Origin: Candidatus Babeliales bacterium
GTDB taxonomy: Bacteria > Babelota > Babeliae > Babelales > JACPOV01
NCBI GenBank assembly: GCA_050250855.1
Contig: JBFWNW010000001.1
Span: 1 to 64,000 of the forward strand
Direction: 5' to 3'
Length of the DNA stretch: 64,000 bases
The notes under the pieces were generated by a model. That model saw only the letters and a list, made by a program, of their open reading frames with translations. It did no database searches and was not told the origin of the DNA. Within the stretch, counting starts at the first letter, position 1. Every line of letters starts with the position of its first letter. Positions 1-64,000 of the stretch are shown here, piece by piece. The position numbers and the translations under genes were made by a program.

Positions 1-1975
1 ATACGCAAACGATTATTTGCGCTAAGTTTGAAGATACGTGGACAATACTAGAGAAAATAGATGTTGATGTTAACGGTATATTTACAGCAATAGATAATAT
101 AAATATCTGTCCAACTATTGATCTATCGGGTGTATTTACTGCGCTAGAGTTCGGCTTCTATGATACGCAAACAATACTCTGTGCGAAGTTTGAAGATACG
201 TGGACAATACTAGAGAAAATAGATGTTGATGTTAACGGTATATTTACAGCAATAGATAATATAAATATCTGTCCAACTATTGATCTATCAGGTGTATTTA
301 CTGCGCTAGAGTTCGGCTTCTATGACACGCAAACAATATTGTGCGCTAAGTTTGAAGATACGTGGACAATACTAGAGAAGATAGATGTAGATGTTAATGG
401 TATATTTACTGCAATTGAAGCTATACCAACAGTAGATCTGTCAGGTATATTCACTGCACTTGAATTTGGCTTCTACGATACACAAACAATACTGTGTGCT
501 AAGTTTGAAGAAACATGGACAATACTAGAGAAAATAGATGTTGATGTTAACGGTATTTACACGGTACTAGATAACTTAGTATTTTCAGTAACGATAGGTG
601 AAATAACGGTATCAGTATCAATAGATTTATCAGGCGTATTTACTGCGCTAGAGTTCGGCTTCTATGATACGCAAACGATTATTTGCGCTAAGTTTGAAGA
701 TACGTGGACAATACTAGAGAAAATAGATGTTGATGTTAACGGTATATTTACAGCAATAGATAATATAAATATCTGTCCAACTATTGATCTATCAGGTGTA
801 TTTACTGCGCTAGAGTTCGGCTTCTATGATACGCAAACAATAATCTGCGCTAAGTTCCAGGATACATGGACAATATTAGATGTTCTGTGTGATATTTTAG
901 TATTGGCAGAAGATATTGATTGTGAGATAGAAGCAACACAATCTATTATATGCACTAAATTCCAAGATACATGGACAATACTAGAGAACATTTCAGATAA
1001 GATAATGACATTAAGTAATGTAGACTTGTCTGGTATATATACGGTATTAGATGTTAACTTCTCAGGCATATTTACCGCACTAGAATTCGGCTTCTATGAT
1101 ACGCAAACAATAATGTGTGCTAAGTTTGAAGAAACATGGACAATACTAGATGTTCTGTGTGATATTTTAGTATTAGTAGAAGATATAGATTGTGAATTAG
1201 CAGAAACGCAATCTATTATATGCACTAAATTCCAAGATACCTGGACGATCTTGCAAAAGATTGATGTTGATGTTAATGGTATATTCACAGCAATAGATAA
1301 TATAAATATCTGTCCAACTATTGATCTATCGGGTGTATTTACTGCGCTAGAGTTCGGCTTCTATGACACGCAAACAATACTCTGTGCTAAATTTGAAGAT
1401 ACGTGGACAATATTAGCAGATATAGAAGCGGATATTTCAGGGATATTTACCGCACTTGAATTTGGATTTTATGATACTCAAACAATTATCTGTGAAAAAT
1501 TCCAAGATACATGGACAATATTAGCAAATATAGAGGTAGATATTTCAGGTATATTTACTGCGCTAGAGTTCGGCTTCTATGACACGCAAACAATAATCTG
1601 TGCAAAATTTGAAGATACGTGGACAATATTAGCAGATATAGAAGCGGATATTTCAGGGATATTTACCGCACTTGAATTTGGCTTTTATGATACGCAGACA
1701 ATTATCTGTGAAAAGTTCCAGTATACATGGACAATATTAGCAAATATAGAGGCAGATATTTCAGGGATATTTACCGCACTTGAATTTGGATTTTATGATA
1801 CTCAAACAATTATCTGTGACAAGTTTGAGCAAACATGGACTATTCTTAATGCGCTATGCAATGGTATTGAAGGTTTGCAAGCATCAATTGATGATCTATG
1901 CTGTGAAATGTCTGATGGCTTTGAACAAACGGTGAGTATTATTGTAGGGGATATCTTCGATACATGGACTATTTT
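1..1975 (+). repeat. Intragenic tandem coding repeats (stalk), units of 162 bp/54 aa, 108 bp/36 aa and variants
   Basis: Unit recurs at positions 1, 163 and 325 (162-bp period); gatatttcag recurs at 1431 and 1539 (108-bp period). About 14 C-x-K-F-x-x-T-W-T-I-L copies are visible in the window. Confidence 0.9.
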
Positions 1976-4001
1976 AGATCCAATAGATGCAGCACTCTGT
2001 TCACCTAAAGAAATTCGTCAAGTATATGTTGGTGTTTCAACCTATACCATTTCACAACCAGGTTTTTATGTATTTGCAGAAAATATAGTATTTAGTCCTG
2101 CGTCAGGCCAACCAGCTTTAGAAATTACTACCGATAATGTAACTATTGATATGTGTGGCAAAACGCTTACGCAGGGTAATGCGGTTACAGGAGTTGATGG
2201 TATCAGAGTGCCTGGTAATACAACAATAGCACCGCGCAGCAATGTAACCATTATGAATGGTGGAATAAGCGGTTTTACTAGATCTGGTATTGTGGTAGGA
2301 ACAAATCCAATAACCCCTGCAAATACAGCAGCGCGTTTTATCACCGTTAATAACATGAAGATTTTTAACTGTTCTGAGCAGGGTGTTGAGTTTGCTTCTA
2401 CAACCAGTATTACTGATATTGAGCTTAATAATCTGAAAATTAAAAATACCCTGAATGGTATCTCGTTGACCAAAGTTAATCACGGATTAATTTCACAGTG
2501 TGATTTAGTAGTTAATACCACAGGTGCTATGCTTGATCAGTCAAATAAAATTTGCTTTAAAGAATGTAAAGCTGAAGAAAATACACAAGCAGGCTTCTGT
2601 TTGCAAAATTCAAGCAATAATATTTTTACAGCATGTAATGCCATTGGTAATGGTCAAGCTGGCAATACTAATGCATATGGCTTTGTTTCAGCTAATGGTC
2701 GTGGAAACATTTTCGAAAAATGCAACGCTTGTTGCACTATCACAACGCAAACTACGCAAGCTTTTATTGCTGCTGGGTTTGCCCTTACCGATTCAGAAAT
2801 GTGCACTAAAATTATTGATTGTGAGAGTTTTGATAATACTACCACTGGATCGGCGGTTTCTTACGGTATTTTGCTTTCAGGGCTTCAGATTACGACTTCC
2901 CAGAATAATCTTAATAATAAAGTTAATTGGTCTCCGGATGGACAATATCTTGCAGTGGGTATGTCTAATGGTACTATTACAGTATATTCATTTAATGGCG
3001 TTCTTTCTTTTGTTACTTCAGCTAGTCCTGGTCTTGTGGGTATTAACTCAGTTAATTGGTCGCCGGATGGGCAGTATCTTGCAGCGGGTACGACTGCTGG
3101 TACTATTTTAGTATATTCATTTAATGGCGTAGCCCTTTCTTTTGTTACTTCAGTTGCTCCTGGTTTAGGTACTATTACTTCAGTCAATTGGTCGCCGGAT
3201 GGGCAATATCTTGCAGCGGGTACGGGTGGTACTATTCTAGTCTATTCATTTAATGGCGTAGCCCTTTCTTTTGTTACTTCAGTTGCTCCTGGTCTTGGGA
3301 GTATTAACTCAGTTAATTGGTCGCCGGATGGGCAGTATCTCGCAGCGGGTACGACGAGTGCTATTGTAGTGTATTCATTTAATGGCGTAGCCCTTTCTTT
3401 TGTTACTTCAGTTAGTCCTGGTCTTGGGACTATTAACTCAGTTAATTGGTCGCCGGATGGGCAGTATCTTGCAGCGGGTACGAGTGGTGGTACTATTTTA
3501 GTATATTCATTTAATGGCGTAGCCCTTTCTTTTGTTACTTCAGTTGCTCCTGGTCTTGGGAGTATTACTTCAATTAATTGGTTACCAGATGGGCAGTATC
3601 TTGCAGCGGGTACGGGTGGTGGTACTATTTTAGTATATTCATTTAATGGCGTAGCTCTTTCTTTGTTTATTTCAATTGTTCCTGGTCTTGGGGCTATTTC
3701 TTCAGTTAATTGGTCGCCGGATGGGCAGTATCTTGCAGTGGGTACGACGAGTGCTATTCTAGTGTATCCTGTGTTTCCTCCATTAAGAAACAATATTATC
3801 AAAAATAATATTGTATATTGTAATGTTAGCAATGGCAGTTCAGATGGGATTGGCATTTCAGGTGTAAGCTTTGCTAATTTGATTATAGGTAATACTGCTT
3901 ATCAAAATGATAGTAATTATCAATTTGTGCTGAATGTATATAGCGGTGGGGTTAACGGTTCGCCTGGCTTATTGCAAAACGTTTCAATACCGCCATATTA
4001 G
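1..4001 (+). CDS. Array paralog 1 (5'-truncated): long repeat stalk + parallel beta-helix with inserted 7-blade WD40 propeller
   Basis: The frame of ORF 339..4001 is open back to position 3 (acg caa acg att att tgc = TQTIIC), so the true start is upstream of the window. Contains KFxxTWTIL stalk repeats, the TISQPGFYVFAENI...DNVTIDMCGK helix-start motif, Asn/Cys-rich helix coils, 7x NW[SL]PDGQYLA, and ends LQNVSIPPY. Confidence 0.85.
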   Translation, partial: TQTIICAKFEDTWTILEKIDVDVNGIFTAIDNINICPTIDLSGVFTALEFGFYDTQTILCAKFEDTWTILEKIDVDVNGIFTAIDNINICPTIDLSGVFTALEFGFYDTQTILCAKFEDTWTILEKIDVDVNGIFTAIEAIPTVDLSGIFTALEFGFYDTQTILCAKFEETWTILEKIDVDVNGIYTVLDNLVFSVTIGEITVSVSIDLSGVFTALEFGFYDTQTIICAKFEDTWTILEKIDVDVNGIFTAIDNINICPTIDLSGVFTALEFGFYDTQTIICAKFQDTWTILDVLCDILVLAEDIDCEIEATQSIICTKFQDTWTILENISDKIMTLSNVDLSGIYTVLDVNFSGIFTALEFGFYDTQTIMCAKFEETWTILDVLCDILVLVEDIDCELAETQSIICTKFQDTWTILQKIDVDVNGIFTAIDNINICPTIDLSGVFTALEFGFYDTQTILCAKFEDTWTILADIEADISGIFTALEFGFYDTQTIICEKFQDTWTILANIEVDISGIFTALEFGFYDTQTIICAKFEDTWTILADIEADISGIFTALEFGFYDTQTIICEKFQYTWTILANIEADISGIFTALEFGFYDTQTIICDKFEQTWTILNALCNGIEGLQASIDDLCCEMSDGFEQTVSIIVGDIFDTWTILDPIDAALCSPKEIRQVYVGVSTYTISQPGFYVFAENIVFSPASGQPALEITTDNVTIDMCGKTLTQGNAVTGVDGIRVPGNTTIAPRSNVTIMNGGISGFTRSGIVVGTNPITPANTAARFITVNNMKIFNCSEQGVEFASTTSITDIELNNLKIKNTLNGISLTKVNHGLISQCDLVVNTTGAMLDQSNKICFKECKAEENTQAGFCLQNSSNNIFTACNAIGNGQAGNTNAYGFVSANGRGNIFEKCNACCTITTQTTQAFIAAGFALTDSEMCTKIIDCESFDNTTTGSAVSYGILLSGLQITTSQNNLNNKVNWSPDGQYLAVGMSNGTITVYSFNGVLSFVTSASPGLVGINSVNWSPDGQYLAAGTTAGTILVYSFNGVALSFVTSVAPGLGTITSVNWSPDGQYLAAGTGGTILVYSFNGVALSFVTSVAPGLGSINSVNWSPDGQYLAAGTTSAIVVYSFNGVALSFVTSVSPGLGTINSVNWSPDGQYLAAGTSGGTILVYSFNGVALSFVTSVAPGLGSITSINWLPDGQYLAAGTGGGTILVYSFNGVALSLFISIVPGLGAISSVNWSPDGQYLAVGTTSAILVYPVFPPLRNNIIKNNIVYCNVSNGSSDGIGISGVSFANLIIGNTAYQNDSNYQFVLNVYSGGVNGSPGLLQNVSIPPY
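2919..3770 (+). repeat. Seven near-identical WD40 repeats (129-132 bp each)
   Basis: Repeated gttaattggtcgccggatgggcagtatcttgcagcgggtacg...gtatattcatttaatggcgtagccctttcttttgttacttcagt. Confidence 0.92.
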
Positions 4002-4027
4002 CAATAATAGTTTAATGAGGGCTATGG

Positions 4028-5641
4028 ATGTTTAATAATAAAAGGGTTTTTATGAAGCGTCACATTGTATATTTTTTAGTAGGTATTCTTTGTATGGGAT
4101 TACTAGGTAGTTTGTATGCTCAAGATTATACTGAAGATGAATTGATTTACCGTAGCTGTCCAAGTAAGCTTTCTTTAATTTTAGAATATACGAATCAAGC
4201 TGTTGAAAAATTAGCATGCGTGCAAACAACGCAAATAACAACGCCAACCACTATAACAAATCCTGGGTATTATTGCTTAAATAATGATATTGTTGGTACC
4301 ATTACTATAAATTCTGACCGCGTTATTTTAGATTTAAATGGTTTTGAAATTTCTGGTACCACAGATCATGTTATTGTTGTAGAACATACCGATATTGTTA
4401 TAAAAAATGGTATTATTCGTGGCACAACAACCGGAAGTAGCGGCATTTCTGTTACTGATGGCATCAATATAACTATAGAAAATATTAATTTTACTGATAA
4501 CTATAACGGCATACTTTTGACCACGGTCAGTTGTATTGCCATAGAGCAATGCATGTTTACTGAACATACAAAAGATGGTAGTTGTATCAATGCAACAGGT
4601 CTTTATGGTGCCCATTTTTCTGATATTGTATGCAAAAATAATACATCAAATCAAGATATAGCTCTTATTAATCTTCTCAATGCCGATACTGTTTCTTTAG
4701 AACGAATAACATTAAATAATAATGTATTACAAAACAACTCTTTCAATATAGGTTCTTTTGGAGGCGGCCTAACACTAATATCGTCATCAAACCTTTTTTT
4801 GAATGCTATTGCCATAGATGAAAATTTTGGTCCTTCTTCTGGATTTGGGATTATCTGTATAGGTCTTGCGTTGGCAGGAGTGCATAACGTTTATTGCCAG
4901 GATTGTACCGTTAATAATAATGTATCAGATGTTCTTTTTATTGGTGTTCTTACAGCACCACTGGCTTTGCAGGGTAATTCTAACCTTACCTTTAAAAACT
5001 GTTATGCCAATAATAATAGTAGTAATAGTAACGCTGTAGAAGGTTTTGAAATAAATAGGTGTACTCACCTAACGATGCTTGATTGTCAAGCTAATAATAA
5101 TAGTGGTTCTACATCTACCGGTTTTACCTATGGATTTGCTTTATATGGCGGTCCTGGATCAGATATTTTATACAAAGGGTGTAGCGCTTCTGGAAACTCT
5201 GGAAGAACGGTAGGTGGTTTTACCTTTAGTTTTGCAGCTGATAATTTTAAAGGTATTTTTCAAGAGTGTATTGCAAATGATAATACTGCTGTCCTTACGG
5301 CCTATGGTTTTGAATTTCAGCAATCAAGTACTTCATGTGTTGTAAACTGTATAGCAAAGCGTAACAGTGGCGGTACAGCTGGGTACGGTATTTATTTAAA
5401 TAGTACAGCAAGCTTTGAAGTTGACTCTAATCTGGTAGTTGGTAATAGCACGACGGGTATTGAAAATGTAAGTGGTGTAGCTAATGTATTTTTCTCTAAT
5501 AAAGCGCAAGAAAATGGTACCTTGGGCGCAAATAATTATAGCGGCGTGCCAACAACACAAATTATAACATACGATATTGGGCTTGCAGATTTTACTACAA
5601 CCAATACACGACCATTTATTAATTTAGCTATTCAACCGTAG
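4028..5641 (+). CDS. Array paralog 2: exported right-handed parallel beta-helix protein, no stalk or propeller
   Basis: Signal peptide (likely start 4052, MKRHIVYF), YRSC motif, TTITNPGYYCLNNDI/VILDLNG helix start, CxANNN coils; C-terminus nearly identical to paralog 3 (TTTNTRPFINLAIQP). Confidence 0.8.
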   Translation: MFNNKRVFMKRHIVYFLVGILCMGLLGSLYAQDYTEDELIYRSCPSKLSLILEYTNQAVEKLACVQTTQITTPTTITNPGYYCLNNDIVGTITINSDRVILDLNGFEISGTTDHVIVVEHTDIVIKNGIIRGTTTGSSGISVTDGINITIENINFTDNYNGILLTTVSCIAIEQCMFTEHTKDGSCINATGLYGAHFSDIVCKNNTSNQDIALINLLNADTVSLERITLNNNVLQNNSFNIGSFGGGLTLISSSNLFLNAIAIDENFGPSSGFGIICIGLALAGVHNVYCQDCTVNNNVSDVLFIGVLTAPLALQGNSNLTFKNCYANNNSSNSNAVEGFEINRCTHLTMLDCQANNNSGSTSTGFTYGFALYGGPGSDILYKGCSASGNSGRTVGGFTFSFAADNFKGIFQECIANDNTAVLTAYGFEFQQSSTSCVVNCIAKRNSGGTAGYGIYLNSTASFEVDSNLVVGNSTTGIENVSGVANVFFSNKAQENGTLGANNYSGVPTTQIITYDIGLADFTTTNTRPFINLAIQP

Positions 5642-5665
5642 TATATTAAAAAAAGGATACTATTT

Positions 5666-7441
5666 ATGAAGAGAATTTTTTCATTATTACTGATAAGTTG
5701 TTCTTTTGCGTTTTTGGTACATGCAAAAGATCTTTCAAAGCACGTACCTATGCCGGTAGAAATGGCGATGCATGCGGATGATCTTGCTACATTGACCGAT
5801 TTTGAACTTATGCAGCTCACGCGTGAATGTTATCGAGTTCTGGGTCAAGAGGCTCAAGAGAGCACCGTTGCTTCATGGGTTCATGATTGTTATACCACCA
5901 TGCAGCAAGGAGTTTCCATTGAAAGAACTGAGCTTGTGCATGCATGTTCTGCATTATTAACTACTATTGCTGGCAATCGTACATGCCTTGATAAATTGAC
6001 GCAAATTTTGCAAAACTCAATAACTATTTTATCAAAAGTAATCTGTTTGAATGTAACAGAAATTACCACACCACAAGTCATAACAGATCCTGGCTACTAT
6101 TGTTTGACGGCAGATGTTGTTGGCACTATTACCATTAGTGGCCAGCGTATTATTTTGGACCTTAATAATCACCAAATTTCTGGAACATTAAATGCTGTTG
6201 AGCTTACGGGTACTAATATTGTTATTAAGAATGGTATTATTCGTGATGCGTCGAGTGTTGGTATTACTGCAAACGTAGCAGAAAATCTTACTATAGAAGA
6301 TATTACCTTTATAGCAGATAGAACAGGTATAGTGTTGACAACCGTAACATGTCTCACGCTGCAAGATTGTACGTTCAGAAATCACTTAGGATGTTTGCGA
6401 GCAACCAATCTTTTTGGGGCTAACCTTTCTAACTTAGTTTCTAAACATAATAATTATCCAGCTGCTATGCTTGGTGTGACTATTCTTTTTTATTTTGTTA
6501 ATGCGCATAATGTAAATGCTGAAGGTATTATCTGTTATGAAAATGCATTAGCTGGTTCTGCTTTTGGGAATTTTACTTCGCTTGTTACGCTTGAAAGGTC
6601 AGCGAATATTGTGTTTAAAGATAGCAATTTTAATCATAATTTTGATAGTGGCAGTGGGGGGTATCCTTTTGTAATACAAGGCTGTAAAGATGTTATCTGT
6701 ATTGATTGTACAATAAATAATAATAGTACAGGTTTTATGTATGGTCTTTTGGTTACTCAGGATTCTAGCTCTGGCATAGATTCTGAAGATGTAACGCTTA
6801 TTAACTGTTCAGTGAATCAAAATATCTCTACTGATGAATTAGATGCATTTTATATTGATAGAGCAAATAATGTTACTCTTATTGATTGTCAGGCTAATGA
6901 AAATAGGGGAGCTGCAACAAGAACGGTGGGGTTTGTTTTTGACCGAGCGACCGATATAATCTGTAAAAACTGTCTATCATTAACCAATAGCGGTCCAAAT
7001 TCCGCTGGATTTTTAAGTACCGGTAATTCTCTTGCAGATTCTTCAGTTAAAGTTATTTTAGAAGATTGTATAGCAAATGACATGATGTCAACTTCGAATG
7101 CCTATGGTTTTCAATTTGTTAATACCGTGACGTCATGCATTATAGATTGCATAGCAAAGAAAAATGTTGGCGACACAACAGGGCAAGGTATTGCTCTAAC
7201 TGATTGTGCAGGCTGCGTAGTACAATCTAACCGTGTTGTTGCTAATAGCTCTGTCGGTATTCAGGATACGACGGGTATTAATAATATGTTCCTTCAAAAT
7301 AAATCACAAGAAAATGGTACCCTTGGTGCAAATAACTATAGTGGCGTGCCGGCAAGCCTTATTATAACGTATGATATTGGTGATCAGGATTTTACTACAA
7401 CTAATACGCGACCATTTATTAATTTGGCTGTTCAGCCGTAA
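5666..7441 (+). CDS. Array paralog 3: exported parallel beta-helix protein with N-terminal helical module
   Basis: RBS aagga, signal peptide, CY..MQQGVSIERTEL module, NRTC motif, VITDPGYYCLTADV, ends PFINLAVQP. Confidence 0.8.
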   Translation: MKRIFSLLLISCSFAFLVHAKDLSKHVPMPVEMAMHADDLATLTDFELMQLTRECYRVLGQEAQESTVASWVHDCYTTMQQGVSIERTELVHACSALLTTIAGNRTCLDKLTQILQNSITILSKVICLNVTEITTPQVITDPGYYCLTADVVGTITISGQRIILDLNNHQISGTLNAVELTGTNIVIKNGIIRDASSVGITANVAENLTIEDITFIADRTGIVLTTVTCLTLQDCTFRNHLGCLRATNLFGANLSNLVSKHNNYPAAMLGVTILFYFVNAHNVNAEGIICYENALAGSAFGNFTSLVTLERSANIVFKDSNFNHNFDSGSGGYPFVIQGCKDVICIDCTINNNSTGFMYGLLVTQDSSSGIDSEDVTLINCSVNQNISTDELDAFYIDRANNVTLIDCQANENRGAATRTVGFVFDRATDIICKNCLSLTNSGPNSAGFLSTGNSLADSSVKVILEDCIANDMMSTSNAYGFQFVNTVTSCIIDCIAKKNVGDTTGQGIALTDCAGCVVQSNRVVANSSVGIQDTTGINNMFLQNKSQENGTLGANNYSGVPASLIITYDIGDQDFTTTNTRPFINLAVQP

Positions 7442-7463
7442 TAATTATTCGCATTGAAAGTAA

Positions 7464-7491
7464 GCGGGGCTCTGAGAAATCAGAGCCCCGC
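7464..7491. terminator. Probable bidirectional intrinsic terminator
   Basis: Perfect 12-bp stem gcggggctctga-GAAA-tcagagccccgc between convergent genes, followed by a T-rich run. Confidence 0.8.
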
Positions 7492-7495
7492 AATT

Positions 7496-8116
7496 TTATT
7501 TTTTCAAAAACTCATAGACCATCTGGCTCCATGATTCCATATTAGGAACGAACTGCTGCATTTCTTGAATGGTCAAAAGTTGGCCGCTTTTTAGTTCAGA
7601 TTTTACGCTTATATTTTCAGAGGTTCCTTCAAGTAAAAATACAAAACCGATATGAACTTGCCCAACAGCATTAGAATCGTCATTTAAAATACCAAGAGGT
7701 TGTATGGTAAATGAATCTTGGTAAAGAACTTCCTCATGGAATTCACGTTTTGCCCAATCAAAAAGAGAACTGCTATTTTCCATATCTTCTTGACGAATGT
7801 GGCCACCTATGCCTAAAGAGTATTTATTTTGCAAGCGCTGTTCTGTTGCTTGCGCAGTACGTTGCATTAAAAAATAGCGGTTATTATGAGAAAAAACTAG
7901 ATAGGGAATAATTTGTTTATAGGTAGGATCTTGTTCCATTAAAGAACGGGGTAAAAACTCTTTTTTTTCTTGAATTAAGGTTAGATATTCATCAAAATCA
8001 ACTGCTTGTATTCCGGACCAGGCAGCATTTTTTTTGAATAAGCTTTCTCGCTTTATTACAAGGATCTGTTCATCATGAGATGAAATGGGTTGGTTTCTTT
8101 GTTGTATGGTAGCCAT
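7496..8116 (-). CDS. NUDIX-family phosphoesterase (COG4112/YmaB-like)
   Basis: KQIIPY, EQRL..KYSLGIGGHI, REFHEE Nudix box, GILNDD..AVGQVHIG. Confidence 0.8.
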   Translation of the reverse strand: MATIQQRNQPISSHDEQILVIKRESLFKKNAAWSGIQAVDFDEYLTLIQEKKEFLPRSLMEQDPTYKQIIPYLVFSHNNRYFLMQRTAQATEQRLQNKYSLGIGGHIRQEDMENSSSLFDWAKREFHEEVLYQDSFTIQPLGILNDDSNAVGQVHIGFVFLLEGTSENISVKSELKSGQLLTIQEMQQFVPNMESWSQMVYEFLKK

Positions 8117-8286
8117 AAAAACCCTTTTTATATGAAAGTAATAAAATTGATCTCAATTAAGGTTATCCTAAATTTTTTTTTTTGGTAAGGTTGATTAATA
8201 ATATTTAAAAAAGTATTGACAAAATTAAAAATATTTGACTCTACTTATAAATAATAAAAAATGGATTCAAACAAGGAAAAAAGAGA

Positions 8287-10020
8287 ATGAAGAGTTGTAA
8301 GATGTTTTTATTTCTGAGTTTTTTTTTATTTTTTTCTAGTGGCCTATCAGCTGGCTCAAAAGATCCGCTCTATGATGAATTGTGTTCTGTTGTTTTAGAT
8401 TTTGGTGATTATTGCGTAGAACAAAATATTTTAGGCGATCAGCATCCTGCGATTATTAATGCCTACTGTTTTTTGGCCAACGGCAATCACGTTGATGAAG
8501 AAATGCTTTTGATAGCGGTGCGAGCTTTAATGGGTAATCGCGCATTGCAGCCTCTTGTTCCAAATATTTTTGAAAAATTGTGTTCTTTGCTTTTAGGATT
8601 TAATTATACCGTTACCGCATTGCAAGAATTAAATGATGTGCTTGAAGAAAAATTTGAAGAAACGTTTACCATTGTAAATGCTTTAATAAAAAGCTTTACT
8701 ACTTTTGCAGCTGGTCAAGCAGCATTAATTTTTGAGCAAGATTTTTCAGAAGTATTTACAGCATTAGAAGAACTGAACGCTACGCTGTGCAGTAAGTTTA
8801 TGGAAACATGGACAATTCTTGGGTGCCAGCCTATGCCAATTTCTGCACCAACTACTATTACGCAGCCAGGAAGTTATTGCTTAATAAATGATATTAGCGG
8901 TCAAATTACTATTGCAGCAGATAATGTGCTACTGGATTTAGCAGGTAGAACAATACAGAATACACCTACTGCTATTGTGGTGATGAATCAAGCTAATATT
9001 ATTATAAAAAATGGTATTCTTAGTTCAAATAGCACCATAGGTATTGATCTTATTGATTCACAAACGATATCTATTCAAGAAATTGATTTTATCGATAGTT
9101 CTACGGGCATTAATGCGAGTAATGTTTCTTGTTTGAATGTATATGATTGTACTTTTAGAAGCAGCGGCCGGGGTCTTAATTTTAATAATGTTGTGAATGC
9201 TCATGTAGCTCTTTGTAAGTTATTTTTTATATTAACCCATAACGGACCGCTTTTTTCTTTTAATAATGGTGAAAATATAACAGTTCATGATATTTATATG
9301 AATAATTCTGCTATTCTGTCTACAGCTCCCATGTTTATGAGCGCAACCAATCAAGGGAGCTTTGTAGTCAAAAAATGTCGCTGTATAACTAATTTTGTCT
9401 TTGTAGGAGGAATATCGACTTATTTTTTTATAGATGGTGAATCTGCGGTATTTGAAGATTGCGATATCATTGATAATACATCCCTGCTTTTTAAGTGCGA
9501 TTTTAGGAGTTCAAGTTGCTTGGTAAAGAATGTTACCTTTAGCAGAGAACGGCTTGAGTCTACTTCTTTACAATCTGGTTCGGGTATGCTGACCTTTGCA
9601 GGAGAAAGTAATTTTATAGTAAAAAATTCAGTATTCCTAAGGTCTAGCTCTCCTTTTGGTTCCATTTCTCCGACTGCGATATATGTTGAAGGTGATGCTC
9701 GAGGGGTGCTAGAAGAAAATATCATACAAGTGCCTAACGCCCTTGTAGCTTCGGGTATTATTTTTTCTACTACTAATTCTTCCTCTTGTTTGGCTAAAAA
9801 TAACATTATGAGATTTGTAAGCACAATTCCATTTGGTGCTTTTGGTACAGCTATAGGAACAAGTTCAGGTACTCCAGTTGCTTGGGGCAATTTAGCTCAA
9901 AGTCAATTTGTGAAATTTAATTTTGTAACCCCTTCAGTTACCTATGTGCCATCAACAGGTACCTTCACTGCAGGAGGAACAACAAGTGGTAGAGATTTAG
10001 ATAATGTAGAAGCTAATTAA
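8287..10020 (+). CDS. Array paralog 4: exported beta-helix protein with short stalk
   Basis: Signal peptide, EKFEETFTI and CSKFMETWTIL stalk units, TTITQPGSYCLINDI, ends RDLDNVEAN. Confidence 0.8.
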   Translation: MKSCKMFLFLSFFLFFSSGLSAGSKDPLYDELCSVVLDFGDYCVEQNILGDQHPAIINAYCFLANGNHVDEEMLLIAVRALMGNRALQPLVPNIFEKLCSLLLGFNYTVTALQELNDVLEEKFEETFTIVNALIKSFTTFAAGQAALIFEQDFSEVFTALEELNATLCSKFMETWTILGCQPMPISAPTTITQPGSYCLINDISGQITIAADNVLLDLAGRTIQNTPTAIVVMNQANIIIKNGILSSNSTIGIDLIDSQTISIQEIDFIDSSTGINASNVSCLNVYDCTFRSSGRGLNFNNVVNAHVALCKLFFILTHNGPLFSFNNGENITVHDIYMNNSAILSTAPMFMSATNQGSFVVKKCRCITNFVFVGGISTYFFIDGESAVFEDCDIIDNTSLLFKCDFRSSSCLVKNVTFSRERLESTSLQSGSGMLTFAGESNFIVKNSVFLRSSSPFGSISPTAIYVEGDARGVLEENIIQVPNALVASGIIFSTTNSSSCLAKNNIMRFVSTIPFGAFGTAIGTSSGTPVAWGNLAQSQFVKFNFVTPSVTYVPSTGTFTAGGTTSGRDLDNVEAN

Positions 10021-10062
10021 AAAAATAGTGTGATGATGAAAACTTTATAAAGGAGTTAACCA

Positions 10063-11667
10063 GTGAAGCATAGTGGTTCTTTTAAAACATGGAAACTTTA
10101 TACGTTAGCTCTTTTCTTTTTACCAATTTTTTCTAGTTATGGAGAAATTCAATCGCATGAACTGCGCAATTGCTCTGGGCCGGTATGTATGGATCAGCAG
10201 GCAAGTTGTGGGCCAACAGGCTGCAGTCCTCTTGCAGATATGTTGTACAAAACGCTTGAGCTCGAGCAAGATTTTACCTCAGTTTTTACTATACTTTCTG
10301 GGATTATTGCTACACAATGTCAAGATTTTAACGAATTATGGCATCTTTTTGATGTGTTACAAAGGTCAACTATTTTTGTTGATGTTCCTGGTTTTAGTCA
10401 AACATTTACTATGCTTGAACAAATTATAGAAACGGGATGCCAAAAGTTTCAGGAAACGTGGACGATTTTAAGTTGTTATAATACGGTTGGTATTACCAGC
10501 GGCGGAACCATATCAAGTCCTGGTGTTTACTGTTTAATTAACGATATTACCGGTACTCTTACTATCGCAGCAAGTGCTGTTCAGCTTGATTTAAATGGCA
10601 AAAGGATTTCTGGTGGCGCTAATAACATTGTAGTCTCTGGGCAATCGGATATAAAAATTAGAAATGGAGCTATTTCCGGCGCTTCAATAAATGGTATTTC
10701 TGTTGAAAATTGTACGAACGTTAAAATTACCGATGTTCAATTTGAGGGGAATAGTAATGGCCTTTTTGTTGATACTACTAACTGTATTATAGTAAGAAAT
10801 TGCAATTTTTCAGCAACTGTCGGTGGTTCTTTGCTACTAGAAACTAGCAATAATGGTGAGATATCCAATTGTAAGTTTTTTAATAATGGAGGAACGCCTC
10901 TTATTGGCTATCAAGCTAGCAGTGCTTCCACAGTATTTAGAAATATAGCTATGATCAATAACAGTTCCACCAACTTGACCTGTTTTTCTGCGCAAAGTTC
11001 TGCTTCCGGAAGAATAGAAAATCTTTTGGTAAGTGGTAATGAAGCATCAACAGGAGATTTTGTTGGTGTTGAAATTTCAGCATGCCAAGATATTTTTGTT
11101 CAGGATGCTCAGCTTGATACTAATAGATCATTAGTAGGATCTTGTACCATTATTCTTGCCAATAATTCAGTAGTTTCTTTGTTAAAAAATCTGCATATTT
11201 CTGAAAATAGAGCTGGTGGCGCACAAGGAGTTTTTTGTGGTATTAGCGATATAGCAGGAGATTCATCAATAATACAAGATAGCATCATTACTGATAATAT
11301 TTCTACGTTTAGCACTGCGACAGGTATTAGTTTTATGCAGAATATCAGTAGTCTTATTTTGAAAAATCTCATAAAAAGAAATACGGGTGTAACAGGAGGG
11401 ATTGGCATAGGAATAACTGATTCTTTCCTCACTGTGGCACAAGGAAATACTATAGAAAGCAATACTGGTGGTGCGAGCGCAAGCTTTGGTTTACAGTTTA
11501 TAGGAAGTCCTGTTGATAGTATTATTTGGAGCAACAACATTGTCGGGCATACCAATAACTTTAATATAGCAACAATTCCTCTTGTTTTATTTGCACGCTC
11601 AACAGGAGCATTTACTGATACAATGACTACCAGTACAAGAATTTTAGATAATGTTGATATTTCATAA
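10063..11667 (+). CDS. Array paralog 5: exported beta-helix protein with short stalk
   Basis: GTG start with aaggag RBS, signal peptide, LRNC motif, CQKFQETWTIL, TISSPGVYCLINDI, ends RILDNVDIS. Confidence 0.8.
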   Translation: MKHSGSFKTWKLYTLALFFLPIFSSYGEIQSHELRNCSGPVCMDQQASCGPTGCSPLADMLYKTLELEQDFTSVFTILSGIIATQCQDFNELWHLFDVLQRSTIFVDVPGFSQTFTMLEQIIETGCQKFQETWTILSCYNTVGITSGGTISSPGVYCLINDITGTLTIAASAVQLDLNGKRISGGANNIVVSGQSDIKIRNGAISGASINGISVENCTNVKITDVQFEGNSNGLFVDTTNCIIVRNCNFSATVGGSLLLETSNNGEISNCKFFNNGGTPLIGYQASSASTVFRNIAMINNSSTNLTCFSAQSSASGRIENLLVSGNEASTGDFVGVEISACQDIFVQDAQLDTNRSLVGSCTIILANNSVVSLLKNLHISENRAGGAQGVFCGISDIAGDSSIIQDSIITDNISTFSTATGISFMQNISSLILKNLIKRNTGVTGGIGIGITDSFLTVAQGNTIESNTGGASASFGLQFIGSPVDSIIWSNNIVGHTNNFNIATIPLVLFARSTGAFTDTMTTSTRILDNVDIS

Positions 11668-11701
11668 GGTAAAAAGTGAATAGTATAAAAAAGGATGAAG
11701 C

Positions 11702-13423
11702 ATGAAGTTTCTTTGTAAACTGTTTTCGGTAATGTTTGCTAGTTTGTTAATGTTAACTTCCGCAACAAGAGCTATGGAAGAAGATTGGTTCAAAATAATA
11801 CCAGATGCTCAGTTAAAAGAACTGATTGTTATTGCATATCAAGAAATCAAAGATTCAGACAAATTATCAGATAATGAGCAGATACATCAATGTTACCAAC
11901 AGATTATACAAGGGGTTACACTAGAACGAACAGAGCTTGAAAAAGCAGCCGGTATCTTAGTGGGCCAGAGTACCCGCTCATGCAATAAGTTGCGCGATAT
12001 TTTAACTATTCTTTGTGATATACAAGAAAGTTGCTCAACTCTATTCCAAGAAACCTTTACTGCTATTGATCAAGTCGAGGATGTTCTTTGTTTAAAATTT
12101 CAGGAAACGTGGACTATTCTTGCCTCCATTACATCGGTGACTGTCTATGTAGAGTTTAATGATTTGTTTGCTCAAACCTTTACTGCTATTCAGGAAGTAC
12201 AAGATGTTTTATGTACTAAATTCATGGAAACGTGGACCATTTTAAACTGTTTTACTGCTATTCCGCTAGTGGCAGCTGGAACAATAAGTAATTCTGGGTA
12301 TTATTGTGTACAAAATAATATTGCAGGTACTATTACCATTGCTGCTGATAATGTCATTATTGATCTTAATAATAAGGTGCTAACAGGTAATATTGTCGCA
12401 ACAAGTCGCACTAATGTTAAAGTAATTAATGGTTCTATTGAGGGGGGCGGCTCTATAGGGATCAATGCAACAACATGTAATGGTGTCGTGGTAGATCAAG
12501 TTAGTTTTTCAGGTAAAGCAGGGTCAGTACTTGCAACAACGTCAACGTGTATTGTAGTAACTAATTGCAATTTTGAGGGTGATACAGCAATTCCTTTTGA
12601 GTGTAGCAACAGCAATGCAATTGAAGTTAATAATTGTAAATTTTCATCAAATACTGGGGTAAATATTATTCGCTTATCTTCAGGATCTTATGGTGCTACT
12701 CTTTCAAATCTTATTATAAATAATAATATACCTTCGGGCGGAATATTACGTGCGTTAGAATTTGATACCTCATTTGGTGCCGTAGTTAATAATGCTCTTA
12801 TTAGTGAAAATACGGCAACATCAACCGTTATTGGTTTTTATAGTACCCAATCTAATTCTGCCATTTTCCAGAATGGTCTTATTTCAAATAATACAGCGCA
12901 ACATGTTCGTGGGGCATTGATAAGTAGTTCGCAGGATATAATAGTCAGAGAAAATTCTATTACTGATAACAATGGTAGCTTGTCTGCTGTAGGTGTTGAA
13001 GATCAAAGCGGTTTAAAAACTTTGGTGGAACGTTGCTTTATTGCAACCAATAGTTCTTCTGGTTTTTGCCGTGGTGTTATGTTTATTGCTACTGCAACCA
13101 GTTGTGTTATTGGCAATACAATAATTTCAAATCAAGGAAATCCTGGTGGGGGTATAGTTTTTGTTGGCACTTTGGCTGGGAACTTTATTCAAGCTAATAT
13201 TATTGAAAACAATACAGGAGCTTCTAGCGTTGGTATAGAGCATCCAGCAGTACCGCCAGCAATTTTAAGTGTTTTTTGGTCTAATAGTTGCTTTGGTCAA
13301 ACGAGTAATTTTTCACCAGTATCATTTGCTGCATTAATTCCCATAACAACCTTTACAATTTCTACCGGATTATTTAGTGGTGGAAGTGGCAGAGAGCTTG
13401 ATAACGTGAATATTATTCCATAA
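11702..13423 (+). CDS. Array paralog 6: exported beta-helix protein with helical module and short stalk
   Basis: Signal peptide ending ATRA/MEE, AYQE..CYQQIIQGVTLERTEL module, TRSC motif, two KF.ETWTIL, TISNSGYYCVQNNI, ends RELDNVNIIP. Confidence 0.8.
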   Translation: MKFLCKLFSVMFASLLMLTSATRAMEEDWFKIIPDAQLKELIVIAYQEIKDSDKLSDNEQIHQCYQQIIQGVTLERTELEKAAGILVGQSTRSCNKLRDILTILCDIQESCSTLFQETFTAIDQVEDVLCLKFQETWTILASITSVTVYVEFNDLFAQTFTAIQEVQDVLCTKFMETWTILNCFTAIPLVAAGTISNSGYYCVQNNIAGTITIAADNVIIDLNNKVLTGNIVATSRTNVKVINGSIEGGGSIGINATTCNGVVVDQVSFSGKAGSVLATTSTCIVVTNCNFEGDTAIPFECSNSNAIEVNNCKFSSNTGVNIIRLSSGSYGATLSNLIINNNIPSGGILRALEFDTSFGAVVNNALISENTATSTVIGFYSTQSNSAIFQNGLISNNTAQHVRGALISSSQDIIVRENSITDNNGSLSAVGVEDQSGLKTLVERCFIATNSSSGFCRGVMFIATATSCVIGNTIISNQGNPGGGIVFVGTLAGNFIQANIIENNTGASSVGIEHPAVPPAILSVFWSNSCFGQTSNFSPVSFAALIPITTFTISTGLFSGGSGRELDNVNIIP

Positions 13424-13434
13424 GATTTTGTAGA

Positions 13435-13462
13435 GTTGGCATAGCAGGAAAGCTATGCCAAC
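13435..13462 (+). terminator. Intergenic stem-loop (terminator or mRNA-stabilising hairpin)
   Basis: Perfect 11-bp stem gttggcatagc-aggaaa-gctatgccaac just after the stop at 13423; no clean U-tract. Confidence 0.5.
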
Positions 13463-13502
13463 CGAACTTTGAAAGAAAATAAAAAAGAAGAAGAAGAGGG
13501 TT

Positions 13503-16500
13503 GTGATGAAGAAGTTTTTATCTCTCTATAAAGTACTCAACGTTGTCAAAATTTTTTATATAGCAAGTCTATTTCTTTTTCTACCAAGCAATTCCTTTTC
13601 ACATCCACTCTATAAAGAATCTTTAGAAAAATTTAAAGATAAAGAAGTTGCAGTACGGCATCTTAATATAGTGCCTGTAATTACCTCTTTAGAAGGGTAT
13701 GAGCACAATTCTGTTTTAGTATCATGTAAAAATAAATTAGAAAAAGGCATGCAAAAACTTTCCATACAAGATCTTTGTATGCTGGTTGAAGCATTGGACG
13801 ATTATGTGACAAGAAGTGGTGAACGCGGTTTACGCCCTGATGCACCACCATTAATAGCAAATGATGCCGTTGTTGGTAAGAGCTGTTGTGATTTAACCCA
13901 AGTTATAGCATTGCTTGGTGCATTGAAAAAGCTTTTAGTAAAAATAGAGATTGATTTATGTGAAAAGTTTGAATTCACGTGGTCAATATTAGAAAAGATA
14001 GATATTGATATCAACGGTATTTTTACGGCACTAGATGCACTAGAATGTCCAACGGTTGATATTACGGGTATATTCACAGCACTTGAATTTGATTTTAATA
14101 ATATACAAACGATTATCTGTGAAAAATTTGAGTTCACCTGGTCAATATTAGAAAAAATAGATATTGATATTAACGGCATTTACACGGCACTAGATGCACT
14201 ACAGTGTCCAACGGTAGATCTGACGGGAATATTCACAGCGCTTGAATTTGATTTTAACAATATACAAACGATAATCTGCGAGAAGTTTGAATTCACCTGG
14301 TCAGCGCTTGAAAAAATAGATATTGATATTAACGGTATTTACACCGTATTAGAAAACTTGAATATAACGCTTACTATTGGCGAGTTGAATATTAATGTAA
14401 CGATAGATGTAGATTTGTCAGGTGTATTCACAGCGCTTGAATTTGATTTTAACAATATACAAACGATAATCTGCGAGAAGTTTGAATTCACCTGGTCAGC
14501 GCTTGAGAAAATAGATATTGACGTTAACGGAATTTTTACCGCACTAGATGCACTACAGTGTCCAACAGTAGATATTACCGGTATATTCACAGCGCTTGAA
14601 TTTGATTTTAATAATATACAAACGATAATCTGTGAAAAGTTCGAGTTCACGTGGTCAATATTAGAGAAAATAGATATTGATATTAACGGTATTTACACGG
14701 CACTAAATGATATTACCGTTAATGCGACGATTGATGTTGATCTTTCAGGAATATTCACAGCGCTTGAATTTGATTTTAATAACATACAAACGATTATCTG
14801 CGAGAAGTTTGAATTCACGTGGTCAATATTAGAGAAAATAGATATTGATATTAACGGTATTTACACGGCACTAAATGATATTACCGTTAATGCGACGATT
14901 GATGTTGATCTTTCAGGAATATTTACAGCGCTTGAATTTGATTTTAACAATATACAAACGATTATCTGCGAGAAGTTTGAATTCACGTGGTCAATATTAG
15001 AGAAAATAGATATTGATATTAACGGTATTTACACCGTATTAGAAAACTTGAATATAACGCTTACTATTGGCGAGTTGAATATTAATGTAACGATAGATGT
15101 AGATTTGTCAGGTGTATTCACAGCGCTTGAATTTGATTTTAACAATATACAAACGATAATCTGTGAAAAATTTGAATTCACCTGGTCAGCGCTTGAGAAA
15201 ATAGATATTGACGTTAACGGAATTTTTACCGCACTAGATGCACTACAGTGTCCAACGGTAGATCTGACGGGAATATTCACGGCACTTGAGTTTGGATTCT
15301 ATGATACGCAAACAATTATCTGTGAAAAATTCCAGTTTACCTGGACAATATTAGATTGTATTGAAATGCAAATTTGTGATGCCCTTCAACAGTTAGATGA
15401 GCAAATAATTGATCTGTGTTGCCAGCAAAATGGTTTATTCCAAGAAACCTGGACAATTTTGCAGGAAATAATTTGTATTGAAGAACAAATTTTTGATGAT
15501 GTTGAGTTGTTAGGTGAGCAAATAGTTGATTTGTGTTGCCAGCAAAAGAGTCTATGCCAGGAAACATGTACAATTTTAGGTCCTATTGCAGCAGCTCTTT
15601 GTTCGCCGCAAGAAATTCGTCAAGCATATGTTGGTGTTTCAACCTATACTATTTCACAACCAGGGTTTTATGTTTTTGCAGAAAATATAATATTTAGTCC
15701 TGCATCAGGCCAACCTGCATTAGAAATTACTACCGACAATGTAACGATTGATATGTGCGGCAAAACATTAAGGCAAGGTAATGCTGTTGCAGGAGTTGAT
15801 GGGATCAGAGTGCCTGGTAATACAACGCTAGCGCCGCGCTCACATATAACTATTATGAATGGTGGCATAAGTAGCTTTACTCGATCTGGTATTGTAGTAG
15901 GTACCAATCCAATAACCCCAGCAAATACCGCAGCGCGCTTTATTAACCTTAATGATTTAACAATTTCTGGTTGCTCTAGAGATGGTGTTGAGTTTGCTTC
16001 AACTACGACTATTTCTGATATTAAGCTTAAAAATTTAGCAATAACCAGCGCCCTGAATGGTATTTCATTAACTAACGTTAATCGCGGTTTAGTTGCAGCG
16101 TGTGATTTAGTGGTTAATACAACAGGTGCTATGCTTAACCAGTCAAATAAAATTTGCTTTAAAGAATGTAAAGCTGAAGAAAATATCCAAGCAGGCTTTT
16201 GGTTGCAAAATTCAAGCAATAATATTTTTACAGCATGTAATGCCATTGGTAATGGTCAAGATGGCACTACTAATGCATATGGCTTTATTTCAGCTAATGG
16301 TCGTGGAAATATTTTTGAACAATGCAATGCTTGTTGCACTATCACTACGCAAACTACGCAAGATTTTATTGCAGCAGGTTTTGCTTTAACTAGTTCTGAA
16401 ATGTGTTCAAAAATCATTACGTGCGAAAGTTTTGATAATACAGCTACCGGCTCCTCAATAGCGTATGGAATTTTTTTGGAATCAACGCAAACAACAGCGT

Positions 16501-17702
16501 TCTCTTTTGTTGCGACGTTTACAGGTGTTTTTGTTAATGCGCTAAGTAATGTGGCCTGGAATCCTAGTGGCACGGTGCTAGCCTATCACTCTCTAGCACC
16601 ACTATCAACTGATTTTTCGGCGTATGGTTTTAATGGTGAATCGCTCTTTCTTATTACTACTTCACAAGTGGGGTCTCTCGCTGCTGATGTATATGATTGG
16701 TCACCTGATGGGCAATTTTTAGCAATTGGAGGGGCTGCTTTTGGTTCTTTATCGGTACAAATTTTCTCTTTTAATGGAACTGATTTTACATTCATAACCA
16801 GCGAGGGGGGAAGCCGGAGTAATGGTTTTTGGTCACCTGCTGGGCAATACATTGCCACAGTCGAGCCAGGCGCTAATGAAGTTAGGATCTATTCTTTCAA
16901 TGGTCTTACTTTAACTCTCATAGATTCAGCGAGTATTATGACTCCGCGTTGGGCTTCTTGGTCATCTGATGGAACTTATTTGGCAGTATCTACAGCTTCT
17001 GGAGTTTTACAGATTTATACCTTTGATGGGCTTACGTTAACTCCTGTAACCAATATTACCACGAGTCCTTCCAACATCTTGTTCACAAGCTTTTTTAATC
17101 CACAAGATGCACACATAATAGCAAGTGTTGACCAGGATTTTCTATACATCTTTTCATTTGACGGAACAACTCTACTAGAAGAAGAGCGTATTTCACGTCA
17201 AGCAGTAGATTCTAATTTTCAGGTCCTGGCGACTTTGATTGCTTGGTCGCCAGATGGTCAGTTTCTTACAGTAAGCGGTAGGGTTTTTTCTCCGCCGACT
17301 CCGACTTTATTGGTTAATTATCTGTGGGATGGAACCTGTTTACGTTTACAGAGTAAGACCGAAATTTTGTCGCCGCTTTCGACGTCTGCCAATGGATTGG
17401 CGTGGTCGCCATCTGGAAAAAGTATTGCTTTCGGTTCGCTATTTGGGACGGATCCTAGTGGTAATCTTTCAATCTACGATGTTGGGGGAACGATTCCCTC
17501 TAAAAATATAATTAAGAATAATCTTGTTTATTGTAATGGTGAACGTGGTGGTACTGGTGTAGGGATTTTAGGTTCAAGCTTTAACAATCTGATTATTGGG
17601 AATACGGCATTTCAGAATACAAATAATTATCAGTTGGTTAATAATGTGGCAATTACGGATGCGCCAACGTTATTGGAAAACATCTCCGTTCCATCAGTAT
17701 AA
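13503..17702 (+). CDS. Array paralog 7: exported long-stalk beta-helix protein with divergent 7-blade WD40 propeller
   Basis: N-terminal hydrophobic signal-like segment, 8+1 CEKFEFTWS stalk repeats, beta-helix nearly identical to paralog 1, 7 W[SN]P-type blades, ends LENISVPSV. Confidence 0.85.
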   Translation: MMKKFLSLYKVLNVVKIFYIASLFLFLPSNSFSHPLYKESLEKFKDKEVAVRHLNIVPVITSLEGYEHNSVLVSCKNKLEKGMQKLSIQDLCMLVEALDDYVTRSGERGLRPDAPPLIANDAVVGKSCCDLTQVIALLGALKKLLVKIEIDLCEKFEFTWSILEKIDIDINGIFTALDALECPTVDITGIFTALEFDFNNIQTIICEKFEFTWSILEKIDIDINGIYTALDALQCPTVDLTGIFTALEFDFNNIQTIICEKFEFTWSALEKIDIDINGIYTVLENLNITLTIGELNINVTIDVDLSGVFTALEFDFNNIQTIICEKFEFTWSALEKIDIDVNGIFTALDALQCPTVDITGIFTALEFDFNNIQTIICEKFEFTWSILEKIDIDINGIYTALNDITVNATIDVDLSGIFTALEFDFNNIQTIICEKFEFTWSILEKIDIDINGIYTALNDITVNATIDVDLSGIFTALEFDFNNIQTIICEKFEFTWSILEKIDIDINGIYTVLENLNITLTIGELNINVTIDVDLSGVFTALEFDFNNIQTIICEKFEFTWSALEKIDIDVNGIFTALDALQCPTVDLTGIFTALEFGFYDTQTIICEKFQFTWTILDCIEMQICDALQQLDEQIIDLCCQQNGLFQETWTILQEIICIEEQIFDDVELLGEQIVDLCCQQKSLCQETCTILGPIAAALCSPQEIRQAYVGVSTYTISQPGFYVFAENIIFSPASGQPALEITTDNVTIDMCGKTLRQGNAVAGVDGIRVPGNTTLAPRSHITIMNGGISSFTRSGIVVGTNPITPANTAARFINLNDLTISGCSRDGVEFASTTTISDIKLKNLAITSALNGISLTNVNRGLVAACDLVVNTTGAMLNQSNKICFKECKAEENIQAGFWLQNSSNNIFTACNAIGNGQDGTTNAYGFISANGRGNIFEQCNACCTITTQTTQDFIAAGFALTSSEMCSKIITCESFDNTATGSSIAYGIFLESTQTTAFSFVATFTGVFVNALSNVAWNPSGTVLAYHSLAPLSTDFSAYGFNGESLFLITTSQVGSLAADVYDWSPDGQFLAIGGAAFGSLSVQIFSFNGTDFTFITSEGGSRSNGFWSPAGQYIATVEPGANEVRIYSFNGLTLTLIDSASIMTPRWASWSSDGTYLAVSTASGVLQIYTFDGLTLTPVTNITTSPSNILFTSFFNPQDAHIIASVDQDFLYIFSFDGTTLLEEERISRQAVDSNFQVLATLIAWSPDGQFLTVSGRVFSPPTPTLLVNYLWDGTCLRLQSKTEILSPLSTSANGLAWSPSGKSIAFGSLFGTDPSGNLSIYDVGGTIPSKNIIKNNLVYCNGERGGTGVGILGSSFNNLIIGNTAFQNTNNYQLVNNVAITDAPTLLENISVPSV
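13959..15345 (+). repeat. Intragenic tandem coding repeats, 8 units plus 1 variant, with three alternative linkers
   Basis: CEKFEFTWS[IA]LEKIDID[IV]NGI[FY]T..linker..G[IV]FTALEFDFNNIQTII; linker order A A B A C C B A. Confidence 0.9.
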
Positions 17703-17752
17703 AGTTATTTATACGAATGGATTAAACTATTTGTTAAAAAAAGGATAAAAGG

Positions 17753-20410
17753 ATGAAGTGGATACATAAGATTTTTGCCCTAATAATGGTGGGATTGCTG
17801 TTCAGTTCTGTGCAAGCAATGGGTAATGATCTGCTTGGCGCCGTATCAGATGATCAGTTGGAAGAATTGGATGTTCTGCGCGCTTGTGTTGGTAATTCAT
17901 GCGATAAGGTTGGGGATATTTCTGATCTTTTGTGTGAAATTAATGAAGAGCTTAGTGAAGTATTTACTGTTTTTGCAAATTTTTCCATAACACTCAGTAT
18001 TGACTTAACGATTAATCCAACGATAGATCTTTCAGTAATATTTACCGCTCTTGCATTTGGTTTTTATGATACGCAAACAATAGTCTGTGAAAAATTTGAG
18101 CAAACATGGACAATTTTACAAAAAATAGATGGAGAAGTTAATGAAATCTTTGCAGCACTAGCACTAGCAGAACAAGATGAGTTTAACGTCATTGCATTTG
18201 GTTTTTATGATACGCAAACAATAATCTGTGAAAAATTTGAGCAAACATGGACCATGCTAGCTCCGGTTGTTGTAGCGTTATGTTCGCCACAAGAAATTCT
18301 GCAAGCAAATATTGGTGTAACGACGTATACCATTTCACAACCAGGTTTTTATGTATTTGCAGAAAATATAGTATTTAGTCCAGCATCAGGCCAGCCTGCA
18401 TTAGAAATTACTACCGATAATGTAACGATTGATATGTGCGGCAAAAGTTTAACGCAAGGCAATGCGGTTGCAGGCGTTGACGGGATCAGAATTCCTGGCA
18501 ATACTACGCTCGCGCCACGCAGAAATGTGACCATTATGAACGGTGGCATAAGCGGGTTTACCAGATCTGGTATTGTGGTTGGCACGAATCCGGTAACGCC
18601 AGCAAATACCGCAGCGCGTTTCATTACCATCAAGAATATGAAGATTTTTAACTGTAGCTCTTCAGGTGTTGAACTTTTATCAAGCAGCAATATTACGGGA
18701 GCCTCTTTAGAAAATCTTGAACTTTTTTCTAATCAGATCGGTGCATCATTGACCAATGTTGTTGATAGTTCAGTAAAAAGTTGTGATATGATCTTAAATA
18801 CAACGGGTATCAGCTTGAATCAATCGTCTGATACTATACTAAAAAAATGCAAAGCGCATAAAAATACGCAAGCAGGATTTGCGTTACAAAATGCTCATAA
18901 TAATACCATTACCAACTGTGTTGCCATAAAAAATGGCCAAGGTGGCAGTACCGATGCGTATGGATTTGTTACGCAGGGCGGTTATGCAAATGTATTTGAA
19001 GAATGTATTGCAGAATCTACCGTAACAACGGCAACGGCAGATACTAACGTTGCTGCAGGTTTTGCCCTCACAGGAACAGAACGTTGTACTAAAATTATTA
19101 ATTGTGAAAGTTTAACAAATACAACGCTTGATGGTTTTGCAACACCGTACGGTATTTTGATAACCAGCACCTTCCCGGCAGCAGGTTTTACGTTATCAGT
19201 AACGGTGGGAGGTATTCAGAACTTTAACGATGTAAGCTGGTCCTCTGATGGTAAATATTTGGCAGCGGTTGATACTATCGGAACTCTTTCTGTATATGTA
19301 TTTGATCCGGTAGTAAAAACCTTGTCATTTTTAGTGTTTGTTTCTCATGGTGCAAGTTTGAATAGCGTTGCCTGGTCACCTGATGGAAATTATATTGCCA
19401 TAGGTGGCGCGCTATCGGGTGGATTTACTGTTCGCACCTATTTATTTGATGCACAAGCAGGAACGTTAACGAATGTAGGTACGGCTAATACTACCGGAAC
19501 CGTTAATGCTGTTGCGTGGTCACCCAATGGCCTGTATCTTTTGGTTGGTTATGCTTTAACGGGTTCTTTTGATTTTACGATTTATCGTACCAAAGGTAAT
19601 GAAGGAGGTTTAATCCTAGCAGTACGAGGACTGCTAGGAGCAGGAGTTAACTCGGTAGATTGGCTTGATAATAAAACATTTGCTGTCGGGGGACCGGTAT
19701 CAGGGGGAGCTTCTATTAAGGTGTTCAGTTTTAGTCCAGAAGTGCAAGGAGCTGATCCATTAAGTTATGAGGCAGCACGACCAGTTATTTTTCGTTCTTT
19801 AGCATCGCCGGGAATTGATATTCAAGAAGTTCGTTGGTCTCCAGATAAGCGCTATTTGGCCGCATGTGGGAATGGAGCCGGCACTAATATTTTTGTTTAT
19901 ACCTTTAATAATGGAACTACCTTGGGTAGTAGTCCAGCAACAGCAACATTTGGCGCTACAGCCAATTCACTTGATTGGTCACCCGATGGTAAATATATAG
20001 GAGTTGGGGGCATTAATACGCAAGGCCTTAGAATCTATGGATTTTCAAGAACAGCATTTAGTTTGTCCTCACCTAGTATTGTGGGTGTTACTTCTACCAT
20101 AAATGGGGTTTCATGGTCACCAAGTGGTGAATTTTTTGCTACGGCTGATAATGGTCTTTTGGTAACCGTTTATAATGCTCTTGTATTTAATGCCATCATG
20201 AATATTGTAAAAAATAATATAGTTTATGGTAACAATGGTAATAGTTTGCCGAGTGGTTTAGGCATATCAGGCTCTAGTTTTAGTAATATTATTGTTAGCA
20301 ATACTGCTTACAATAATCAGTTTGATTATGAATTTGTGACCAATGTATTTAGTAGTGGGATTAATGGAAGCCCGAGTATTTTAGAGAACGTTTCGGTGCC
20401 GCCGTATTAA
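17753..20410 (+). CDS. Array paralog 8: exported short-stalk beta-helix + WD40 propeller protein
   Basis: Signal peptide ending SVQA, LRAC motif, two CEKFEQTWT units, conserved helix, 7 WD blades, ends LENVSVPPY. Confidence 0.85.
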   Translation: MKWIHKIFALIMVGLLFSSVQAMGNDLLGAVSDDQLEELDVLRACVGNSCDKVGDISDLLCEINEELSEVFTVFANFSITLSIDLTINPTIDLSVIFTALAFGFYDTQTIVCEKFEQTWTILQKIDGEVNEIFAALALAEQDEFNVIAFGFYDTQTIICEKFEQTWTMLAPVVVALCSPQEILQANIGVTTYTISQPGFYVFAENIVFSPASGQPALEITTDNVTIDMCGKSLTQGNAVAGVDGIRIPGNTTLAPRRNVTIMNGGISGFTRSGIVVGTNPVTPANTAARFITIKNMKIFNCSSSGVELLSSSNITGASLENLELFSNQIGASLTNVVDSSVKSCDMILNTTGISLNQSSDTILKKCKAHKNTQAGFALQNAHNNTITNCVAIKNGQGGSTDAYGFVTQGGYANVFEECIAESTVTTATADTNVAAGFALTGTERCTKIINCESLTNTTLDGFATPYGILITSTFPAAGFTLSVTVGGIQNFNDVSWSSDGKYLAAVDTIGTLSVYVFDPVVKTLSFLVFVSHGASLNSVAWSPDGNYIAIGGALSGGFTVRTYLFDAQAGTLTNVGTANTTGTVNAVAWSPNGLYLLVGYALTGSFDFTIYRTKGNEGGLILAVRGLLGAGVNSVDWLDNKTFAVGGPVSGGASIKVFSFSPEVQGADPLSYEAARPVIFRSLASPGIDIQEVRWSPDKRYLAACGNGAGTNIFVYTFNNGTTLGSSPATATFGATANSLDWSPDGKYIGVGGINTQGLRIYGFSRTAFSLSSPSIVGVTSTINGVSWSPSGEFFATADNGLLVTVYNALVFNAIMNIVKNNIVYGNNGNSLPSGLGISGSSFSNIIVSNTAYNNQFDYEFVTNVFSSGINGSPSILENVSVPPY

Positions 20411-20414
20411 TGAG

Positions 20415-20636
20415 CGTTCGAATGCTTCGACCCATTCGACAAGCTCAGGGCAGGCCCCCTCGAATGGCCTTTAGTCCCGAGCAGCTGTAAAGCTGACGAG
20501 GGGTCAGCACGAACGGTTTAAGGTCCTTCGCCTTACCTGTTCTGCTGTGCCCGGCGTAAGCACTTTAGTCCGAAGAAGTTTTAACGAAGGCGGATTGTGC
20601 GAAGTCTGGGAGCTTGTCGAAGGAATGTAGTGCGAA
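20415..20636. repeat. Nested composite REP-like palindromic element, copy 1
   Basis: Arms gcttcgac..tcagcacgaacgg and ccttcgcct..gagcttgtcgaagg, each interrupted by other short palindromic modules; homologous to 23466, 26342 and (inverted) 37863. Confidence 0.85.
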
Positions 20637-20656
20637 TGCAAAAAAAAGGATAAAAG

Positions 20657-23461
20657 ATGAACTGTATACATAAATTTTTTGCCATAATAATGGCAGGGTT
20701 CATAGCATGCTCCGTGCAAGCCATGGATAATCACTTTAGTAAAATATCAGACGATCAATTGCAAGAATTGATTATTACTGCCTATCAGGAACTAAAAGAG
20801 CTAGATAGCTTGCCAGATGAATTGTCTGCTTGTTATCAAAACATTATGCAGGGTATTCCTGTAGAGCGCTCAGAGCTAGAGCGCATGAGTTCTCTTTTGG
20901 CATCTGATGCTCTACGCGCTTGTTATGGCACTTCATGTGGCAAATTGAGTTGTATGCTGAATCTGTTGTGTGAAATTAATGAAGATATTACCGGAATTTT
21001 TACCGTTATTGACAATATTTCCATAACGCTGACCGGTGATATAATGATTGGTGCAATAGTTGACCTATCAGGCGTATTTACCGCTCTAGCATTTGGTTTT
21101 TATGATACGCAAACAATAATCTGTCAAAAGTTTGAACAAACATGGACAATTTTACAAAAGATTGATGATGATGTGATGGGTGTTTTTACTGCAATAAATG
21201 CACTAGAAGATTTTTCTGGTATATTTACAGCTCTTGAATTTGGATTCTATGATACGCAAACAATAATCTGTGAAAAATTTGAGCAAACATGGACTATACT
21301 AGCTCCGGTTGTTGTAGCATTATGTTCGCCACAAGAAATTCTGCAAGCAAATATTGGTGTAACAACGTATACCATTTCACAACCAGGTTTTTATGTATTT
21401 GCAGAAAATATAGTATTTAGTCCAGCATCAGGCCAGCCTGCATTAGAAATTACTACCGATAATGTAACGATTGATATGTGTGGCAAAACGTTAACGCAAG
21501 GCAATGCGATTGCAGGCGTTGATGGCATACGAATTCCTGGCAATACAACAGCGGCGCCGCGCAGCAATGTGACCATTATGAATGGTGGAATTAGTGGTTT
21601 TTCAAGATCTGGTATTGTGGTTGGCACAAATCCAATAACGCCAGCAAATACCGCAGCGCGTTTAATTAGTATCAAGAATATGAAAATTTTTAGCTGTAGC
21701 TCTATTGGCGTTGAATTTGTATCAGGCAGTAGTATTGCACAAGCAACCTTAGAAAATCTTGAACTGTTTTCTAATTTGATCGGTGCATCATTGACTAATG
21801 TTGTTGATAGTTCAATAAAATCTTGTGATATGATCTTAAATACAACGGGTATTAGATTAAATCTATCGTCTGACATTACAGTAGAAAAATGCAAAGCTCA
21901 TAAAAATACACAAGCTGGTTTCTGGCTGCAGAATGCTAGCAATAATACGCTTACTCAATGCTTTGCAACAAATAATGGCCAAGGTGGCAACACTGATGCC
22001 TATGGCTTTATAGCACAAGGTGGTTATGCCAACGTATTTGAAGAATGTATAGCGCAAGGAACCTTCAGTAATGCAACGGGTGATGATAACGTTGCAGCAG
22101 GTTTTGCCCTAACCAGTACCGAGATGTTTTCAAAAATTATTAACTGTGAAAGTTTGACTAATACAACGGTCAGTGGTTTTGCAACTCCTTATGGCATCTT
22201 GTTAACTAATACGCTTCCAGAAACAGGCCTTACTTTGGCATTTAGCGCTACGGATATTTTTGGATTATTCCATCTAGCATGGACGCCTGACGGTAAGTAT
22301 TTAGCAGCAACTCCAAATGCTGGTGCAATTTATTTAAATGAATTTGATCCTAGAGAAGGTTTGTTTCTTGTAGCGACTCAGAGTACTATTAACGGAGTAG
22401 CTTTTGGCTTTGCGTGGTCACCTGATGAAAGATTTTTTGCTTTGCTTAATGGTGGCTCTACTAATCTTGATCTGTATTCATTTGATCAAGAGACGAAATT
22501 TTTAACATTTCTAAATACCACCCTTGTTCCTCCTATGGCCTCGACTCTTGCATGGTCGCCAAATGGCCAGTACTTGTTGGTTGGTTATCCTCTTACAGGT
22601 GGTGGCGGTGGTGGTTTTGATTACACGATTTATATTTTTACGGGAGGAGCGCTAGGAGGTCCTATTGGTCTTTTTTTGGATAGAACCTTTGGCGCAGGCG
22701 TTAATTCTGTTGATTGGCTTGATAATGAAACTTATGCTGTAGGTGGACCTGTAACAGGAGGAGGCTATTCTATAGGGGTTTATAGTTTTAATCCAGCGTT
22801 TCAGTTACCTCTTGGTGATAAATTCTTGACTTTATTACTTACAACTGCATCGCCGGGAGTTGCAATCAACCGAGTTAAGTGGTCTCCAGACAAACGCTAT
22901 TTGGCGGCTATTGACGCTGGAGGTGGTCTGTTTGTTTATACGTTTGATGGAACAACACTAGGTACTACTCCTGCAACGGCAACAGTGTCTGCTGTAGCAA
23001 ATGATTTTGACTGGTCGCCCGATGGTAAATATATAGCGGTTGCTCATGATCAGGGTTTAGATGTTTACCGATTTTCAAGATCATTATTTAGCTTGTCATT
23101 GCAAGATACTCTTTCTACCGGTAGCCAATCATTAGCTGTTGCATGGTCACCAACAGGAGAGTTTTTAGCCTTACCTATTTTACAAGGTTTTCCAAGTACC
23201 CCTGTTAATACCCTTAATATATACAATGCTCTTGAATTTACTGCTACCAAAAATATTATAAAAAATAATGTTGTTTATGGTAATAATGGTAATAGTTTGC
23301 CAAGTGGTTTAGGAATATCTGGGTCAAGCTTTTCTAATCTGATTATTGGTAATACTGCTTATAATAATCAGTTTAATTATGAATGTGTGACCAACGTATT
23401 TAATAGTGGTATTAATGCAAGCCCGAGTATATTAGAGAATGTTTCCGTGCCGCCGTATTAA
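20657..23461 (+). CDS. Array paralog 9: exported short-stalk beta-helix + WD40 propeller protein with helical module
   Basis: Signal peptide ending SVQA, helical module, LRAC, conserved helix, 7 WD blades, ends LENVSVPPY. Confidence 0.85.
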   Translation: MNCIHKFFAIIMAGFIACSVQAMDNHFSKISDDQLQELIITAYQELKELDSLPDELSACYQNIMQGIPVERSELERMSSLLASDALRACYGTSCGKLSCMLNLLCEINEDITGIFTVIDNISITLTGDIMIGAIVDLSGVFTALAFGFYDTQTIICQKFEQTWTILQKIDDDVMGVFTAINALEDFSGIFTALEFGFYDTQTIICEKFEQTWTILAPVVVALCSPQEILQANIGVTTYTISQPGFYVFAENIVFSPASGQPALEITTDNVTIDMCGKTLTQGNAIAGVDGIRIPGNTTAAPRSNVTIMNGGISGFSRSGIVVGTNPITPANTAARLISIKNMKIFSCSSIGVEFVSGSSIAQATLENLELFSNLIGASLTNVVDSSIKSCDMILNTTGIRLNLSSDITVEKCKAHKNTQAGFWLQNASNNTLTQCFATNNGQGGNTDAYGFIAQGGYANVFEECIAQGTFSNATGDDNVAAGFALTSTEMFSKIINCESLTNTTVSGFATPYGILLTNTLPETGLTLAFSATDIFGLFHLAWTPDGKYLAATPNAGAIYLNEFDPREGLFLVATQSTINGVAFGFAWSPDERFFALLNGGSTNLDLYSFDQETKFLTFLNTTLVPPMASTLAWSPNGQYLLVGYPLTGGGGGGFDYTIYIFTGGALGGPIGLFLDRTFGAGVNSVDWLDNETYAVGGPVTGGGYSIGVYSFNPAFQLPLGDKFLTLLLTTASPGVAINRVKWSPDKRYLAAIDAGGGLFVYTFDGTTLGTTPATATVSAVANDFDWSPDGKYIAVAHDQGLDVYRFSRSLFSLSLQDTLSTGSQSLAVAWSPTGEFLALPILQGFPSTPVNTLNIYNALEFTATKNIIKNNVVYGNNGNSLPSGLGISGSSFSNLIIGNTAYNNQFNYECVTNVFNSGINASPSILENVSVPPY

Positions 23462-23465
23462 TGAG

Positions 23466-23708
23466 CGTTCGAATGCTTCGACCCATTCGACAAGCTCAGG
23501 GCAGGCCCCCTCGAATGGCCTTTAGTCCCGAGCAGCTGTAAAGCTGACGAGGGGTCAGCACGAACGGTTTAAGGTTCTTCGCCTTACCTGTCCTGCTGTG
23601 CCCGGCGTAAGCACTTTAGTCCGAAGAAGTTTTAACGAAGGCGGATTATGCGAAGCCTGGGAGTACTCGCGAAGGAAGCGAACAAAGTGAGTTGAAGGGT
23701 AGTGCGAA
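23466..23708. repeat. Nested composite REP-like element, copy 2 (extra insert 23664-23691)
   Basis: Near-identical to 20415-20636 except that cttg in gag-cttg-tcgaagg is replaced by tactcgcgaaggaagcgaacaaagtgag. Confidence 0.85.
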
Positions 23709-23728
23709 TGCAAAAAAAAGGATAAAAG

Positions 23729-26335
23729 ATGAACTATATACATAAAATTTTTGCCATAATAATGGCAGGGTTAATGGCGTGTTCCGTGCAAGCCATGGAT
23801 AATGAAGAATCAGAAGCGATGCGTTCGTGTTGCAATTCAAACAATAAATTTGACCAAGTGTTGGAGCTTGTGTGTGAAGTTAATGAAGATATAACAGGAA
23901 TATTTACCGCTCTTGAAAATATCGATATAAAGCTCAACGTTAATTTAACAATTAATGTAACGATTGATCTTGCAGAAGTATTTACCGCTCTAGCATTTGG
24001 TTTTTATGATACACAAACAATAATCTGTCAAAAGTTTGAACAAACATGGACAATTTTACAAAAGATTGATGATGATGTGACGGGTGTTTTTACTGCAATA
24101 AATGCACTAGAAGATATTTCTGGTATATTTACAGCTCTTGAATTTGGATTCTATGATACGCAAACAATAATCTGTGAAAAATTTGAGCAAACGTGGACAA
24201 TAATAGCCCCGGTTGCAGCAGCGTTATGTTCGCCACAAGAAATTCTGCAAGCAAATATTGGTGTAACAACGTATACCATTTCACAACCAGGTTTTTATGT
24301 ATTTGCAGAAAATATAGTATTTAGTCCAGCATCAGCTCAGCCTGCATTAGAAATTACTTCCAATAATGTAACGATTGATATGTGCGGCAAAACGTTAACG
24401 CAAGGCAATGCGGTTGCAGGCGTTGATGGTATAAGAGCTCCTGGTAATACAACAGCAGCGCCGCGCAGCAATGTGACCATTATGAACGGTGCAATTAGCG
24501 GCTTTACCAGATCTGGTATTGTGGTTGGCACAAATCCGGTAACGCCAGCAAATACCGCAGCGCGTTTTGTTACCATCAAGAATATGAAGATTTTTAACTG
24601 TAGCTCTGTAGGCGTTGAATTTGTATCAAGTAGTAGTATTGCACAAGCAACCTTAGAAAATCTTGAGCTTTTTTCTAATCAGATCGGCGCATCGTTGACC
24701 AATGTGATTGCTGGTTCAATAAAAAGCTGTGATATGACGTTAAATACAACCGGTCTTAGATTAAATCAATCATCTGATATTGTTATAAAAAAATGCAAAG
24801 CGCATAAAAATACGCAAGCTGGCTTTTGGCTGCAAAATGCTAGCAATAACACGCTTACTAAATGCTTTGCCATAAAAAATGGCCAAGGTGGGAGCACTAA
24901 TGCCTATGGCTTTATAGCACAAGGCGGTTATGCCAACGTATTTGAAGAATGTATAGCAGAGGGAACGCTCAGTAATGCAACGGGTGATGACAACGTTGCA
25001 GCAGGCTTTGCCCTAACCAGTACCGAAATGTTTTCAAAAATTATTAACTGTGAAAGTTTGACCAATACAACAGTAAGCGGTTTTGCCATTCCTTACGGCA
25101 TTTTGTTAACGAATACATTTCCAGCAACAGGCCTTACCTTAACGGTCTCTGCCAGAAGTTTTACAAATACGCTTTATACAAACAATTCATGGTCCCCTAA
25201 TGGCAAATATTTAGCATCATCTCCAGCATCTCCAACGACAAATTTGCTTATAGCAGAGTTTGATTCTGTAGCAAGAACATTGAATCCATATTTTACTGAT
25301 CCTCTTGTCCTTACTTCTACGGTAAATACGATTGCATGGTCTCCTGATGGGCGTTATGTTGCTATAGGTACTAGCGCTGGTGATGTGAGTACTTATTTAC
25401 TTGATGTAGCGGGACATCTATTAACTCTTATTGATACTCAGAACACTACGGGGGCTGTTAATTCTGTTTCATGGTCGCCCAATGGCCAGTATCTTTTGGT
25501 TGGCCATAATCTAGCGGGTGGCTTTGATTTTCGCATTTATCGTTCTAATGGTGGGGTTTTAAGTCTAGTTCTATCCTCAGCATTAGGGCTCGGAGCTAAC
25601 TCTGTTGATTGGCGCGATAATCTAACCTTTGCTGTAGGCGGGGTGATATCAGCGGGTGTTTCTATCAGAGCATATAGTTTTAACCCCATGACTAATATAG
25701 CTACTTCACTTTCATCAGCATCGCCGGGCATTGATATTCAGGAAGTTCGTTGGGCTTCAGATAAATGCTATTTAGCTGCCTCTGGTAGTGGAGTAGGTAC
25801 TAATATTTTTGTTTATCCATTTAGTGGTACTTCTTTGGGCACACCAGCAACAGCAACGTTTGGCGATACAGCCAATTTTCTTGTTTGGTCACCTGATGGT
25901 AAATATATAGCGATTGGCGGCGTAACGCCACAGGGTGTAAAAGTGTATAGATTTTCAAGAACATTATTTAGTTTATCTTTTCAGAGTTCTGTTCCAGCAT
26001 CGGGGGATGTTATTGGTCTTGATTGGTCACCAAGTGGTGAATTTCTTAGTGTTTCATATAGCACTGGGTCTTTTATTAATCTCAATTTCAGGATATACAA
26101 TGCTCTTGAATTTACCGCTGCCAAGAATATTATAAAAAATAATGTTGTTTATTGCAGTAATGGTGATAGTTTGCCAAGTGGCATAGGAATATCAGGTTCA
26201 AGCTTGTCTAATTTGATTATAGGTAATACTGCGTATGAAAATGAATTTGATTATGAATTTGTGACCAATGTATTTAATAGTGGGATTAATGGAAGCCCGA
26301 GTATATTAGAGAACGTTTCCGTGCCGCCGTATTAA
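23729..26335 (+). CDS. Array paralog 10 group member: exported short-stalk beta-helix + WD40 propeller protein lacking the helical module
   Basis: Signal peptide ending SVQA directly followed by MDNEESEAMRSCC; conserved helix, 7 WD blades, ends LENVSVPPY. Confidence 0.85.
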   Translation: MNYIHKIFAIIMAGLMACSVQAMDNEESEAMRSCCNSNNKFDQVLELVCEVNEDITGIFTALENIDIKLNVNLTINVTIDLAEVFTALAFGFYDTQTIICQKFEQTWTILQKIDDDVTGVFTAINALEDISGIFTALEFGFYDTQTIICEKFEQTWTIIAPVAAALCSPQEILQANIGVTTYTISQPGFYVFAENIVFSPASAQPALEITSNNVTIDMCGKTLTQGNAVAGVDGIRAPGNTTAAPRSNVTIMNGAISGFTRSGIVVGTNPVTPANTAARFVTIKNMKIFNCSSVGVEFVSSSSIAQATLENLELFSNQIGASLTNVIAGSIKSCDMTLNTTGLRLNQSSDIVIKKCKAHKNTQAGFWLQNASNNTLTKCFAIKNGQGGSTNAYGFIAQGGYANVFEECIAEGTLSNATGDDNVAAGFALTSTEMFSKIINCESLTNTTVSGFAIPYGILLTNTFPATGLTLTVSARSFTNTLYTNNSWSPNGKYLASSPASPTTNLLIAEFDSVARTLNPYFTDPLVLTSTVNTIAWSPDGRYVAIGTSAGDVSTYLLDVAGHLLTLIDTQNTTGAVNSVSWSPNGQYLLVGHNLAGGFDFRIYRSNGGVLSLVLSSALGLGANSVDWRDNLTFAVGGVISAGVSIRAYSFNPMTNIATSLSSASPGIDIQEVRWASDKCYLAASGSGVGTNIFVYPFSGTSLGTPATATFGDTANFLVWSPDGKYIAIGGVTPQGVKVYRFSRTLFSLSFQSSVPASGDVIGLDWSPSGEFLSVSYSTGSFINLNFRIYNALEFTAAKNIIKNNVVYCSNGDSLPSGIGISGSSLSNLIIGNTAYENEFDYEFVTNVFNSGINGSPSILENVSVPPY

Positions 26336-26341
26336 TGAGCT

Positions 26342-26481
26342 TTCGAATGCTTCGACACGCTCAGCACGAACGGTTTAAGGTCCTTCGCCTTACCTGTTCT
26401 GCTGTGCCCGGCGTAAGCACTTTAGTCCGAAGAAGTTTTAACGAAGGCGGATTGTGCGAAGTCTGGGAGCTTGTCGAAGGG
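26342..26481. repeat. Nested composite REP-like element, copy 3 (left arm uninterrupted)
   Basis: gcttcgac-acgc-tcagcacgaacgg without the 72-bp insert; right half nearly identical to copy 1. Confidence 0.85.
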
Positions 26482-26510
26482 GTGTGGTTACGCAAAAAAA
26501 AGGATAAAAG

Positions 26511-29318
26511 ATGAACTGTATACATAAATTTTTTGCCATAATAATGGCAGGATTGATGGCATGTTCTGTGCAAGCCGTTGATAATAATCGCTTTAGTAAA
26601 ATGTCAAATGATCAGCTGCAAGAATTGATTGTTACTGCCTATCAAGAAATGAAAGAACTAGAGATTTTGCCAGATACGAGCAGTGTGCTCCATGTTTGTT
26701 ATCAAAACATTATGCATGGCATGTGCGTGGAGCGATCAATGCTTGAAGAGGTTTGCTCTTTTTTAGTATCTGATGCGGTGCGCTCTTGTTTTGATAATTC
26801 ATGTAGTAAGTTGGCTTTCGTATTGAATCTTTTGTGTGAAATTAATGAAGATATTACCGGAATTTTTACCGTTATTGACAATATTTCTATAATTACCCTA
26901 ACGTTTGATGTAACGCTTGGTGCAACAGTTGATCTTTCAAGCGTACTTACCGTCCTAGCATTTGATTTTTATGATACGCAAACGGTAGTGTGCCAAAAGT
27001 TTGAAGAAACATGGACAATTTTACAAAAAATAGATGATGATCTGACTACGCTAATAAAAGATATTTCTAGTGTATTTACTGCCGTTGCATTTGGTTTTTA
27101 TGATACGCAAACAATAATCTGTGAAAAATTTGAGCAAACGTGGACAATAATAGCCTCAGTTGCAGCAGCATTATGTTCGCCACAAGAAATTCTGCAAGCA
27201 AATATTGGTGTAACAACGTATACCATTTCACAACCAGGATTTTATGTATTTGCAGAAAATATAGTATTTAGTCCAGCATCAGGCCAGCCTGCATTAGAAA
27301 TTACTTCCGATAATGTAACGATTGATATGTGCGGCAAAACATTAACGCAGGGCAATGCGGTAGCAGGCGTTGATGGCATACGAATTCCTGGCAATACAAC
27401 GCTAGCCCCACGCAGCAATGTGACCATTATGAATGGTGCTGTTAGCGGATTTACCAGATCTGGTATTGTGGTGGGCACTAATCCAATAACCCCAGCAAAT
27501 ACCGCGGCACGCTTGATTACCATTAAGGATATGAAAATTTTTAGCTGCAGCTCGGTGGGTGTTGAATTTGTATCAGGCAGCAATATTACGGGAGCCTCTT
27601 TAGAGAATCTTGAGCTTCTTTCTAATTTGATCGGCGCATCGTTGACCAATGTTGTTGATAGTTCAATAACATCATGTGATATGACGCTAAATACAACAGG
27701 TATCAGATTAAATCTATCATCTGATATTGTCATAGAAAAATGCAGAGCACATGAAAATACACAGGCAGGTTTCTGGCTGCAGAATTCTAATAATAATACG
27801 CTTACTAAATGCCTTGCAATAAATAATGGCCAAGGTGGCAGCACTAATGCGTATGGCTTTATAGCGCAGGGCGGTTTTGCCAATGTATTTGAAGAATGCA
27901 TAGCGCAAGGAACGCTGAGTAATGCAACCGGTGATGATGATATTGCCGCAGGGTTTGCATTAACAAGTACCGAAATGTGCTCAAAAATTATTAATTGTGA
28001 AAGTTTAACCAATACAACGGTGAGCGGTTTTGCAATTCCTTATGGTATTTTGTTAACCAATACGTTCCCCGGAACAGGTCTTACGTTATCTGTTACGCAA
28101 GGTATTGTTACTGTTCCTACGTGCCTAAATTGGTCGCCTGATGGGAAGTATTTAGCAGTTGGAAATTCAAATGGAGCATCAAGTACTCTTTTTGTTTTTA
28201 GGTTTGACCCTGTAGCAAAAACGTTGGCATTTTTATCTTCTCCAGCCGCCGCTCATGGAGGTATAGTAACTTCAGTTTCCTGGTCGCCTGATGGGCGATT
28301 TATTGCTCTAGGTGGTGTACCACCAGGAGGTGTTCCAGGAGGTGTTACGATTCGAACCTATTCATTTAATGCAGCAGCAGGAACGGTAACGCTTATTGAT
28401 TCTGAGTCTACTTCAATACAATCTGTTCGTTCCGTTTCATGGTCACCAAATGGGATGTATCTTCTTGCGGGTCAGGATTCGACGACGACTGGAGTGCCTG
28501 GTGGTATTAATCTTCGTGTGTATCGTTCTAATGGAGGATCGTTAACTCTTGTTCGATCATCAGCATTCTCAACAGGAGCTCAAGCAGTTTTTTCTGTTGA
28601 TTGGCTCAATGATCAGAAGTTTGCTGTAGGAGGAGTTGTAGATGCAGGAATATCTATTGGTGTATTTAGGTTCAATCCTATGACTAATGCTGTTACTTCA
28701 CTTTCATCAGCATCGCCAGGAATTCAGATCAATGGAGTTCGCTGGTCTCCCGACAAACGTTATTTAGCTGCATGTGGTACCGGAGCAGGAACGAATATTT
28801 TTATCTATCCATTTGATGGTACTACTTTGGGAACCCCAGCAACAGCAACATTTGGCGCTACAGCCAGTTCTCTTGACTGGTCACCAGATGGTAAATATAT
28901 AGGAGTTGGCGGTACTGCTGCGCGAGGTATTAGAGTATATAGGTTTTCAAGAACATTATTTAGTTTATCCTCGCCAAGTATTGTTCTATTTGGCGGTGGC
29001 GGAATCACTTTTGAAGGAGTCGAATGGTCGCCAAGTGGGGAGTTTTTTGTTAGTAGTAATCAAATTTTAATTACGGTTTACAGTGCCCTTGTATTTAGTG
29101 CCATAAGAAATCTTGTAAAAAATAATGTGGTGTATTGTAATAATGGTGATAGTTTGCCAAGTGGTCTAGGAATATCAGGTTCAAGCTTTAGTAATATGAT
29201 TATTGGCAACCAGGCTTATAATAACCAGTTTAACTATGAATTTGTGACAAACGTATATAAAGGTGGCATTAACGGCGGTTCAAGTATTTTAGAAAATATT
29301 TCCGTGGCCCCTTATTAA
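26511..29318 (+). CDS. Last array paralog: exported short-stalk beta-helix + WD40 propeller protein with helical module
   Basis: Signal peptide ending SVQA, helical module, VRSC, conserved helix, 7 WD blades, ends LENISVAPY. Confidence 0.85.
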   Translation: MNCIHKFFAIIMAGLMACSVQAVDNNRFSKMSNDQLQELIVTAYQEMKELEILPDTSSVLHVCYQNIMHGMCVERSMLEEVCSFLVSDAVRSCFDNSCSKLAFVLNLLCEINEDITGIFTVIDNISIITLTFDVTLGATVDLSSVLTVLAFDFYDTQTVVCQKFEETWTILQKIDDDLTTLIKDISSVFTAVAFGFYDTQTIICEKFEQTWTIIASVAAALCSPQEILQANIGVTTYTISQPGFYVFAENIVFSPASGQPALEITSDNVTIDMCGKTLTQGNAVAGVDGIRIPGNTTLAPRSNVTIMNGAVSGFTRSGIVVGTNPITPANTAARLITIKDMKIFSCSSVGVEFVSGSNITGASLENLELLSNLIGASLTNVVDSSITSCDMTLNTTGIRLNLSSDIVIEKCRAHENTQAGFWLQNSNNNTLTKCLAINNGQGGSTNAYGFIAQGGFANVFEECIAQGTLSNATGDDDIAAGFALTSTEMCSKIINCESLTNTTVSGFAIPYGILLTNTFPGTGLTLSVTQGIVTVPTCLNWSPDGKYLAVGNSNGASSTLFVFRFDPVAKTLAFLSSPAAAHGGIVTSVSWSPDGRFIALGGVPPGGVPGGVTIRTYSFNAAAGTVTLIDSESTSIQSVRSVSWSPNGMYLLAGQDSTTTGVPGGINLRVYRSNGGSLTLVRSSAFSTGAQAVFSVDWLNDQKFAVGGVVDAGISIGVFRFNPMTNAVTSLSSASPGIQINGVRWSPDKRYLAACGTGAGTNIFIYPFDGTTLGTPATATFGATASSLDWSPDGKYIGVGGTAARGIRVYRFSRTLFSLSSPSIVLFGGGGITFEGVEWSPSGEFFVSSNQILITVYSALVFSAIRNLVKNNVVYCNNGDSLPSGLGISGSSFSNMIIGNQAYNNQFNYEFVTNVYKGGINGGSSILENISVAPY

Positions 29319-29327
29319 TCAGTACTT

Positions 29328-29367
29328 ATTTAGGGTTTGTAAAAGTTATCATTTGCAAACCCTAAAT
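29328..29367 (+). terminator. Stem-loop closing the paralog array
   Basis: atttagggtttg...caaaccctaaat inverted repeat 10 bp after the last array stop codon. Confidence 0.6.
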
Positions 29368-29431
29368 TTCAGCATTTTTTAAATTTATGATACTCTTTGT
29401 GCAATAGAGCATTATGAGCACGAGGGGTATC

Positions 29432-31876
29432 ATGAATTATAACGTTCAAGCAGTTGAAAAAAAATGGCAGAAGCAGTGGCAAGAAAATCCAATAGGTCAA
29501 ACAAAACCTACCGGTCATGGGACTAAATATTATTGTCTTGATATGTTTCCTTATCCGTCTGGTTCTGGTTTACATGTAGGCCATTGGCGCGGGTACGTGC
29601 TTTCTGATATTTATGCCCGCATTAAATGGTTGCAAGGTTATAATGTTTTGCATCCTATGGGTTGGGATGCTTTTGGGTTACCTGCTGAAAATGATGCTAT
29701 TAAAAAAGGTATGCACCCTCAAGTCAATACTGATGCAAATATTGCAAATTTTAAACGACAACTAGAGCAAACTGGTTGTATGTATGATTGGTCTAAAGAA
29801 GTTAATACAACCGATCCTGATTTTTATAAATGGACGCAATGGATTTTTATTCAAATGTTTAAAGCGGGGCTTGCTTATCAGGAAGAGGTTGCTATTAATT
29901 GGTGCCCTTCATGCTTGACGGGCCTTGCAAATGAAGAGGTTGTTAACGGTTCTTGCGAGCGTTGTGGCGCACCAGTAGAGCAAAGAAATATTCGCCAATG
30001 GATTTTACGTATCACTAACTACGCACAAAAATTACTTGATGGCCTAGATACCCTTGAATGGCCAGAAAAAGTTAAAATGATGCAGCGCCATTGGATTGGC
30101 AGAAGTGAAGGCGCGCGCATTAACTTCACCGCGTGCAGCACAAAAGGGAACGATGTAACGCTTCCTGTATTTACCACGCGAGCAGATACGTTATACGGTG
30201 TTACCTTTTTGGCTATGGCGCCGGATCATCATCTTGCTGATAGCATTGTTCTTCCTGAGCATGTGCATGAGGTGCAAGAGTATAGAAAAATTACTGATCA
30301 CCTTTCGCCTTTTGAGCGTACGTTGCAAAAAGAAAAAACGGGTGTTTTTACCGGATCATTTGCCGTAAATCCCATTAATAATGAGCGTTTGCCTATCTAC
30401 CTTACCAATTATGTTCTTAAAGATTATGGCACCGGTATTGTTATGGGAGTGCCGGCACATTGTGAGCGTGATTTTGATTTTGCAAAAAAGTACAATATTC
30501 CTTTAAAACAAGTTATTTCTTCACCTCTGATTGAGTATGATGATGAAGGAAATCTAATCCGCGGCTATGAAGGTGATGGCACGTTAATCAACAGTGGACA
30601 GTTTAATGGCCTTGATGCTTTCAAGCAGGGAATTGCGGCCATTACCAACTTTTTAGTTGATAAAGGTTTGGCAGAGCGCACGATAACCTATAAATTACGC
30701 GATTGGATTTTTTCTCGTCAACGCTATTGGGGAGAGCCGATTCCTGTTGTGCATTGTCAAAAATGCGGCGTAGTGGCGGTGCCAGAAAATCAATTGCCCA
30801 TTCGTTTGCCCGATGTTGATCGCTATCAACCAACGGGTACCGGAGAATCGCCACTTGCAGCTCTTACTGATTGGGTTAATACGACCTGTCCTGAATGTGG
30901 CGGCCCTGCAAAACGTGAAACAAATACGATGCCGCAATGGGCTGGTTCATGTTGGTATTTTTTGCGCTATCCAAATCCAACCCTCAAAGATAAACCATTT
31001 TCTCAAGAAGATATAAACTATTGGTTGCCCGTTGATTTGTATGTTGGCGGTATTGAGCATGCAATTTTGCATTTATTGTACGCGCGCTTTTGGATAAAAG
31101 TGCTGCATGATCTTGGTTATTTACCATTTAATGAACCGTTTACGCATCTATTTAACCAGGGCATGATTACTAAGTATTCTGAAAAAACTGGCTTTGTTGA
31201 AAAGATGTCAAAATCAAAAGGTAATGTTGTTAATCCTGACGATATTATTACCTGGTATGGTTCAGATGCTTTGCGTATGTACATGCTTTTCATGGGACCA
31301 CCAGAGCTTGATGCTGAATGGCAAGATAGCGGCCTTGAAGGGATTAAAAGATTTTTAAATCGTTTATGGAATTATCTACAAGACCCAGAGCATAGAGTGC
31401 AAGAAGGACATCAAGATGTTGCGGTAACCAAACGTTTTCATCGCTTTTTGAAAGAATACCAAGAGCGTATTGATCATTTTAAACCGAATACAGCAGTTTC
31501 TGCTGCTATGGAATTTTTAAATGAGCTCTATGAAAAGCAGATGAAATTGGCACCATCTACCCTTGAACAGTTTATTGTAGCTCTTTCTATTATGATTCCT
31601 TTTATGGCTTCTGAGCTCTTAGAAACATTGTGTAATAAAACATTGCAAGAATGCACATGGCCAACCGTTGATGAAAAAATGGCACAAGTTGATGAGCTTG
31701 AAATGGTTGTACAAGTAAACGGTAAATTGCGAGCACATTTTATGTGTGCACCAGGCACAGGACAAGGCATTATACAAAAAGAAGCTGAAAAACTTATTGC
31801 ACCATGGTTGGAAGGAAAAAATATAGTAAAAGTTATTTTTGTACCAGATCGCTTGATTAATTTTGTAGTTAAGTGA
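29432..31876 (+). CDS. leuS: Leucine--tRNA ligase
   Basis: MFPYPSG, HVGH (HIGH), GWDAFGLPAEN, SRQRYWGEPIP, KMSKS; ATG 29432 has a gagggg RBS (ORF track start 29414). Confidence 0.97.
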   Translation: MNYNVQAVEKKWQKQWQENPIGQTKPTGHGTKYYCLDMFPYPSGSGLHVGHWRGYVLSDIYARIKWLQGYNVLHPMGWDAFGLPAENDAIKKGMHPQVNTDANIANFKRQLEQTGCMYDWSKEVNTTDPDFYKWTQWIFIQMFKAGLAYQEEVAINWCPSCLTGLANEEVVNGSCERCGAPVEQRNIRQWILRITNYAQKLLDGLDTLEWPEKVKMMQRHWIGRSEGARINFTACSTKGNDVTLPVFTTRADTLYGVTFLAMAPDHHLADSIVLPEHVHEVQEYRKITDHLSPFERTLQKEKTGVFTGSFAVNPINNERLPIYLTNYVLKDYGTGIVMGVPAHCERDFDFAKKYNIPLKQVISSPLIEYDDEGNLIRGYEGDGTLINSGQFNGLDAFKQGIAAITNFLVDKGLAERTITYKLRDWIFSRQRYWGEPIPVVHCQKCGVVAVPENQLPIRLPDVDRYQPTGTGESPLAALTDWVNTTCPECGGPAKRETNTMPQWAGSCWYFLRYPNPTLKDKPFSQEDINYWLPVDLYVGGIEHAILHLLYARFWIKVLHDLGYLPFNEPFTHLFNQGMITKYSEKTGFVEKMSKSKGNVVNPDDIITWYGSDALRMYMLFMGPPELDAEWQDSGLEGIKRFLNRLWNYLQDPEHRVQEGHQDVAVTKRFHRFLKEYQERIDHFKPNTAVSAAMEFLNELYEKQMKLAPSTLEQFIVALSIMIPFMASELLETLCNKTLQECTWPTVDEKMAQVDELEMVVQVNGKLRAHFMCAPGTGQGIIQKEAEKLIAPWLEGKNIVKVIFVPDRLINFVVK

Positions 31877-31899
31877 ATGTGAGAATAATTTTTAGTATT

Positions 31900-32035
31900 G
31901 TTCGCACCCTTCGACGGGCTCAGGGCGAACGGGAATGAGATCTGAGTGCAGCGTTTATTTTTGTGTCCCGACGTAGTATTTGTGCAAAGTCTGAGAGAGG
32001 CCGTTCGTGCTGAGCGTGTCGAAGCATTCGAACGG
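31900..32035. repeat. REP-like inverted doublet with a second palindromic module in its spacer
   Basis: cccttcgacgggctcagggcgaacgg ... tgtgtcccgacgtagtatttgtgcaaagtctgag ... ccgttcgtgctgagcgtgtcgaagcattcgaacgg. Confidence 0.85.
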
Positions 32036-32065
32036 CAAATTAAGGTAATAAAAAAAGGGAGCTCT

Positions 32066-32725
32066 ATGAAACTATTTTTAGATACGGCGGATTATAAACT
32101 TCTTGAGGAATGGGCATCAAAAGGAATTATTGATGGCGTAACAACCAACCCAACGCATCTTGCAAAGGAGGGTGGTGATCCTAAAAAGGTGGTTCAAAAC
32201 ATAGCAGAACTATTTCCTCAAGGATCTATTAGTGTTGAAGTGACAGAAGTTGAAGCGCAAAAAGTTTATGAACAAGCGCGCAAGATTGCTGATTTGGCAG
32301 AAAATATTGTTGTTAAAGTGCCGTGCTATCCAGATTATTATCCAGTGATACAAAAATTAGTACGAGAAAATATTCCTCTTAATATTACGCTTGTTTTTAC
32401 GCTGACTCAAAGTTTGTGTATGTGCAAATTGGGCGTGCGCTATATTTCTCCTTTCATTGGTCGCTTAGATGATATTGATACGTCTGGCATTGATCTTATT
32501 TTGCAAATTCGCGCTATGATTGATGAATACGGTTATGATACTCAATTACTTGCCGCATCAATTAGAAGTGTAAATCATTTGCATGCAGTAATTCAGGCAG
32601 GTGCAGATGTGGCAACGGTTCCGGTTGAGGTATTACATAAAGCTTTGCACCATCCACTTACCAAACAAGGTATGGATAAATTTTTAGCAGATTGGAAGAA
32701 GCTCGGTATTACGCAGTTTCCTTAA
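32066..32725 (+). CDS. tal: Transaldolase (short TalC/FSA family; Glu in SVEV and Phe in SPF indicate transaldolase type)
   Basis: MKLFLDTAD, GVTTNP, VVKVP (Schiff-base Lys), NITLVF, YISPFIGRLDD, LAASIR. Start moved from 31946, which lies in the repeat, to ATG 32066 with an aaggga RBS. Confidence 0.88.
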   Translation: MKLFLDTADYKLLEEWASKGIIDGVTTNPTHLAKEGGDPKKVVQNIAELFPQGSISVEVTEVEAQKVYEQARKIADLAENIVVKVPCYPDYYPVIQKLVRENIPLNITLVFTLTQSLCMCKLGVRYISPFIGRLDDIDTSGIDLILQIRAMIDEYGYDTQLLAASIRSVNHLHAVIQAGADVATVPVEVLHKALHHPLTKQGMDKFLADWKKLGITQFP

Positions 32726-32731
32726 AAATGT

Positions 32732-33868
32732 ATGACCAAAAAAATTACGGTATTGCATGTTACGAACAATTACTATCCTTATCGCTCGGGAGTTGCACGT
32801 TCTCTTGATAGTATACATAATGCGGTAAAAAATTTAGGTCATAGTTCATATTTGGTAACACTTGATTTTAAAAAAACAGAAGAAGATCAAGAAGGAGTGC
32901 ATCGCCTTTTTTGCCCTTTTAAATTTTCTTATAAGCAAAAACCGATGGCAATTCCCTTGCGGCCATTTAAAGAACTTTCTGCGCTTATAAAAGCATTGAA
33001 GCCATCAATTATTCATGTGCATCATCCCTTTTTTTTAGGAAAAATTGCTCTTGATCTTGGCAAGCGGTATAAAATTCCGGTTGTTTTTACGTATCATACG
33101 CAGTATGAACAGTATGTTCATTACATTCCGTTACCAGAAAAGGTGACGCAGGTGGTGGTAAAAAAATTAGTTGAAGATTTTTGTAATGATGTTGATGCTC
33201 TTATAGCACCGTCAAAAACAATAGCTGATGAATTATCTACAAAGCATAATCATAAAACTATTCAAGTTATTCCAAGTGGTATAGATAGCTCTTTTTACCA
33301 GAACATACTAAAAACTAAGGTACAAAAAACAGTGCGGCTCCTTACGGTAAGTCGTTTTGCGCCAGAAAAAAATATAGAATTTTTGCTGCGCGTTGCACGC
33401 TTAATGCATAATGAACCTATAACATTTCATATTGTTGGGTATGGGCCGCATGAACAGAAATTGTTTTCCTATGCTTATACACAGTTGGGACTATCTACTC
33501 AAAAGGTGCGGTTCATTGTTAAGCCTTCCACGCAAGATTTAGTGCAAGAATATCAGCAAGCGGATCTTTTTTTGTTTGCCTCAACTACCGAAACGCAAGG
33601 GATTGTTCTTGCAGAGGCAATGGCAGCAGGATTGCCAGTTATAGCGCTTGATGCAGCAGGTTCAAGGGACATTATAAAGCATGGTAGTAATGGATTTTTA
33701 ATCAAGACAGAGCAAGAGATGGTAGATTCTATTAAAGCTTTTATAGATGATAATAATTTGTATGCAGCATGTTCACAAGAATCTTTGGCAACAGCGCAAC
33801 AGTATACGCCTGAAATAATAGGCAAGAATATGCTTAATTTTTATTATGAACTGCTCAAAAGTCGATAA
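32732..33868 (+). CDS. Glycosyltransferase family 4 (GT-B; resembles diacylglycerol glucosyltransferases)
   Basis: YYPYRSGV, IHVHHPF, TYHT, VSRFAPEKN, ETQGIVLAEAMAAGLPV (EX7E motif). Confidence 0.88.
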   Translation: MTKKITVLHVTNNYYPYRSGVARSLDSIHNAVKNLGHSSYLVTLDFKKTEEDQEGVHRLFCPFKFSYKQKPMAIPLRPFKELSALIKALKPSIIHVHHPFFLGKIALDLGKRYKIPVVFTYHTQYEQYVHYIPLPEKVTQVVVKKLVEDFCNDVDALIAPSKTIADELSTKHNHKTIQVIPSGIDSSFYQNILKTKVQKTVRLLTVSRFAPEKNIEFLLRVARLMHNEPITFHIVGYGPHEQKLFSYAYTQLGLSTQKVRFIVKPSTQDLVQEYQQADLFLFASTTETQGIVLAEAMAAGLPVIALDAAGSRDIIKHGSNGFLIKTEQEMVDSIKAFIDDNNLYAACSQESLATAQQYTPEIIGKNMLNFYYELLKSR

Positions 33869-33988
33869 TTCTATATTTTTCAGGTTTAAATATGGTACGG
33901 TAAAAAAGTAGGTCATTGCATTCTTTTTATTGTTGCGTTAGTATGCAAGAAAAGAATGTTTTTTTATTCTAAAAAGAGGAGTGGTCGT

Positions 33989-34645
33989 ATGTATAAAAAA
34001 CTTTTTTCTTTAGCGTCTTGTGCATTTTTGGTTTCAGCAATCTCTGCACAACCAGATAAAGAGTTTGATGCTATAGATATTGCTATAAAATTGCAAAAAG
34101 ATTGTTCAGAATCTGGCGATACCGTTTCATGGCAAGCGTTAAAACAAGAAGTTGTTTTGATGGCTCGTTCTTGCCAACAATGCACCGATATGACTATTGA
34201 TCGCATGGCTCCTGACGTATGCGCTTGTTTAAAACGCATGATAGAAATCCTCAAGCAAGATCCATCTATTTCTGGTGGTGTTACGGTAACAGTGTATGAT
34301 TCTATGAGCAAAGGGTGCCAAGGTTTTATTCGTCGTCCAAAACAAATGGATCAAGATGTTGAATCATTAGAAATGATGGTTCATATTGAGCGAGATACCA
34401 TGAATGCTCCATCAACGCTTTTGAGTCGTGTATGGGATGATGTTGTCAGAGGCGCTATGATGGTTGCCAAAGAGTGCCAAGAATGCACTGATGGTACTAT
34501 GCATCAGACAGTAGATAAAATTTGTATGTGTATTAAAGATGCTCTTGATATCATTAAGCTTGATCCTGAAACAAAGGGTGGTTTGCGCATGGTAGTGCAT
34601 GATAGTAATCACAGAGGATATCAGGGCTATGTTGCTCGCATGTAA
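33989..34645 (+). CDS. Exported Cys/Met-rich hypothetical protein with an internal domain duplication
   Basis: aagagg RBS, signal peptide; two ~90-aa units W...C.[QE]CTD.T......C.C.K......K.DP...GG....V.DS...G.QG[FY]. Confidence 0.7.
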   Translation: MYKKLFSLASCAFLVSAISAQPDKEFDAIDIAIKLQKDCSESGDTVSWQALKQEVVLMARSCQQCTDMTIDRMAPDVCACLKRMIEILKQDPSISGGVTVTVYDSMSKGCQGFIRRPKQMDQDVESLEMMVHIERDTMNAPSTLLSRVWDDVVRGAMMVAKECQECTDGTMHQTVDKICMCIKDALDIIKLDPETKGGLRMVVHDSNHRGYQGYVARM

Positions 34646-34666
34646 GAAGCTCTCTTTTGTTTTGAT

Positions 34667-34695
34667 TTGACCTGAAAGCATAATACCCTTATGAT
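34667..34695 (+). promoter_or_regulatory. Putative sigma70 promoter
   Basis: TTGACC-17 bp-TATGAT upstream of ATG 34743. Confidence 0.5.
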
Positions 34696-34742
34696 GAGTG
34701 CAGGAAAAAAAAGGTATTCTTTATAACCAAAAAAGGGTTTTT

Positions 34743-35126
34743 ATGTACAAAAAATTTGCATTAGCATCGTTAGCTGTTGTATCAACATTGTGTGCTTCAG
34801 AAACAACTATGAATGATATTTCTGTTGATCAGTTAGCACAAGAGGTAAGAACAGTTACTCTTGCTTCTTGTATTGTTAATACGGGAGAAAGCAATAGTCA
34901 AGCATGGCATGCTATCATACAAGAAATTCATGATGTGCTGACAAAAATAAGTGCCTATTCCCCTGAAGACATAGAGGCAGCTATTGATGATCTTATTGCT
35001 TGCGCAAGAAGAATCATTGTTCTAAAAAGAGAGTGCCCAGAGATTCAAGCGCTTCTTAATGTTTTCTTTTCACCTGAAATGATGACGCTGCAACAAGAAG
35101 GTCAACCAGAAGCTCAGGAAGCATAA
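34743..35126 (+). CDS. Small exported hypothetical protein, possible single-domain relative of the upstream gene
   Basis: MYKKFALASLAVVSTLCA signal peptide like the upstream MYKKLFSLAS; similar spacing of W..., C..R.I...K..P.I. Confidence 0.65.
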   Translation: MYKKFALASLAVVSTLCASETTMNDISVDQLAQEVRTVTLASCIVNTGESNSQAWHAIIQEIHDVLTKISAYSPEDIEAAIDDLIACARRIIVLKRECPEIQALLNVFFSPEMMTLQQEGQPEAQEA

Positions 35127-35150
35127 TTTTTTTAGGTTGAACTATTTATT

Positions 35151-35200
35151 AACCTTCGTTTAAAGTCAGTTTCCCTGGCTGCAAACGAAGGTTTTTTCTT
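35151..35200 (+). terminator. Intrinsic terminator
   Basis: aaccttcgttt...aaacgaaggtt followed by ttttctt. Confidence 0.65.
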
Positions 35201-35249
35201 TATAGGGGTTATTTTCAAAGTGCAATAAATGTGCTATGCTAGAAGCACT

Positions 35250-37205
35250 ATGAAAACATTTACCTTAAAAGCACCTTACGGGCCATCAGGAAGCCAGCCA
35301 GAAGCCATAAAAAAGCTTCTTAAAAGCCGTCCTGGTAAATCTACGCTGTTAGGAGTAACGGGGTCAGGGAAAACTTATACCATGGCCAACGTTATAGCCA
35401 ACCAGAATAAACCTGTTTTAGTGCTTGCACCTAACAAGACATTAGCGGCACAGCTTTATGAAGAGCTTTCCCTGTTTTTTCCAGAAAACAAGGTTTGCTA
35501 TTTTGTAAGCTATTATGACTATTACCAACCGGAATCATATTTGCCGGCTCAGGATGTTTATATTCCTAAAGAAACTAAGGTAAATAGTGAAATTGAGCGT
35601 TTGCGTATTGAAGCAACCGCTTCCTTAATTAATAGAAATGATACTATTGTTGTAGCATCCGTTTCTAGTATTTACTCTTTGGGTAACCCTGAAGATTACC
35701 GAACGTTAAGTTTATCTTTAAAAGTTGGTCAACATATTAAACGTTCAGATCTGATTCGTCAGCTTCTTTTTATTCAGTATGAACGTAATGACATTACTAA
35801 AAAATCAGGTACGTTCCAGGTTCTTGGTAATACCTTAGAAGTTATGCTTCCTTACCAAAAAGATAAGCTTCGTATTGAACTTTTTGGTGACATGATCGAT
35901 GGCATGAGTTGGGTTGATAAAATGAACAATTCAGTGACCATGAAACTTGATAATACTCTTATTCTTCCTGCAAAGCATTTTGTTACAACACAAGCAAAAA
36001 AAGATGCAGCTATTGCAAGTATTCAAGCTGAGCTTGAAGAATGGGTGCCGCAGGTAGAAAATCCTTTATACCGGGAGCGCATCAAACAGCGCGTTTCGCA
36101 TGATCTTGAAATGCTTGCGCAAATGGGCTACTGTTCTGGGATTGAAAACTATTCTATTCATTTTGATGGTAGAGAAACGGGCCAAGCGCCAAAATGTTTA
36201 TTCGATTTTTTTCCTGAAGATTTTTTAATGATTATTGATGAATCTCATATTGCCATTCCACAGTTACGCGGCATGTTCCATGGTGATCGCGTACGTAAAA
36301 ATTCACTTATTGAATACGGTTTTCGTTTGCCTTCAGCACGTGATAATAGACCGTTAAAATTTGATAAAATTGAACGTTATTTTAACGATGTTATTTTTGT
36401 TTCTGCAACTCCAGGAGAGTATGAATTAAAAAATGCAGATAACGTTGTAGAACAGATTATTCGTCCAACGGGATTGTTAGATCCTGAAGTTGAAATTCAT
36501 CCTCGCCAAGAGCAGATGAAACATTTAATTGAACAAATACGCGAAACCAAAAGGCGTGGTTTCCGTTCATTAGTTATGGTAATGACCAAAAAGCTTGCAG
36601 AGCAACTAGCAACCTATTTAGAAGAACAGCAAATCAAAGTTTGTTATTTACATAGTGAACTGAAAACACCAAAACGAACTGAGCTTTTGCAAAAATTACG
36701 TTTGGGAGTTTTTGATTGTTTAGTTGGGGTGAACTTATTGCGTGAAGGTATTGACCTTCCTGAAGTTGCTTTGGTTTCTATAATGGATGCAGATGTAGAA
36801 AGCTTTTTACGTGATGAACGTTCACTAATCCAGATTATGGGCCGTGCTGCGCGTAATACGGAATCAAAAGTTTTTTTATATGCAGATAAAATAACAAAAT
36901 CAATGAAAGCTGCTATGCATGAAACGCAACGTCGTCGTGCTTTACAGCAAGCATATAATGAAGAACATGGCATAACGCCGCAAACCGTTAAGCGTGAGGT
37001 TGGTAAAACAATAGCCAATATTCAAGCTGCTATTGCTATGGCTTCTGCGTCAAAACGAAAAAATACTCAAAAAATTATTCATAAAGAACTGCAACGAGAA
37101 ATTCTTGAGCTTGAAGCGCATATGCATGAAGCTGCTGAAAATCTTGATTTTGAAAAAGCAATTGCCTTGCGCGAGCAGTGGTATGAGCTCAAAAAGCAAC
37201 TTTAA
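35250..37205 (+). CDS. uvrB: Excinuclease ABC subunit B
   Basis: GVTGSGKT, FVSYYDYYQPE, DESH, GFRLPSARDNRPL, GRAARN, C-terminal UVR domain (AAENLDFEKA). Confidence 0.97.
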   Translation: MKTFTLKAPYGPSGSQPEAIKKLLKSRPGKSTLLGVTGSGKTYTMANVIANQNKPVLVLAPNKTLAAQLYEELSLFFPENKVCYFVSYYDYYQPESYLPAQDVYIPKETKVNSEIERLRIEATASLINRNDTIVVASVSSIYSLGNPEDYRTLSLSLKVGQHIKRSDLIRQLLFIQYERNDITKKSGTFQVLGNTLEVMLPYQKDKLRIELFGDMIDGMSWVDKMNNSVTMKLDNTLILPAKHFVTTQAKKDAAIASIQAELEEWVPQVENPLYRERIKQRVSHDLEMLAQMGYCSGIENYSIHFDGRETGQAPKCLFDFFPEDFLMIIDESHIAIPQLRGMFHGDRVRKNSLIEYGFRLPSARDNRPLKFDKIERYFNDVIFVSATPGEYELKNADNVVEQIIRPTGLLDPEVEIHPRQEQMKHLIEQIRETKRRGFRSLVMVMTKKLAEQLATYLEEQQIKVCYLHSELKTPKRTELLQKLRLGVFDCLVGVNLLREGIDLPEVALVSIMDADVESFLRDERSLIQIMGRAARNTESKVFLYADKITKSMKAAMHETQRRRALQQAYNEEHGITPQTVKREVGKTIANIQAAIAMASASKRKNTQKIIHKELQREILELEAHMHEAAENLDFEKAIALREQWYELKKQL

Positions 37206-37283
37206 TTAATTAACGTGAATTTGATCTAAGGACTTTTAATAAAAAGACGAATCAATTTATTTTTTTAAGAATTATTTTAAATC

Positions 37284-37435
37284 CCGTTCGTGGTGAGGAG
37301 CCTAGCGTTTACTTCTGCGTGCCCAACGCAGCATTTGTGCGAAGTCTTGGAGTTCGACCGAAGGGTCAGCACGAACGGCTTTAATATAACTATTTTTTTA
37401 TTCCGTTCGCCCTGAGCTCGTCGAAGGGTGCGAAC
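37284..37435. repeat. REP-like cluster with nested module
   Basis: ccgttcgtggtga ... gcccaacgcagcatttgtgcgaagtcttgg ... tcagcacgaacgg-spacer-ccgttcgccctgagctcgtcgaagggtgcgaac; spacer shared with 59421-59503. Confidence 0.85.
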
Positions 37436-37477
37436 GCAAAATATGATTTTTTCGAATTTTCGAATTATAGATAAACT

Positions 37478-37828
37478 TTAATTTTTTGTTAAGAAATTTT
37501 TATCAATATAGATTGGTGTTTCTTTTTCTTTTACTCTGCATATGCAAATAGGTGTATCAGTTACTTTTTCAGGTAGGATGGTGCGAGGATTTTTGCATGT
37601 TTCGAATTTTTCTACAAATTCTTTTAGTTCAGACTCAGAGCAACCCTCAATTCTTTTACCAATAATATCGCCTATTTCCTTGATACCAGTTATAGCATAG
37701 TCGGAAGGAATGAATTCTATTACTAGGCTTACGACATTATTTTTATACGGGCCATCGGTAACATTATAAGTATCCTGAGCTGCGATGTTAAAAATAAATA
37801 TGAATGCAGATCCCATTTTTTTTATCAT
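37478..37828 (-). CDS. Small hypothetical protein, paralog of 37976..38434
   Basis: Start moved to ATG 37828 (aagga RBS) because the ORF-track extension runs into the repeat; shares TY..T.GPYK and LP....D.P.C.C..K with its neighbour. Confidence 0.65.
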   Translation of the reverse strand: MIKKMGSAFIFIFNIAAQDTYNVTDGPYKNNVVSLVIEFIPSDYAITGIKEIGDIIGKRIEGCSESELKEFVEKFETCKNPRTILPEKVTDTPICICRVKEKETPIYIDKNFLTKN

Positions 37829-37862
37829 TGAAATCCTTAGACTAATTTGAAAATTTACATTC

Positions 37863-37964
37863 CCGTTCGTGCTGACCCCCTCGTCAGCTTGCAGCTGCTC
37901 GGGACTAAAGGCCATTTAGCTTGCCTGCCCTGAGCCTGTCGAATGGGTCGAAGCATTCGAACGG
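37863..37964 (-). repeat. Inverted copy of the composite left arm found at 20415-20516
   Basis: Its reverse complement matches cgttcgaatgcttcgac-ccattcgac..ctcagggcaggc..aatggcctttagtcccgagcagctg..agctgacgagggg-tcagcacgaacgg with a few differences. Confidence 0.88.
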
Positions 37965-37975
37965 TAATTAAAAAT

Positions 37976-38434
37976 TTAATTAACTTTTTCTAAATTCTCA
38001 TTACCAATAACTATTATTTCATTGCTATCTTTATCTTTGCATACGCAAACAGGAATATCTTTAATATGTTGGGGTAATACGTTTACTACCGCACTATATA
38101 ACATTTTTCTTTTTTCATCTTGTTCTTCTTTTTTATCGACAAATTGTTTTTTCTCTAGTTCTTGCTCTATTGTTTCTTGAGATTTTATCTTGAGGAAAAA
38201 TTCTTTTTTTTCTTCTGGTGTTAGCTTAGCAACACGTTCAAGTATAATGTTTCTGACATGATCTTGATTCGTTTCAGTTTCAGGTAGCTTTGGTCGATTT
38301 GCATCAAAAGGTTTGAATGTTTGTTGTACGGTTACCGTACAATCTTTATAAGGACCCGCAGTAATTTTATAGGTTTCTTGGCAGCACTGTATTGATTGGC
38401 TTGCTATCAAAGCGAAAACTATTATTTTTTTCAT
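37976..38434 (-). CDS. Small exported hypothetical protein with KOW-like GPYK motif
   Basis: MKKIIVFALIA signal-like N-terminus, aagggg RBS; paralog of the adjacent gene. Confidence 0.7.
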   Translation of the reverse strand: MKKIIVFALIASQSIQCCQETYKITAGPYKDCTVTVQQTFKPFDANRPKLPETETNQDHVRNIILERVAKLTPEEKKEFFLKIKSQETIEQELEKKQFVDKKEEQDEKRKMLYSAVVNVLPQHIKDIPVCVCKDKDSNEIIVIGNENLEKVN

Positions 38435-38518
38435 TTCACATCCCCTTTATTTTTGGTACCTTAATCTTATATATTTTTTTTTGAGGGAATCAAGAGTTTT
38501 ACAACAAAAAGGGAAACT

Positions 38519-40606
38519 ATGAATGTAAAAAGAAATTCTATTTTTGTACTATACCTTATTGGTCTTACGTTAATAAGTGGCGGGTGCTATGGATTTTTGC
38601 GGCGAGGATTTTCAATGAACTATACGGATATTAAAAATGTTGCTGATGTAAAAGCACTCTTTCCTACAACGGTTGGTCAAATAGAAGAGTTGGTAAACAA
38701 AACAAAGCAAAATGCGCAAAAGCGTGTTGCAGAAATTATTGCCGTGCCAGATGCAGAGCGTTCGTTTGCCAATACAGCATTTGCATTAGATGAAGCTTCT
38801 GGTTTTTATTTGTCAGTACCGATCTGTATTCTTGTGGTATTGAGTAATGTAAGTCCAGATGATGCGGTACGCGATGCTGCTAATAAATATTTGGTAGAAT
38901 TATCACAATTTGCGATTGATCTTTTTGGTCAAAATGTTGAGCTTTATAATGCATTTAAAGCATATACGCAAGGCAATGCTCGTAAAGAAACATTAAATGA
39001 TGAAGAGAAGTACTTTATTAAAGAAACCATGGAAGAGTTTAAGCGTGAAGGCTTAGATTTTTCTGAAGAAAAGCGTAACAAAATAAAAGAGCTTAAAAAG
39101 CAGTTAGCAGAATTAAGCAATGATTTTGAAAAAAATATTAATGAAGATAAAACAACCGTTATTGTTACACCAGCTGAACTAAAGGGCATGGACGAAGATT
39201 TTATTAAAGGACTTAAAAAGACTGATGATGGTAATTACATTTTAACCATTGATTATTCCGTTTATTATCCTATTATAGAATACAACGAACTTTCACCAGT
39301 CAGAAAAAAAATGTATCAAGCATTTTTGAATCGCGCTTATCCTGTTAATATCGAAGTGCTTAAGAAAGTAATCAGCTTACGTGATCAACTTGCCAAAGAG
39401 CTAGGCTACAAGAGTTTTGCAGATTTGAATATTGATGGTGAAATGGCAAAAAATTCTGAGCATGCACGTCAGTTTATTAATAACCTTATTGACCGTGCAA
39501 AGCAAAAATCTGAGCAAGAATTTGAAGAACTCAAAACAGATTTACCAGAATCGGTTGAGCTTGAACAGGGCAAAATCAAACCATGGGATGGTGCTTTTGC
39601 TAAAGAAACCTTTAGAAAAAAACATTACCAAGTTGATGATAGAGAAGTTAAAAAATATTTCCCTATGCAAAAAACAATTGATGGACTTTTATCTATTTAC
39701 GAAAAATTCTTTAACATACAGTTAAAAAAATCAGAGCTTAACGATCTTTGGGCGCCTGATTTGACGATGATTGAAGCCTATAAGGGTGATACCTTACTAG
39801 GTTATTTAATTCTTGATTTGTATCCACGTCCTAATAAATATAGTCACGCTTGTGCCATTACTGTGGTTCCTACGCTAAAAACAAAAGAGGGCAGAACGCC
39901 AGCAGTTGCCGTAGTACTTGCAAACTTCCCTAAACCTGTAGGCGATAAACCTTCATTGCTTGAACTGACTCAAGTTCGTACCTTTTTCCATGAATTTGGG
40001 CATGCCATTCATGGTATTTTAGGAGCAACAGAACTTTCTACCTTCTCAGGCTTGAATACTAAGAGAGATTTTGTTGAAATGCCGTCTCAAATGCTTGAAG
40101 AATGGCTTTGGGATGCTGAAATATTAAAATTATTAAGCAGCCATTATCAAACAGGCCAACCGTTGCCAGATGATATGATTAAAAAGATTCTAGCAACCAA
40201 GAACTTTTCTTCTGGCGCATGGGTTACCCAGCAAGCTCTCTATGCATTACTTGCTCTTGATTATTTTGCACCAGGTATGGCAAAAGATGTCATGCAAATA
40301 CTATTTGCCTTAGAAGAAAAATTAAAGCCTCATATGGTTGTTTACAAAGAGACCCATATGCCAGCAGGATTTGGCCATTTAATGGACTATGGGGCCAAAT
40401 ATTATGGCTATTTATGGTCAAAAGTATTTGCGCTTGATTTATTTAACCATATCAAGAAGTATGGGTTGCTGAATCCTGAGATAGGTGAACAGTATGCTCA
40501 AAAAGTTATAGGTAAAGGTGGATCAAAAGATCCTAACGAGCTCCTAAAAGATTTCTTGGGCAGAGAGCCGAATGCAGATGCATTCTTTGCTGATTTAGGA
40601 TTGTAA
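38519..40606 (+). CDS. M3A family Zn oligopeptidase (thimet oligopeptidase-like) with N-terminal hydrophobic anchor/signal
   Basis: FFHEFGHAIH (HEXXH), DFVEMPSQMLEEW, FGHL..Y...YYGYLWS, FLGREPN. Confidence 0.93.
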   Translation: MNVKRNSIFVLYLIGLTLISGGCYGFLRRGFSMNYTDIKNVADVKALFPTTVGQIEELVNKTKQNAQKRVAEIIAVPDAERSFANTAFALDEASGFYLSVPICILVVLSNVSPDDAVRDAANKYLVELSQFAIDLFGQNVELYNAFKAYTQGNARKETLNDEEKYFIKETMEEFKREGLDFSEEKRNKIKELKKQLAELSNDFEKNINEDKTTVIVTPAELKGMDEDFIKGLKKTDDGNYILTIDYSVYYPIIEYNELSPVRKKMYQAFLNRAYPVNIEVLKKVISLRDQLAKELGYKSFADLNIDGEMAKNSEHARQFINNLIDRAKQKSEQEFEELKTDLPESVELEQGKIKPWDGAFAKETFRKKHYQVDDREVKKYFPMQKTIDGLLSIYEKFFNIQLKKSELNDLWAPDLTMIEAYKGDTLLGYLILDLYPRPNKYSHACAITVVPTLKTKEGRTPAVAVVLANFPKPVGDKPSLLELTQVRTFFHEFGHAIHGILGATELSTFSGLNTKRDFVEMPSQMLEEWLWDAEILKLLSSHYQTGQPLPDDMIKKILATKNFSSGAWVTQQALYALLALDYFAPGMAKDVMQILFALEEKLKPHMVVYKETHMPAGFGHLMDYGAKYYGYLWSKVFALDLFNHIKKYGLLNPEIGEQYAQKVIGKGGSKDPNELLKDFLGREPNADAFFADLGL

Positions 40607-40616
40607 AGAAAAAAGA

Positions 40617-40649
40617 AAGGAGCGCCTGTGTCAGGGGCAAGCGCTCCTT
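40617..40649. terminator. Terminator between convergent genes
   Basis: aaggagcgc...gcgctcctt stem preceded by an A-rich run (U-tract on the minus strand). Confidence 0.65.
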
Positions 40650-40668
40650 GGAGTGAGAGTGACCGAAC

Positions 40669-41334
40669 TTATTGTTCCTCAGTTTGCATCATACTTTGCA
40701 TTTTAGCTTTTAATGTTTCTAAGTGTGCTGGTGTTACGTTGATATTTTTGAAGAATACATAGCACCACTCACCAGAACCAGGCATACCTTTGCGGAAGTT
40801 AGGGTTTTTGAACTCTACTAAAGGTTCGCCAATTTGTTTCATATCAATGCCAGAAGCGCATACTATGCCAATATCAGCATGTTTTTCAGCAAAATCATTG
40901 AATGCTTTGTACATATTGTGCATATAAACCGGCTGGTTGTTTGCGCCAATATATGTTTCTTTACCAACTTTTTCATAAAGGAATTCAGTTCCTTTTGGAC
41001 CTTTGAAGCTTGCAATCATAGTCATACCAGTCATAGGTGCTGCGCTGTGAACTATGTTATGATTACGTGTTTTAAGGGCCGCTACTGTTGCATTAAGATC
41101 GTTCATTACAGGGATATGTTTTTGTGTATGGAACATAGAACGCTTTTGATCAAATGGAATTACAAGGTTTTGTGCTTCCATTTCTGCTTCTGAAAATTGT
41201 TCTTCAACTTCACCAGCTTTAGTAGCGATTTGGCTTACTTTTGGCTGTTGTTTAGTAAATTTTGTTATTGTTGCGCCTTGCGCATTAATAACAGTTATCA
41301 GTACTAACAGACTGATAAGATTCGACTTATTCAT
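40669..41334 (-). CDS. Exported hypothetical protein
   Basis: 221-aa ORF, aaggag RBS, signal peptide. Confidence 0.7.
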   Translation of the reverse strand: MNKSNLISLLVLITVINAQGATITKFTKQQPKVSQIATKAGEVEEQFSEAEMEAQNLVIPFDQKRSMFHTQKHIPVMNDLNATVAALKTRNHNIVHSAAPMTGMTMIASFKGPKGTEFLYEKVGKETYIGANNQPVYMHNMYKAFNDFAEKHADIGIVCASGIDMKQIGEPLVEFKNPNFRKGMPGSGEWCYVFFKNINVTPAHLETLKAKMQSMMQTEEQ

Positions 41335-41370
41335 AAAGGAACTCCTTTTTTAGTAAGGTTAACAATACTC

Positions 41371-41856
41371 TTATTTATTCACTTTCGTATACCCTTGGCC
41401 TTCTTTTAACTCGAAGCACCAATATTTTTCATTATTTTTCGTCATTTCTTTTGCACTGGCAAAACTTTTAAATCCGTATACATTATACGGGTTGCTAGGT
41501 TCAAATCCTGGTAATAATTCTTTCTTTATGCATACATTAAATACAGTATCTTGGTGATCATGGCCAACTTGTGCTGCAATTGAATAATCAGGATTTTGGG
41601 CAAAACCAACGGCCTTCATAAGATCTACCGTGGTTTCTACCACAATACGATTACCAATTTTAGGAAAATTAATTCTTCCTACACGGGCAGCATTCACAAA
41701 GTAAGGAATTCTGCCACCTTCAGTACGCTCAAGACCTTTTTGTTGAGCAGGATTTATAAATACTGCATTATAGGTAACGGTAGCCACAGCATTAAGCTCA
41801 AGTGCAAAATTTGTTAGCAGTAACGTTATGCATATTAAAGATAATAAACGCTTCAT
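41371..41856 (-). CDS. Exported hypothetical protein
   Basis: 161-aa ORF, ggggag RBS, signal peptide. Confidence 0.7.
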   Translation of the reverse strand: MKRLLSLICITLLLTNFALELNAVATVTYNAVFINPAQQKGLERTEGGRIPYFVNAARVGRINFPKIGNRIVVETTVDLMKAVGFAQNPDYSIAAQVGHDHQDTVFNVCIKKELLPGFEPSNPYNVYGFKSFASAKEMTKNNEKYWCFELKEGQGYTKVNK

Positions 41857-42023
41857 ACTCTCCCCTTTTTTAAACCTTTTTTTCTTTAGGGCCTTATAAT
41901 ATCTTTCTAATATAAATATTACAAATAGAATTAAACATTATGCAAGGGTTTTGTGAAATTTTCTCTAGATGTTTTTGTGTGCATGCTATAGAATAGCAAA
42001 AAAGCTTTAAAGTAAGGGTTGTT

Positions 42024-42614
42024 TTGAAGTCCATAGAAAAGCGCAACGGCATAGTTTTAAAAAATTATTGTCCAAATAAGCAGAAGCTTATTATTTTTGA
42101 TGAAGAGCTTGGCAAGATAGAGGCCATTTTTTTTGCTCGAGGCCATCATATGATAAGTGCAGGAAGTTATTTATGCTATTATGCAGAGCGGACAAAGAAT
42201 CAGTGGTATAAACTTGAGGGGTATGAACTATTTCATGCCCCTTTGCAGCTTGCTCGGTATGAGCTCTATTTTTATCATCATGTTCTTGAGCTGTGTTATT
42301 ACTTCATTCCCTTTGAATTACCCCTTGATGGTATATTTGATTTACTTAAGTTTTTACTGTATTCATACCATGAAGTAGCAGATTCTTATAAAAAAAAACT
42401 TTTTTTATTGAGATTTTTTGTCCAATTAGGTATATATCCAGAAGAAGAGTTTGGGTTGCATACCATTGGTGATTATTTGCTTTCTCAACCTATTGACGTT
42501 ATCTTGAATACTGAAATTGTTTCAGAAAAAGCTCTTGAAAGATGGTTGTTTTTTTGTATAAAAAGCCATCCTCAAAGTGATTATTTTAAAACTATGCTAA
42601 TAGGGTATAAATAA
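42024..42614 (+). CDS. recO: Probable DNA repair protein RecO (divergent)
   Basis: N-terminal GIVLK.....KL.IFDEELGKIEA pattern typical of the RecO OB fold; F.LRF..QLG.YP helix; TTG start. Confidence 0.55.
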   Translation: MKSIEKRNGIVLKNYCPNKQKLIIFDEELGKIEAIFFARGHHMISAGSYLCYYAERTKNQWYKLEGYELFHAPLQLARYELYFYHHVLELCYYFIPFELPLDGIFDLLKFLLYSYHEVADSYKKKLFLLRFFVQLGIYPEEEFGLHTIGDYLLSQPIDVILNTEIVSEKALERWLFFCIKSHPQSDYFKTMLIGYK

Positions 42615-45600
42615 TGATTCCTAATAAAAAAATTATTTTTTTGAGCTTGTTTATAGGTTTGTTCTCGATGCATTCTGCATCTGGTATTAAGTTGTTTGAT
42701 CCTGCACGTCTTTTTACGCCAGAAAAAGAAGATCGAGAAGATCAACTCTCTCTTCTTAAAGGGGAATATGAAAAGATTAGAGAAAATACTCAAGCAGAGC
42801 TAAAAAAGCTCCAAGAAAATATTGCAGTGGTTGAACGAGCTTTAAATGATGCAAAAAATCAACAAGCTGCATCGCCAGGACAGGATTTTTTAAATAAAAA
42901 AATTTCTCTTTTAAATGCTACTTACCAAGAAAAACTTAATATTCAATTTACCCTTAAAGAAATACCTCTTACTATAGAACAACAGATAAAAACGCTAGAA
43001 GAATACCTTAAAGCACCAGATTTTAAAGCCCTTATTTTGGAGCCTCGCTCTTTTTATCCTTATGATGTTGTTCAAAGCTCAATAAAAAAGGTTTTGGACC
43101 AAGAAGAGCGTATTAATAACCTGAAACTCCAAAGAAATGATGTAACGGTTGAGCTTGAAAATCGCAAAAAAAAGCTTGCCTCAGCTGCAAAAGATTACCA
43201 AGAAAAAAAGAAAGAGCAGGAGGAATTTAGCGCAAAAGCTCCAGAGAGCACTCCTTCTCAGGCAGAGCTTTCTTTTGAACAGCGTGGGGAGATTATTGAT
43301 TTAGAAGAACGTTATGATGGTTATTTGCAGCAACTTGCCGATTTGCAAGTTCAAGCTACCATGCGCAAAATAGCCCTTTTGAATACAACCATTTTTGTAG
43401 AAGAACAAAAACAAAAAGTTCTTGAAAATAATTTGGCTCGTGTAAAGGCGGGCTTGCGTATTACTGAAACTGAAGTTCAGGAAGCAAAAAATAGTGTAGA
43501 AAAACGTGATCAAAAGGCCCAAGCTTTACAGCAAACACGCCTAGAGGAAAGAAAAAAGCTTACCGCGTATAAAGAAAAGCTTAAAAGAGATCTAGAAATA
43601 GAAGCTAAGCGCTTGAATATGCCCGTTTTAGAGAAAGATGAATTAAGCTCTTGGGTTGTAGAGCAGCCATCCCTTGAAAGCTTTACGGCTTTGTGCCAAA
43701 TGGGTTTTTTGAATACAGAAATTAATGTAATTAATCGTAGAATAGATTTTTTGACGGCAGAAGTTGAGCTTGAAAAGGCTAAATCAGCGCGAGAAGCACT
43801 AAAATTTGCTATTTTAATGACCTGGCATGATCTTACTCATCGTAAATTTAAAGATAATGAGCATATTATTGCGGAACTAAAAAAATTCAAAGAGCGAGAA
43901 GCTGAAATTAATCGAGAGTTAAGCTCATTTCAGGATAAGCGCAATGCTGCAATTAATCAGTTAAATATTCAAAATAAAGAGCTCACCAACCTTCGAGCAT
44001 TTAGACAAGAGGTTGAAAAAGAACGCGAGGGCTTTTTTAGACGAGTTCCTGTTCGTTTTGTAAACTGTTTAAAGAGTTTACAGCGAGCAGAAAAAAACAT
44101 ACAAGATCAGATAGATATTAATGGTAAATTGATAGAAACCTATTCTAATCTGATTGCTACGCTCGATAGTACTATTAAAGAGATTAATATTATTACCATT
44201 GAGCTGAAAACTAAAAGTATTTGGCAGCGATCTCAATATGCTATTTCATGGCAAGGGGTAAAAAATATTATTCCAGACTTGGGATATTTTATTACCGACC
44301 TTTACCAGATAGCGGTTTCATTCTTTGCTAATTTAAAGTGGTCTAATATTCTTGCAACCTTTAACCGAATTTTTAATGCCCCAGGAAAAATTTTATTATG
44401 GGCTATTGTATTATTTTTACTTATTTCATGTTTTATATTTTTACGCAATAGGTTACCTGAATTTAGAGCATATTTAACTTCATTTTCTACAAAAGGTTTT
44501 TTGGCTGTTATTATTGAGCTGAGTGTATGTACTCTATTATTCATTGAGCGTTATTTGGTTTGGCTTTATATATGGGCCGTTATTTTTACAATGGTCAATT
44601 TTGATGTTGTTTCAGATTTATTTCTTGAAATAGTTTTTTACTTAGCGTCTATAGGTTACCTAATCTATTTTATAAGAAAATTTATTTATTATGTTATTTC
44701 TTATAATCGTAGGCATAATTATGTTATTTTTGCTCAAGGTTTTGAGAGACGTTTTATAACGGTAACTTCAATATTTTTTTATTTGACGATAGCAGTTCTT
44801 TTCTTTAGAGAGGCATTTATTTTAGCAACCGTTCATAAATCTGAATTACCCACTATCTTACTGGCAGGATATTCAATTTTTCTTCGCTCCTTACTAATTT
44901 TCTCAATTGGCAAAAACGAAATTTTGGGCTTAATAACACCCCGTGGCCCTATAACAACCTGGCTTGCATATGGGGTCGAGCATTATTATTACCCAATTTT
45001 AATTGCTATTACTGTTCTTATGGTTATGAGTGATCCTTATGTTGGAGGCTATGGTAACCTTGTTTCATATATTATTTGGGGTACCATAGGAACGGTTATA
45101 ATAACGCGTCTTTTATATATCATTCACACCTATGCGAAAAATTACTCTGAAGTTGTTTTCTTTTCAACCGAAGAAGAAGTAAAGAGAGAACGTTTTGGTT
45201 ATGCCAAAACATGGTACGGTATTTTTGCTATAGCACTTTTTTTGATTTTTATCTTAGTGGGCCTTTTATTTATTGCTCGCATATGGCATTTACCATTTTC
45301 TCTTGAAGATATTAGGAAATTTTTTGATTATGGTATTTTCAAGACCGGTATTGAATCTAAAAGTGGTGAAGATATTTGGTTTACACCCGGTAAACTTTTT
45401 GTCTTGCTTGGTTTTGTTGCCGGCGGCTTTTTGGCAGCTGTTGCTTTCAATCGTTTTGTGCTACACCGTATATTCGATATTTTACCAGTTGATCTTGGTG
45501 TGCAAAATACGGTTGTAAGTATTACGCGGTACTTGATTGTTATTATTTTTATATATTTAGGTTTTTCTTGGGCAAATCTGGGTAACTTATTAATAGCAAT

Positions 45601-46189
45601 CGGTATCGTTATCGGTTCGATTGGTTATATTGTTAAAGAACCGCTTGGTGACTTTATTTCATACTTTATTATTTTAGTACAACGTCCTATTCAGATTGGT
45701 GATTTTATTATGCTTGATCACGATACGCAGGGTGTTGTGCGCAAAATAACGCCACGATCAGTGATTTTGCGTCGTAAAAATAGCTATAGTATTATATTGC
45801 CTAACTCAATGATTTTGAATCGTTCAGTAAACAATTGGAGCTATGGCAGGAACTTCATAGCATTCGATGACATTTACTTTACCGTAAATTATCAGGCAGA
45901 TCCTGAAGAAGTCAGAAAACTTATGCATCAAATACTTGATGAAAGTACAGAAGTACTCAAAAGCCCCCAACCCATTATTCGCTTACATGAATTTGGGGAA
46001 TATGGCTTTGTATTTATGGTGCGTGGTTTTATTAGCAACATTAATATTCTACGCCAGTGGGATATAGCAAGTAACATTCGCTTTGCTATTATTGCAACGC
46101 TTCGTAAACACAAAATTAGCTTGGCAATTCCTGCTCGCGTATTGCTGCAGGATTCACAAAAAGCTTCAATGCTGCCAGATATTACTTAA
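42614..46189 (+). CDS. Large MscS-family mechanosensitive channel (MscK-like architecture)
   Basis: Signal peptide, long coiled-coil region, multiple TM helices, C-terminal MscS domain (IILVQRPIQIGDFI, ILPNS, NWS, P.P.I....FGE.G). Confidence 0.88.
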   Translation: MIPNKKIIFLSLFIGLFSMHSASGIKLFDPARLFTPEKEDREDQLSLLKGEYEKIRENTQAELKKLQENIAVVERALNDAKNQQAASPGQDFLNKKISLLNATYQEKLNIQFTLKEIPLTIEQQIKTLEEYLKAPDFKALILEPRSFYPYDVVQSSIKKVLDQEERINNLKLQRNDVTVELENRKKKLASAAKDYQEKKKEQEEFSAKAPESTPSQAELSFEQRGEIIDLEERYDGYLQQLADLQVQATMRKIALLNTTIFVEEQKQKVLENNLARVKAGLRITETEVQEAKNSVEKRDQKAQALQQTRLEERKKLTAYKEKLKRDLEIEAKRLNMPVLEKDELSSWVVEQPSLESFTALCQMGFLNTEINVINRRIDFLTAEVELEKAKSAREALKFAILMTWHDLTHRKFKDNEHIIAELKKFKEREAEINRELSSFQDKRNAAINQLNIQNKELTNLRAFRQEVEKEREGFFRRVPVRFVNCLKSLQRAEKNIQDQIDINGKLIETYSNLIATLDSTIKEINIITIELKTKSIWQRSQYAISWQGVKNIIPDLGYFITDLYQIAVSFFANLKWSNILATFNRIFNAPGKILLWAIVLFLLISCFIFLRNRLPEFRAYLTSFSTKGFLAVIIELSVCTLLFIERYLVWLYIWAVIFTMVNFDVVSDLFLEIVFYLASIGYLIYFIRKFIYYVISYNRRHNYVIFAQGFERRFITVTSIFFYLTIAVLFFREAFILATVHKSELPTILLAGYSIFLRSLLIFSIGKNEILGLITPRGPITTWLAYGVEHYYYPILIAITVLMVMSDPYVGGYGNLVSYIIWGTIGTVIITRLLYIIHTYAKNYSEVVFFSTEEEVKRERFGYAKTWYGIFAIALFLIFILVGLLFIARIWHLPFSLEDIRKFFDYGIFKTGIESKSGEDIWFTPGKLFVLLGFVAGGFLAAVAFNRFVLHRIFDILPVDLGVQNTVVSITRYLIVIIFIYLGFSWANLGNLLIAIGIVIGSIGYIVKEPLGDFISYFIILVQRPIQIGDFIMLDHDTQGVVRKITPRSVILRRKNSYSIILPNSMILNRSVNNWSYGRNFIAFDDIYFTVNYQADPEEVRKLMHQILDESTEVLKSPQPIIRLHEFGEYGFVFMVRGFISNINILRQWDIASNIRFAIIATLRKHKISLAIPARVLLQDSQKASMLPDIT

Positions 46190-46400
46190 TATTGGTTTTT
46201 TCTTCTACGGTCTTTCTGATTTTGCGCCATAATTGTGCTTCAAAGAAGCCATAGAAAATCATAGCAAGCGAGAAGAATATTAAAATCCAGTTAAGCCACT
46301 GCTGCAAGATATTGAGAGTATGGAGTAATAGTACTATACCGAAAAGCATAGTTATTACGCCACGGAACTCTTTACTTAAAAAATTAAAATCTCCAAACAT
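46182..46400 (-). CDS. Small two-TM membrane protein
   Basis: ATG 46400 with aaggag RBS; two hydrophobic segments and a basic tail. Confidence 0.65.
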   Translation of the reverse strand: MFGDFNFLSKEFRGVITMLFGIVLLLHTLNILQQWLNWILIFFSLAMIFYGFFEAQLWRKIRKTVEEKTNIK

Positions 46401-46463
46401 AGCATACTCCTTTTTATTTTCAGGGTAGCACATGCCGGAAGGCAAAAGCAAGAGATTAAGCTT

Positions 46464-46673
46464 TTAGAGCTTGGATTTAGGTGTTTTTACTGGAGCTTTT
46501 TTCTCTATATGGGGATCGGTTTGAGGGGCCTTTTCATCTGTCTTGGCCGTAGGAGGATTGATGGTTTGAGATTGGTTTTGAACTGATGATTCTACAGGTC
46601 TCATATTATCTAGAGCAGTAATAGATAGCACGATCACCATAAGACCTCCAGCAATAATATTGATAGGTTCCAT
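46464..46673 (-). CDS. Small hypothetical membrane-anchored protein
   Basis: 69 aa, abuts the upstream stop, aaggag RBS, N-terminal TM. Confidence 0.55.
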   Translation of the reverse strand: MEPINIIAGGLMVIVLSITALDNMRPVESSVQNQSQTINPPTAKTDEKAPQTDPHIEKKAPVKTPKSKL

Positions 46674-47213
46674 TTATTCTCCTTCTTTTAAAAATCCTTC
46701 TATAGGCCACGGTGTTTCAAGATCAATATGATAATCATGAAGTAGTTGCTCGTGAGTCAATATTACTATTTTTTTTATGGGAATAGTACTTGTACGTATA
46801 GTTTTTAAAAGTCCTTCCATGAGCATCCATTTTTCATACAGCGCATACTGTTTTTCAAAAGGATTGTGATCAAGAGATATGAGTGCCAGATTATCATGCG
46901 CTACGGCAACGGTTTGCACCGTAATTTTTTTAGGTATAACTTTTTCTTCATGCATAAGAGAAAACCAAGCATTTACCAAGTAATGTACTGTTTGGCTCAT
47001 ATCTTCTGACCATAACAATTCTATTTCTTCATGATGCCATTGGTGAGTGCGCCAAAAAAAAAGAGTTACTTTTTTTTTTGTAATAGCAGTTCTATCAAAA
47101 GAATAATCTGTATTGAATGGGCTACGAAAAATTATAAGATTATTAAGATAGACGTAAAGCAGAGCTCCTATGAGCAAAGATGCAGTAGAGAGTATTACTA
47201 TATTTTTTTTCAT
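46674..47213 (-). CDS. Membrane-anchored hypothetical protein, possibly GerMN-like
   Basis: N-terminal TM; coupled to the amidase (4-bp overlap); GerMN similarity is only by pattern and context. Confidence 0.6.
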   Translation of the reverse strand: MKKNIVILSTASLLIGALLYVYLNNLIIFRSPFNTDYSFDRTAITKKKVTLFFWRTHQWHHEEIELLWSEDMSQTVHYLVNAWFSLMHEEKVIPKKITVQTVAVAHDNLALISLDHNPFEKQYALYEKWMLMEGLLKTIRTSTIPIKKIVILTHEQLLHDYHIDLETPWPIEGFLKEGE

Positions 47214-47875
47214 GATGCATCCGGATTTATTATAGTTTCTAATGCATCTACTAATGCTTCAGCCAAGCAATGCCAATCGTTCCTTTTTTTAAGCCCTGCT
47301 TCTATGAGCAATGCAGGACAATTAATACCAAGCAATGGTTTGCAAGGAAGGCCAAAAAATCCTTTACAATCAAAATAACGTTTATATTTTTTTTTATTAA
47401 AGAATTGAAGCAAGTTTGTTCCATAAGAATAAGAAGATTCTGTATGAGCTCTATAAGCATGTTTGTAAGGAATAAAAGAAAAGCCATTATCGACATAAGG
47501 CCAAAAATCTGTTGCTGTATTATAAAGGAATTGATAGAGATACAAAGATGGTTTTTCTTCTTTTTCTTGATAAAAATGAATGCTCAGGTAAAGATCTGTT
47601 TTCATTCTGTTTGCAATATGAGCATTTTGCAAATGCTCTACAGTTTGGCCAGCAGAGCGAGAGAGTACAACGTGTACGTATGGATAGAGTTCATTCAGAT
47701 TTTTTTTTAGTGCTTCTGCGCATTGGAGTGTGAGTCCTCGTTCAAAACAATCGTCAATTTCACGCCCTTCATACTTTGCATGGCCAGCTGGATCAAGCAT
47801 AAGCGTAAAGCTTTGTATGTTGTAGCACGGAGTAAGCAATAAAAAAAATAGAAAAAAAATTGTTTTTATCGGCAT
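47210..47875 (-). CDS. N-acetylmuramoyl-L-alanine amidase (Amidase_3)
   Basis: LDPAGH...E, AN....DLYLSIH, PALLIEAG motifs; signal peptide. Confidence 0.85.
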   Translation of the reverse strand: MPIKTIFFLFFLLLTPCYNIQSFTLMLDPAGHAKYEGREIDDCFERGLTLQCAEALKKNLNELYPYVHVVLSRSAGQTVEHLQNAHIANRMKTDLYLSIHFYQEKEEKPSLYLYQFLYNTATDFWPYVDNGFSFIPYKHAYRAHTESSYSYGTNLLQFFNKKKYKRYFDCKGFFGLPCKPLLGINCPALLIEAGLKKRNDWHCLAEALVDALETIINPDAS

Positions 47876-50046
47876 GCTAAATCAGTGGTTAAAAATTCTT
47901 GTAAAAAAGTTTTTCTGATAATAGTTTTATTATTCTTAATAGCAATAGCAAGAGCTTTTGGTTGCCCAATAAAAATGCATAGTTTTTTTGCACGTGTAAT
48001 AGCAGTATAGATTAAATTTCGTTGCAAAAGCATAAAATGTTGCATAAAAATAGGAATGATAGCAACATCATATTCAGAGCCTTGGCTTTTATGAATAGAG
48101 ATAGCATATGCCAGTACTAGTTCATCAAGTTCATCAAATCTATATTCTACCGGCCGTTCATCAAAATTAACAATAACTGTTTTTTCTTCTTCTTGAATGG
48201 TTGAAATAGAACCAATATCACCATTAAATACCGATTTATCATAGTTATTACGAATTTGCATAACTTTATCATGTTCTTTAAAAACGGTGTTACCATACAT
48301 AACCTGCTTTTCAGATGATGGATTGATGATAATTTGTAAATCTTGATTTAATTTTATAGTACCAGCTATTCCTCGATTCATAGGTACCAGTACAATAGAA
48401 TCTTGATTATTAAAAGAGGCGCGGGGATGTTTTTTTGCATAAAGCTGTCTTAAATGGCCAGCGAGATTTTCTGGCTTTTCTTCTTTAATAAATAAAAAAT
48501 CTTTTTTTGCATCAGGCAAAAATGACACGGGAAATTCCCCACGATTTATTTTATGCGCATTAAGCGTAATTAAACTATTTTGTGCCTGCCTAAAAATATA
48601 ATGCAAACGCACGCTCGGAATTTTTTTACTTTCAATTAAATCTTTCAATACGCTGCCAGCGCCTACTGAAGGAAGTTGATCAACGTCACCAATAAAAATA
48701 ATATGGCTTGTTAAAGGAAGCGCTTTGACTAATGCATGCGCTAAAAAAGTATCGATCATTGAAGATTCATCAACAATTAAATAATCAAGTTTAAGGGCAT
48801 TTTGCTCATTATGCGTAAAGCTCATAGTACTGACATCAAACTCAAGAAGTCTGTGAAGCGTTGATGCATGCTTTCCTGTTCCTTCCATCATACGCTTTGC
48901 AGCTCTTCCTGTTGGTGCTGCTAAACGATAGGTTACTTTGTGTTCATCAAGAATTGCCAAAAGGCGTTTAATAAGCGTAGTTTTTCCCGTACCAGGGCCA
49001 CCCGTTATTACGCATGCTTTGTGCGTAAGGCTGGTTATAATAGCATGTTGCTGATCTTCGTTAAGCATAAATCCATGCTTATCTGGTACGCGTAAACGTG
49101 TATAGACTTCATCTATATTAAACGTATGTGCAACAGGGTGTTCAAGCAACGTGCGCAATTTATTGGCAAGACCTTTTTCAGAAAAATAGAATTGAGAAAG
49201 CGTAATAAAATGTTTTTCTTGATGAGAAATTAATTTTATTTTTTCATGTTCATAGAGTTCATGGAGCGCCATTTTTATTTTTTGATCAGGCTCACGTGCA
49301 CCTAATTCGAGCAACTCTATGGTTTTTTCTTTTAAGTCTTGCAGTTCAAGATATAAATGACCATTGCTTGTGGCTTGCGATAGTACAAAAGAAATACCCG
49401 CTTTAATGCGTTTGATAGAATCTTGCTCAAAGCCCAATTTTTGAGCAACAGCATCAGCAGATTTAAAACCTACGCCCCAAATATCTTCTGCAAGGCGATA
49501 AGGATTTTCATTGAGGACACTAATGGATGCTTGGCCATATTTTTTATAGATTTTTGTTGCAAATATAGGCGAGAGTCCTTTGTCTTGCAAAAAGATCATG
49601 ATAGTAGAAATTTCTTTTTGCTCGTGCCACGCTTGCGTAATTTGCTCAATACGCTTAGGCCCAATACCTTCAATTTCAGAAAGTTTTTCTGGTGTTTTAT
49701 CGATGATATCTAAAATAGCAACACCAAAATGCTCAACCATTTTTTGAGCATACACTTTGCCAATTCCTTTAATGAGTCCTGAGCCTAGATATTTTTTTAA
49801 ACCAAGAATATTTGTTGGTAGTTGTGCTTTACATTCGGTTGCTTGGAACTGCCTGCCAAATTTGGCATGCATGGTCCATTGTCCTTTAAGTGTGACCTGT
49901 TCACCTGCATGTATGCCAGGAACAGTTCCGGTTACTACCGTTTGTGCGTTGGCAGAAATCTGCAAAACAAATACGCAGTAACCGGAGTCAGCGCTTTGAA
50001 AAAGAAAGCGATCTACAATCCCACTAATATGACTTGATTCATCCAT
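47866..50046 (-). CDS. recD2: ATP-dependent RecD2-like helicase
   Basis: FGRQF, YLGSGLIKGIG HhH, GGPGTGKT, APTGRAAKR, DESSM, GDVDQLPSVG, HKSQGSEY, YTAITRAK. Confidence 0.95.
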   Translation of the reverse strand: MDESSHISGIVDRFLFQSADSGYCVFVLQISANAQTVVTGTVPGIHAGEQVTLKGQWTMHAKFGRQFQATECKAQLPTNILGLKKYLGSGLIKGIGKVYAQKMVEHFGVAILDIIDKTPEKLSEIEGIGPKRIEQITQAWHEQKEISTIMIFLQDKGLSPIFATKIYKKYGQASISVLNENPYRLAEDIWGVGFKSADAVAQKLGFEQDSIKRIKAGISFVLSQATSNGHLYLELQDLKEKTIELLELGAREPDQKIKMALHELYEHEKIKLISHQEKHFITLSQFYFSEKGLANKLRTLLEHPVAHTFNIDEVYTRLRVPDKHGFMLNEDQQHAIITSLTHKACVITGGPGTGKTTLIKRLLAILDEHKVTYRLAAPTGRAAKRMMEGTGKHASTLHRLLEFDVSTMSFTHNEQNALKLDYLIVDESSMIDTFLAHALVKALPLTSHIIFIGDVDQLPSVGAGSVLKDLIESKKIPSVRLHYIFRQAQNSLITLNAHKINRGEFPVSFLPDAKKDFLFIKEEKPENLAGHLRQLYAKKHPRASFNNQDSIVLVPMNRGIAGTIKLNQDLQIIINPSSEKQVMYGNTVFKEHDKVMQIRNNYDKSVFNGDIGSISTIQEEEKTVIVNFDERPVEYRFDELDELVLAYAISIHKSQGSEYDVAIIPIFMQHFMLLQRNLIYTAITRAKKLCIFIGQPKALAIAIKNNKTIIRKTFLQEFLTTDLACR

Positions 50047-50049
50047 AAA

Positions 50050-50700
50050 TTATTTTTTAGCTTTTTTTTGAAGATCTAAAAATTGTTGCCATCCTCGTGG
50101 GCAGCTTTGAATAAGGTCAGACATGAAGCTTACTAAATCTTGACAGAATACATGCAAATGCTCAAAAGAAGTAGTCTTTTGTCTAAAAGTATCAAATTCA
50201 TGCCCATCTTTTTCACGTGCCCAATAAAGAAGAGGACTCTCTTCACGCTCATGCTTTTCAGACCATTCTTTAATAAAGCCAAGCGTTACCGATTTTACGC
50301 CACGAGCTTGTTCAACAAAGGGCATTGATATGTGAATGAAATCTTCGATAACCGAATGTAACAATGCTTTGAACTCTTTTTTCTCTGAAGCTGATAGGAA
50401 TGGATACTGTTCTTGCTCAAATTCAGCAAGTGTTGCAATACAATGGATTCTATCACCAAATAAGTATTTTCCTTTACGGATTTTTGTATGAGGATCAAGA
50501 ACACCATATACCAATTTTTCAACTTCACGAATCATATAAATCATTTTTTTTATTTCATAGCCATTAATCCCAAAGGGCGTTCCATCTATAATGGCAGAGA
50601 CGGTAATAGGAGGATTTTCATGGCTATGGATAGGCTCATGAGAATTTGCCTGTAGGAGTGAACATGTTAAAGTGCAATATAAGATCATTTTTTTATTCAT
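50050..50700 (-). CDS. Exported hypothetical protein
   Basis: Likely start ATG 50700 (MNKKMILYCTLTCSLLQA, aaggag RBS); the ORF-track extension to 50883 overlaps the upstream gene. Confidence 0.7.
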   Translation of the reverse strand: MNKKMILYCTLTCSLLQANSHEPIHSHENPPITVSAIIDGTPFGINGYEIKKMIYMIREVEKLVYGVLDPHTKIRKGKYLFGDRIHCIATLAEFEQEQYPFLSASEKKEFKALLHSVIEDFIHISMPFVEQARGVKSVTLGFIKEWSEKHEREESPLLYWAREKDGHEFDTFRQKTTSFEHLHVFCQDLVSFMSDLIQSCPRGWQQFLDLQKKAKK

Positions 50701-50713
50701 AGGAAATCTCCTT

Positions 50714-52279
50714 TTATAAAATAAGTTCAAAACGTATACCAACGTTAAAATCTTTACCAATACCAGATCTGAGTACCGTCTGATCGCCATAAAGAGCAAG
50801 GCTCCATGTATAACGATGACCATCTCTAAAATAAATAACCGATCCAAAAACTTTTGCTTGGAATGCCGGAGGTCTTTGTGCAATACCTTTGCGCAAGCGC
50901 TTATCTTCTTCTGGTGGGGCTACAATTTTGCCCAATGTTTCGCCTTGTTGCCACCAGATGTCTTGTCCTAAATTAAGTTGTATCTTTCCTTGAGCCATGG
51001 TTCCATTTATCGCATTAGTAAGCTTAAATATAAAACCAGGCAATACAAGCGTATTGAATCCTTCAGGGAAAAATGTTTCTATAATCTGTTGCTCCAAAAA
51101 GCGTAACTGTTCACAAGGATTATTAAAATTAGGATTATTTAAAGCTTCAAACTCTGCTAGATTTTTTTTACGAATAAAGAATCTTCGTTCCCACATAGGA
51201 AAAATATATTCAAGGTTTGCACGCGTTCTAAATTCAAGTTTAGGTTTTACCAATTGTCGATATTCAATAACGGGCCCAGCGCCAAAATGGCCATTATTAC
51301 CAGGGCTTGTTTCAAGCAAAATAGTGGAAAGACGATCAAGGGCCTTTACGCTAAAGTCTACACCGATTGCTTGGGCTGCATCAATATTACCATTAATAAT
51401 CAAATTACAAATTTCACAAAGATCAATAGTTGGCGTAGGAGCATTTTTAGAAAAATGGTTTCCATAAAGGCCGCGCTTGAAAGAAAGGGCAGTGGGAATT
51501 GTTGCTTCAGCACCAAAAATAACGCGTTGTGTTGGTTTATCAATGGCAACATAATCAACATTGAATCTTGAATCCCCTATGCCAAAGCGGTCTGCAATAA
51601 GATGTTGGCGCGCAAAACTAAGATCTCCCGAATCGCCAAAAAATGCTTCAACAGCACGTACTTCTTCTGGCGTCAAATAAAAATTACGGAAAAGATAGAT
51701 AAGCGGCGTTTCAAAAGAAAAGTACCAATCAGAATAATAACGAGCAGCACCAAGCATAATCCCAGCACGGCGTTCTTGGATTTTTAAATCTTCAAATAAA
51801 GAAAGCGCATCGCGTATTGGAAAATTTAAACCGAACTGTTCAAAAGCACGAGCAAAGCCAAATGCTAAATAAGAATTAATGCCCGTTCCATCGCGTGTAA
51901 AGTTACCTTTATGTGTTTCATTGTAAAAGAGGTGTATAAAAGGTTGCCATACGTTGCCCTTTTGCGTGCAGGGAAGGCAGGAGAAAAAATAAAATTCTGG
52001 TAAATCAAGAATTGATCGTTGATTAATAGGATGAGTAAATTTATAGAGGTCTTGTGAGAATATTCCTTGTGTTGCTAAAATCCCATCACAATCCGTGCAG
52101 CAAGATCGCGTGAAGGCGCGTAATGTTCTTTCAGGTGTATAGGCTTCAGGTTTGAATTCTATAGGTTCATCAGGCCCTTCTTCTATAAATGAAAAGAGAT
52201 CAGTTGTTTGCGCATGAAGCAACGATATGAAAAAGAAGGTGAAAAGGCAGTGCCAAGCAGTACGATGCAGACTCTTCAT
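50714..52279 (-). CDS. Exported hypothetical protein, probable outer-membrane beta-barrel
   Basis: Signal peptide, TRSCC motif, many amphipathic strands, C-terminal FNVGIRFELIL strand. Confidence 0.6.
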   Translation of the reverse strand: MKSLHRTAWHCLFTFFFISLLHAQTTDLFSFIEEGPDEPIEFKPEAYTPERTLRAFTRSCCTDCDGILATQGIFSQDLYKFTHPINQRSILDLPEFYFFSCLPCTQKGNVWQPFIHLFYNETHKGNFTRDGTGINSYLAFGFARAFEQFGLNFPIRDALSLFEDLKIQERRAGIMLGAARYYSDWYFSFETPLIYLFRNFYLTPEEVRAVEAFFGDSGDLSFARQHLIADRFGIGDSRFNVDYVAIDKPTQRVIFGAEATIPTALSFKRGLYGNHFSKNAPTPTIDLCEICNLIINGNIDAAQAIGVDFSVKALDRLSTILLETSPGNNGHFGAGPVIEYRQLVKPKLEFRTRANLEYIFPMWERRFFIRKKNLAEFEALNNPNFNNPCEQLRFLEQQIIETFFPEGFNTLVLPGFIFKLTNAINGTMAQGKIQLNLGQDIWWQQGETLGKIVAPPEEDKRLRKGIAQRPPAFQAKVFGSVIYFRDGHRYTWSLALYGDQTVLRSGIGKDFNVGIRFELIL

Positions 52280-52483
52280 AAAATTTTTTAACCTTTATGG
52301 TTTGATACTTGATTACTACGTAAATACGTGGAAAAATATATAAAATTATAAGCTGATAAAAATATTATTTAATCTATCAAGTTTTGATTAATAAGGCAAA
52401 AAAGCCCTAGGCTGCTCGCTTTTTTATGCAAAACATTTAAGCTTATTATATTCTTACTACTTATATGCTAAAAGGTTTTTTTC

Positions 52484-53206
52484 ATGATGTCTAAAAATAA
52501 TACCATGGGTTTATCACTTGAGGGGAATATTGGAGCAGGGAAATCTACATTTCTTGGTTTAATTAATCAGTGGCTTGATGTTCAGATTGTTTATGAGCCG
52601 CATACAAAATGGCAAGACGTTGGTGGCTTTAATATATTGGATTCTTTTTATCAAGATCCATCACGTTGGGCCTATACATTTCAAACGTATGCATTTGTCA
52701 GTCGTGTTGTTGAACAAGAAAAATATGCACGTCATGCAACCAAGGCTGTTCAGGTGCTTGAGCGCTCTATTTATTCAGATCGCTACTGTTTTGCTAAAAA
52801 CTGCTTTGAAATGGGCACCATGACAGCGCTTGAATGGAAGCTGTATCAAGAGTGGTTTTCGTGGCTTGAAGGTGCTTATACTTCACGCATTCAAGGCCTT
52901 ATCTATTTGCAGACAGACCCTACAATTTGTTATAGCAGGCTCAAAAAGCGAGCGCGCGCAGAAGAGCAAGGTGTTAGCCTTGAGTACCTTACTATGATTC
53001 ATAAAAAGCATGAACAGTGGCTCGTAGATAAGGAGGAGGTTGATACCTATTTGCAAAAAGTGCCTGTTCTTGTTCTAGAATGTAATAAAGAGTTTGAGCA
53101 TGATGTGGTAGAACAGCAGAAACACATGCAGAAAATTAGTGATTTTTTTGGCATTCCTTTTAAATATAATGGGGTAAAGCAGCAAAATAATGCAATCTGC
53201 TTGTAA
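52484..53206 (+). CDS. Deoxynucleoside kinase (dCK/dGK family)
   Basis: EGNIGAGKST P-loop, EP..KW, RWAYTFQ, ERSIYSD, R.RAEE lid. Confidence 0.92.
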   Translation: MMSKNNTMGLSLEGNIGAGKSTFLGLINQWLDVQIVYEPHTKWQDVGGFNILDSFYQDPSRWAYTFQTYAFVSRVVEQEKYARHATKAVQVLERSIYSDRYCFAKNCFEMGTMTALEWKLYQEWFSWLEGAYTSRIQGLIYLQTDPTICYSRLKKRARAEEQGVSLEYLTMIHKKHEQWLVDKEEVDTYLQKVPVLVLECNKEFEHDVVEQQKHMQKISDFFGIPFKYNGVKQQNNAICL

Positions 53207-53275
53207 AAAGGCTTTTTTTTGCGTTAGAATAGGAATGAAGAATTAAAAAAATATTACTACGCTGAAAGGGTCTTA

Positions 53276-53524
53276 ATGGAAGGTATTTTTATCGTAAAAG
53301 CTGCATCGGCTATGGCAGCGGCACTTGTTATGGGTATTGGCAGCCTTATGCCTGCTTACGGACAGGGTATAGTTGCTGCAAAGGCTTGTGAAAATATGGG
53401 CAAATACCCAGAAAGCGCGCGTACTATTCGTGGTGCGATGTTTATGGCCATGGGTATTATTGAAACATCTGCTATTTATGCCTTTTTAATTTCCTTGTTT
53501 TTGATTTTTATTGGGCTTCGCTAA
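53276..53524 (+). CDS. atpE: F0F1 ATP synthase subunit c (Na+-type signature)
   Basis: 82-aa helical hairpin, P26-x3-Q30, KYPE loop, E63-T64-S65-x2-Y68. Confidence 0.92.
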   Translation: MEGIFIVKAASAMAAALVMGIGSLMPAYGQGIVAAKACENMGKYPESARTIRGAMFMAMGIIETSAIYAFLISLFLIFIGLR

Positions 53525-53540
53525 ACTTAATAGAGATTAA

Positions 53541-53915
53541 ATGAATCTTAATGGCACTGTTTTTGTTCAAATAATTAATTTCTTTATTGCTTATATTATT
53601 ATTGATCGTATCCTTTTGCGTCGTGCCATTTTTTTTATACAGAAAGAAAACGCTGATCAAGCCAGTTTGATGAAAGATATTCAGCAAGAGCGGGATATCG
53701 TCGAGCAAAAGCAGCGTATAAAAGATAATGATTGGCTCCATTTCTGTAAAGAATTTGGCAAAAAGTCTCCAGGTCAACCAGTTTTTCCTTCTGCGCAAGA
53801 GTTTGTTCAACCACTTTCTCCCGTATCAAAACCTGATCAACAGCATATAGATTCTTCTATCAATAATCTTACGAATTTTATAGAAAAGAAGGTGAGTGAT
53901 GTTGAGTGTTCATAG
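53541..53915 (+). CDS. ATP synthase subunit b'-like
   Basis: MNLNGTVFVQIINF N-terminus typical of b/b'; position after atpE. Confidence 0.75.
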   Translation: MNLNGTVFVQIINFFIAYIIIDRILLRRAIFFIQKENADQASLMKDIQQERDIVEQKQRIKDNDWLHFCKEFGKKSPGQPVFPSAQEFVQPLSPVSKPDQQHIDSSINNLTNFIEKKVSDVECS

Positions 53916-54390
53916 TATACGTTTTATTTTTAATGCTCTCAATACTGGTGCCTTTTTTGGTCTTATTTATTTTGTTTTTATCAAGAAAGTAAAACCTGGT
54001 ATAAAAACAAAGATTCAAGAAGAAGAAATTTTTTGGCAAAATCTTCATATAAATAAACAGGCATTACTTGATCAGCAGCATAAGCTTGATCTTGAAATTG
54101 ATATGCAAAAATTATATGGTACTGGTTTATTAAAAAAAATTGAACAATGGCACCATACGGTTGATGAACAGCAGGAACAGTTTAATGCTCAAGCGCAAGA
54201 ATGTGCACAAAAAATGTATCATCATTCTTTAAAGATACAAGAGCACAGAATGCAAGAAGAAATGATGCGTGTAGTTATTCCTCAAGCATGTGCCAAAACG
54301 CGTAAAGCGATGCATACAAAATTTGAAGATAGTAAAGCCGTTGAACATTATTTTGATAAAATATTTTCATGTATTAACAAGAGTTCTTGA
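53896..54390 (+). CDS. atpF: ATP synthase subunit b-like (divergent)
   Basis: N-terminal TM (ALN...F.GLIYF), coiled-coil body, position between b' and delta. Confidence 0.65.
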   Translation: MMLSVHSIRFIFNALNTGAFFGLIYFVFIKKVKPGIKTKIQEEEIFWQNLHINKQALLDQQHKLDLEIDMQKLYGTGLLKKIEQWHHTVDEQQEQFNAQAQECAQKMYHHSLKIQEHRMQEEMMRVVIPQACAKTRKAMHTKFEDSKAVEHYFDKIFSCINKSS

Positions 54391-54929
54391 TGAATAGAGT
54401 AGAACAAAATCTTGCCGCTCGTTATGCACAGGCCTTTTTAAATACTGTTGGCAAAGATCTTGCATTGCAAGATTATCAAGCTGCGCTCCATTTATATGAA
54501 TATTTAAAAGAGCATGCAAACCTTATTCTTTATTTTAGATTGCCGCACATGTATGAGGTAAAAAAAGAAGCATTGCATACCTTATTACAATCTTTTTCAC
54601 TGCCAACGGTGTTTGAAAAGATTACTGATTTGCTCCTTGAGCATCAACGCACTTTTTTAATAAAAGATTTTTTAGGTGCATTTCTTGCGTTGTATCGCAA
54701 AAAACATGGAATAGTTTTTTTTACGCTTAAAAGTTCTCATGAACTATCTGCTGAGCACAAAGCAGAATTGCTGCGTTTTATTGAACGTAAAACGGGTAAA
54801 ACTGTTTTGTGTAAGACAGTAATAGATAAAAATTTGATAGCAGGTATTAGGCTTTTAAGTTCAACGTTGCTGTGGGAATATTCGGTCAATAAAACATTGC
54901 GGGATGCCCGATTGGCATTGCGTTCATAG
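54387..54929 (+). CDS. atpH: ATP synthase subunit delta
   Basis: LAARYAQAF, IDKNLIAGIRL, size and position before atpA. Confidence 0.88.
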   Translation: MMNRVEQNLAARYAQAFLNTVGKDLALQDYQAALHLYEYLKEHANLILYFRLPHMYEVKKEALHTLLQSFSLPTVFEKITDLLLEHQRTFLIKDFLGAFLALYRKKHGIVFFTLKSSHELSAEHKAELLRFIERKTGKTVLCKTVIDKNLIAGIRLLSSTLLWEYSVNKTLRDARLALRS

Positions 54930-54946
54930 AAAGTGGATATGGGTTT

Positions 54947-56446
54947 ATGTTAAAAAATTCTGATTTAGTATCATTATTTGAAAGGTCACTTAGCAATAAA
55001 GTTTCTCATAACTTTGATGAGATTGGTATTGTTATCCAAGTTGGTGATAATATTTGCCGCGTTCATGGCCTTGAGAATGTTCTTTTTGGTGAACTTGTTG
55101 AATTTGAGCAGGGTAATAAAGGAATTGTGCTTAATTTAGCAGAAGATTATGTATCTATTTTTTTGCTTGATATGCATATTCCTGTTAATGAACTTGAAGT
55201 GGTCAAACGAACTGGCACCGTTTTTAAAGTTCCTGTGGGGATGGATCTTTTGGGTCGCGTTATTGATGCAACGGGCAAACCGCTTGATGCGTTAGGTGAC
55301 ATTAAATTTGATGAAATGCGTTCTGTTGAAGAACAAGCTCCTGGCATTATTGAACGTAGTCCTGTTAATGAACCGCTTGAAACAGGAATCATGGCTATCG
55401 ATGCATTAGTGCCAATTGGCCGCGGTCAACGTGAACTGATTATTGGTAATCGTAATACCGGTAAAAGTTCTGTCGTGCTTGATACCATTATTCATCAAAA
55501 AGGAAAAAATGTTGTATGTATTTACGTTTCCATCGGCCAGCGTGGTGCAAGCTTAGCGCGTATAATCAATACGTTGCAGCAGCATGGTGCCCTTGAATAT
55601 ACCGTTATTGTCAGTGCAGACGCTTCTCAGACGGTACTTAAACAATACTTAGCGCCCTATGTAGGCACCGTAATTGGTGAATATTTCCGTGATAAAGGCC
55701 GTGACGCCTTAATTGTTTATGATGATTTGACTAATCACGCTATTGCTTACCGTGAAATGTCATTGCTCATGCGCCGTGCGCCGGGGCGTGAAGCGTATCC
55801 TGGCGACGTGTTTTATCTACATTCCCGTCTTTTAGAGCGTTCTGGTAAATTAAAAAGTGGTTTTTCATTAACAGCGTTGCCGTTGGTACAAATCCAGGGC
55901 GATGATATTACTGCCTACATTCCAACCAATCTTATTTCCATTACGGATGGCCAAGTATTTCTTGATTCCCACTTATTTAATCAGGGGATTAGGCCAGCGG
56001 TAAACGTAGAGCTTTCCGTTTCACGTGTTGGTGGTGCTGCGCAGACCAAAGCAATTAAGAAGATGACCAAAGCGTTACGCTTGGAGCTTGCGCAATATCA
56101 TGAACTTCTTGATTTTGCACAGTTTGGTACTGAGCTAGATACCGTAGCGCAGAAGAAATTAGCCCGTGGAGCTTTGGCAGTAGAACTTTTAAAGCAGCGC
56201 CAATTTGAAGGGTATTCATTTGTTGACCAAGCTCTTATGCTCTTTTTGCTTAAAGAGAATTTCTTAGATCCTATAGGTAAAGAGCATGCGGCGCAGTTTG
56301 CCCATCAGTTTATTAGCTATGTTGCTTCAGTCTACCAAGAGCTCTATCAAACAATATTAGAAACCAAAGATATTTCCAATGTACAAGAAGATGAGCTGAG
56401 AAAGGTTGCAAAAGAGTTTAGCAAAATCTTTGTAGCAAAGGTGTAA
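54947..56446 (+). CDS. atpA: ATP synthase subunit alpha
   Basis: PIGRGQRELIIG.R.TGKS, PGREAYPGDVFYLHSRLLER, SVSRVGGAAQ. Confidence 0.97.
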   Translation: MLKNSDLVSLFERSLSNKVSHNFDEIGIVIQVGDNICRVHGLENVLFGELVEFEQGNKGIVLNLAEDYVSIFLLDMHIPVNELEVVKRTGTVFKVPVGMDLLGRVIDATGKPLDALGDIKFDEMRSVEEQAPGIIERSPVNEPLETGIMAIDALVPIGRGQRELIIGNRNTGKSSVVLDTIIHQKGKNVVCIYVSIGQRGASLARIINTLQQHGALEYTVIVSADASQTVLKQYLAPYVGTVIGEYFRDKGRDALIVYDDLTNHAIAYREMSLLMRRAPGREAYPGDVFYLHSRLLERSGKLKSGFSLTALPLVQIQGDDITAYIPTNLISITDGQVFLDSHLFNQGIRPAVNVELSVSRVGGAAQTKAIKKMTKALRLELAQYHELLDFAQFGTELDTVAQKKLARGALAVELLKQRQFEGYSFVDQALMLFLLKENFLDPIGKEHAAQFAHQFISYVASVYQELYQTILETKDISNVQEDELRKVAKEFSKIFVAKV

Positions 56447-56461
56447 AAAATACCTGATACT

Positions 56462-56490
56462 TTGCACTAAATTCTGATTTGCTCTATACT
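56462..56490 (+). promoter_or_regulatory. Putative sigma70 promoter of tRNA-Arg
   Basis: TTGCAC-17 bp-TATACT, about 30 bp upstream of the tRNA. Confidence 0.55.
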
Positions 56491-56519
56491 ATAAAAACTT
56501 ATCAAAAAATAACATTCTG

Positions 56520-56596
56520 GTGCCCGTAGCTCAGCTGGATAGAGCGACAGACTTCTAATCTGTAGGTCGCAGGTTCGAATCCTGCCGGGCACACCA
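56520..56596 (+). tRNA. tRNA-Arg(UCU)
   Basis: Acceptor GTGCCCG/CGGGCAC-A-CCA, D arm gctc-agctggata-gagc, anticodon arm acaga-ctTCTaa-tctgt, T loop gttcgaat. Confidence 0.97.
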
Positions 56597-56630
56597 GGCT
56601 TCGCCCATAAAGGGCTACGCCTGGCGAGCC
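56594..56630 (-). repeat. REP-like palindrome abutting the tRNA 3' end
   Basis: Reverse complement ggctcgccaggcgtagccctttatgggcgaagcctgg matches the module cc.gcgta.gc...gcgaag[ct]ctgg nested at 20549-20609; its terminal tgg is the tRNA CCA. Confidence 0.6.
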
Positions 56631-56712
56631 ATAAGCTGAGGAAGCGCTATAAGTAAAAATAGAACAAATGAGAAGCCTGTCCGGCATAGTTTGTCATATG
56701 AATAGATTAAAA

Positions 56713-57552
56713 ATGAAATTTTATAAATTTTGCCTTATTTTCTTAATGAGCAGTTGCTCTTATAGTGCTCAAATTAAGGAAATAGTTTCTTTACATGAAG
56801 CGCGAACTGTTTTAGAAAATTTAGATGAAAATGCCTTAGTTGTTTTTGATGTTGATGAGACATTGATAATTGCTGAAGATAAAATTAGGCGTAAAAATCC
56901 AGAACATGTTATCTCACATTTTAATGCATTGCATTTTGATATGCTTATAAAAGATGCTGATTATAAAGAGCATTTTGATAGCCTTATTTTGAACAGTGCA
57001 AGGCAAGCTTTAATTGAGGCTGAGAGTGTTTCTATAATTAATATGTTACAAGCAAAGAAAATTAAAACTATTGCATTGACGCATATGCATGCCGGAGCTT
57101 ATGGATTGATACCTTCAATGGAAGAATGGCGCTTTAAGCAGCTTTATAATCTCGGTATAAATTTTTGGCTGAATAATGACCAAGCGATTACTTTTTATGA
57201 TTTGCCAGCAATAAGGAACGCGTACCCTTTATTCTACAAAGGAATATTAGTAACGGCACGTGGATGTTCAAAAGGTGAGTTATTGTCAGCATTTCTGAAC
57301 TATTTAGATTGGAAGCCTTCGATGGTAGTATTTTTTGATGATAATTATTGTCATATAGAGTCTATTGATAAAGAAATGGCGCATGCTCATATACCATGTA
57401 TTTTATTTCATTATAGAGCAACAGAAATCATTAATGAGCCTATAGATTTTGACCCTGCAGCATTCCAATATCATTATTTATTTATGCATGAAAAATGGCT
57501 TAGCGATGTAGATGCTAAATTGTTGATGGATGATGAAAAGAATTATACTTAA
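56713..57552 (+). CDS. DUF2608-like HAD-superfamily protein
   Basis: VVFDVDETL (HAD motif I), IALT, KG.LL..FL, VFFDD; signal peptide from ATG 56713. Confidence 0.75.
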   Translation: MKFYKFCLIFLMSSCSYSAQIKEIVSLHEARTVLENLDENALVVFDVDETLIIAEDKIRRKNPEHVISHFNALHFDMLIKDADYKEHFDSLILNSARQALIEAESVSIINMLQAKKIKTIALTHMHAGAYGLIPSMEEWRFKQLYNLGINFWLNNDQAITFYDLPAIRNAYPLFYKGILVTARGCSKGELLSAFLNYLDWKPSMVVFFDDNYCHIESIDKEMAHAHIPCILFHYRATEIINEPIDFDPAAFQYHYLFMHEKWLSDVDAKLLMDDEKNYT

Positions 57553-57574
57553 ATATTAAAAAGCAAGGACTTAT

Positions 57575-58015
57575 ATGTCATTAAAATTAAATAAAATAAT
57601 TTTTTGTTTACCTTTTATTATGGGTGCAAATTTTATTTTTGCTGGTTTTTCTATAGATAATTTGACAGAAGAGCACAAACAAAAAATAGTGCATGAATTA
57701 GAATCAATGGAGGTGTCATTAGTACATACAGAATATATAGGCTACTCTTGGGGTGGGGATCCTATAGGTAAACTAGCATCAAGCGAGGAAATAATAACAG
57801 AAATATTAAAAAAATATCCAATGAATGAACAAGAACAGTCAGAATGGCTTGTTGATATTGCTAGCAAACCGATTAGATCAACTTATTATGGACCAATTTA
57901 TGCTCTAGATTGTCCGGAATATAAAGAAGGTGCTCTATCTTCTAAAGAAAAAGTAAAACTGTGGAGTAAATGGAGAGAAAAGCTCAATGAAGCGTTATTG
58001 CCAAAAAAAGAATAA
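57575..58015 (+). CDS. Exported hypothetical protein
   Basis: aagga RBS, signal peptide, 146 aa. Confidence 0.65.
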   Translation: MSLKLNKIIFCLPFIMGANFIFAGFSIDNLTEEHKQKIVHELESMEVSLVHTEYIGYSWGGDPIGKLASSEEIITEILKKYPMNEQEQSEWLVDIASKPIRSTYYGPIYALDCPEYKEGALSSKEKVKLWSKWREKLNEALLPKKE

Positions 58016-58154
58016 TTTAAAAGAAATTCTAACAATAATAAAAATAAAACTAAGCACGTAAAAGCTTGACTGGCGCAGTAATACTTTATTAACCTTCTCT
58101 TAGAACCTTTAAAGAATCGTAATAACAATTTTTAAAAATTTATGTGAGGTTTAA

Positions 58155-59387
58155 ATGTCAAAGAACTTTAATTCATCTAAAAAAAATAATAGTAAAAAAA
58201 ATTCAAAAAATCCTTATCAATTTTCAAAAAAAAAAGGTTCTTCATCCTCTAGTAAATCAAGATTTGGTAAACCAAAGCAGAAGCATATTCCTACCTTTGA
58301 TCCATCACTTTTTATTAAAAAAGTTGAAGAACAAAAAGCGGCACAAGCCTATATCCCCAAAAATACGTTTTCTGATTTTGCCATTGAGGATCAGTTAAAA
58401 ACGAATATTGCAAAAAAGGGCTATGTTCTACCAACGCCCATACAAGATCAGGCAATTCCTTCTTTGTTAGAGGGGCGTGACGTTATAGCTTCAGCAAATA
58501 CTGGTACGGGAAAAACGGCCGCGTTTTTGATTCCTCTAATACAAAATGTTTTAGCTAAAAAAAGTACCCGTGTATTGATTATTGCACCAACAAGAGAACT
58601 TGCTACTCAGATTCAGAGCGAATTTAAAAGCTTTGCTCCTCATACCGGTTTGACGTCGGCACTCTGCATAGGTGGTGCAAATATTAATGCGCAAATAAAA
58701 AGTTTGGACCACGATCCAGCATTTGTTATAGGAACGCCGGGTAGATTAATAGATTTAGAAAGAACTAACAAGCTAGATTTTAGCAACTATACTTCCATTG
58801 TTTTAGATGAAGTTGATAGAATGCTTGATATGGGATTCATTAAAGATATTACCTACATCATTGATAGATTACCAAAAAAGCGCCATTCATTATTTTTCTC
58901 CGCTACGGTGCCTGCAAGTTTAAAAAAGATTATGAATAGCTTTTTGCAAAATCCTGTTTCAATAACCGTTAAAACAAGGCAATCAGCTGAAAACGTTAAT
59001 CAAGAGATTATAAAGGTTGGCGATAAAAATAAAATAGAAATAGTGCATGATTTGCTTATTAAGCCAGAATTTAAAAAAGTTATTATCTTTTTACGCACAA
59101 AGCGCGCCGTTGATAAATTAGCAAAAGAGCTCACTAAGCGTGGCTTTTCGGTAGCATTAATTCATGGCGATAGATCACAATCGCAAAGAAACAAAGCGCT
59201 ATCATTATTCAAAAAAGGCAATGTTAATATTCTTTTGGCTACTGATGTTGTTGCACGAGGAATTGATATTGATGACATTTCGCATGTCATTAATTTTGAT
59301 TTGCCACAAACGCATGAAGATTATATTCACCGCATTGGCAGAACAGGACGCGCTGATAAAGTTGGCCAAGCAATAACGCTGGTATAA
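58155..59387 (+). CDS. DEAD-box RNA helicase (RhlE-like)
   Basis: PTPIQ, TGTGKT, PTRELA, GTPGR, DEVD, SAT, ARGID, HRIGRTGR. Confidence 0.95.
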   Translation: MSKNFNSSKKNNSKKNSKNPYQFSKKKGSSSSSKSRFGKPKQKHIPTFDPSLFIKKVEEQKAAQAYIPKNTFSDFAIEDQLKTNIAKKGYVLPTPIQDQAIPSLLEGRDVIASANTGTGKTAAFLIPLIQNVLAKKSTRVLIIAPTRELATQIQSEFKSFAPHTGLTSALCIGGANINAQIKSLDHDPAFVIGTPGRLIDLERTNKLDFSNYTSIVLDEVDRMLDMGFIKDITYIIDRLPKKRHSLFFSATVPASLKKIMNSFLQNPVSITVKTRQSAENVNQEIIKVGDKNKIEIVHDLLIKPEFKKVIIFLRTKRAVDKLAKELTKRGFSVALIHGDRSQSQRNKALSLFKKGNVNILLATDVVARGIDIDDISHVINFDLPQTHEDYIHRIGRTGRADKVGQAITLV

Positions 59388-59420
59388 GAACTTATCATTA
59401 AATTGTTAAAAACCGTTTAA

Positions 59421-59503
59421 ATGCTTCGACAGGCTCAGCACGAACGGTTGTAATATAACTATTTTTTATTCCGTTCGCCCTGAGCTCGTCGAAGGGTACG
59501 AAC
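59421..59503. repeat. Simplest (un-nested) REP-like inverted doublet
   Basis: atgcttcgacaggctcagcacgaacgg-ttgtaatataactattttttatt-ccgttcgccctgagctcgtcgaagggtacgaac. Confidence 0.88.
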
Positions 59504-59575
59504 ACAAAAATATATTTTTGTGAATTTATCAATAAACACTAAATAGTGCTATGCAGCAGCCTTTTAAGGATAATA

Positions 59576-60319
59576 ATGTTGACAATAAAAAGTTATAAAC
59601 GAAATGCTGAAAAACTACTTTGGACTTTAGCTCCTTTAGCATTTGGCAGTTTTGTTTGGGCTATGGGCTGGGGTTTTGGTTCTTATCTAGTGCCCTATTA
59701 TCCTTTAAACTATCTGCTGAGAGTTGTAGTTGCATCAGCGATAACTATTTTTTTCTTTAGAAAAACCTTTGATTATGCCACGCAGCATTACGAATTACAG
59801 TTTTTTGGTTATACTGTTAAGCTGCCTTCCTGGTGGATTTTTATTGCTTTAGCCTTACTCGTAAGCTGCTTTAACTTTACCCCATTAGCGCGATTTGAAA
59901 CTATGCAATCACTTATTGGTGGTGTTTTTGTTTCTGCGATTATCGAAGAATTTATAGCAAGGTCATATTTTGTAAAATATAAAATGAGCGCACCAACGTT
60001 TATTGTGCTTAATATACTTTCTTCATTAGCATTTACCTTTATGCATATTTTTTACACAAAAGATATGCATATGGATGTAGTGAACTTACTTTCCAATCAT
60101 TTTGAATTTAGTTTTATGCTTGGCATTATTGTTTATAAAACACAAAGAATAGAGCTTTCAATCATACTGCATATGTTATCGAACTTATTGCGCTATACTA
60201 TTCCAGTATGTATTTTGCATTGTGTATATCCTTCATTTATGATGGTGCTCTTATCATTAATGGTCGGCACGGTAATACTGCTAGCATTAGCTGGTTGTTC
60301 TTATAAAAGAAAAGCATAA
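59576..60319 (+). CDS. CPBP/Abi (CAAX-type) intramembrane glutamic endopeptidase
   Basis: EEFIAR (EExxxR), FTFMH (FxxxH), HMLSN (HxxxN), multiple TMs; ATG 59576 with aagga RBS. Confidence 0.85.
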   Translation: MLTIKSYKRNAEKLLWTLAPLAFGSFVWAMGWGFGSYLVPYYPLNYLLRVVVASAITIFFFRKTFDYATQHYELQFFGYTVKLPSWWIFIALALLVSCFNFTPLARFETMQSLIGGVFVSAIIEEFIARSYFVKYKMSAPTFIVLNILSSLAFTFMHIFYTKDMHMDVVNLLSNHFEFSFMLGIIVYKTQRIELSIILHMLSNLLRYTIPVCILHCVYPSFMMVLLSLMVGTVILLALAGCSYKRKA

Positions 60320-60326
60320 AATAATT

Positions 60327-61244
60327 TTATATAGGAAGGTGAACATAGTTGTTGTTATACGAGGAGTTATCGGACAGTTCTGCACAACACTTAAATACTC
60401 CATCGCAGGGCCAATGTAGCCAACCACAAGCTGTTTTCCCCTCAGCAAAGTTCTTTCTGTCTTGGTCTTTACGATTACAAAAATCATGGCCTATTCCATA
60501 ACTACACGCGCAAAGAGGGCATAAGGCCAGTTGTGCAAGAGTGCGTGTGCTGCACATTAGAAGCCATAACCCAGCACCCAGGTAAGTTTTTTTTGCTTCC
60601 TGGTATTTTTTGTAATCTTGTACCTGTGCAGTTTGATCGAGTGTAATGCCATATTTAGCTTGAACTCTATTTTTATAAGTTTTTTGGCAGACATTCTCCC
60701 ATTGTTTTCCCCAAGGAGAATTCAATGGCAGGGCACAGGCAAAGTAGTCTTGGCAGTTGTCACTACAACGAGGTTCAATAGTAAGAGCATTATAAACATT
60801 TGTCTCTGTTTCTTTATCTTTTTTTTCTAATGCCGTTTTTAAAATGTGCTGTACGTTTTTTGGTTCCATTATATGCATATTATTTTTTGTTAACTTTTCA
60901 AGTTCGCTTTCTCTCGCATACTTTTGTCCTTCATTTGTTTGATAAATATAGGGATGAGCACATAATTGTGCAAAAACTTCATTATGCTTTTTACTGGTAC
61001 GCAATAAGCTATTTATAGTTTTTAAACCATTTTTTGTATCTGCTGCGATATATTTTAATATATGCAGTTGTGTTGTAGAAGGTAAATCTGTCAGGAAAGC
61101 AGGTAATAATTTTTGATTTTGTGGAGTGTTTTCTTTTTGCTTGCTTTGACCCAATAAACGAGTAGTTTCATTTATTTGAGATGATTTTATTTCTGACATT
61201 ACGGTTATAGTGAGCATGAGTGTTGCTAAAAATAGTTTTTTCAT
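60327..61244 (-). CDS. Exported hypothetical protein with F-box-like motif and Cys-rich C-terminus
   Basis: Signal peptide; FLTDLPSTTQLHILKYI resembles the F-box L..LP.E....I...L consensus. Confidence 0.6.
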   Translation of the reverse strand: MKKLFLATLMLTITVMSEIKSSQINETTRLLGQSKQKENTPQNQKLLPAFLTDLPSTTQLHILKYIAADTKNGLKTINSLLRTSKKHNEVFAQLCAHPYIYQTNEGQKYARESELEKLTKNNMHIMEPKNVQHILKTALEKKDKETETNVYNALTIEPRCSDNCQDYFACALPLNSPWGKQWENVCQKTYKNRVQAKYGITLDQTAQVQDYKKYQEAKKTYLGAGLWLLMCSTRTLAQLALCPLCACSYGIGHDFCNRKDQDRKNFAEGKTACGWLHWPCDGVFKCCAELSDNSSYNNNYVHLPI

Positions 61245-61267
61245 GATTTTTCCTTATGATTTAATGC

Positions 61268-61600
61268 CTATTTTGTGATTAGTATTTTTTTTCTGACGTT
61301 GAAGATATTACCATACTGAGACACCATTTGTGTAACATTTTCATTATCCTGTAGGGTAATTATATTTATTGGCGTATAATGAGCCATTAACCAACTAAAC
61401 TCGTATCCAGCAGTTGTGTAAAGCTCAAGGTTATTAATTCCTGAATACCCTTCCAAAATTTTTTTTAGATCACCAATAGTCATCTTTTCATCATAGGCAA
61501 TCATTTGATGGTTTTGAGAATCCCTTATCTGTACTTCTTTTTTTTCCATAGAAAGGGAAATTCCGGGTAGAAGTAGTGCAAAAATAACTATCTTTTTCAT
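61268..61600 (-). CDS. Small exported protein, possible ubiquitin-like (beta-grasp) fold
   Basis: Signal peptide; TIGDLKKILEGYSGI and LQDNENV align by eye with ubiquitin TIENVKAKIQDKEGI and LEDGRTL. Confidence 0.55.
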   Translation of the reverse strand: MKKIVIFALLLPGISLSMEKKEVQIRDSQNHQMIAYDEKMTIGDLKKILEGYSGINNLELYTTAGYEFSWLMAHYTPINIITLQDNENVTQMVSQYGNIFNVRKKILITK

Positions 61601-61700
61601 AGCTTCTCCATAGATTAAGGCAATTCTTATTTGTTAAAGATGCCTGTTTTTACAATAACCTTAACGTATTAATTTCAATTATGCTGAAAAATAAATAAAA

Positions 61701-61736
61701 GTCAACATTGACTGACCGTCGGTCATATGATATAGT
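61701..61736 (+). promoter_or_regulatory. Sigma70 promoter with overlapping palindromic operator (likely TetR autoregulatory site)
   Basis: TTGACT(61708)-17 bp-TATAGT(61731); palindrome tgaccg-t-cggtca 61713-61725; second palindrome gtcaa-ca-ttgac 61701-61712. Confidence 0.75.
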
Positions 61737-61769
61737 AGGTATAAATACCCTATAATGGAGAACCAAATT

Positions 61770-62402
61770 ATGGCAAGAACAGTAAAAAAGCCCCAGGAGC
61801 GTAAAGCTGATATTGTTAATGCGGCGCGTTACCTGTTTCAGACTAAAGAGTATGATAAAACAACTATGCAAGATGTAGTCAACTATCTAGGGATAGCTAA
61901 GGGGACGGTTTATCACTATTTTGCATCCAAAGAAGACCTTCTTGAAGCTGTTGTGCACGATATTGTGGATAAATCTATTGAGCATATGACCAGGCTTCTT
62001 GCTCGCTCAAAAAGAAGTGTTTTGGGAAAAATGAAGCTTTTGATGCAAGCGGGCAATGTAGCTGCAGAGAATGAAGGAATTTTGCATGAGCTGCATAGGC
62101 CCGGCAACGAGACTATGCATACGCGCCTTCTTGCTGCGGCTCTGGTAAAGCAGGCTCCGCTATATGCAGAGCTTATCAAGCAGGGATGTGATGAAGGGAT
62201 TTTTCAGACAGATACGCCGTTAGAGTGTGCAGAATTCATACTTTCTGGTGTTCAATTTCTTACTGACGTTGGCATTTATCCTTGGACGCAAGAAGATTTG
62301 CAACGTAGAGTACGTGCTTTTCCAGCGTTGATTGAGCAGCAATTGAAGGCATCACCAGGTTCTTTTCAATTTATGGTAAAACTTTTGAGGATAAGGAATT
62401 AA
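61770..62402 (+). CDS. TetR/AcrR family transcriptional regulator
   Basis: N-terminal HTH: AARYLFQTKEYDKTTMQDVVNYLGIAKGTVYHYFASKEDL; ATG 61770 has a ggag RBS. Confidence 0.93.
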   Translation: MARTVKKPQERKADIVNAARYLFQTKEYDKTTMQDVVNYLGIAKGTVYHYFASKEDLLEAVVHDIVDKSIEHMTRLLARSKRSVLGKMKLLMQAGNVAAENEGILHELHRPGNETMHTRLLAAALVKQAPLYAELIKQGCDEGIFQTDTPLECAEFILSGVQFLTDVGIYPWTQEDLQRRVRAFPALIEQQLKASPGSFQFMVKLLRIRN

Positions 62403-62443
62403 GCATGATTTTTTTTGAAAAATTTTTAATGAGAGGTTAACGA

Positions 62444-63400
62444 ATGTCAAATTTTGCAATTAATATAAAGAATTTATGTAAATCATATGGTAATTTTAAG
62501 GTTTTAAAAGATGTAAATTTGCAGGTAAAGTCTGGGGCTATATTTGCACTACTTGGTCCAAATGGTGCAGGCAAAACAACACTGCTTCATATCATTGCAA
62601 CACTTTTAAAGCCTGATTCTGGGATTATTTTGATTGATGATATCGACCTTATCAAATTTCCTAATAAAGTTAAGCAATTAATCGGTATTGTTGGTCAATA
62701 TGCTTCAATTGATTGCCAACTAACAGGATTAGAAAACCTTAAACTTATTGCCCGCTTGCATCATTTAAGCAAGCAAGAGACGAATGATGTAGTACGTGAG
62801 CTATTAGAGAAGTTTAAGTTAACTGATGTTGCTCATAAATTTGTAAGTAAATATTCAGGTGGTATGCGCAGAAGGCTTGATTTGGCGGCAAGCTTAGTAT
62901 CAAAACCACGAATTCTTTTTCTTGATGAACCAACGACAGGGCTTGATCCCAATAGTCGAGAAATGTTATGGAAAATAATACATAATTTAGCAGAAAATGG
63001 GACCACTATTTTTTTAACTACGCAATATCTAGAAGAAGCCGATCGCCTTGCTGATAAAATTGCTATCATCAATCACGGAGAAATTATAGCGTGTGATACG
63101 GCTGATTATCTTAAAACTCAAATTGGAGAAGAATACTTCAGCATTATTGTTTCAGATAATAAGGATATAGAAGCAATTAAAAATAGTTTTTCAGGAATGA
63201 ATATAACTATTGATAGCAAATCGAGGACTATTAATTTTTCCATATCCAATGATCTTAAAGGTATTTATACGTTGCAAATAATAATCAATAGACTTCTAGA
63301 AAATAAGATATCAATTCAACACTATAATGTGCATAGACCAACTCTCGATGATGTGTTTATGAAACTTACTGATTCAGAAACGAAAGAAAAAAAACAATGA
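62444..63400 (+). CDS. ABC exporter ATP-binding subunit (DrrA-like)
   Basis: GPNGAGKTT, YSGGMRRRL, LDEPTTGLDP, TTQYLEEAD, PTLDDVF. Confidence 0.93.
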   Translation: MSNFAINIKNLCKSYGNFKVLKDVNLQVKSGAIFALLGPNGAGKTTLLHIIATLLKPDSGIILIDDIDLIKFPNKVKQLIGIVGQYASIDCQLTGLENLKLIARLHHLSKQETNDVVRELLEKFKLTDVAHKFVSKYSGGMRRRLDLAASLVSKPRILFLDEPTTGLDPNSREMLWKIIHNLAENGTTIFLTTQYLEEADRLADKIAIINHGEIIACDTADYLKTQIGEEYFSIIVSDNKDIEAIKNSFSGMNITIDSKSRTINFSISNDLKGIYTLQIIINRLLENKISIQHYNVHRPTLDDVFMKLTDSETKEKKQ

Positions 63401-64000
63401 TGCATACCATATCATATATCCAAAGACTTACATGGTTTTTAAGTGATACATGGGAACTGGTTAAACGTAATCTATTTCATATATTTCGCGATTTAGATCA
63501 AATATTTGGTTTAATAACACAACCAATAATATATACGTTATTATTTCTTTTTTTATTTGGTGGTGCTATTAATGTCGGCTCTATTGATTATGTTAATTAT
63601 TTAATACCCGGTATGCTTGTTACCAATGTTTTATTTGCTTCAATAGTTACAAGCGTAGGAATTTCAAATGACTTAAAAACAGGTATTATAGATCGATTCC
63701 GTTCGTTGCCCATTAGTCAATGTGCGGTAATAAATAGTTACATAATTGCAAGTGTTCTTCGTGCAGTGATTGTTATTTTAATTGTGTTTATCCTTGGTCT
63801 TATTTTGGGCTTTCGCCCTACTACAGGACCTCAAGATTGGTTTTTTGCTTTTGGTATATTATTACTTATGGCATTTGCGACATCATGCCTTTTAACATTG
63901 ATTGGTTTTATAAGTAAAAGTGTTGAAGCTGCTCAACAATTTGCTGCATTAATAGTTCTACCTTTTGCAATGATTAGTCCTGCACTTGTTCCAATCAATA
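63397..64000 (+). CDS. ABC-2 type permease (DrrB-like), 3'-truncated
   Basis: Not in the ORF track (runs off the window). ATGA overlap with the upstream stop; translates MMHTISYIQRLTWFLSDTWELVKRNL...QPIIYTLLF.FLFGGAI...YL.PG...GIIDRFRSLPIS. Confidence 0.88.
   Translation, partial: MMHTISYIQRLTWFLSDTWELVKRNLFHIFRDLDQIFGLITQPIIYTLLFLFLFGGAINVGSIDYVNYLIPGMLVTNVLFASIVTSVGISNDLKTGIIDRFRSLPISQCAVINSYIIASVLRAVIVILIVFILGLILGFRPTTGPQDWFFAFGILLLMAFATSCLLTLIGFISKSVEAAQQFAALIVLPFAMISPALVPIN

Follow-up and report, generated by a model that had tools for sequence, protein, structure and literature searches.

The start of the window (the 64,000-nucleotide stretch of DNA analysed here) holds one of four tandem arrays that encode a family of putatively exported proteins built around a beta-helix, and the reading we favour, at a probability of roughly 0.45, is that these are non-enzymatic proteins that bind host material, either as surface fibres or after secretion. 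A genome census finds 27 family ORFs in the four arrays, together occupying 65,604 nt or 5.4% of 1.22 Mb. In other words, a small, parasite-type Dependentiae bacterium devotes about one twentieth of its genome to this rod-shaped protein family. Of 261 genomes searched across the phylum, 84 contain relatives at E ≤ 1e-10; these represent 56 of 145 genera and include eight of the nine other genomes of the same taxonomic family, and as far as sampled the family appears to be confined to Dependentiae/Babeliales. It is unnamed and our literature search found no published description of it, nor any that links Dependentiae to a beta-helix family, which agrees with an earlier note on this DNA that recognised no characterised system here.

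The array in the window comprises 11 long ORFs, all on the plus strand and co-oriented, spanning positions 3-29318 (about ten such paralogs had been proposed). AAGGA motifs resembling ribosome binding sites precede the 11 genes, and leuS begins at 29414, directly after the last of them. A strong two-way terminator-like hairpin at 7464..7491, with a 12-bp stem that includes nine G-C pairs, is predicted to mark the end of the array's first transcription unit. The suggestion that the array continues upstream did not hold, because the window begins at the contig start and only the 5′ end of gene 1 is missing. That end is likely to be a fragment encoding only a signal peptide and stalk, which runs off the start of a second contig (C2:2-703, minus strand) and beyond which lie housekeeping genes. 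The window neighbours that were checked are likewise housekeeping genes (leuS, transaldolase, a glycosyltransferase, uvrB, an M3 peptidase, an MscS-like channel, RecD2, ATP synthase alpha and a DEAD-box helicase), and no partner gene common to the flanks of all four genomic arrays was found.

The encoded proteins are modular. Gene 1 (3..4001), which has lost its 5′ end at the contig start, specifies at least 15 stalk units (approximately 3-1982) followed by a beta-helix (2004-2880), a seven-bladed propeller (2880-3776) and a tail (3777-3998). Gene 2 (4028..5641) encodes a signal peptide, beta-helix and tail, with neither stalk unit nor propeller, while gene 3 (5666..7441) has an N-terminal helical module between its signal peptide and its beta-helix and tail. 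Gene 4 (8287..10020) combines a signal peptide, a variant N-module, two stalk units, a diverged beta-helix and a tail, and gene 5 (10063..11667) a signal peptide, two stalk units, beta-helix and tail. The product of gene 6 (11702..13423), one of two that were modelled, has a signal peptide, an N-module (residues 30-86), four stalk motifs (residues 87-184) and a beta-helix with tail (residues 185-573). Gene 7 (13503..17702) encodes a signal peptide, a variant N-module with a linker, ten stalk units, a beta-helix, a diverged propeller (about 16515-17492) and a tail. The second modelled protein, that of gene 8 (17753..20410), has a signal peptide, two stalk units, a beta-helix (residues 180-470), a nested seven-bladed WD40 propeller (residues 480-810; nt 19190-20182) and a tail (residues 811-885). 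Genes 9 (20657..23461) and 11 (26511..29318), the latter being the last of the array, share a signal peptide, N-module, two stalk units, beta-helix, propeller (about 22232-23236 and 28083-29093, respectively) and tail; gene 10 (23729..26335) has the same plan without the N-module, its propeller lying at about 25142-26110. The modules vary independently, as had been proposed, with the N-module, the number of stalk units and the propeller all differing among genes.

A signal-peptide-like N-terminus is present in all ten complete ORFs, as the earlier note had claimed, when judged by a simple heuristic: each has basic residues at its N-terminus, a hydrophobic stretch of 12 residues (Kyte-Doolittle 2.2-2.7) and a site resembling AxA. 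A doubtful lipobox-like cysteine falls within the signal peptide in only three genes. According to alignments the helical N-module, of about 60 residues, is clear in genes 3, 6, 9 and 11, takes variant forms in genes 4 and 7, is reduced to a remnant in gene 8 and is missing from genes 2, 5 and 10. The stalk consists of exact 18-residue modules that are coiled-coil-like and carry cysteines at fixed positions. Counted by their TWTIL-like motif, the units number 15, 0, 0, 2, 2, 4, 10, 2, 2, 2 and 2 in gene order, and the range of 0 to at least 14 given earlier is therefore correct. Hydrophobicity in the stalk of gene 7 has a period of 3.55 (power 141 versus 54 ± 16 in shuffles), and AF2 puts helices in the stalk at low confidence (stalk pLDDT < 50 in the models of genes 6 and 8, both of which represent the stalk and N-module poorly). 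The Baculo_PEP_C profile matches gene 7 at 39.6 bits (cut-off 38) and gene 1 at 28.8 bits. This profile is listed with the predicted coiled-coil families that cross-match most (PMC3695513), and we take the match to indicate a coiled-coil nature and not common descent.

Profile searches, fold searches and models agree with the beta-helix and propeller folds that had been predicted. Pfam Beta_helix (PF13229) scores above cut-off in 10 of the 11 ORFs (34-53 bits versus 25.9), including genes 2 (52.9 bits) and 5 (49.5 bits, with NosD at 44.2 bits). The exception is gene 4, whose sole beta-helix profile match, to PF12708, is weak (17 bits; cut-off 27) but which aligns with other family members despite this. 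TIGR03804, the NCBIfam parallel beta-helix repeat, is above cut-off in genes 1 and 8. The helix-start motif first noticed as T-I-x-x-[PS]-G-x-Y is found as the strict pattern [TI][IV][ST]x[PS]GxY in 10 of 11 ORFs and, by a relaxed pattern, as VITDPGYY in gene 3. In the model of the gene 6 product (m674d6584ce6f) the mean pLDDT is 78.3 and most of the helix exceeds 90; its best structural matches by VIA are phi29 gp12 (Z 34.6, rmsd 3.4, 352 aligned), AlgE4 (33.8), NosD (32.8), CBA120 TSP3 (32.1), Vag8 (31.9) and PfbA (31.1), with Z scores of 25-35 against solved beta-helices over about 300-350 aligned residues. As modelled, the helix is a right-handed parallel beta-helix of the pectate-lyase/CASH type. 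Alignments also bear out the conserved C-terminal tail or cap that had been described across the family; the tail aligns with the C-terminal columns of propeller-less paralogs (hhalign E 1e-4, probability 56%).

Pfam matches place a propeller in six of the 11 ORFs (genes 1 and 7-11), which is precisely the division into six with and five without that had been claimed. PF00400 is above cut-off in five of these six, and the propeller of gene 7 passes PF23389 and PF08662 in its place. That of gene 1 is made of near-identical blades (mean blade identity 78%), visible as a 129-nt period with 6.3 copies at 2921-3748. The sole propeller modelled, from gene 8, matches 2ymu_B (Z 40.1, rmsd 1.5, 279 aligned) and 5yzv_A (Z 39.6) with a Foldseek E of 1e-14, and on this model it is of the seven-bladed WD40 type. 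AlgE4 aligns to the same model over the range 179-879 (326 residues) and the helix is therefore modelled as running on across the propeller, which would place the propeller within the helix, just before its last coils, and not at the end of the protein.

The modules have diverged unevenly. When the four most similar paralogs are compared, identity is 82-89% in the helix (dS 0.30-0.54, dN/dS 0.12-0.19) and 45-58% in the propeller (dS 0.75-1.10, dN/dS 0.37-0.52). The idea of a constant scaffold with a variable tip is consistent with these figures as regards scaffold and variability, but the nested propeller is not a terminal tip. The description of the system as diversifying also survives in part. 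Paralog dS is at least 0.24 and dN/dS is below 1 in every module, and diversification holds only as old duplication and divergence. A diversity-generating or phase-variable system was rejected, since no reverse transcriptase (RVT_1) matched anywhere in the genome and positions 1-29500 contain no slippage-prone tract, that is, no simple-sequence repeat or long homopolymer. In this interval the longest A tracts are A8, which occur in leuS and in the 5′ leader of each of genes 9-11, and the longest T tracts are T8-T11 between genes 3 and 4, while gene 4 itself contains a T9 at 8319. We thus found no device for hypermutation or phase variation.

How such proteins might leave the cell is suggested by the rest of the genome, which carries two secretins, LspA and two Omp85 proteins. 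The autotransporter barrel PF03797 is absent from the 11 proteins and from the genome (95% complete; control genomes matched), and apart from a single chance LPxTG the proteins have no sortase-type motif, as the earlier note had it; no anchor was found in the form of a barrel, a shared flank partner or a sortase motif. There is no TPS domain among the Pfam matches listed (for gene 1, the best 25 of 36 families), and a genome search for ShlB-type transporters gave no match, as was also the case for its controls. In the mechanism that we propose, the proteins would be exported by Sec and fold in the periplasm, would cross the outer membrane by the secretin-based (type II) route present in the genome, and would bind non-enzymatically at the point of host contact, either as fibres on infectious cells or in released form. 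In this scheme all members would share the beta-helix as their scaffold. Paralogs vary in the length of the stalk, in whether a propeller is present and in its sequence, and are therefore proposed to constitute a fixed repertoire of specificities, with a possible bearing on host range.

An alternative that we consider unlikely, although with an appreciable chance of being correct, is that the proteins are secreted and work as effectors within the host cell, where the WD40 propeller, as a protein-interaction domain of eukaryotic type, would hijack host complexes while the helix and stalk merely carried it. Dependentiae proteins very often have signal peptides, which are usually read as marks of secreted effectors (PMC6561590, PMC4378268); the first of these reports gives a figure of 44% of CDS for Chromulinavorax. 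PMC4378268 and PMC4776705 read Dependentiae WD40 and other repeat proteins with signal peptides in this way. The type II route in the genome is in accord with such a role, as is the propeller of gene 8, which is equally close to eukaryotic and bacterial WD40 proteins. However, five of the 11 array genes have no propeller and nor do 14 of the 15 helix-bearing family ORFs outside the window. Moreover, the 15-40 cysteines per protein suit an oxidising extracytoplasmic setting better than the host cytosol, and the long, variable stalk would be a spacer typical of surface fibres.

The family proteins are acidic (net charge -17 to -103) and rich in Cys, Asn and Thr. Their high cysteine content, with positions fixed in the stalk modules, and a VKOR homologue in the genome could point instead to a structural role in the envelope, as a protective coat or as periplasmic or outer-layer material that is cross-linked by disulfides in infectious-stage cells; in either case there would be no specific host ligand. 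The heavy genomic investment is compatible with this, as is the account of Chromulinavorax, which has no LPS genes and contains dense periplasmic material (PMC6561590). We nevertheless regard it as improbable: a coat protein seldom needs about 25 diverged paralogs with differing heads, and a propeller that diverges faster than its scaffold is easier to reconcile with a binding surface than with a lattice.

Enzymes are numerous among the structural neighbours of the helix, alongside adhesins with which their Z scores are tied, and it could be supposed that the family degrades or modifies polysaccharides, as depolymerases, lyases or epimerases that open the host glycocalyx, cyst wall or food-vacuole contents. 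Top fold matches do include tailspike depolymerases, AlgE4, AlgG and PL6 lyases (Z 29-35, Foldseek E 2e-5 to 7e-4), and there are weak PHROG tail-spike matches to genes 5 (E 4e-4) and 6 (E 0.01), but the non-enzymatic helices PfbA, Vag8 and NosD score equally well. No sequence match to a solved enzyme was found, the best PDB E-values being 0.15-1. In AlgE-type epimerases the motif AYGF is followed by DPH(D/E), whereas here AYGF is present without it. In a 19-row family alignment the invariant and 90%-conserved columns are I, G, Y, L, N, V and F only and none of D, E, H, K and R reaches 90% conservation at any position, a count that depends on a MAFFT alignment of repeat coils in which the register may slip. 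Because the helix has no conserved charged residue, an enzyme activity common to the family is unlikely, and the enzymatic explanation as a whole seems to us quite improbable. That the genes encode tailspikes or tail fibres of a prophage or tailocin, as the tailspike-like fold and the weak PHROG matches might suggest, can be given very little credence, as two scans of viral contigs yielded no relatives, the neighbours checked are housekeeping genes, every complete gene has a signal-peptide-like segment and the family spans 56 of the 145 genera.

The array invites comparison with several known systems. The chlamydial Pmp proteins and other type V passengers (pertactin, Vag8, Ag43) are also multigene, partly tandem, exported beta-helix families. 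The Pmps are further alike in coming from a bacterium that has a small genome and an obligately intracellular life, and in having diverged paralogs and a presumed role in adhesion, while Vag8 is among the best fold matches of the gene 6 model. The array proteins differ in that they have no C-terminal beta-barrel, in their reversed module order, with the conserved module and stalk N-terminal, and in the WD40 propeller nested in the helix. Each array protein contains GGA[ILV] at most once and FxxN 2-9 times, the latter near the composition expectation, and membership of the type V autotransporters or Pmps was rejected on the barrel and on these repeats. NosD, AlgE4/AlgG and PfbA (CASH/PbH1) resemble the array proteins in Pfam Beta_helix and NosD matches above cut-off and in fold (Z 31-34), but all are without the stalk and nested propeller, and PfbA has an LPxTG anchor that the array proteins do not. 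Identity with NosD was rejected, since the equivalog TIGR04247 scores 17-21.5 bits against a cut-off of 300 and the neighbours checked are housekeeping genes. The amplified prokaryotic WD40 proteins (Nostoc 2ymu, Thermomonospora 5yzv) provide the best matches to the propeller of gene 8 and share the near-identical blades of gene 1; there, however, the propeller is the end domain of a cytoplasmic signalling protein, whereas here it is nested in an exported beta-helix protein. Phage tailspikes (phi29 gp12, CBA120 TSP3, HK620, Sf6) likewise place an N-terminal attachment region or stalk before a right-handed parallel beta-helix, and tailspike genes come in related sets of differing specificity. 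They differ from the array proteins, which have signal peptides, a cellular context, no viral relatives and no conserved catalytic residues. A more specific proposal, which we put forward tentatively and hold to be rather doubtful, is that the family supplies the main host-attachment fibres of Dependentiae, with the N-module as anchor or dock, an oligomeric coiled-coil stalk whose 18-residue modules can be counted and which would keep the head at a distance from the cell, export in the folded state through the secretin in place of an autotransporter barrel, and the nested propeller as an exchangeable ligand face. If so, the paralog repertoire would set which protists a lineage enters, and these attachment fibres would be the functional counterpart of the chlamydial Pmps and of tailspike sets, built differently.

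Positions 1-29318 of the window are occupied by eleven long ORFs, all on the plus strand (genes 1 to 11, starting at 3, 4028, 5666, 8287, 10063, 11702, 13503, 17753, 20657, 23729 and 26511), and are followed by leuS (29414-31876). The array of co-oriented genes with beta-helix and propeller domains described in the earlier note is thus confirmed, while its interpretation as a diversifying surface adhesin or host-recognition system with a variable tip stands in part: the modular exported architecture is supported, a terminal tip and active diversification are not. Most neighbouring genes are separated by only 24-79 nt, with gaps of 175-267 nt ahead of the last three genes and one of 845 nt separating gene 3 from gene 4, and AAGGA-like sites lie upstream of the gene starts. 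Immediately 3' of gene 3 is a strong, perfect 12-bp G+C-rich hairpin (7464-7491), adjoined by a 206-aa ORF that lies inside the array on the minus strand (7496-8116) and has no Pfam match. Genes 9 to 11 have a common conserved leader, which finishes with A8 followed by GGATAAAAG, ahead of the start codon (20640, 23712 and 26494), which was evidently duplicated along with the genes.

By our own heuristic rather than by SignalP, each of the ten complete ORFs has a signal-peptide-like start in which a basic segment precedes a hydrophobic core and an AxA-like site. The Pfam Beta_helix model scores over its cut-off in 10 of the 11 ORFs; for ORF 8287 Pfam yields only a weak pectate-lyase-like match, yet this protein aligns with the remaining ORFs. 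WD40-type propeller families are found in six of the eleven, exactly those to which a propeller had already been assigned. An AlphaFold2 model of ORF 11702 (gene 6; 19-row family alignment, mean pLDDT 78.3) comprises a small helical N-module (aa 30-86, pLDDT 67-88), a helical stalk of low confidence (aa 87-184) and a beta-helix that runs from aa 185 to the C-terminus with pLDDT mostly above 90. This helix falls among the pectate-lyase-like helices, with enzymes and non-enzymes tied for the top fold scores (phi29 gp12, Z 34.6; AlgE4, 33.8; NosD, 32.8; CBA120 TSP3, 32.1; a PL6 lyase, 32.0; Vag8, 31.9; PfbA, 31.1), and Foldseek gave E values of 2e-5 to 7e-4 at TM 0.2-0.37. For three copies of aa 90-415 of the same protein, with a family alignment, ipSAE was 0.00 and 0.01 in one job run without controls, values that count neither for nor against a trimer.

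The relationship between the helix and the propeller is illustrated by ORF 17753 (gene 8), the model of which (9-row alignment, mean pLDDT 66.5) has a helix at aa 180-470 and a seven-bladed propeller at aa 480-810, each with pLDDT of about 80-90. The propeller matches 2ymu_B (Z 40.1) and 5yzv_A (Z 39.6), with a Foldseek E value of 1e-14. Alignments of the model to AlgE4 (179-879, 326 residues) and phi29 gp12 (178-885, 335 residues) run across the propeller, and the 75-residue tail aligns with the final columns in paralogs that lack a propeller (hhalign E 1e-4, probability 56%). The propeller is therefore inserted ahead of the final helix coils, and the proposal that it forms a terminal tip is not borne out. 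Among the top 50 rows of either structure search with this model, none aligned more residues than one domain. Searches of PDB sequences gave no meaningful match, and the ESM Atlas returned generic beta-helix clusters only, mostly from Planctomycetota, Verrucomicrobiota and Bacillota.

Three kinds of module, each exactly 18 residues long and beginning with Phe, make up the stalk of gene 1 together with a few longer inserts, and tandem-repeat periods of 108, 162 and 168 nt are consistent with multiples of 18 residues. In an alpha-helix, 18 residues make five turns. The stalk of ORF 13503 has a hydrophobic period of 3.55 (power 141, versus 54 +/- 16 in shuffles), that of gene 1 has a weak and mixed periodicity, and AF2 models the stalk as helices with pLDDT below 50. 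Against Pfam Baculo_PEP_C (cut-off 38), ORF 13503 also reaches 39.6 bits, but this family is one of those listed as leading cross-matchers with predicted coiled coils (PMC3695513), and we therefore read the match as coiled-coil character rather than kinship. Stalk length varies widely, the eleven genes in order having 15, 0, 0, 2, 2, 4, 10, 2, 2, 2 and 2 units, and one gene elsewhere in the genome having 40.

Divergence among the paralogs differs from module to module. In the four closest genes (17753, 20657, 23729 and 26511) the helix is 82-89% identical (dS 0.30-0.54, dN/dS 0.12-0.19), the tail 72-85% (dS 0.34-1.14, dN/dS 0.12-0.25), the stalk 61-82% (dS 0.24-0.62, dN/dS 0.31-0.44) and the propeller 45-58% (dS 0.75-1.10, dN/dS 0.37-0.52); likewise, helix identity between genes 1 and 7 is 84% and propeller identity no more than 32%. 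These differences indicate a scaffold under tighter constraint, which is either younger or has been homogenised between copies, and propellers that are older and freer to change. Domain swapping was sought as conflict between trees, but the helix and propeller topologies do not differ significantly (p-AU 0.08-0.36) and therefore give no demonstration of it. The two trees differ only in branch lengths, the terminal branches for the six genes from the window measuring 0.04-0.13 for the helix and 0.26-2.5 for the propeller.

Is the array, then, actively diversifying? Values of dN/dS are below 1 in all modules, no match to a reverse transcriptase was found in the genome, and no long slippage tract was found in the array. 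What survives of the earlier claim is a set of old, duplicated and diverged paralogs; on the sequence evidence the array appears to be a standing repertoire of these and not an active generator of diversity. The propeller of gene 1 (window 2921-3748) has seven blades of 43-44 residues with a TRF period of 129 nt (6.3 copies), and its six full blades have a mean identity of 78% (range 53-98%); in three other propellers the value is 26-33%. Blades this similar point to a recent event, and the propeller looks as if it derives from a single blade that was re-amplified or homogenised not long ago.

The array is one of several in this genome, which is 1.22 Mb in 11 contigs and 95% complete, the window being the first 64 kb of contig C1. 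A profile built from a family alignment detects 27 family ORFs (E < 1e-5) that together span 65,604 nt (5.4% of the genome) and are grouped as four arrays: the window array (C1:3-29318, 11 ORFs), a second at C1:141895-156690 (5 ORFs), a third at C1:337203-348003 (3 ORFs, two of them probably fragments of one gene interrupted by a 100-N gap) and a fourth at C4:157748-173256 (7 ORFs). A further fragment on contig C2 (2-703), with housekeeping genes beyond it, encodes a signal peptide and stalk, is cut off by the start of that contig and so probably represents the lost 5' end of gene 1. No protein family common to the flanks of all four arrays, which could represent a dedicated partner, was found. 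A class I aminoacyl-tRNA synthetase-like gene adjoins two of the four, namely leuS after the window array and, before the fourth, a 639-aa paralog (C4:155758-157674) that is 24% identical to LeuRS over 181-246 residues; this is probably coincidence. A GT4-family glycosyltransferase (window 32732-33868) lies 3.4 kb 3' of the window array, past leuS and transaldolase. A second tandem family is found outside the window, at C1:471001-476265 with C3:2-592, and at C2:103605-106807. Its members have a signal peptide, a common N-terminal domain and a WD40 propeller with WSPDG-type blades as in the helix proteins, 33-45% identical to the propellers nested there, and the C1/C3 copies end in a C-terminal hydrophobic anchor.

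Close relatives are rare, with only 15 matches to a helix-propeller query and 21 to a stalk query among 5.8 billion clusters. When 1.84 billion representatives were searched with a profile, 110 proteins passed E <= 1e-30, 819 passed E <= 1e-10 and 5476 passed E <= 1e-3; giant multi-module proteins of 2000-4160 aa account for many of the best matches, and the weaker matches are probably generic beta-helices. Some metagenome relatives (P0012, P0013 and the giant proteins) carry at least two complete stalk-plus-helix modules per polypeptide, and modules have therefore been concatenated within genes besides being duplicated as separate genes. Across the phylum the family is present in 84 of 261 genomes (E <= 1e-10), in 63 of 189 high-quality genomes, in 56 of 145 genera and in eight of the nine other genomes of the same taxonomic family, often in tandem; two scans found no relatives on viral contigs. 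The helix-propeller-tail layout recurs in other genomes, among them two whose LeuRS is 59-61% identical to that of this genome, not far from the 63-64% of two genomes of the same taxonomic family. In a sister-genus genome (G103) family members lie near leuS and are cut by contig ends, and in genome G105 no family member adjoins leuS. Another locus of G103 (C15:3495-16279, minus strand) contains a head-to-tail series of nine ORFs (420-523 aa); these resemble the short stalk-less members of the fourth array (C4:165035-173256), and one of the three scanned has a weak beta-helix signal. Three DNA runs of one study contain the window region; contigs from two of these are identical to it over the unique parts, the contigs break in repeats, and the joints listed, with short sides only (20-66 letters), were unusable.

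Dependentiae are widespread parasites of protists. A family that takes up 5.4% of a 1.2-Mb genome, is found in a third of sampled genomes of the phylum and is built like an adhesin or a receptor-binding protein readily suggests itself as a candidate for contact with the host, and its proteins could be targeted directly with antibodies, cryo-ET and binding assays in the few strains available in culture. It is also of structural interest for its beta-helix with a nested propeller, its stalk of exact five-turn modules and a propeller that has seemingly been freshly re-amplified. Passages of published genome analyses emphasise ankyrin and other repeat effectors and give no description of the family, nor did literature searches yield one, although their supplements may list such genes as hypothetical proteins (PMC4776705, PMC6561590, PMC4378268).

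What such proteins might do is suggested by their chemistry and by the export machinery of the genome. In the 19-row alignment, in which coils can be misaligned, none of the residues D, E, H, K and R reaches 90% conservation at any position, which makes a common catalytic site unlikely. The proteins are strongly acidic and have 15-40 Cys each, several at fixed positions of the stalk modules; the genome encodes a VKOR homologue, and the Thioredoxin_4 family model found no DsbA-like protein in it. Two secretins, LspA and two Omp85 proteins are also encoded, and no autotransporter barrel occurs in the genome, in agreement with the earlier reading. Together with the absence of a partner gene common to the array flanks and of the motifs of chlamydial Pmp proteins, these features favour exported, non-enzymatic binding proteins, which would reach the outside via the secretin route and may serve host contact, either as fibres kept on the infectious cell or in released form. 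The family differs from the chlamydial Pmp proteins in lacking their motifs; it is real, large and undescribed, and is a variant of the polymorphic exported beta-helix proteins of intracellular bacteria.

What the first reader, a model, noticed from the sequence alone, without database searches (positions are those of the whole stretch)
17753..29318. Constant-region / variable-region contrast between the four clustered propeller paralogs
Seen: the beta-helix start is identical at the DNA level between copies, synonymous sites included (110 bp at 18329-18438 equals 21371-21480; near-identical at ~24276, ~27222 and ~2047). After the motif PYGIL[LI]T the first propeller blades become barely alignable (GFTLSVTVGGIQNFNDVSW / GLTLAFSATDIFGLFHLAW / GLTLTVSARSFTNTLYTNNSW / GLTLSVTQGIVTVPTCLNW), then similarity returns at KNN[IV]VY. 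Inference: gene conversion or recent duplication homogenises the scaffold while diversifying selection acts on propeller loops.
Basis: partly seen in the sequence, partly recalled or inferred. Interest (0 to 1): 0.78.

Follow-up and report, generated by a model that had tools for sequence, protein, structure and literature searches.

The report
Mosaic beta-helix/propeller gene family
Four neighbouring genes of a protist-parasite bacterium encode exported proteins whose rod-like scaffold is kept alike by copying between the genes while the propeller-shaped head has drifted far apart; this is a clear example of a known way for surface-protein families to evolve, and selection for diversity is not shown.

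Summary
Four tandem genes (A 17753-20410, B 20657-23461, C 23729-26335, D 26511-29318) of a 1.2-Mb Dependentiae/Babeliales genome encode a signal peptide, Cys-marked repeats and a right-handed beta-helix with a 7-bladed WD40 propeller inserted before its last coils.

A 195-nt tract at the beta-helix start is 96-97% identical in all six pairs (dS 0.06-0.12). dS is 0.27-0.65 just downstream and about 0.9-1.1 in the propeller. The 110-nt core is also 103-104/110 identical in two distant paralogs, E and F.

An ortholog pair from two species is saturated at synonymous sites in the same tract, so the identity is not a DNA-level constraint. Adjacent segments support conflicting quartet trees (AU 0.013 and 0.019). 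Gene conversion is therefore supported.

Diversifying selection is not shown. Omega is below 1 in every partition (ML at most 0.42; NG86 at most 0.62), and synonymous sites are saturated.

Variation is highest in the top-face loops, outer strand d and blades 7, 1 and 2. It is pervasive rather than confined to one face.

The family is large and unnamed (330 clusters at E<=1e-30). This scan already noted the same phenomenon in other Dependentiae genomes (e1-3622567, e1-2378638, e1-2072293). I class it as a new variant of a known kind, of moderate interest.

The parts
17753..20410 (+). Paralog A (885 aa): signal peptide, 2 N-terminal repeats, beta-helix, inserted propeller, C-terminal beta-helix cap
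   Evidence: ORF, translation, Pfam Beta_helix, NosD and WD40 above cut-off, AF2 model of residues 166-885
20657..23461 (+). Paralog B (934 aa), same architecture with a longer N-terminal segment shared with D
23729..26335 (+). Paralog C (868 aa)
26511..29318 (+). Paralog D (935 aa). A second public assembly differs only at I636R, N647T and M649R (blade 3)
18272..18466 (+). Homogenised tract in A (beta-helix start, 65 alignment columns, 64 codons compared). By offset from the exact matches, the counterparts are about 21314-21508 (B), 24218-24412 (C), 27165-27359 (D), 1989-2183 (E) and 15591-15785 (F)
   Evidence: dS 0.06-0.12 among A-D, and 96-97% nt identity. Exact runs up to 116 nt
18287..19162 (+). 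Beta-helix, N-terminal part, in A (model residues 14-305)
   Evidence: DSSP strands and pLDDT 85-93. VIA Z 36.8 to AlgE4 A-module 2pyg_A and Z 35.3 to phi29 gp12 3gq7_A
19184..20182 (+). Seven-bladed WD40 propeller in A (model residues about 313-645). The variable region is chiefly blades 1-3 and 7
   Evidence: 28 strands in 7 blades. Foldseek and VIA hits to WD40 propellers, 5yzv_A Z 39.5. dN 0.57-0.58 in blades 1-3 and 7
20204..20407 (+). C-terminal beta-helix coils and tail (KNNIVY ... ENVSVPPY), which resume the helix after the propeller
   Evidence: The beta-helix alignments to 2pyg_A and 3gq7_A span model residues 14..702 and 4..702 with only 321-329 residues aligned, so they skip the propeller. 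dN 0.12
20411..20656 (.). A-B spacer, near-identical to the B-C and C-D spacers, built from dispersed GC-rich repeats
   Evidence: Alignment A2. Identities 0.905-0.961. Genome-wide copies
23462..23728 (.). B-C spacer (same repeat elements)
26336..26510 (.). C-D spacer (same repeat elements, one block missing)
3..4001 (+). Paralog E (5' end cut by the contig start; 11 N-terminal repeats). Its propeller blades are themselves a 129-nt tandem repeat. It shares the 110-nt core
13503..17702 (+). Paralog F (1399 aa; 8 N-terminal repeats). It shares the 110-nt core (103/110)

Best explanation
A-D are four tandem copies of one member of a large, unnamed Dependentiae family of Sec-exported modular proteins. 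Each has a signal peptide, a variable number of about 55-residue Cys-marked repeats, and a right-handed parallel beta-helix of the AlgE4 / phage-tailspike type. A complete 7-bladed WD40 propeller is inserted before the last helix coils.

Shown: the copies are old enough for synonymous sites in the propeller to be near saturation. Short-tract gene conversion between copies has repeatedly re-homogenised the 5' part: the last repeat, the beta-helix start and the intergenic spacers. To a lesser degree it has also reached the rest of the scaffold, and it extends to the distant paralogs E and F. This leaves a mosaic with conflicting segment trees.

Shown: the propeller, above all its top-face loops, outer strands and blades 7, 1 and 2, has accumulated substitutions and indels 4-6 times faster at non-synonymous sites than the scaffold.

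Inferred: once diverged, the propeller DNA is too dissimilar to be converted, so the contrast reinforces itself.

Inferred: the proteins sit on or leave the bacterial surface. The beta-helix acts as a rigid scaffold, possibly glycan-binding. The propeller's top face acts as the specificity-determining binding surface, with each paralog binding a different host (protist) ligand.

Not shown: whether the propeller divergence was driven by positive selection or only by weak constraint.
For: Architecture:
- Pfam Beta_helix, NosD and WD40 are above cut-off in all six window paralogs checked, except WD40 itself in F (21.6 bits against a cut-off of 27).
- AF2 model pLDDT 76.8, pTM 0.65.
- Propeller: 5yzv_A Z 39.5, rmsd 1.6, 280 residues aligned.
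- Beta-helix: 2pyg_A Z 36.8 (321 aligned over model 14..702) and 3gq7_A Z 35.3. The helix therefore continues across the propeller.

Conversion:
- dS is 0.06-0.12 in the 65-column tract (64 codons compared), against 0.27-0.65 in the next 63 codons.
- Regional NG86 dS: 0.13 beta-helix start, 0.63 rest of the helix, 0.82-1.06 propeller, 0.73 C-terminal cap.
- Runs of concordant polymorphic sites: B-C p 0.0005-0.04, B-D p<0.0005, A-D p 0.003.
- AU tests conflict between adjacent segments (0.013 and 0.019).
- Ortholog control: H against G001h has dS 2.38 in the tract.
- No stable RNA fold (z +1.59) and no Rfam hit.
- Spacers are 90-96% identical.

The same kind of pattern occurs in other genomes:
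- In the G023 tandem pair, pS is 0-0.21 (0.22 in the first, partly gapped window) over about 400 aligned codons (columns about 31-435), then 0.46-0.87.
- In the G040 pair, pS dips to 0.19-0.24 at the beta-helix start.

Variability map:
- Mean pairwise identity is 0.86 for the beta-helix, 0.80 for the C-terminal cap, 0.27 for top loops, 0.38 for strand d and 0.77 for the a-b turn.
- Blades 1, 2 and 7 are the most variable.

Lineage:
- A-D form a 100%-supported clade, sister to E+F.
- LeuRS places the genome in TM6/Babeliales.
- Secreted WD40 and propeller proteins are reported for Babela (PMC4378268, passages read).
Against: - Omega is below 1 everywhere, so adaptive diversification is unproven.
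- Alignment in blades 1, 2 and 7 is uncertain and inflates both dN and dS.
- Only four sequences were compared and dS is saturated.
- Variation is not confined to one face: c-d loops 0.36, strands about 0.45.
- No model coordinates were available, so the face and blade assignment rests on DSSP strand order and the textbook WD40 topology, not on measured solvent exposure or distance from the helix.
- Export is inferred from an N-terminal signal-peptide-like sequence read by eye. No predictor was run.
- No host, expression or binding data exist.
- A low dS at the same place in the G040 pair could also point to a site-specific constraint. One ortholog pair from a propeller-less subfamily does not fully exclude that.
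Confidence: 0.68

Rival explanations
1. One reading: positive (diversifying) selection on the propeller's ligand-binding loops, in an arms race with host receptors, drives the variable region, and conversion preserves the scaffold.
For: Omega in top loops and strand d (0.28-0.42) is 2-4 times that of the scaffold (0.11-0.16). NG86 omega is 0.62 in blades 1-3. Top-face loops are the least conserved and carry indels. The only difference between two public assemblies across the 2,438 residues compared is three clustered amino-acid changes in D's blade 3.
Against: No partition reaches omega 1. dS is saturated, so omega is unreliable in either direction. Bottom c-d loops and the strands are also highly diverged. 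The three D differences are all A:T to C:G changes with no donor in the genome. They are absent from the Logan contigs of runs X1 and X2, which match the window there, so they may be errors.
Confidence: 0.3
2. The constant tract is a functional DNA or RNA element inside the coding sequence, such as a regulatory RNA, an internal promoter or a recombinase site. It would be held by purifying selection at the nucleotide level rather than by conversion.
For: All six window paralogs share the 110-nt core at 94-100%. A dip in pS lies at the same protein position in an unrelated genome's pair.
Against: The H / G001h orthologs have dS 2.38 in the tract. The RNA fold is no more stable than shuffles (z +1.59; 193 of 200 shuffles fold at least as well). 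There is no Rfam match in 1-30000. Promoter-like sites are not above the shuffle expectation. The tract boundaries differ between pairs, as expected for independent conversion events.
Confidence: 0.07
3. Assembly artefact: paralogous reads were collapsed or mis-joined, creating spurious identity or a spurious mosaic.
For: The genome is a metagenome-type assembly. The window starts inside paralog E's repeats. Logan contigs break at, and make ambiguous joints across, the shared tracts.
Against: Identical tracts are at most 116 nt, shorter than a normal read. A second independent public assembly gives identical A (363 aa), B (906 aa) and C (234 aa) sequences, and D with 3 changes. Logan contigs of two runs match the unique parts with 0 differences (table 8). 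All four ORFs are intact.
Confidence: 0.03

Closest known systems
Chlamydial polymorphic membrane proteins (Pmp) and rickettsial Sca autotransporters
   Same: Paralogous, partly tandem families of exported beta-helix proteins in obligate intracellular bacteria. They are thought to bind host cells and evolve by duplication and recombination (recalled knowledge; also named as closest by scan note e1-3622567).
   Different: Pfam finds no autotransporter beta-barrel and no Pmp repeat domains. A WD40 propeller is inserted in the helix. The N-terminal Cys-marked repeats match no Pfam family above its cut-off and no NCBIfam family. The phylum is different.
Gene-conversion-driven adhesin and antigen families (Helicobacter bab/sab, Neisseria opa/pil, Anaplasma msp2, Treponema tprK)
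   Same: Conserved flanks and a variable central or distal region. Short-tract conversion between paralogs gives mosaics (recalled knowledge; review PMC4534519 seen in a search listing only).
   Different: All four copies here are complete genes with their own start codon, ribosome-binding site and signal peptide. There is no single expression site with silent cassettes. The variable part is a whole folded domain at saturated divergence, not a short hypervariable loop. No switching has been observed.
Phage tailspikes and receptor-binding proteins (for example phi29 gp12) and the AlgE4 A-module
   Same: The beta-helix fold matches at Z 35-37. The logic of a constant anchor and a variable specificity part, with recombination at the conserved junction, is the same. 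The G023 pair shows it as a sharp breakpoint.
   Different: This is a chromosomal gene of a bacterium, not a virion part. No catalytic residues were examined. The specificity module is a WD40 propeller inserted in the helix rather than a C-terminal domain.
Secreted WD40 / beta-propeller proteins of Dependentiae (Babela massiliensis, TM6 genomes)
   Same: Same phylum. WD40 and propeller proteins, some with signal peptides, are reported as putative host-interaction factors (PMC4378268 and PMC4776705, passages read).
   Different: The passages I read do not describe the beta-helix fusion, the tandem array or concerted evolution.

Membership tests
Right-handed parallel beta-helix (Pfam PF13229 Beta_helix / PF05048 NosD; CASH-type) | Profile match above the curated cut-off | tested here: met
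   PF13229 scores 34-52 bits against a cut-off of 25.9 in all six window paralogs. NosD is above 23.6 in A-D, below it in F (22.7) and not among the rows shown for E. TIGR03804 para_beta_helix scores 33.2 against 19.45.
Right-handed parallel beta-helix (Pfam PF13229 Beta_helix / PF05048 NosD; CASH-type) | Predicted three-dimensional fold is a continuous beta-helix | tested here: met
   AF2 pLDDT is 85-93 over the helix. VIA gives 2pyg_A Z 36.8, rmsd 2.5, 321 aligned, and 3gq7_A Z 35.3, rmsd 3.3, 329 aligned. Both span the model on both sides of the propeller.
WD40-repeat seven-bladed beta-propeller (PF00400) | Profile match above cut-off, and seven four-stranded blades | tested here: met
   PF00400 scores 43-108 bits against a cut-off of 27 in A-E; F is below it at 21.6. 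There are 28 strands in 7 blades. Foldseek 5yzv TM 0.81-0.84. VIA 5yzv_A Z 39.5.
Type V autotransporter / chlamydial Pmp | C-terminal outer-membrane beta-barrel translocator domain | tested here: not met
   No autotransporter or Pmp family appears among the Pfam hits of A-F at E<=0.01. The proteins end about 70 residues after the propeller with helix coils.
Diversity-generating retroelement target | A reverse transcriptase and a template repeat in the genome | tested here: not met
   PF00078 was not found in the 95%-complete genome, and the control genomes were positive. Divergence includes many indels and all substitution types.
Cassette-type antigenic variation (expression site plus silent copies) | Donor copies are truncated or promoterless, with one expressed locus | tested here: not met
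   All four copies are full-length ORFs with ATG, an upstream AAGGA-type ribosome-binding site and a signal-peptide-like N-terminus.
Concerted evolution by gene conversion among paralogs | Heterogeneous dS along the genes, with segment trees in significant conflict | tested here: met
Concerted evolution by gene conversion among paralogs | Within-genome copies more alike than orthologs between species in the converted tract | tested here: inconclusive
   Only the propeller-less member H has an ortholog in the same-genus genome G001, with dS 2.38 in the tract. The G001 propeller gene found is the ortholog of G, not of A-D.
Positive (diversifying) selection | Omega above 1 at a class of sites | tested here: not met
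   ML omega is at most 0.42 in every structural partition. Site models could not be run (no PAML or HyPhy, four saturated sequences).

The most novel reading that the evidence does not exclude
Each roughly 2-kb block (rest of the beta-helix, propeller, C-terminal cap) is bracketed by two homogenised DNA tracts. The 5' one is the 195-nt beta-helix-start tract (96-100% identical). The 3' one is the spacer of dispersed GC-rich repeats (90-96% identical). These tracts could be maintained recombination anchors. They would let the parasite exchange, duplicate or delete whole propeller heads between copies, and with E and F 13-25 kb away. That would amount to a built-in host-range or receptor-switching cassette system in a protist parasite, analogous to tail-fibre cassette exchange in phages. 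The sharp 5'-identical / 3'-divergent breakpoint in the G023 pair would be a fresh example of such a swap.
Probability: 0.12. Interest if true: 0.75.

Novelty: new variant of a known kind. Interest (0 to 1): 0.45.

Why it matters
Dependentiae are widespread, almost uncultured parasites of protists, and their host-recognition molecules are unknown. This family is large (330 clusters at 50% identity at E<=1e-30), exported, lineage-specifically expanded and unnamed. It combines a tailspike-like rod with an inserted WD40 head that is the fastest-evolving part. That makes it a concrete candidate for the host-binding apparatus.

The locus also gives a clean, quantifiable case of concerted evolution restricted to part of a gene in a reduced 1.2-Mb genome, which must therefore keep active homologous recombination.

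It does not by itself open a new kind of biology. Mosaic evolution of surface-protein families by gene conversion is well known.

Tried and rejected
- Within-population variation by read laying: only Logan contigs (no raw reads) of four runs from landfill and freshwater metagenomes were available. They match the unique gene parts exactly, break at the shared tracts, and show cross-mapping of paralogs around 27193-27362. They also show ambiguous joints (for example 18237 to 27160) with sides of 20-36 letters. None of this can show or exclude minor variants or recombinant forms.
- Biopython ML pairwise dN/dS timed out. It was replaced by NG86 and YN00 and by iqtree GY+F3X4 per partition. YN00 failed for two short regions.
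- DGR idea: no reverse transcriptase was found.
- RNA element idea: no stable fold and no Rfam match.
- Promoter and terminator scan: not above shuffles.
- Donor search for the three-residue D variant: none in the genome.
- Mapping variable sites on three-dimensional coordinates: the model file is not exposed to the script machine. Only DSSP strand order could be used.
- NCBIfam gives only generic repeat hits, and nothing credible for the N-terminal repeats.
- Literature: searches for Dependentiae with WD40 or beta-helix, with gene conversion, paralogs, surface protein or adhesin, and with propeller, Chromulinavorax, Vermiphilus or Babela listed no paper on this fused family or its concerted evolution. 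Only the listings, and passages of three papers, were read.
- Segment trees with seven paralogs had low support inside A-D. The four-taxon AU test was more informative.
Full report
**Context.** The window is the first 64 kb of contig C1 of a 1.218-Mb, 11-contig genome that is 95% complete. Its leucyl-tRNA synthetase is closest (59-64% identity) to MAGs, two of which are labelled candidate division TM6 and Candidatus Babeliales. Earlier notes of this scan on the same genome say the same. The organism is therefore a member of Dependentiae, a phylum of obligate parasites of protists.

Window positions 1-29.3 kb form an island of beta-helix genes:
- Six carry a propeller: E 3-4001, F 13503-17702, and A-D.
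- Of five further ORFs of 534-591 aa between E and F, four match Beta_helix.
- Housekeeping genes follow: leuS at 29414, then transaldolase and a glycosyltransferase.

**Observation.** It extends to 116 nt (18323-18438 = 21365-21480). The same 110 nt match C at 106/110, D at 108/110, E at 104/110 and F at 103/110. E and F are only 52% and 45% identical to A as proteins over the aligned domain.

The quoted peptides after PYGIL[LI]T and the return of similarity at KNN[IV]VY are present. The propeller is not uniformly unalignable, however. Every blade keeps its WSPDGKYLA-type motif, and blades 4-6 are fairly conserved.

**Anatomy.** Each protein has these parts:
- an N-terminal sequence that looks like a Sec signal peptide (read by eye; no predictor was run);
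- copies of a repeat of about 55 residues containing GIFTALEFGFYDTQTIICEKFEQTWTIL. There are two copies in A-D, 8-11 in F and E, and more than 16 in a 2427-aa relative on contig C4. The repeat matches no Pfam family above its cut-off and no NCBIfam family;
- a right-handed beta-helix;
- a WD40-like region;
- about 70 C-terminal residues with beta-helix-like NxIxGN motifs.

An AlphaFold2 model of A residues 166-885, built on a 10-sequence family alignment, has mean pLDDT 76.8 and pTM 0.65. It shows 28 strands in seven four-stranded blades.

Structure searches give the following:
- The propeller matches canonical WD40 propellers: Foldseek 5yzv TM 0.81-0.84, and VIA 5yzv_A Z 39.5, rmsd 1.6, 280 residues.
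- The beta-helix matches the AlgE4 mannuronan epimerase A-module (2pyg_A, Z 36.8, 321 residues aligned over model 14..702).
- It also matches the phi29 gp12 appendage (3gq7_A, Z 35.3, 329 residues over 4..702).

These helix alignments span both sides of the propeller with only about 320 residues aligned. The propeller is therefore an insertion into one continuous helix.

**dS along the genes.** On a codon alignment of A-D, Nei-Gojobori pS in 30-codon windows is 0.05-0.07 at columns 231-280 in all six pairs. It is 0.3-0.66 elsewhere.

Regional NG86 means over the six pairs:

| Region | dN | dS |
|---|---|---|
| N-terminus | 0.27 | 0.69 |
| Second repeat | 0.15 | 0.41 (B-C 0.12) |
| Beta-helix start | 0.04 | 0.13 |
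| Rest of the beta-helix | 0.10 | 0.63 |
| Blades 1-3 | 0.57 | 0.92 |
| Blade 4 | 0.46 | 1.06 |
| Blades 5-6 | 0.22 | 0.82 |
| Blade 7 | 0.58 | 1.06 |
| C-terminal cap | 0.12 | 0.73 |

The contrast is real.

**Conversion or constraint?** Four results favour conversion:
1. Conditioning on polymorphic sites, pair-specific runs of concordant sites exceed 2000 permutations. B-C has three adjacent runs at columns 157-216 (p 0.0005, 0.015, 0.0375). B-D has one at columns 108-126 (p<0.0005), and A-D one at columns 804-814 (p 0.003).
2. Quartet AU tests conflict. The beta-helix start supports AB|CD and rejects both alternatives (AU 0.013). The adjoining 228-codon helix segment rejects AB|CD (AU 0.019). 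The N-terminus prefers AC|BD, and the second repeat and C-terminal cap prefer AD|BC. The propeller is unresolved.
3. In the 65-column tract (A 18272-18466), A-D pairs differ at 5-8 of 192 nt over the 64 codons compared (dS 0.06-0.12). H, a propeller-less family member on C4, and its ortholog in the same-genus genome G001 differ at 48 nt. That pair has dN 0.12 and dS 2.38 there, so synonymous changes are tolerated when copies sit in different genomes.
4. The tract RNA folds no better than shuffles (z +1.59; 193 of 200 shuffles fold at least as well). Rfam finds nothing in 1-30000.

The spacers between the genes are also 90-96% identical. They are built from dispersed GC-rich repeats that occur elsewhere in the genome at 86-97% identity.

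A-D form a clade with 100% support, sister to E+F. The one propeller gene found in G001 groups with G, not with A-D. The classical test with A-D orthologs therefore could not be done.

**Is the propeller under diversifying selection?** It is not shown.
- NG86 omega is 0.62 (blades 1-3), 0.43 (blade 4), 0.27 (blades 5-6) and 0.54 (blade 7). YN00 gives 0.28 and 0.18 where it ran.
- ML GY94+F3X4 omega per structural partition: beta-helix 0.155, C-terminal cap 0.106, strands a-c 0.107, bottom loops 0.196, strand d 0.378, top loops 0.283. Top loops plus strand d of blades 7, 1, 2 and 3 give 0.418.
- Tree lengths of 6-9 substitutions per codon in the propeller partitions show saturation, so these omegas are rough.
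- The safest statement is that both dN and dS are higher in the propeller, and that omega is 2-4 times that of the scaffold but below 1.

**Where the variation lies.** I used the DSSP strands of the model and the textbook WD40 topology (d-a and b-c loops on the top face; a-b and c-d loops on the bottom; recalled knowledge). Mean pairwise identity among A-D by element:

| Element | Mean pairwise identity |
|---|---|
| d-a loops | 0.25 |
| b-c loops | 0.31 |
| c-d loops | 0.36 |
| strand d | 0.38 |
| strands a, b, c | 0.45-0.49 |
| a-b turn | 0.77 |
| beta-helix | 0.86 |
| C-terminal cap | 0.80 |

- Top loops (0.27) differ from bottom loops (0.49) with permutation p 0.0002. That contrast is driven by the structural SPDG turn.
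- By blade, 1, 2 and 7 are the most variable and 4-5 the least. Blades 7, 1 and 2 are neighbours in the ring, and blades 1 and 7 carry the chain ends that join the helix.
- Variation is thus enriched on the top face and in one sector, but it is pervasive.

**Other populations.** A second public assembly holds A (363 aa), B (906 aa) and C (234 aa) identical to the window apart from contig-edge first residues. Its D differs only at I636R, N647T and M649R in blade 3. No donor for that variant exists in the genome. Logan contigs of two landfill-metagenome runs match the window there. These differences may be real polymorphism or errors.

**The family elsewhere.**
- A search of 41 related genomes, including this one, found matches at E<=1e-10 in 18. 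The full helix-propeller-cap architecture occurs in another family of the order, in G023.
- HMMER against 1.84 billion representatives gave 19,744 hits at E<=0.001, 3,581 at 1e-10 and 330 at 1e-30.
- By my count, 52 of the 150 listed align in one stretch from the helix through the propeller into the cap. Some proteins exceed 3,000-4,700 aa.
- None of the cluster members looked up carries a name.
- In G023, two adjacent paralogs have pS 0-0.21 (0.22 in the first, partly gapped window) and pN 0-0.18 (0-0.06 from column 61) over about 400 aligned codons (columns about 31-435). There is then an abrupt jump to pS 0.46-0.87 and pN 0.07-0.58 through the helix and propeller.
- In G040, a helix-only pair dips to pS 0.19-0.24 at the helix start, against 0.42-0.83 downstream.
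- A constant 5' part and a divergent 3' head are therefore recurrent in this family.
- Three earlier notes of this scan describe the same family, the propeller insertion and concerted evolution in other Dependentiae genomes. I tested those claims independently on this locus.

**Interpretation.** Tandem duplication produced A-D within this lineage. Short-tract gene conversion keeps the 5' junction and the spacers alike and leaves a mosaic. The propeller has escaped homogenisation and diverged fastest on its top loops and outer strands.

Function is inferred from three points:
- the likely signal peptide;
- the tailspike/AlgE4-like rod;
- the WD40 head, a generic protein-binding platform.

Together these suggest exported host-binding proteins with paralog-specific ligands. 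This fits published remarks that secreted WD40 and propeller proteins of Dependentiae may act on the host (PMC4378268 and PMC4776705, passages read). PMC6561590 (passages) reports that 44% of Chromulinavorax CDS have signal peptides.

**Novelty.** Mosaic evolution of surface-protein families by gene conversion is a known kind. The helix-with-inserted-propeller architecture and its N-terminal repeats were not found in the literature searches I ran (listings and passages only). The family is nevertheless abundant in sequence databases. I rate it a new variant of a known kind, with interest 0.45.

Noticed in passing
window 2921-3748 (paralog E): E's propeller is a 129-nt tandem repeat (6.3 copies, 87% matches), so its blades are homogenised with each other inside one gene. 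This is the opposite of A-D, whose blades are all different. Paralog G (C1:152083-156690) looks similar at the protein level.
   Followed up: partly
window 3-1990, 13900-15560; genome C4:157739-165019; C1:152083-154950; C1:343000-348018(-): An N-terminal repeat of about 54-56 residues with a conserved Cys (GIFTALEFGFYDTQTIICEKFEDTWTIL...), present in 2 to more than 16 copies per protein. It has no credible Pfam or NCBIfam match. It is also attached to other beta-helix types, including a Gly-rich one at C1:344113-348018. Copy number differs between two assemblies of paralog G (1192 against 1522 aa).
   Followed up: partly
window 20411-20656, 23462-23728, 26336-26510: The spacers are made of two dispersed GC-rich elements. 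One of about 100 nt has at least 8 further copies at 90-93% identity. One of about 65 nt has 4 further copies (plus the C-D spacer) at 90-97%. They occur on contigs C1-C4 in an otherwise 35-40% GC genome, and are REP- or MITE-like.
   Followed up: partly
window 1-3 and genome C2:2-703(-): The window, and contig C1, begins inside the repeat region of paralog E. The end of contig C2 carries the same repeat on the opposite strand. The assembly probably breaks within this gene.
   Followed up: no
window 4028-13423: Five further ORFs of 534-591 aa lie between E and F. Four match Beta_helix (two of them also NosD above its cut-off), and 8287-10020 has no Pfam hit. With the six propeller-bearing genes, this makes about 29 kb of beta-helix genes in a row.
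   Followed up: partly
L092 (G023:C1:1223000-1230000): Two adjacent family members in a complete 1.42-Mb genome are almost identical in DNA over about 400 aligned codons. They then become about as different as A-D's propellers at a sharp breakpoint inside the last N-terminal repeats. This looks like a recent 5' conversion or a swap of the 3' head.
   Followed up: partly
window 28416-28457 (D residues 636-649): A second public assembly differs from the window only by three amino-acid changes within 14 residues of D's blade 3. No donor copy exists in the genome.
   Followed up: partly
C-termini of A-G (for example window 20381-20407): The family ends in a conserved ...LENVSVPP[YF] tail that is low-confidence in the model (pLDDT below 50). 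It might be a sorting or secretion signal.
   Followed up: no
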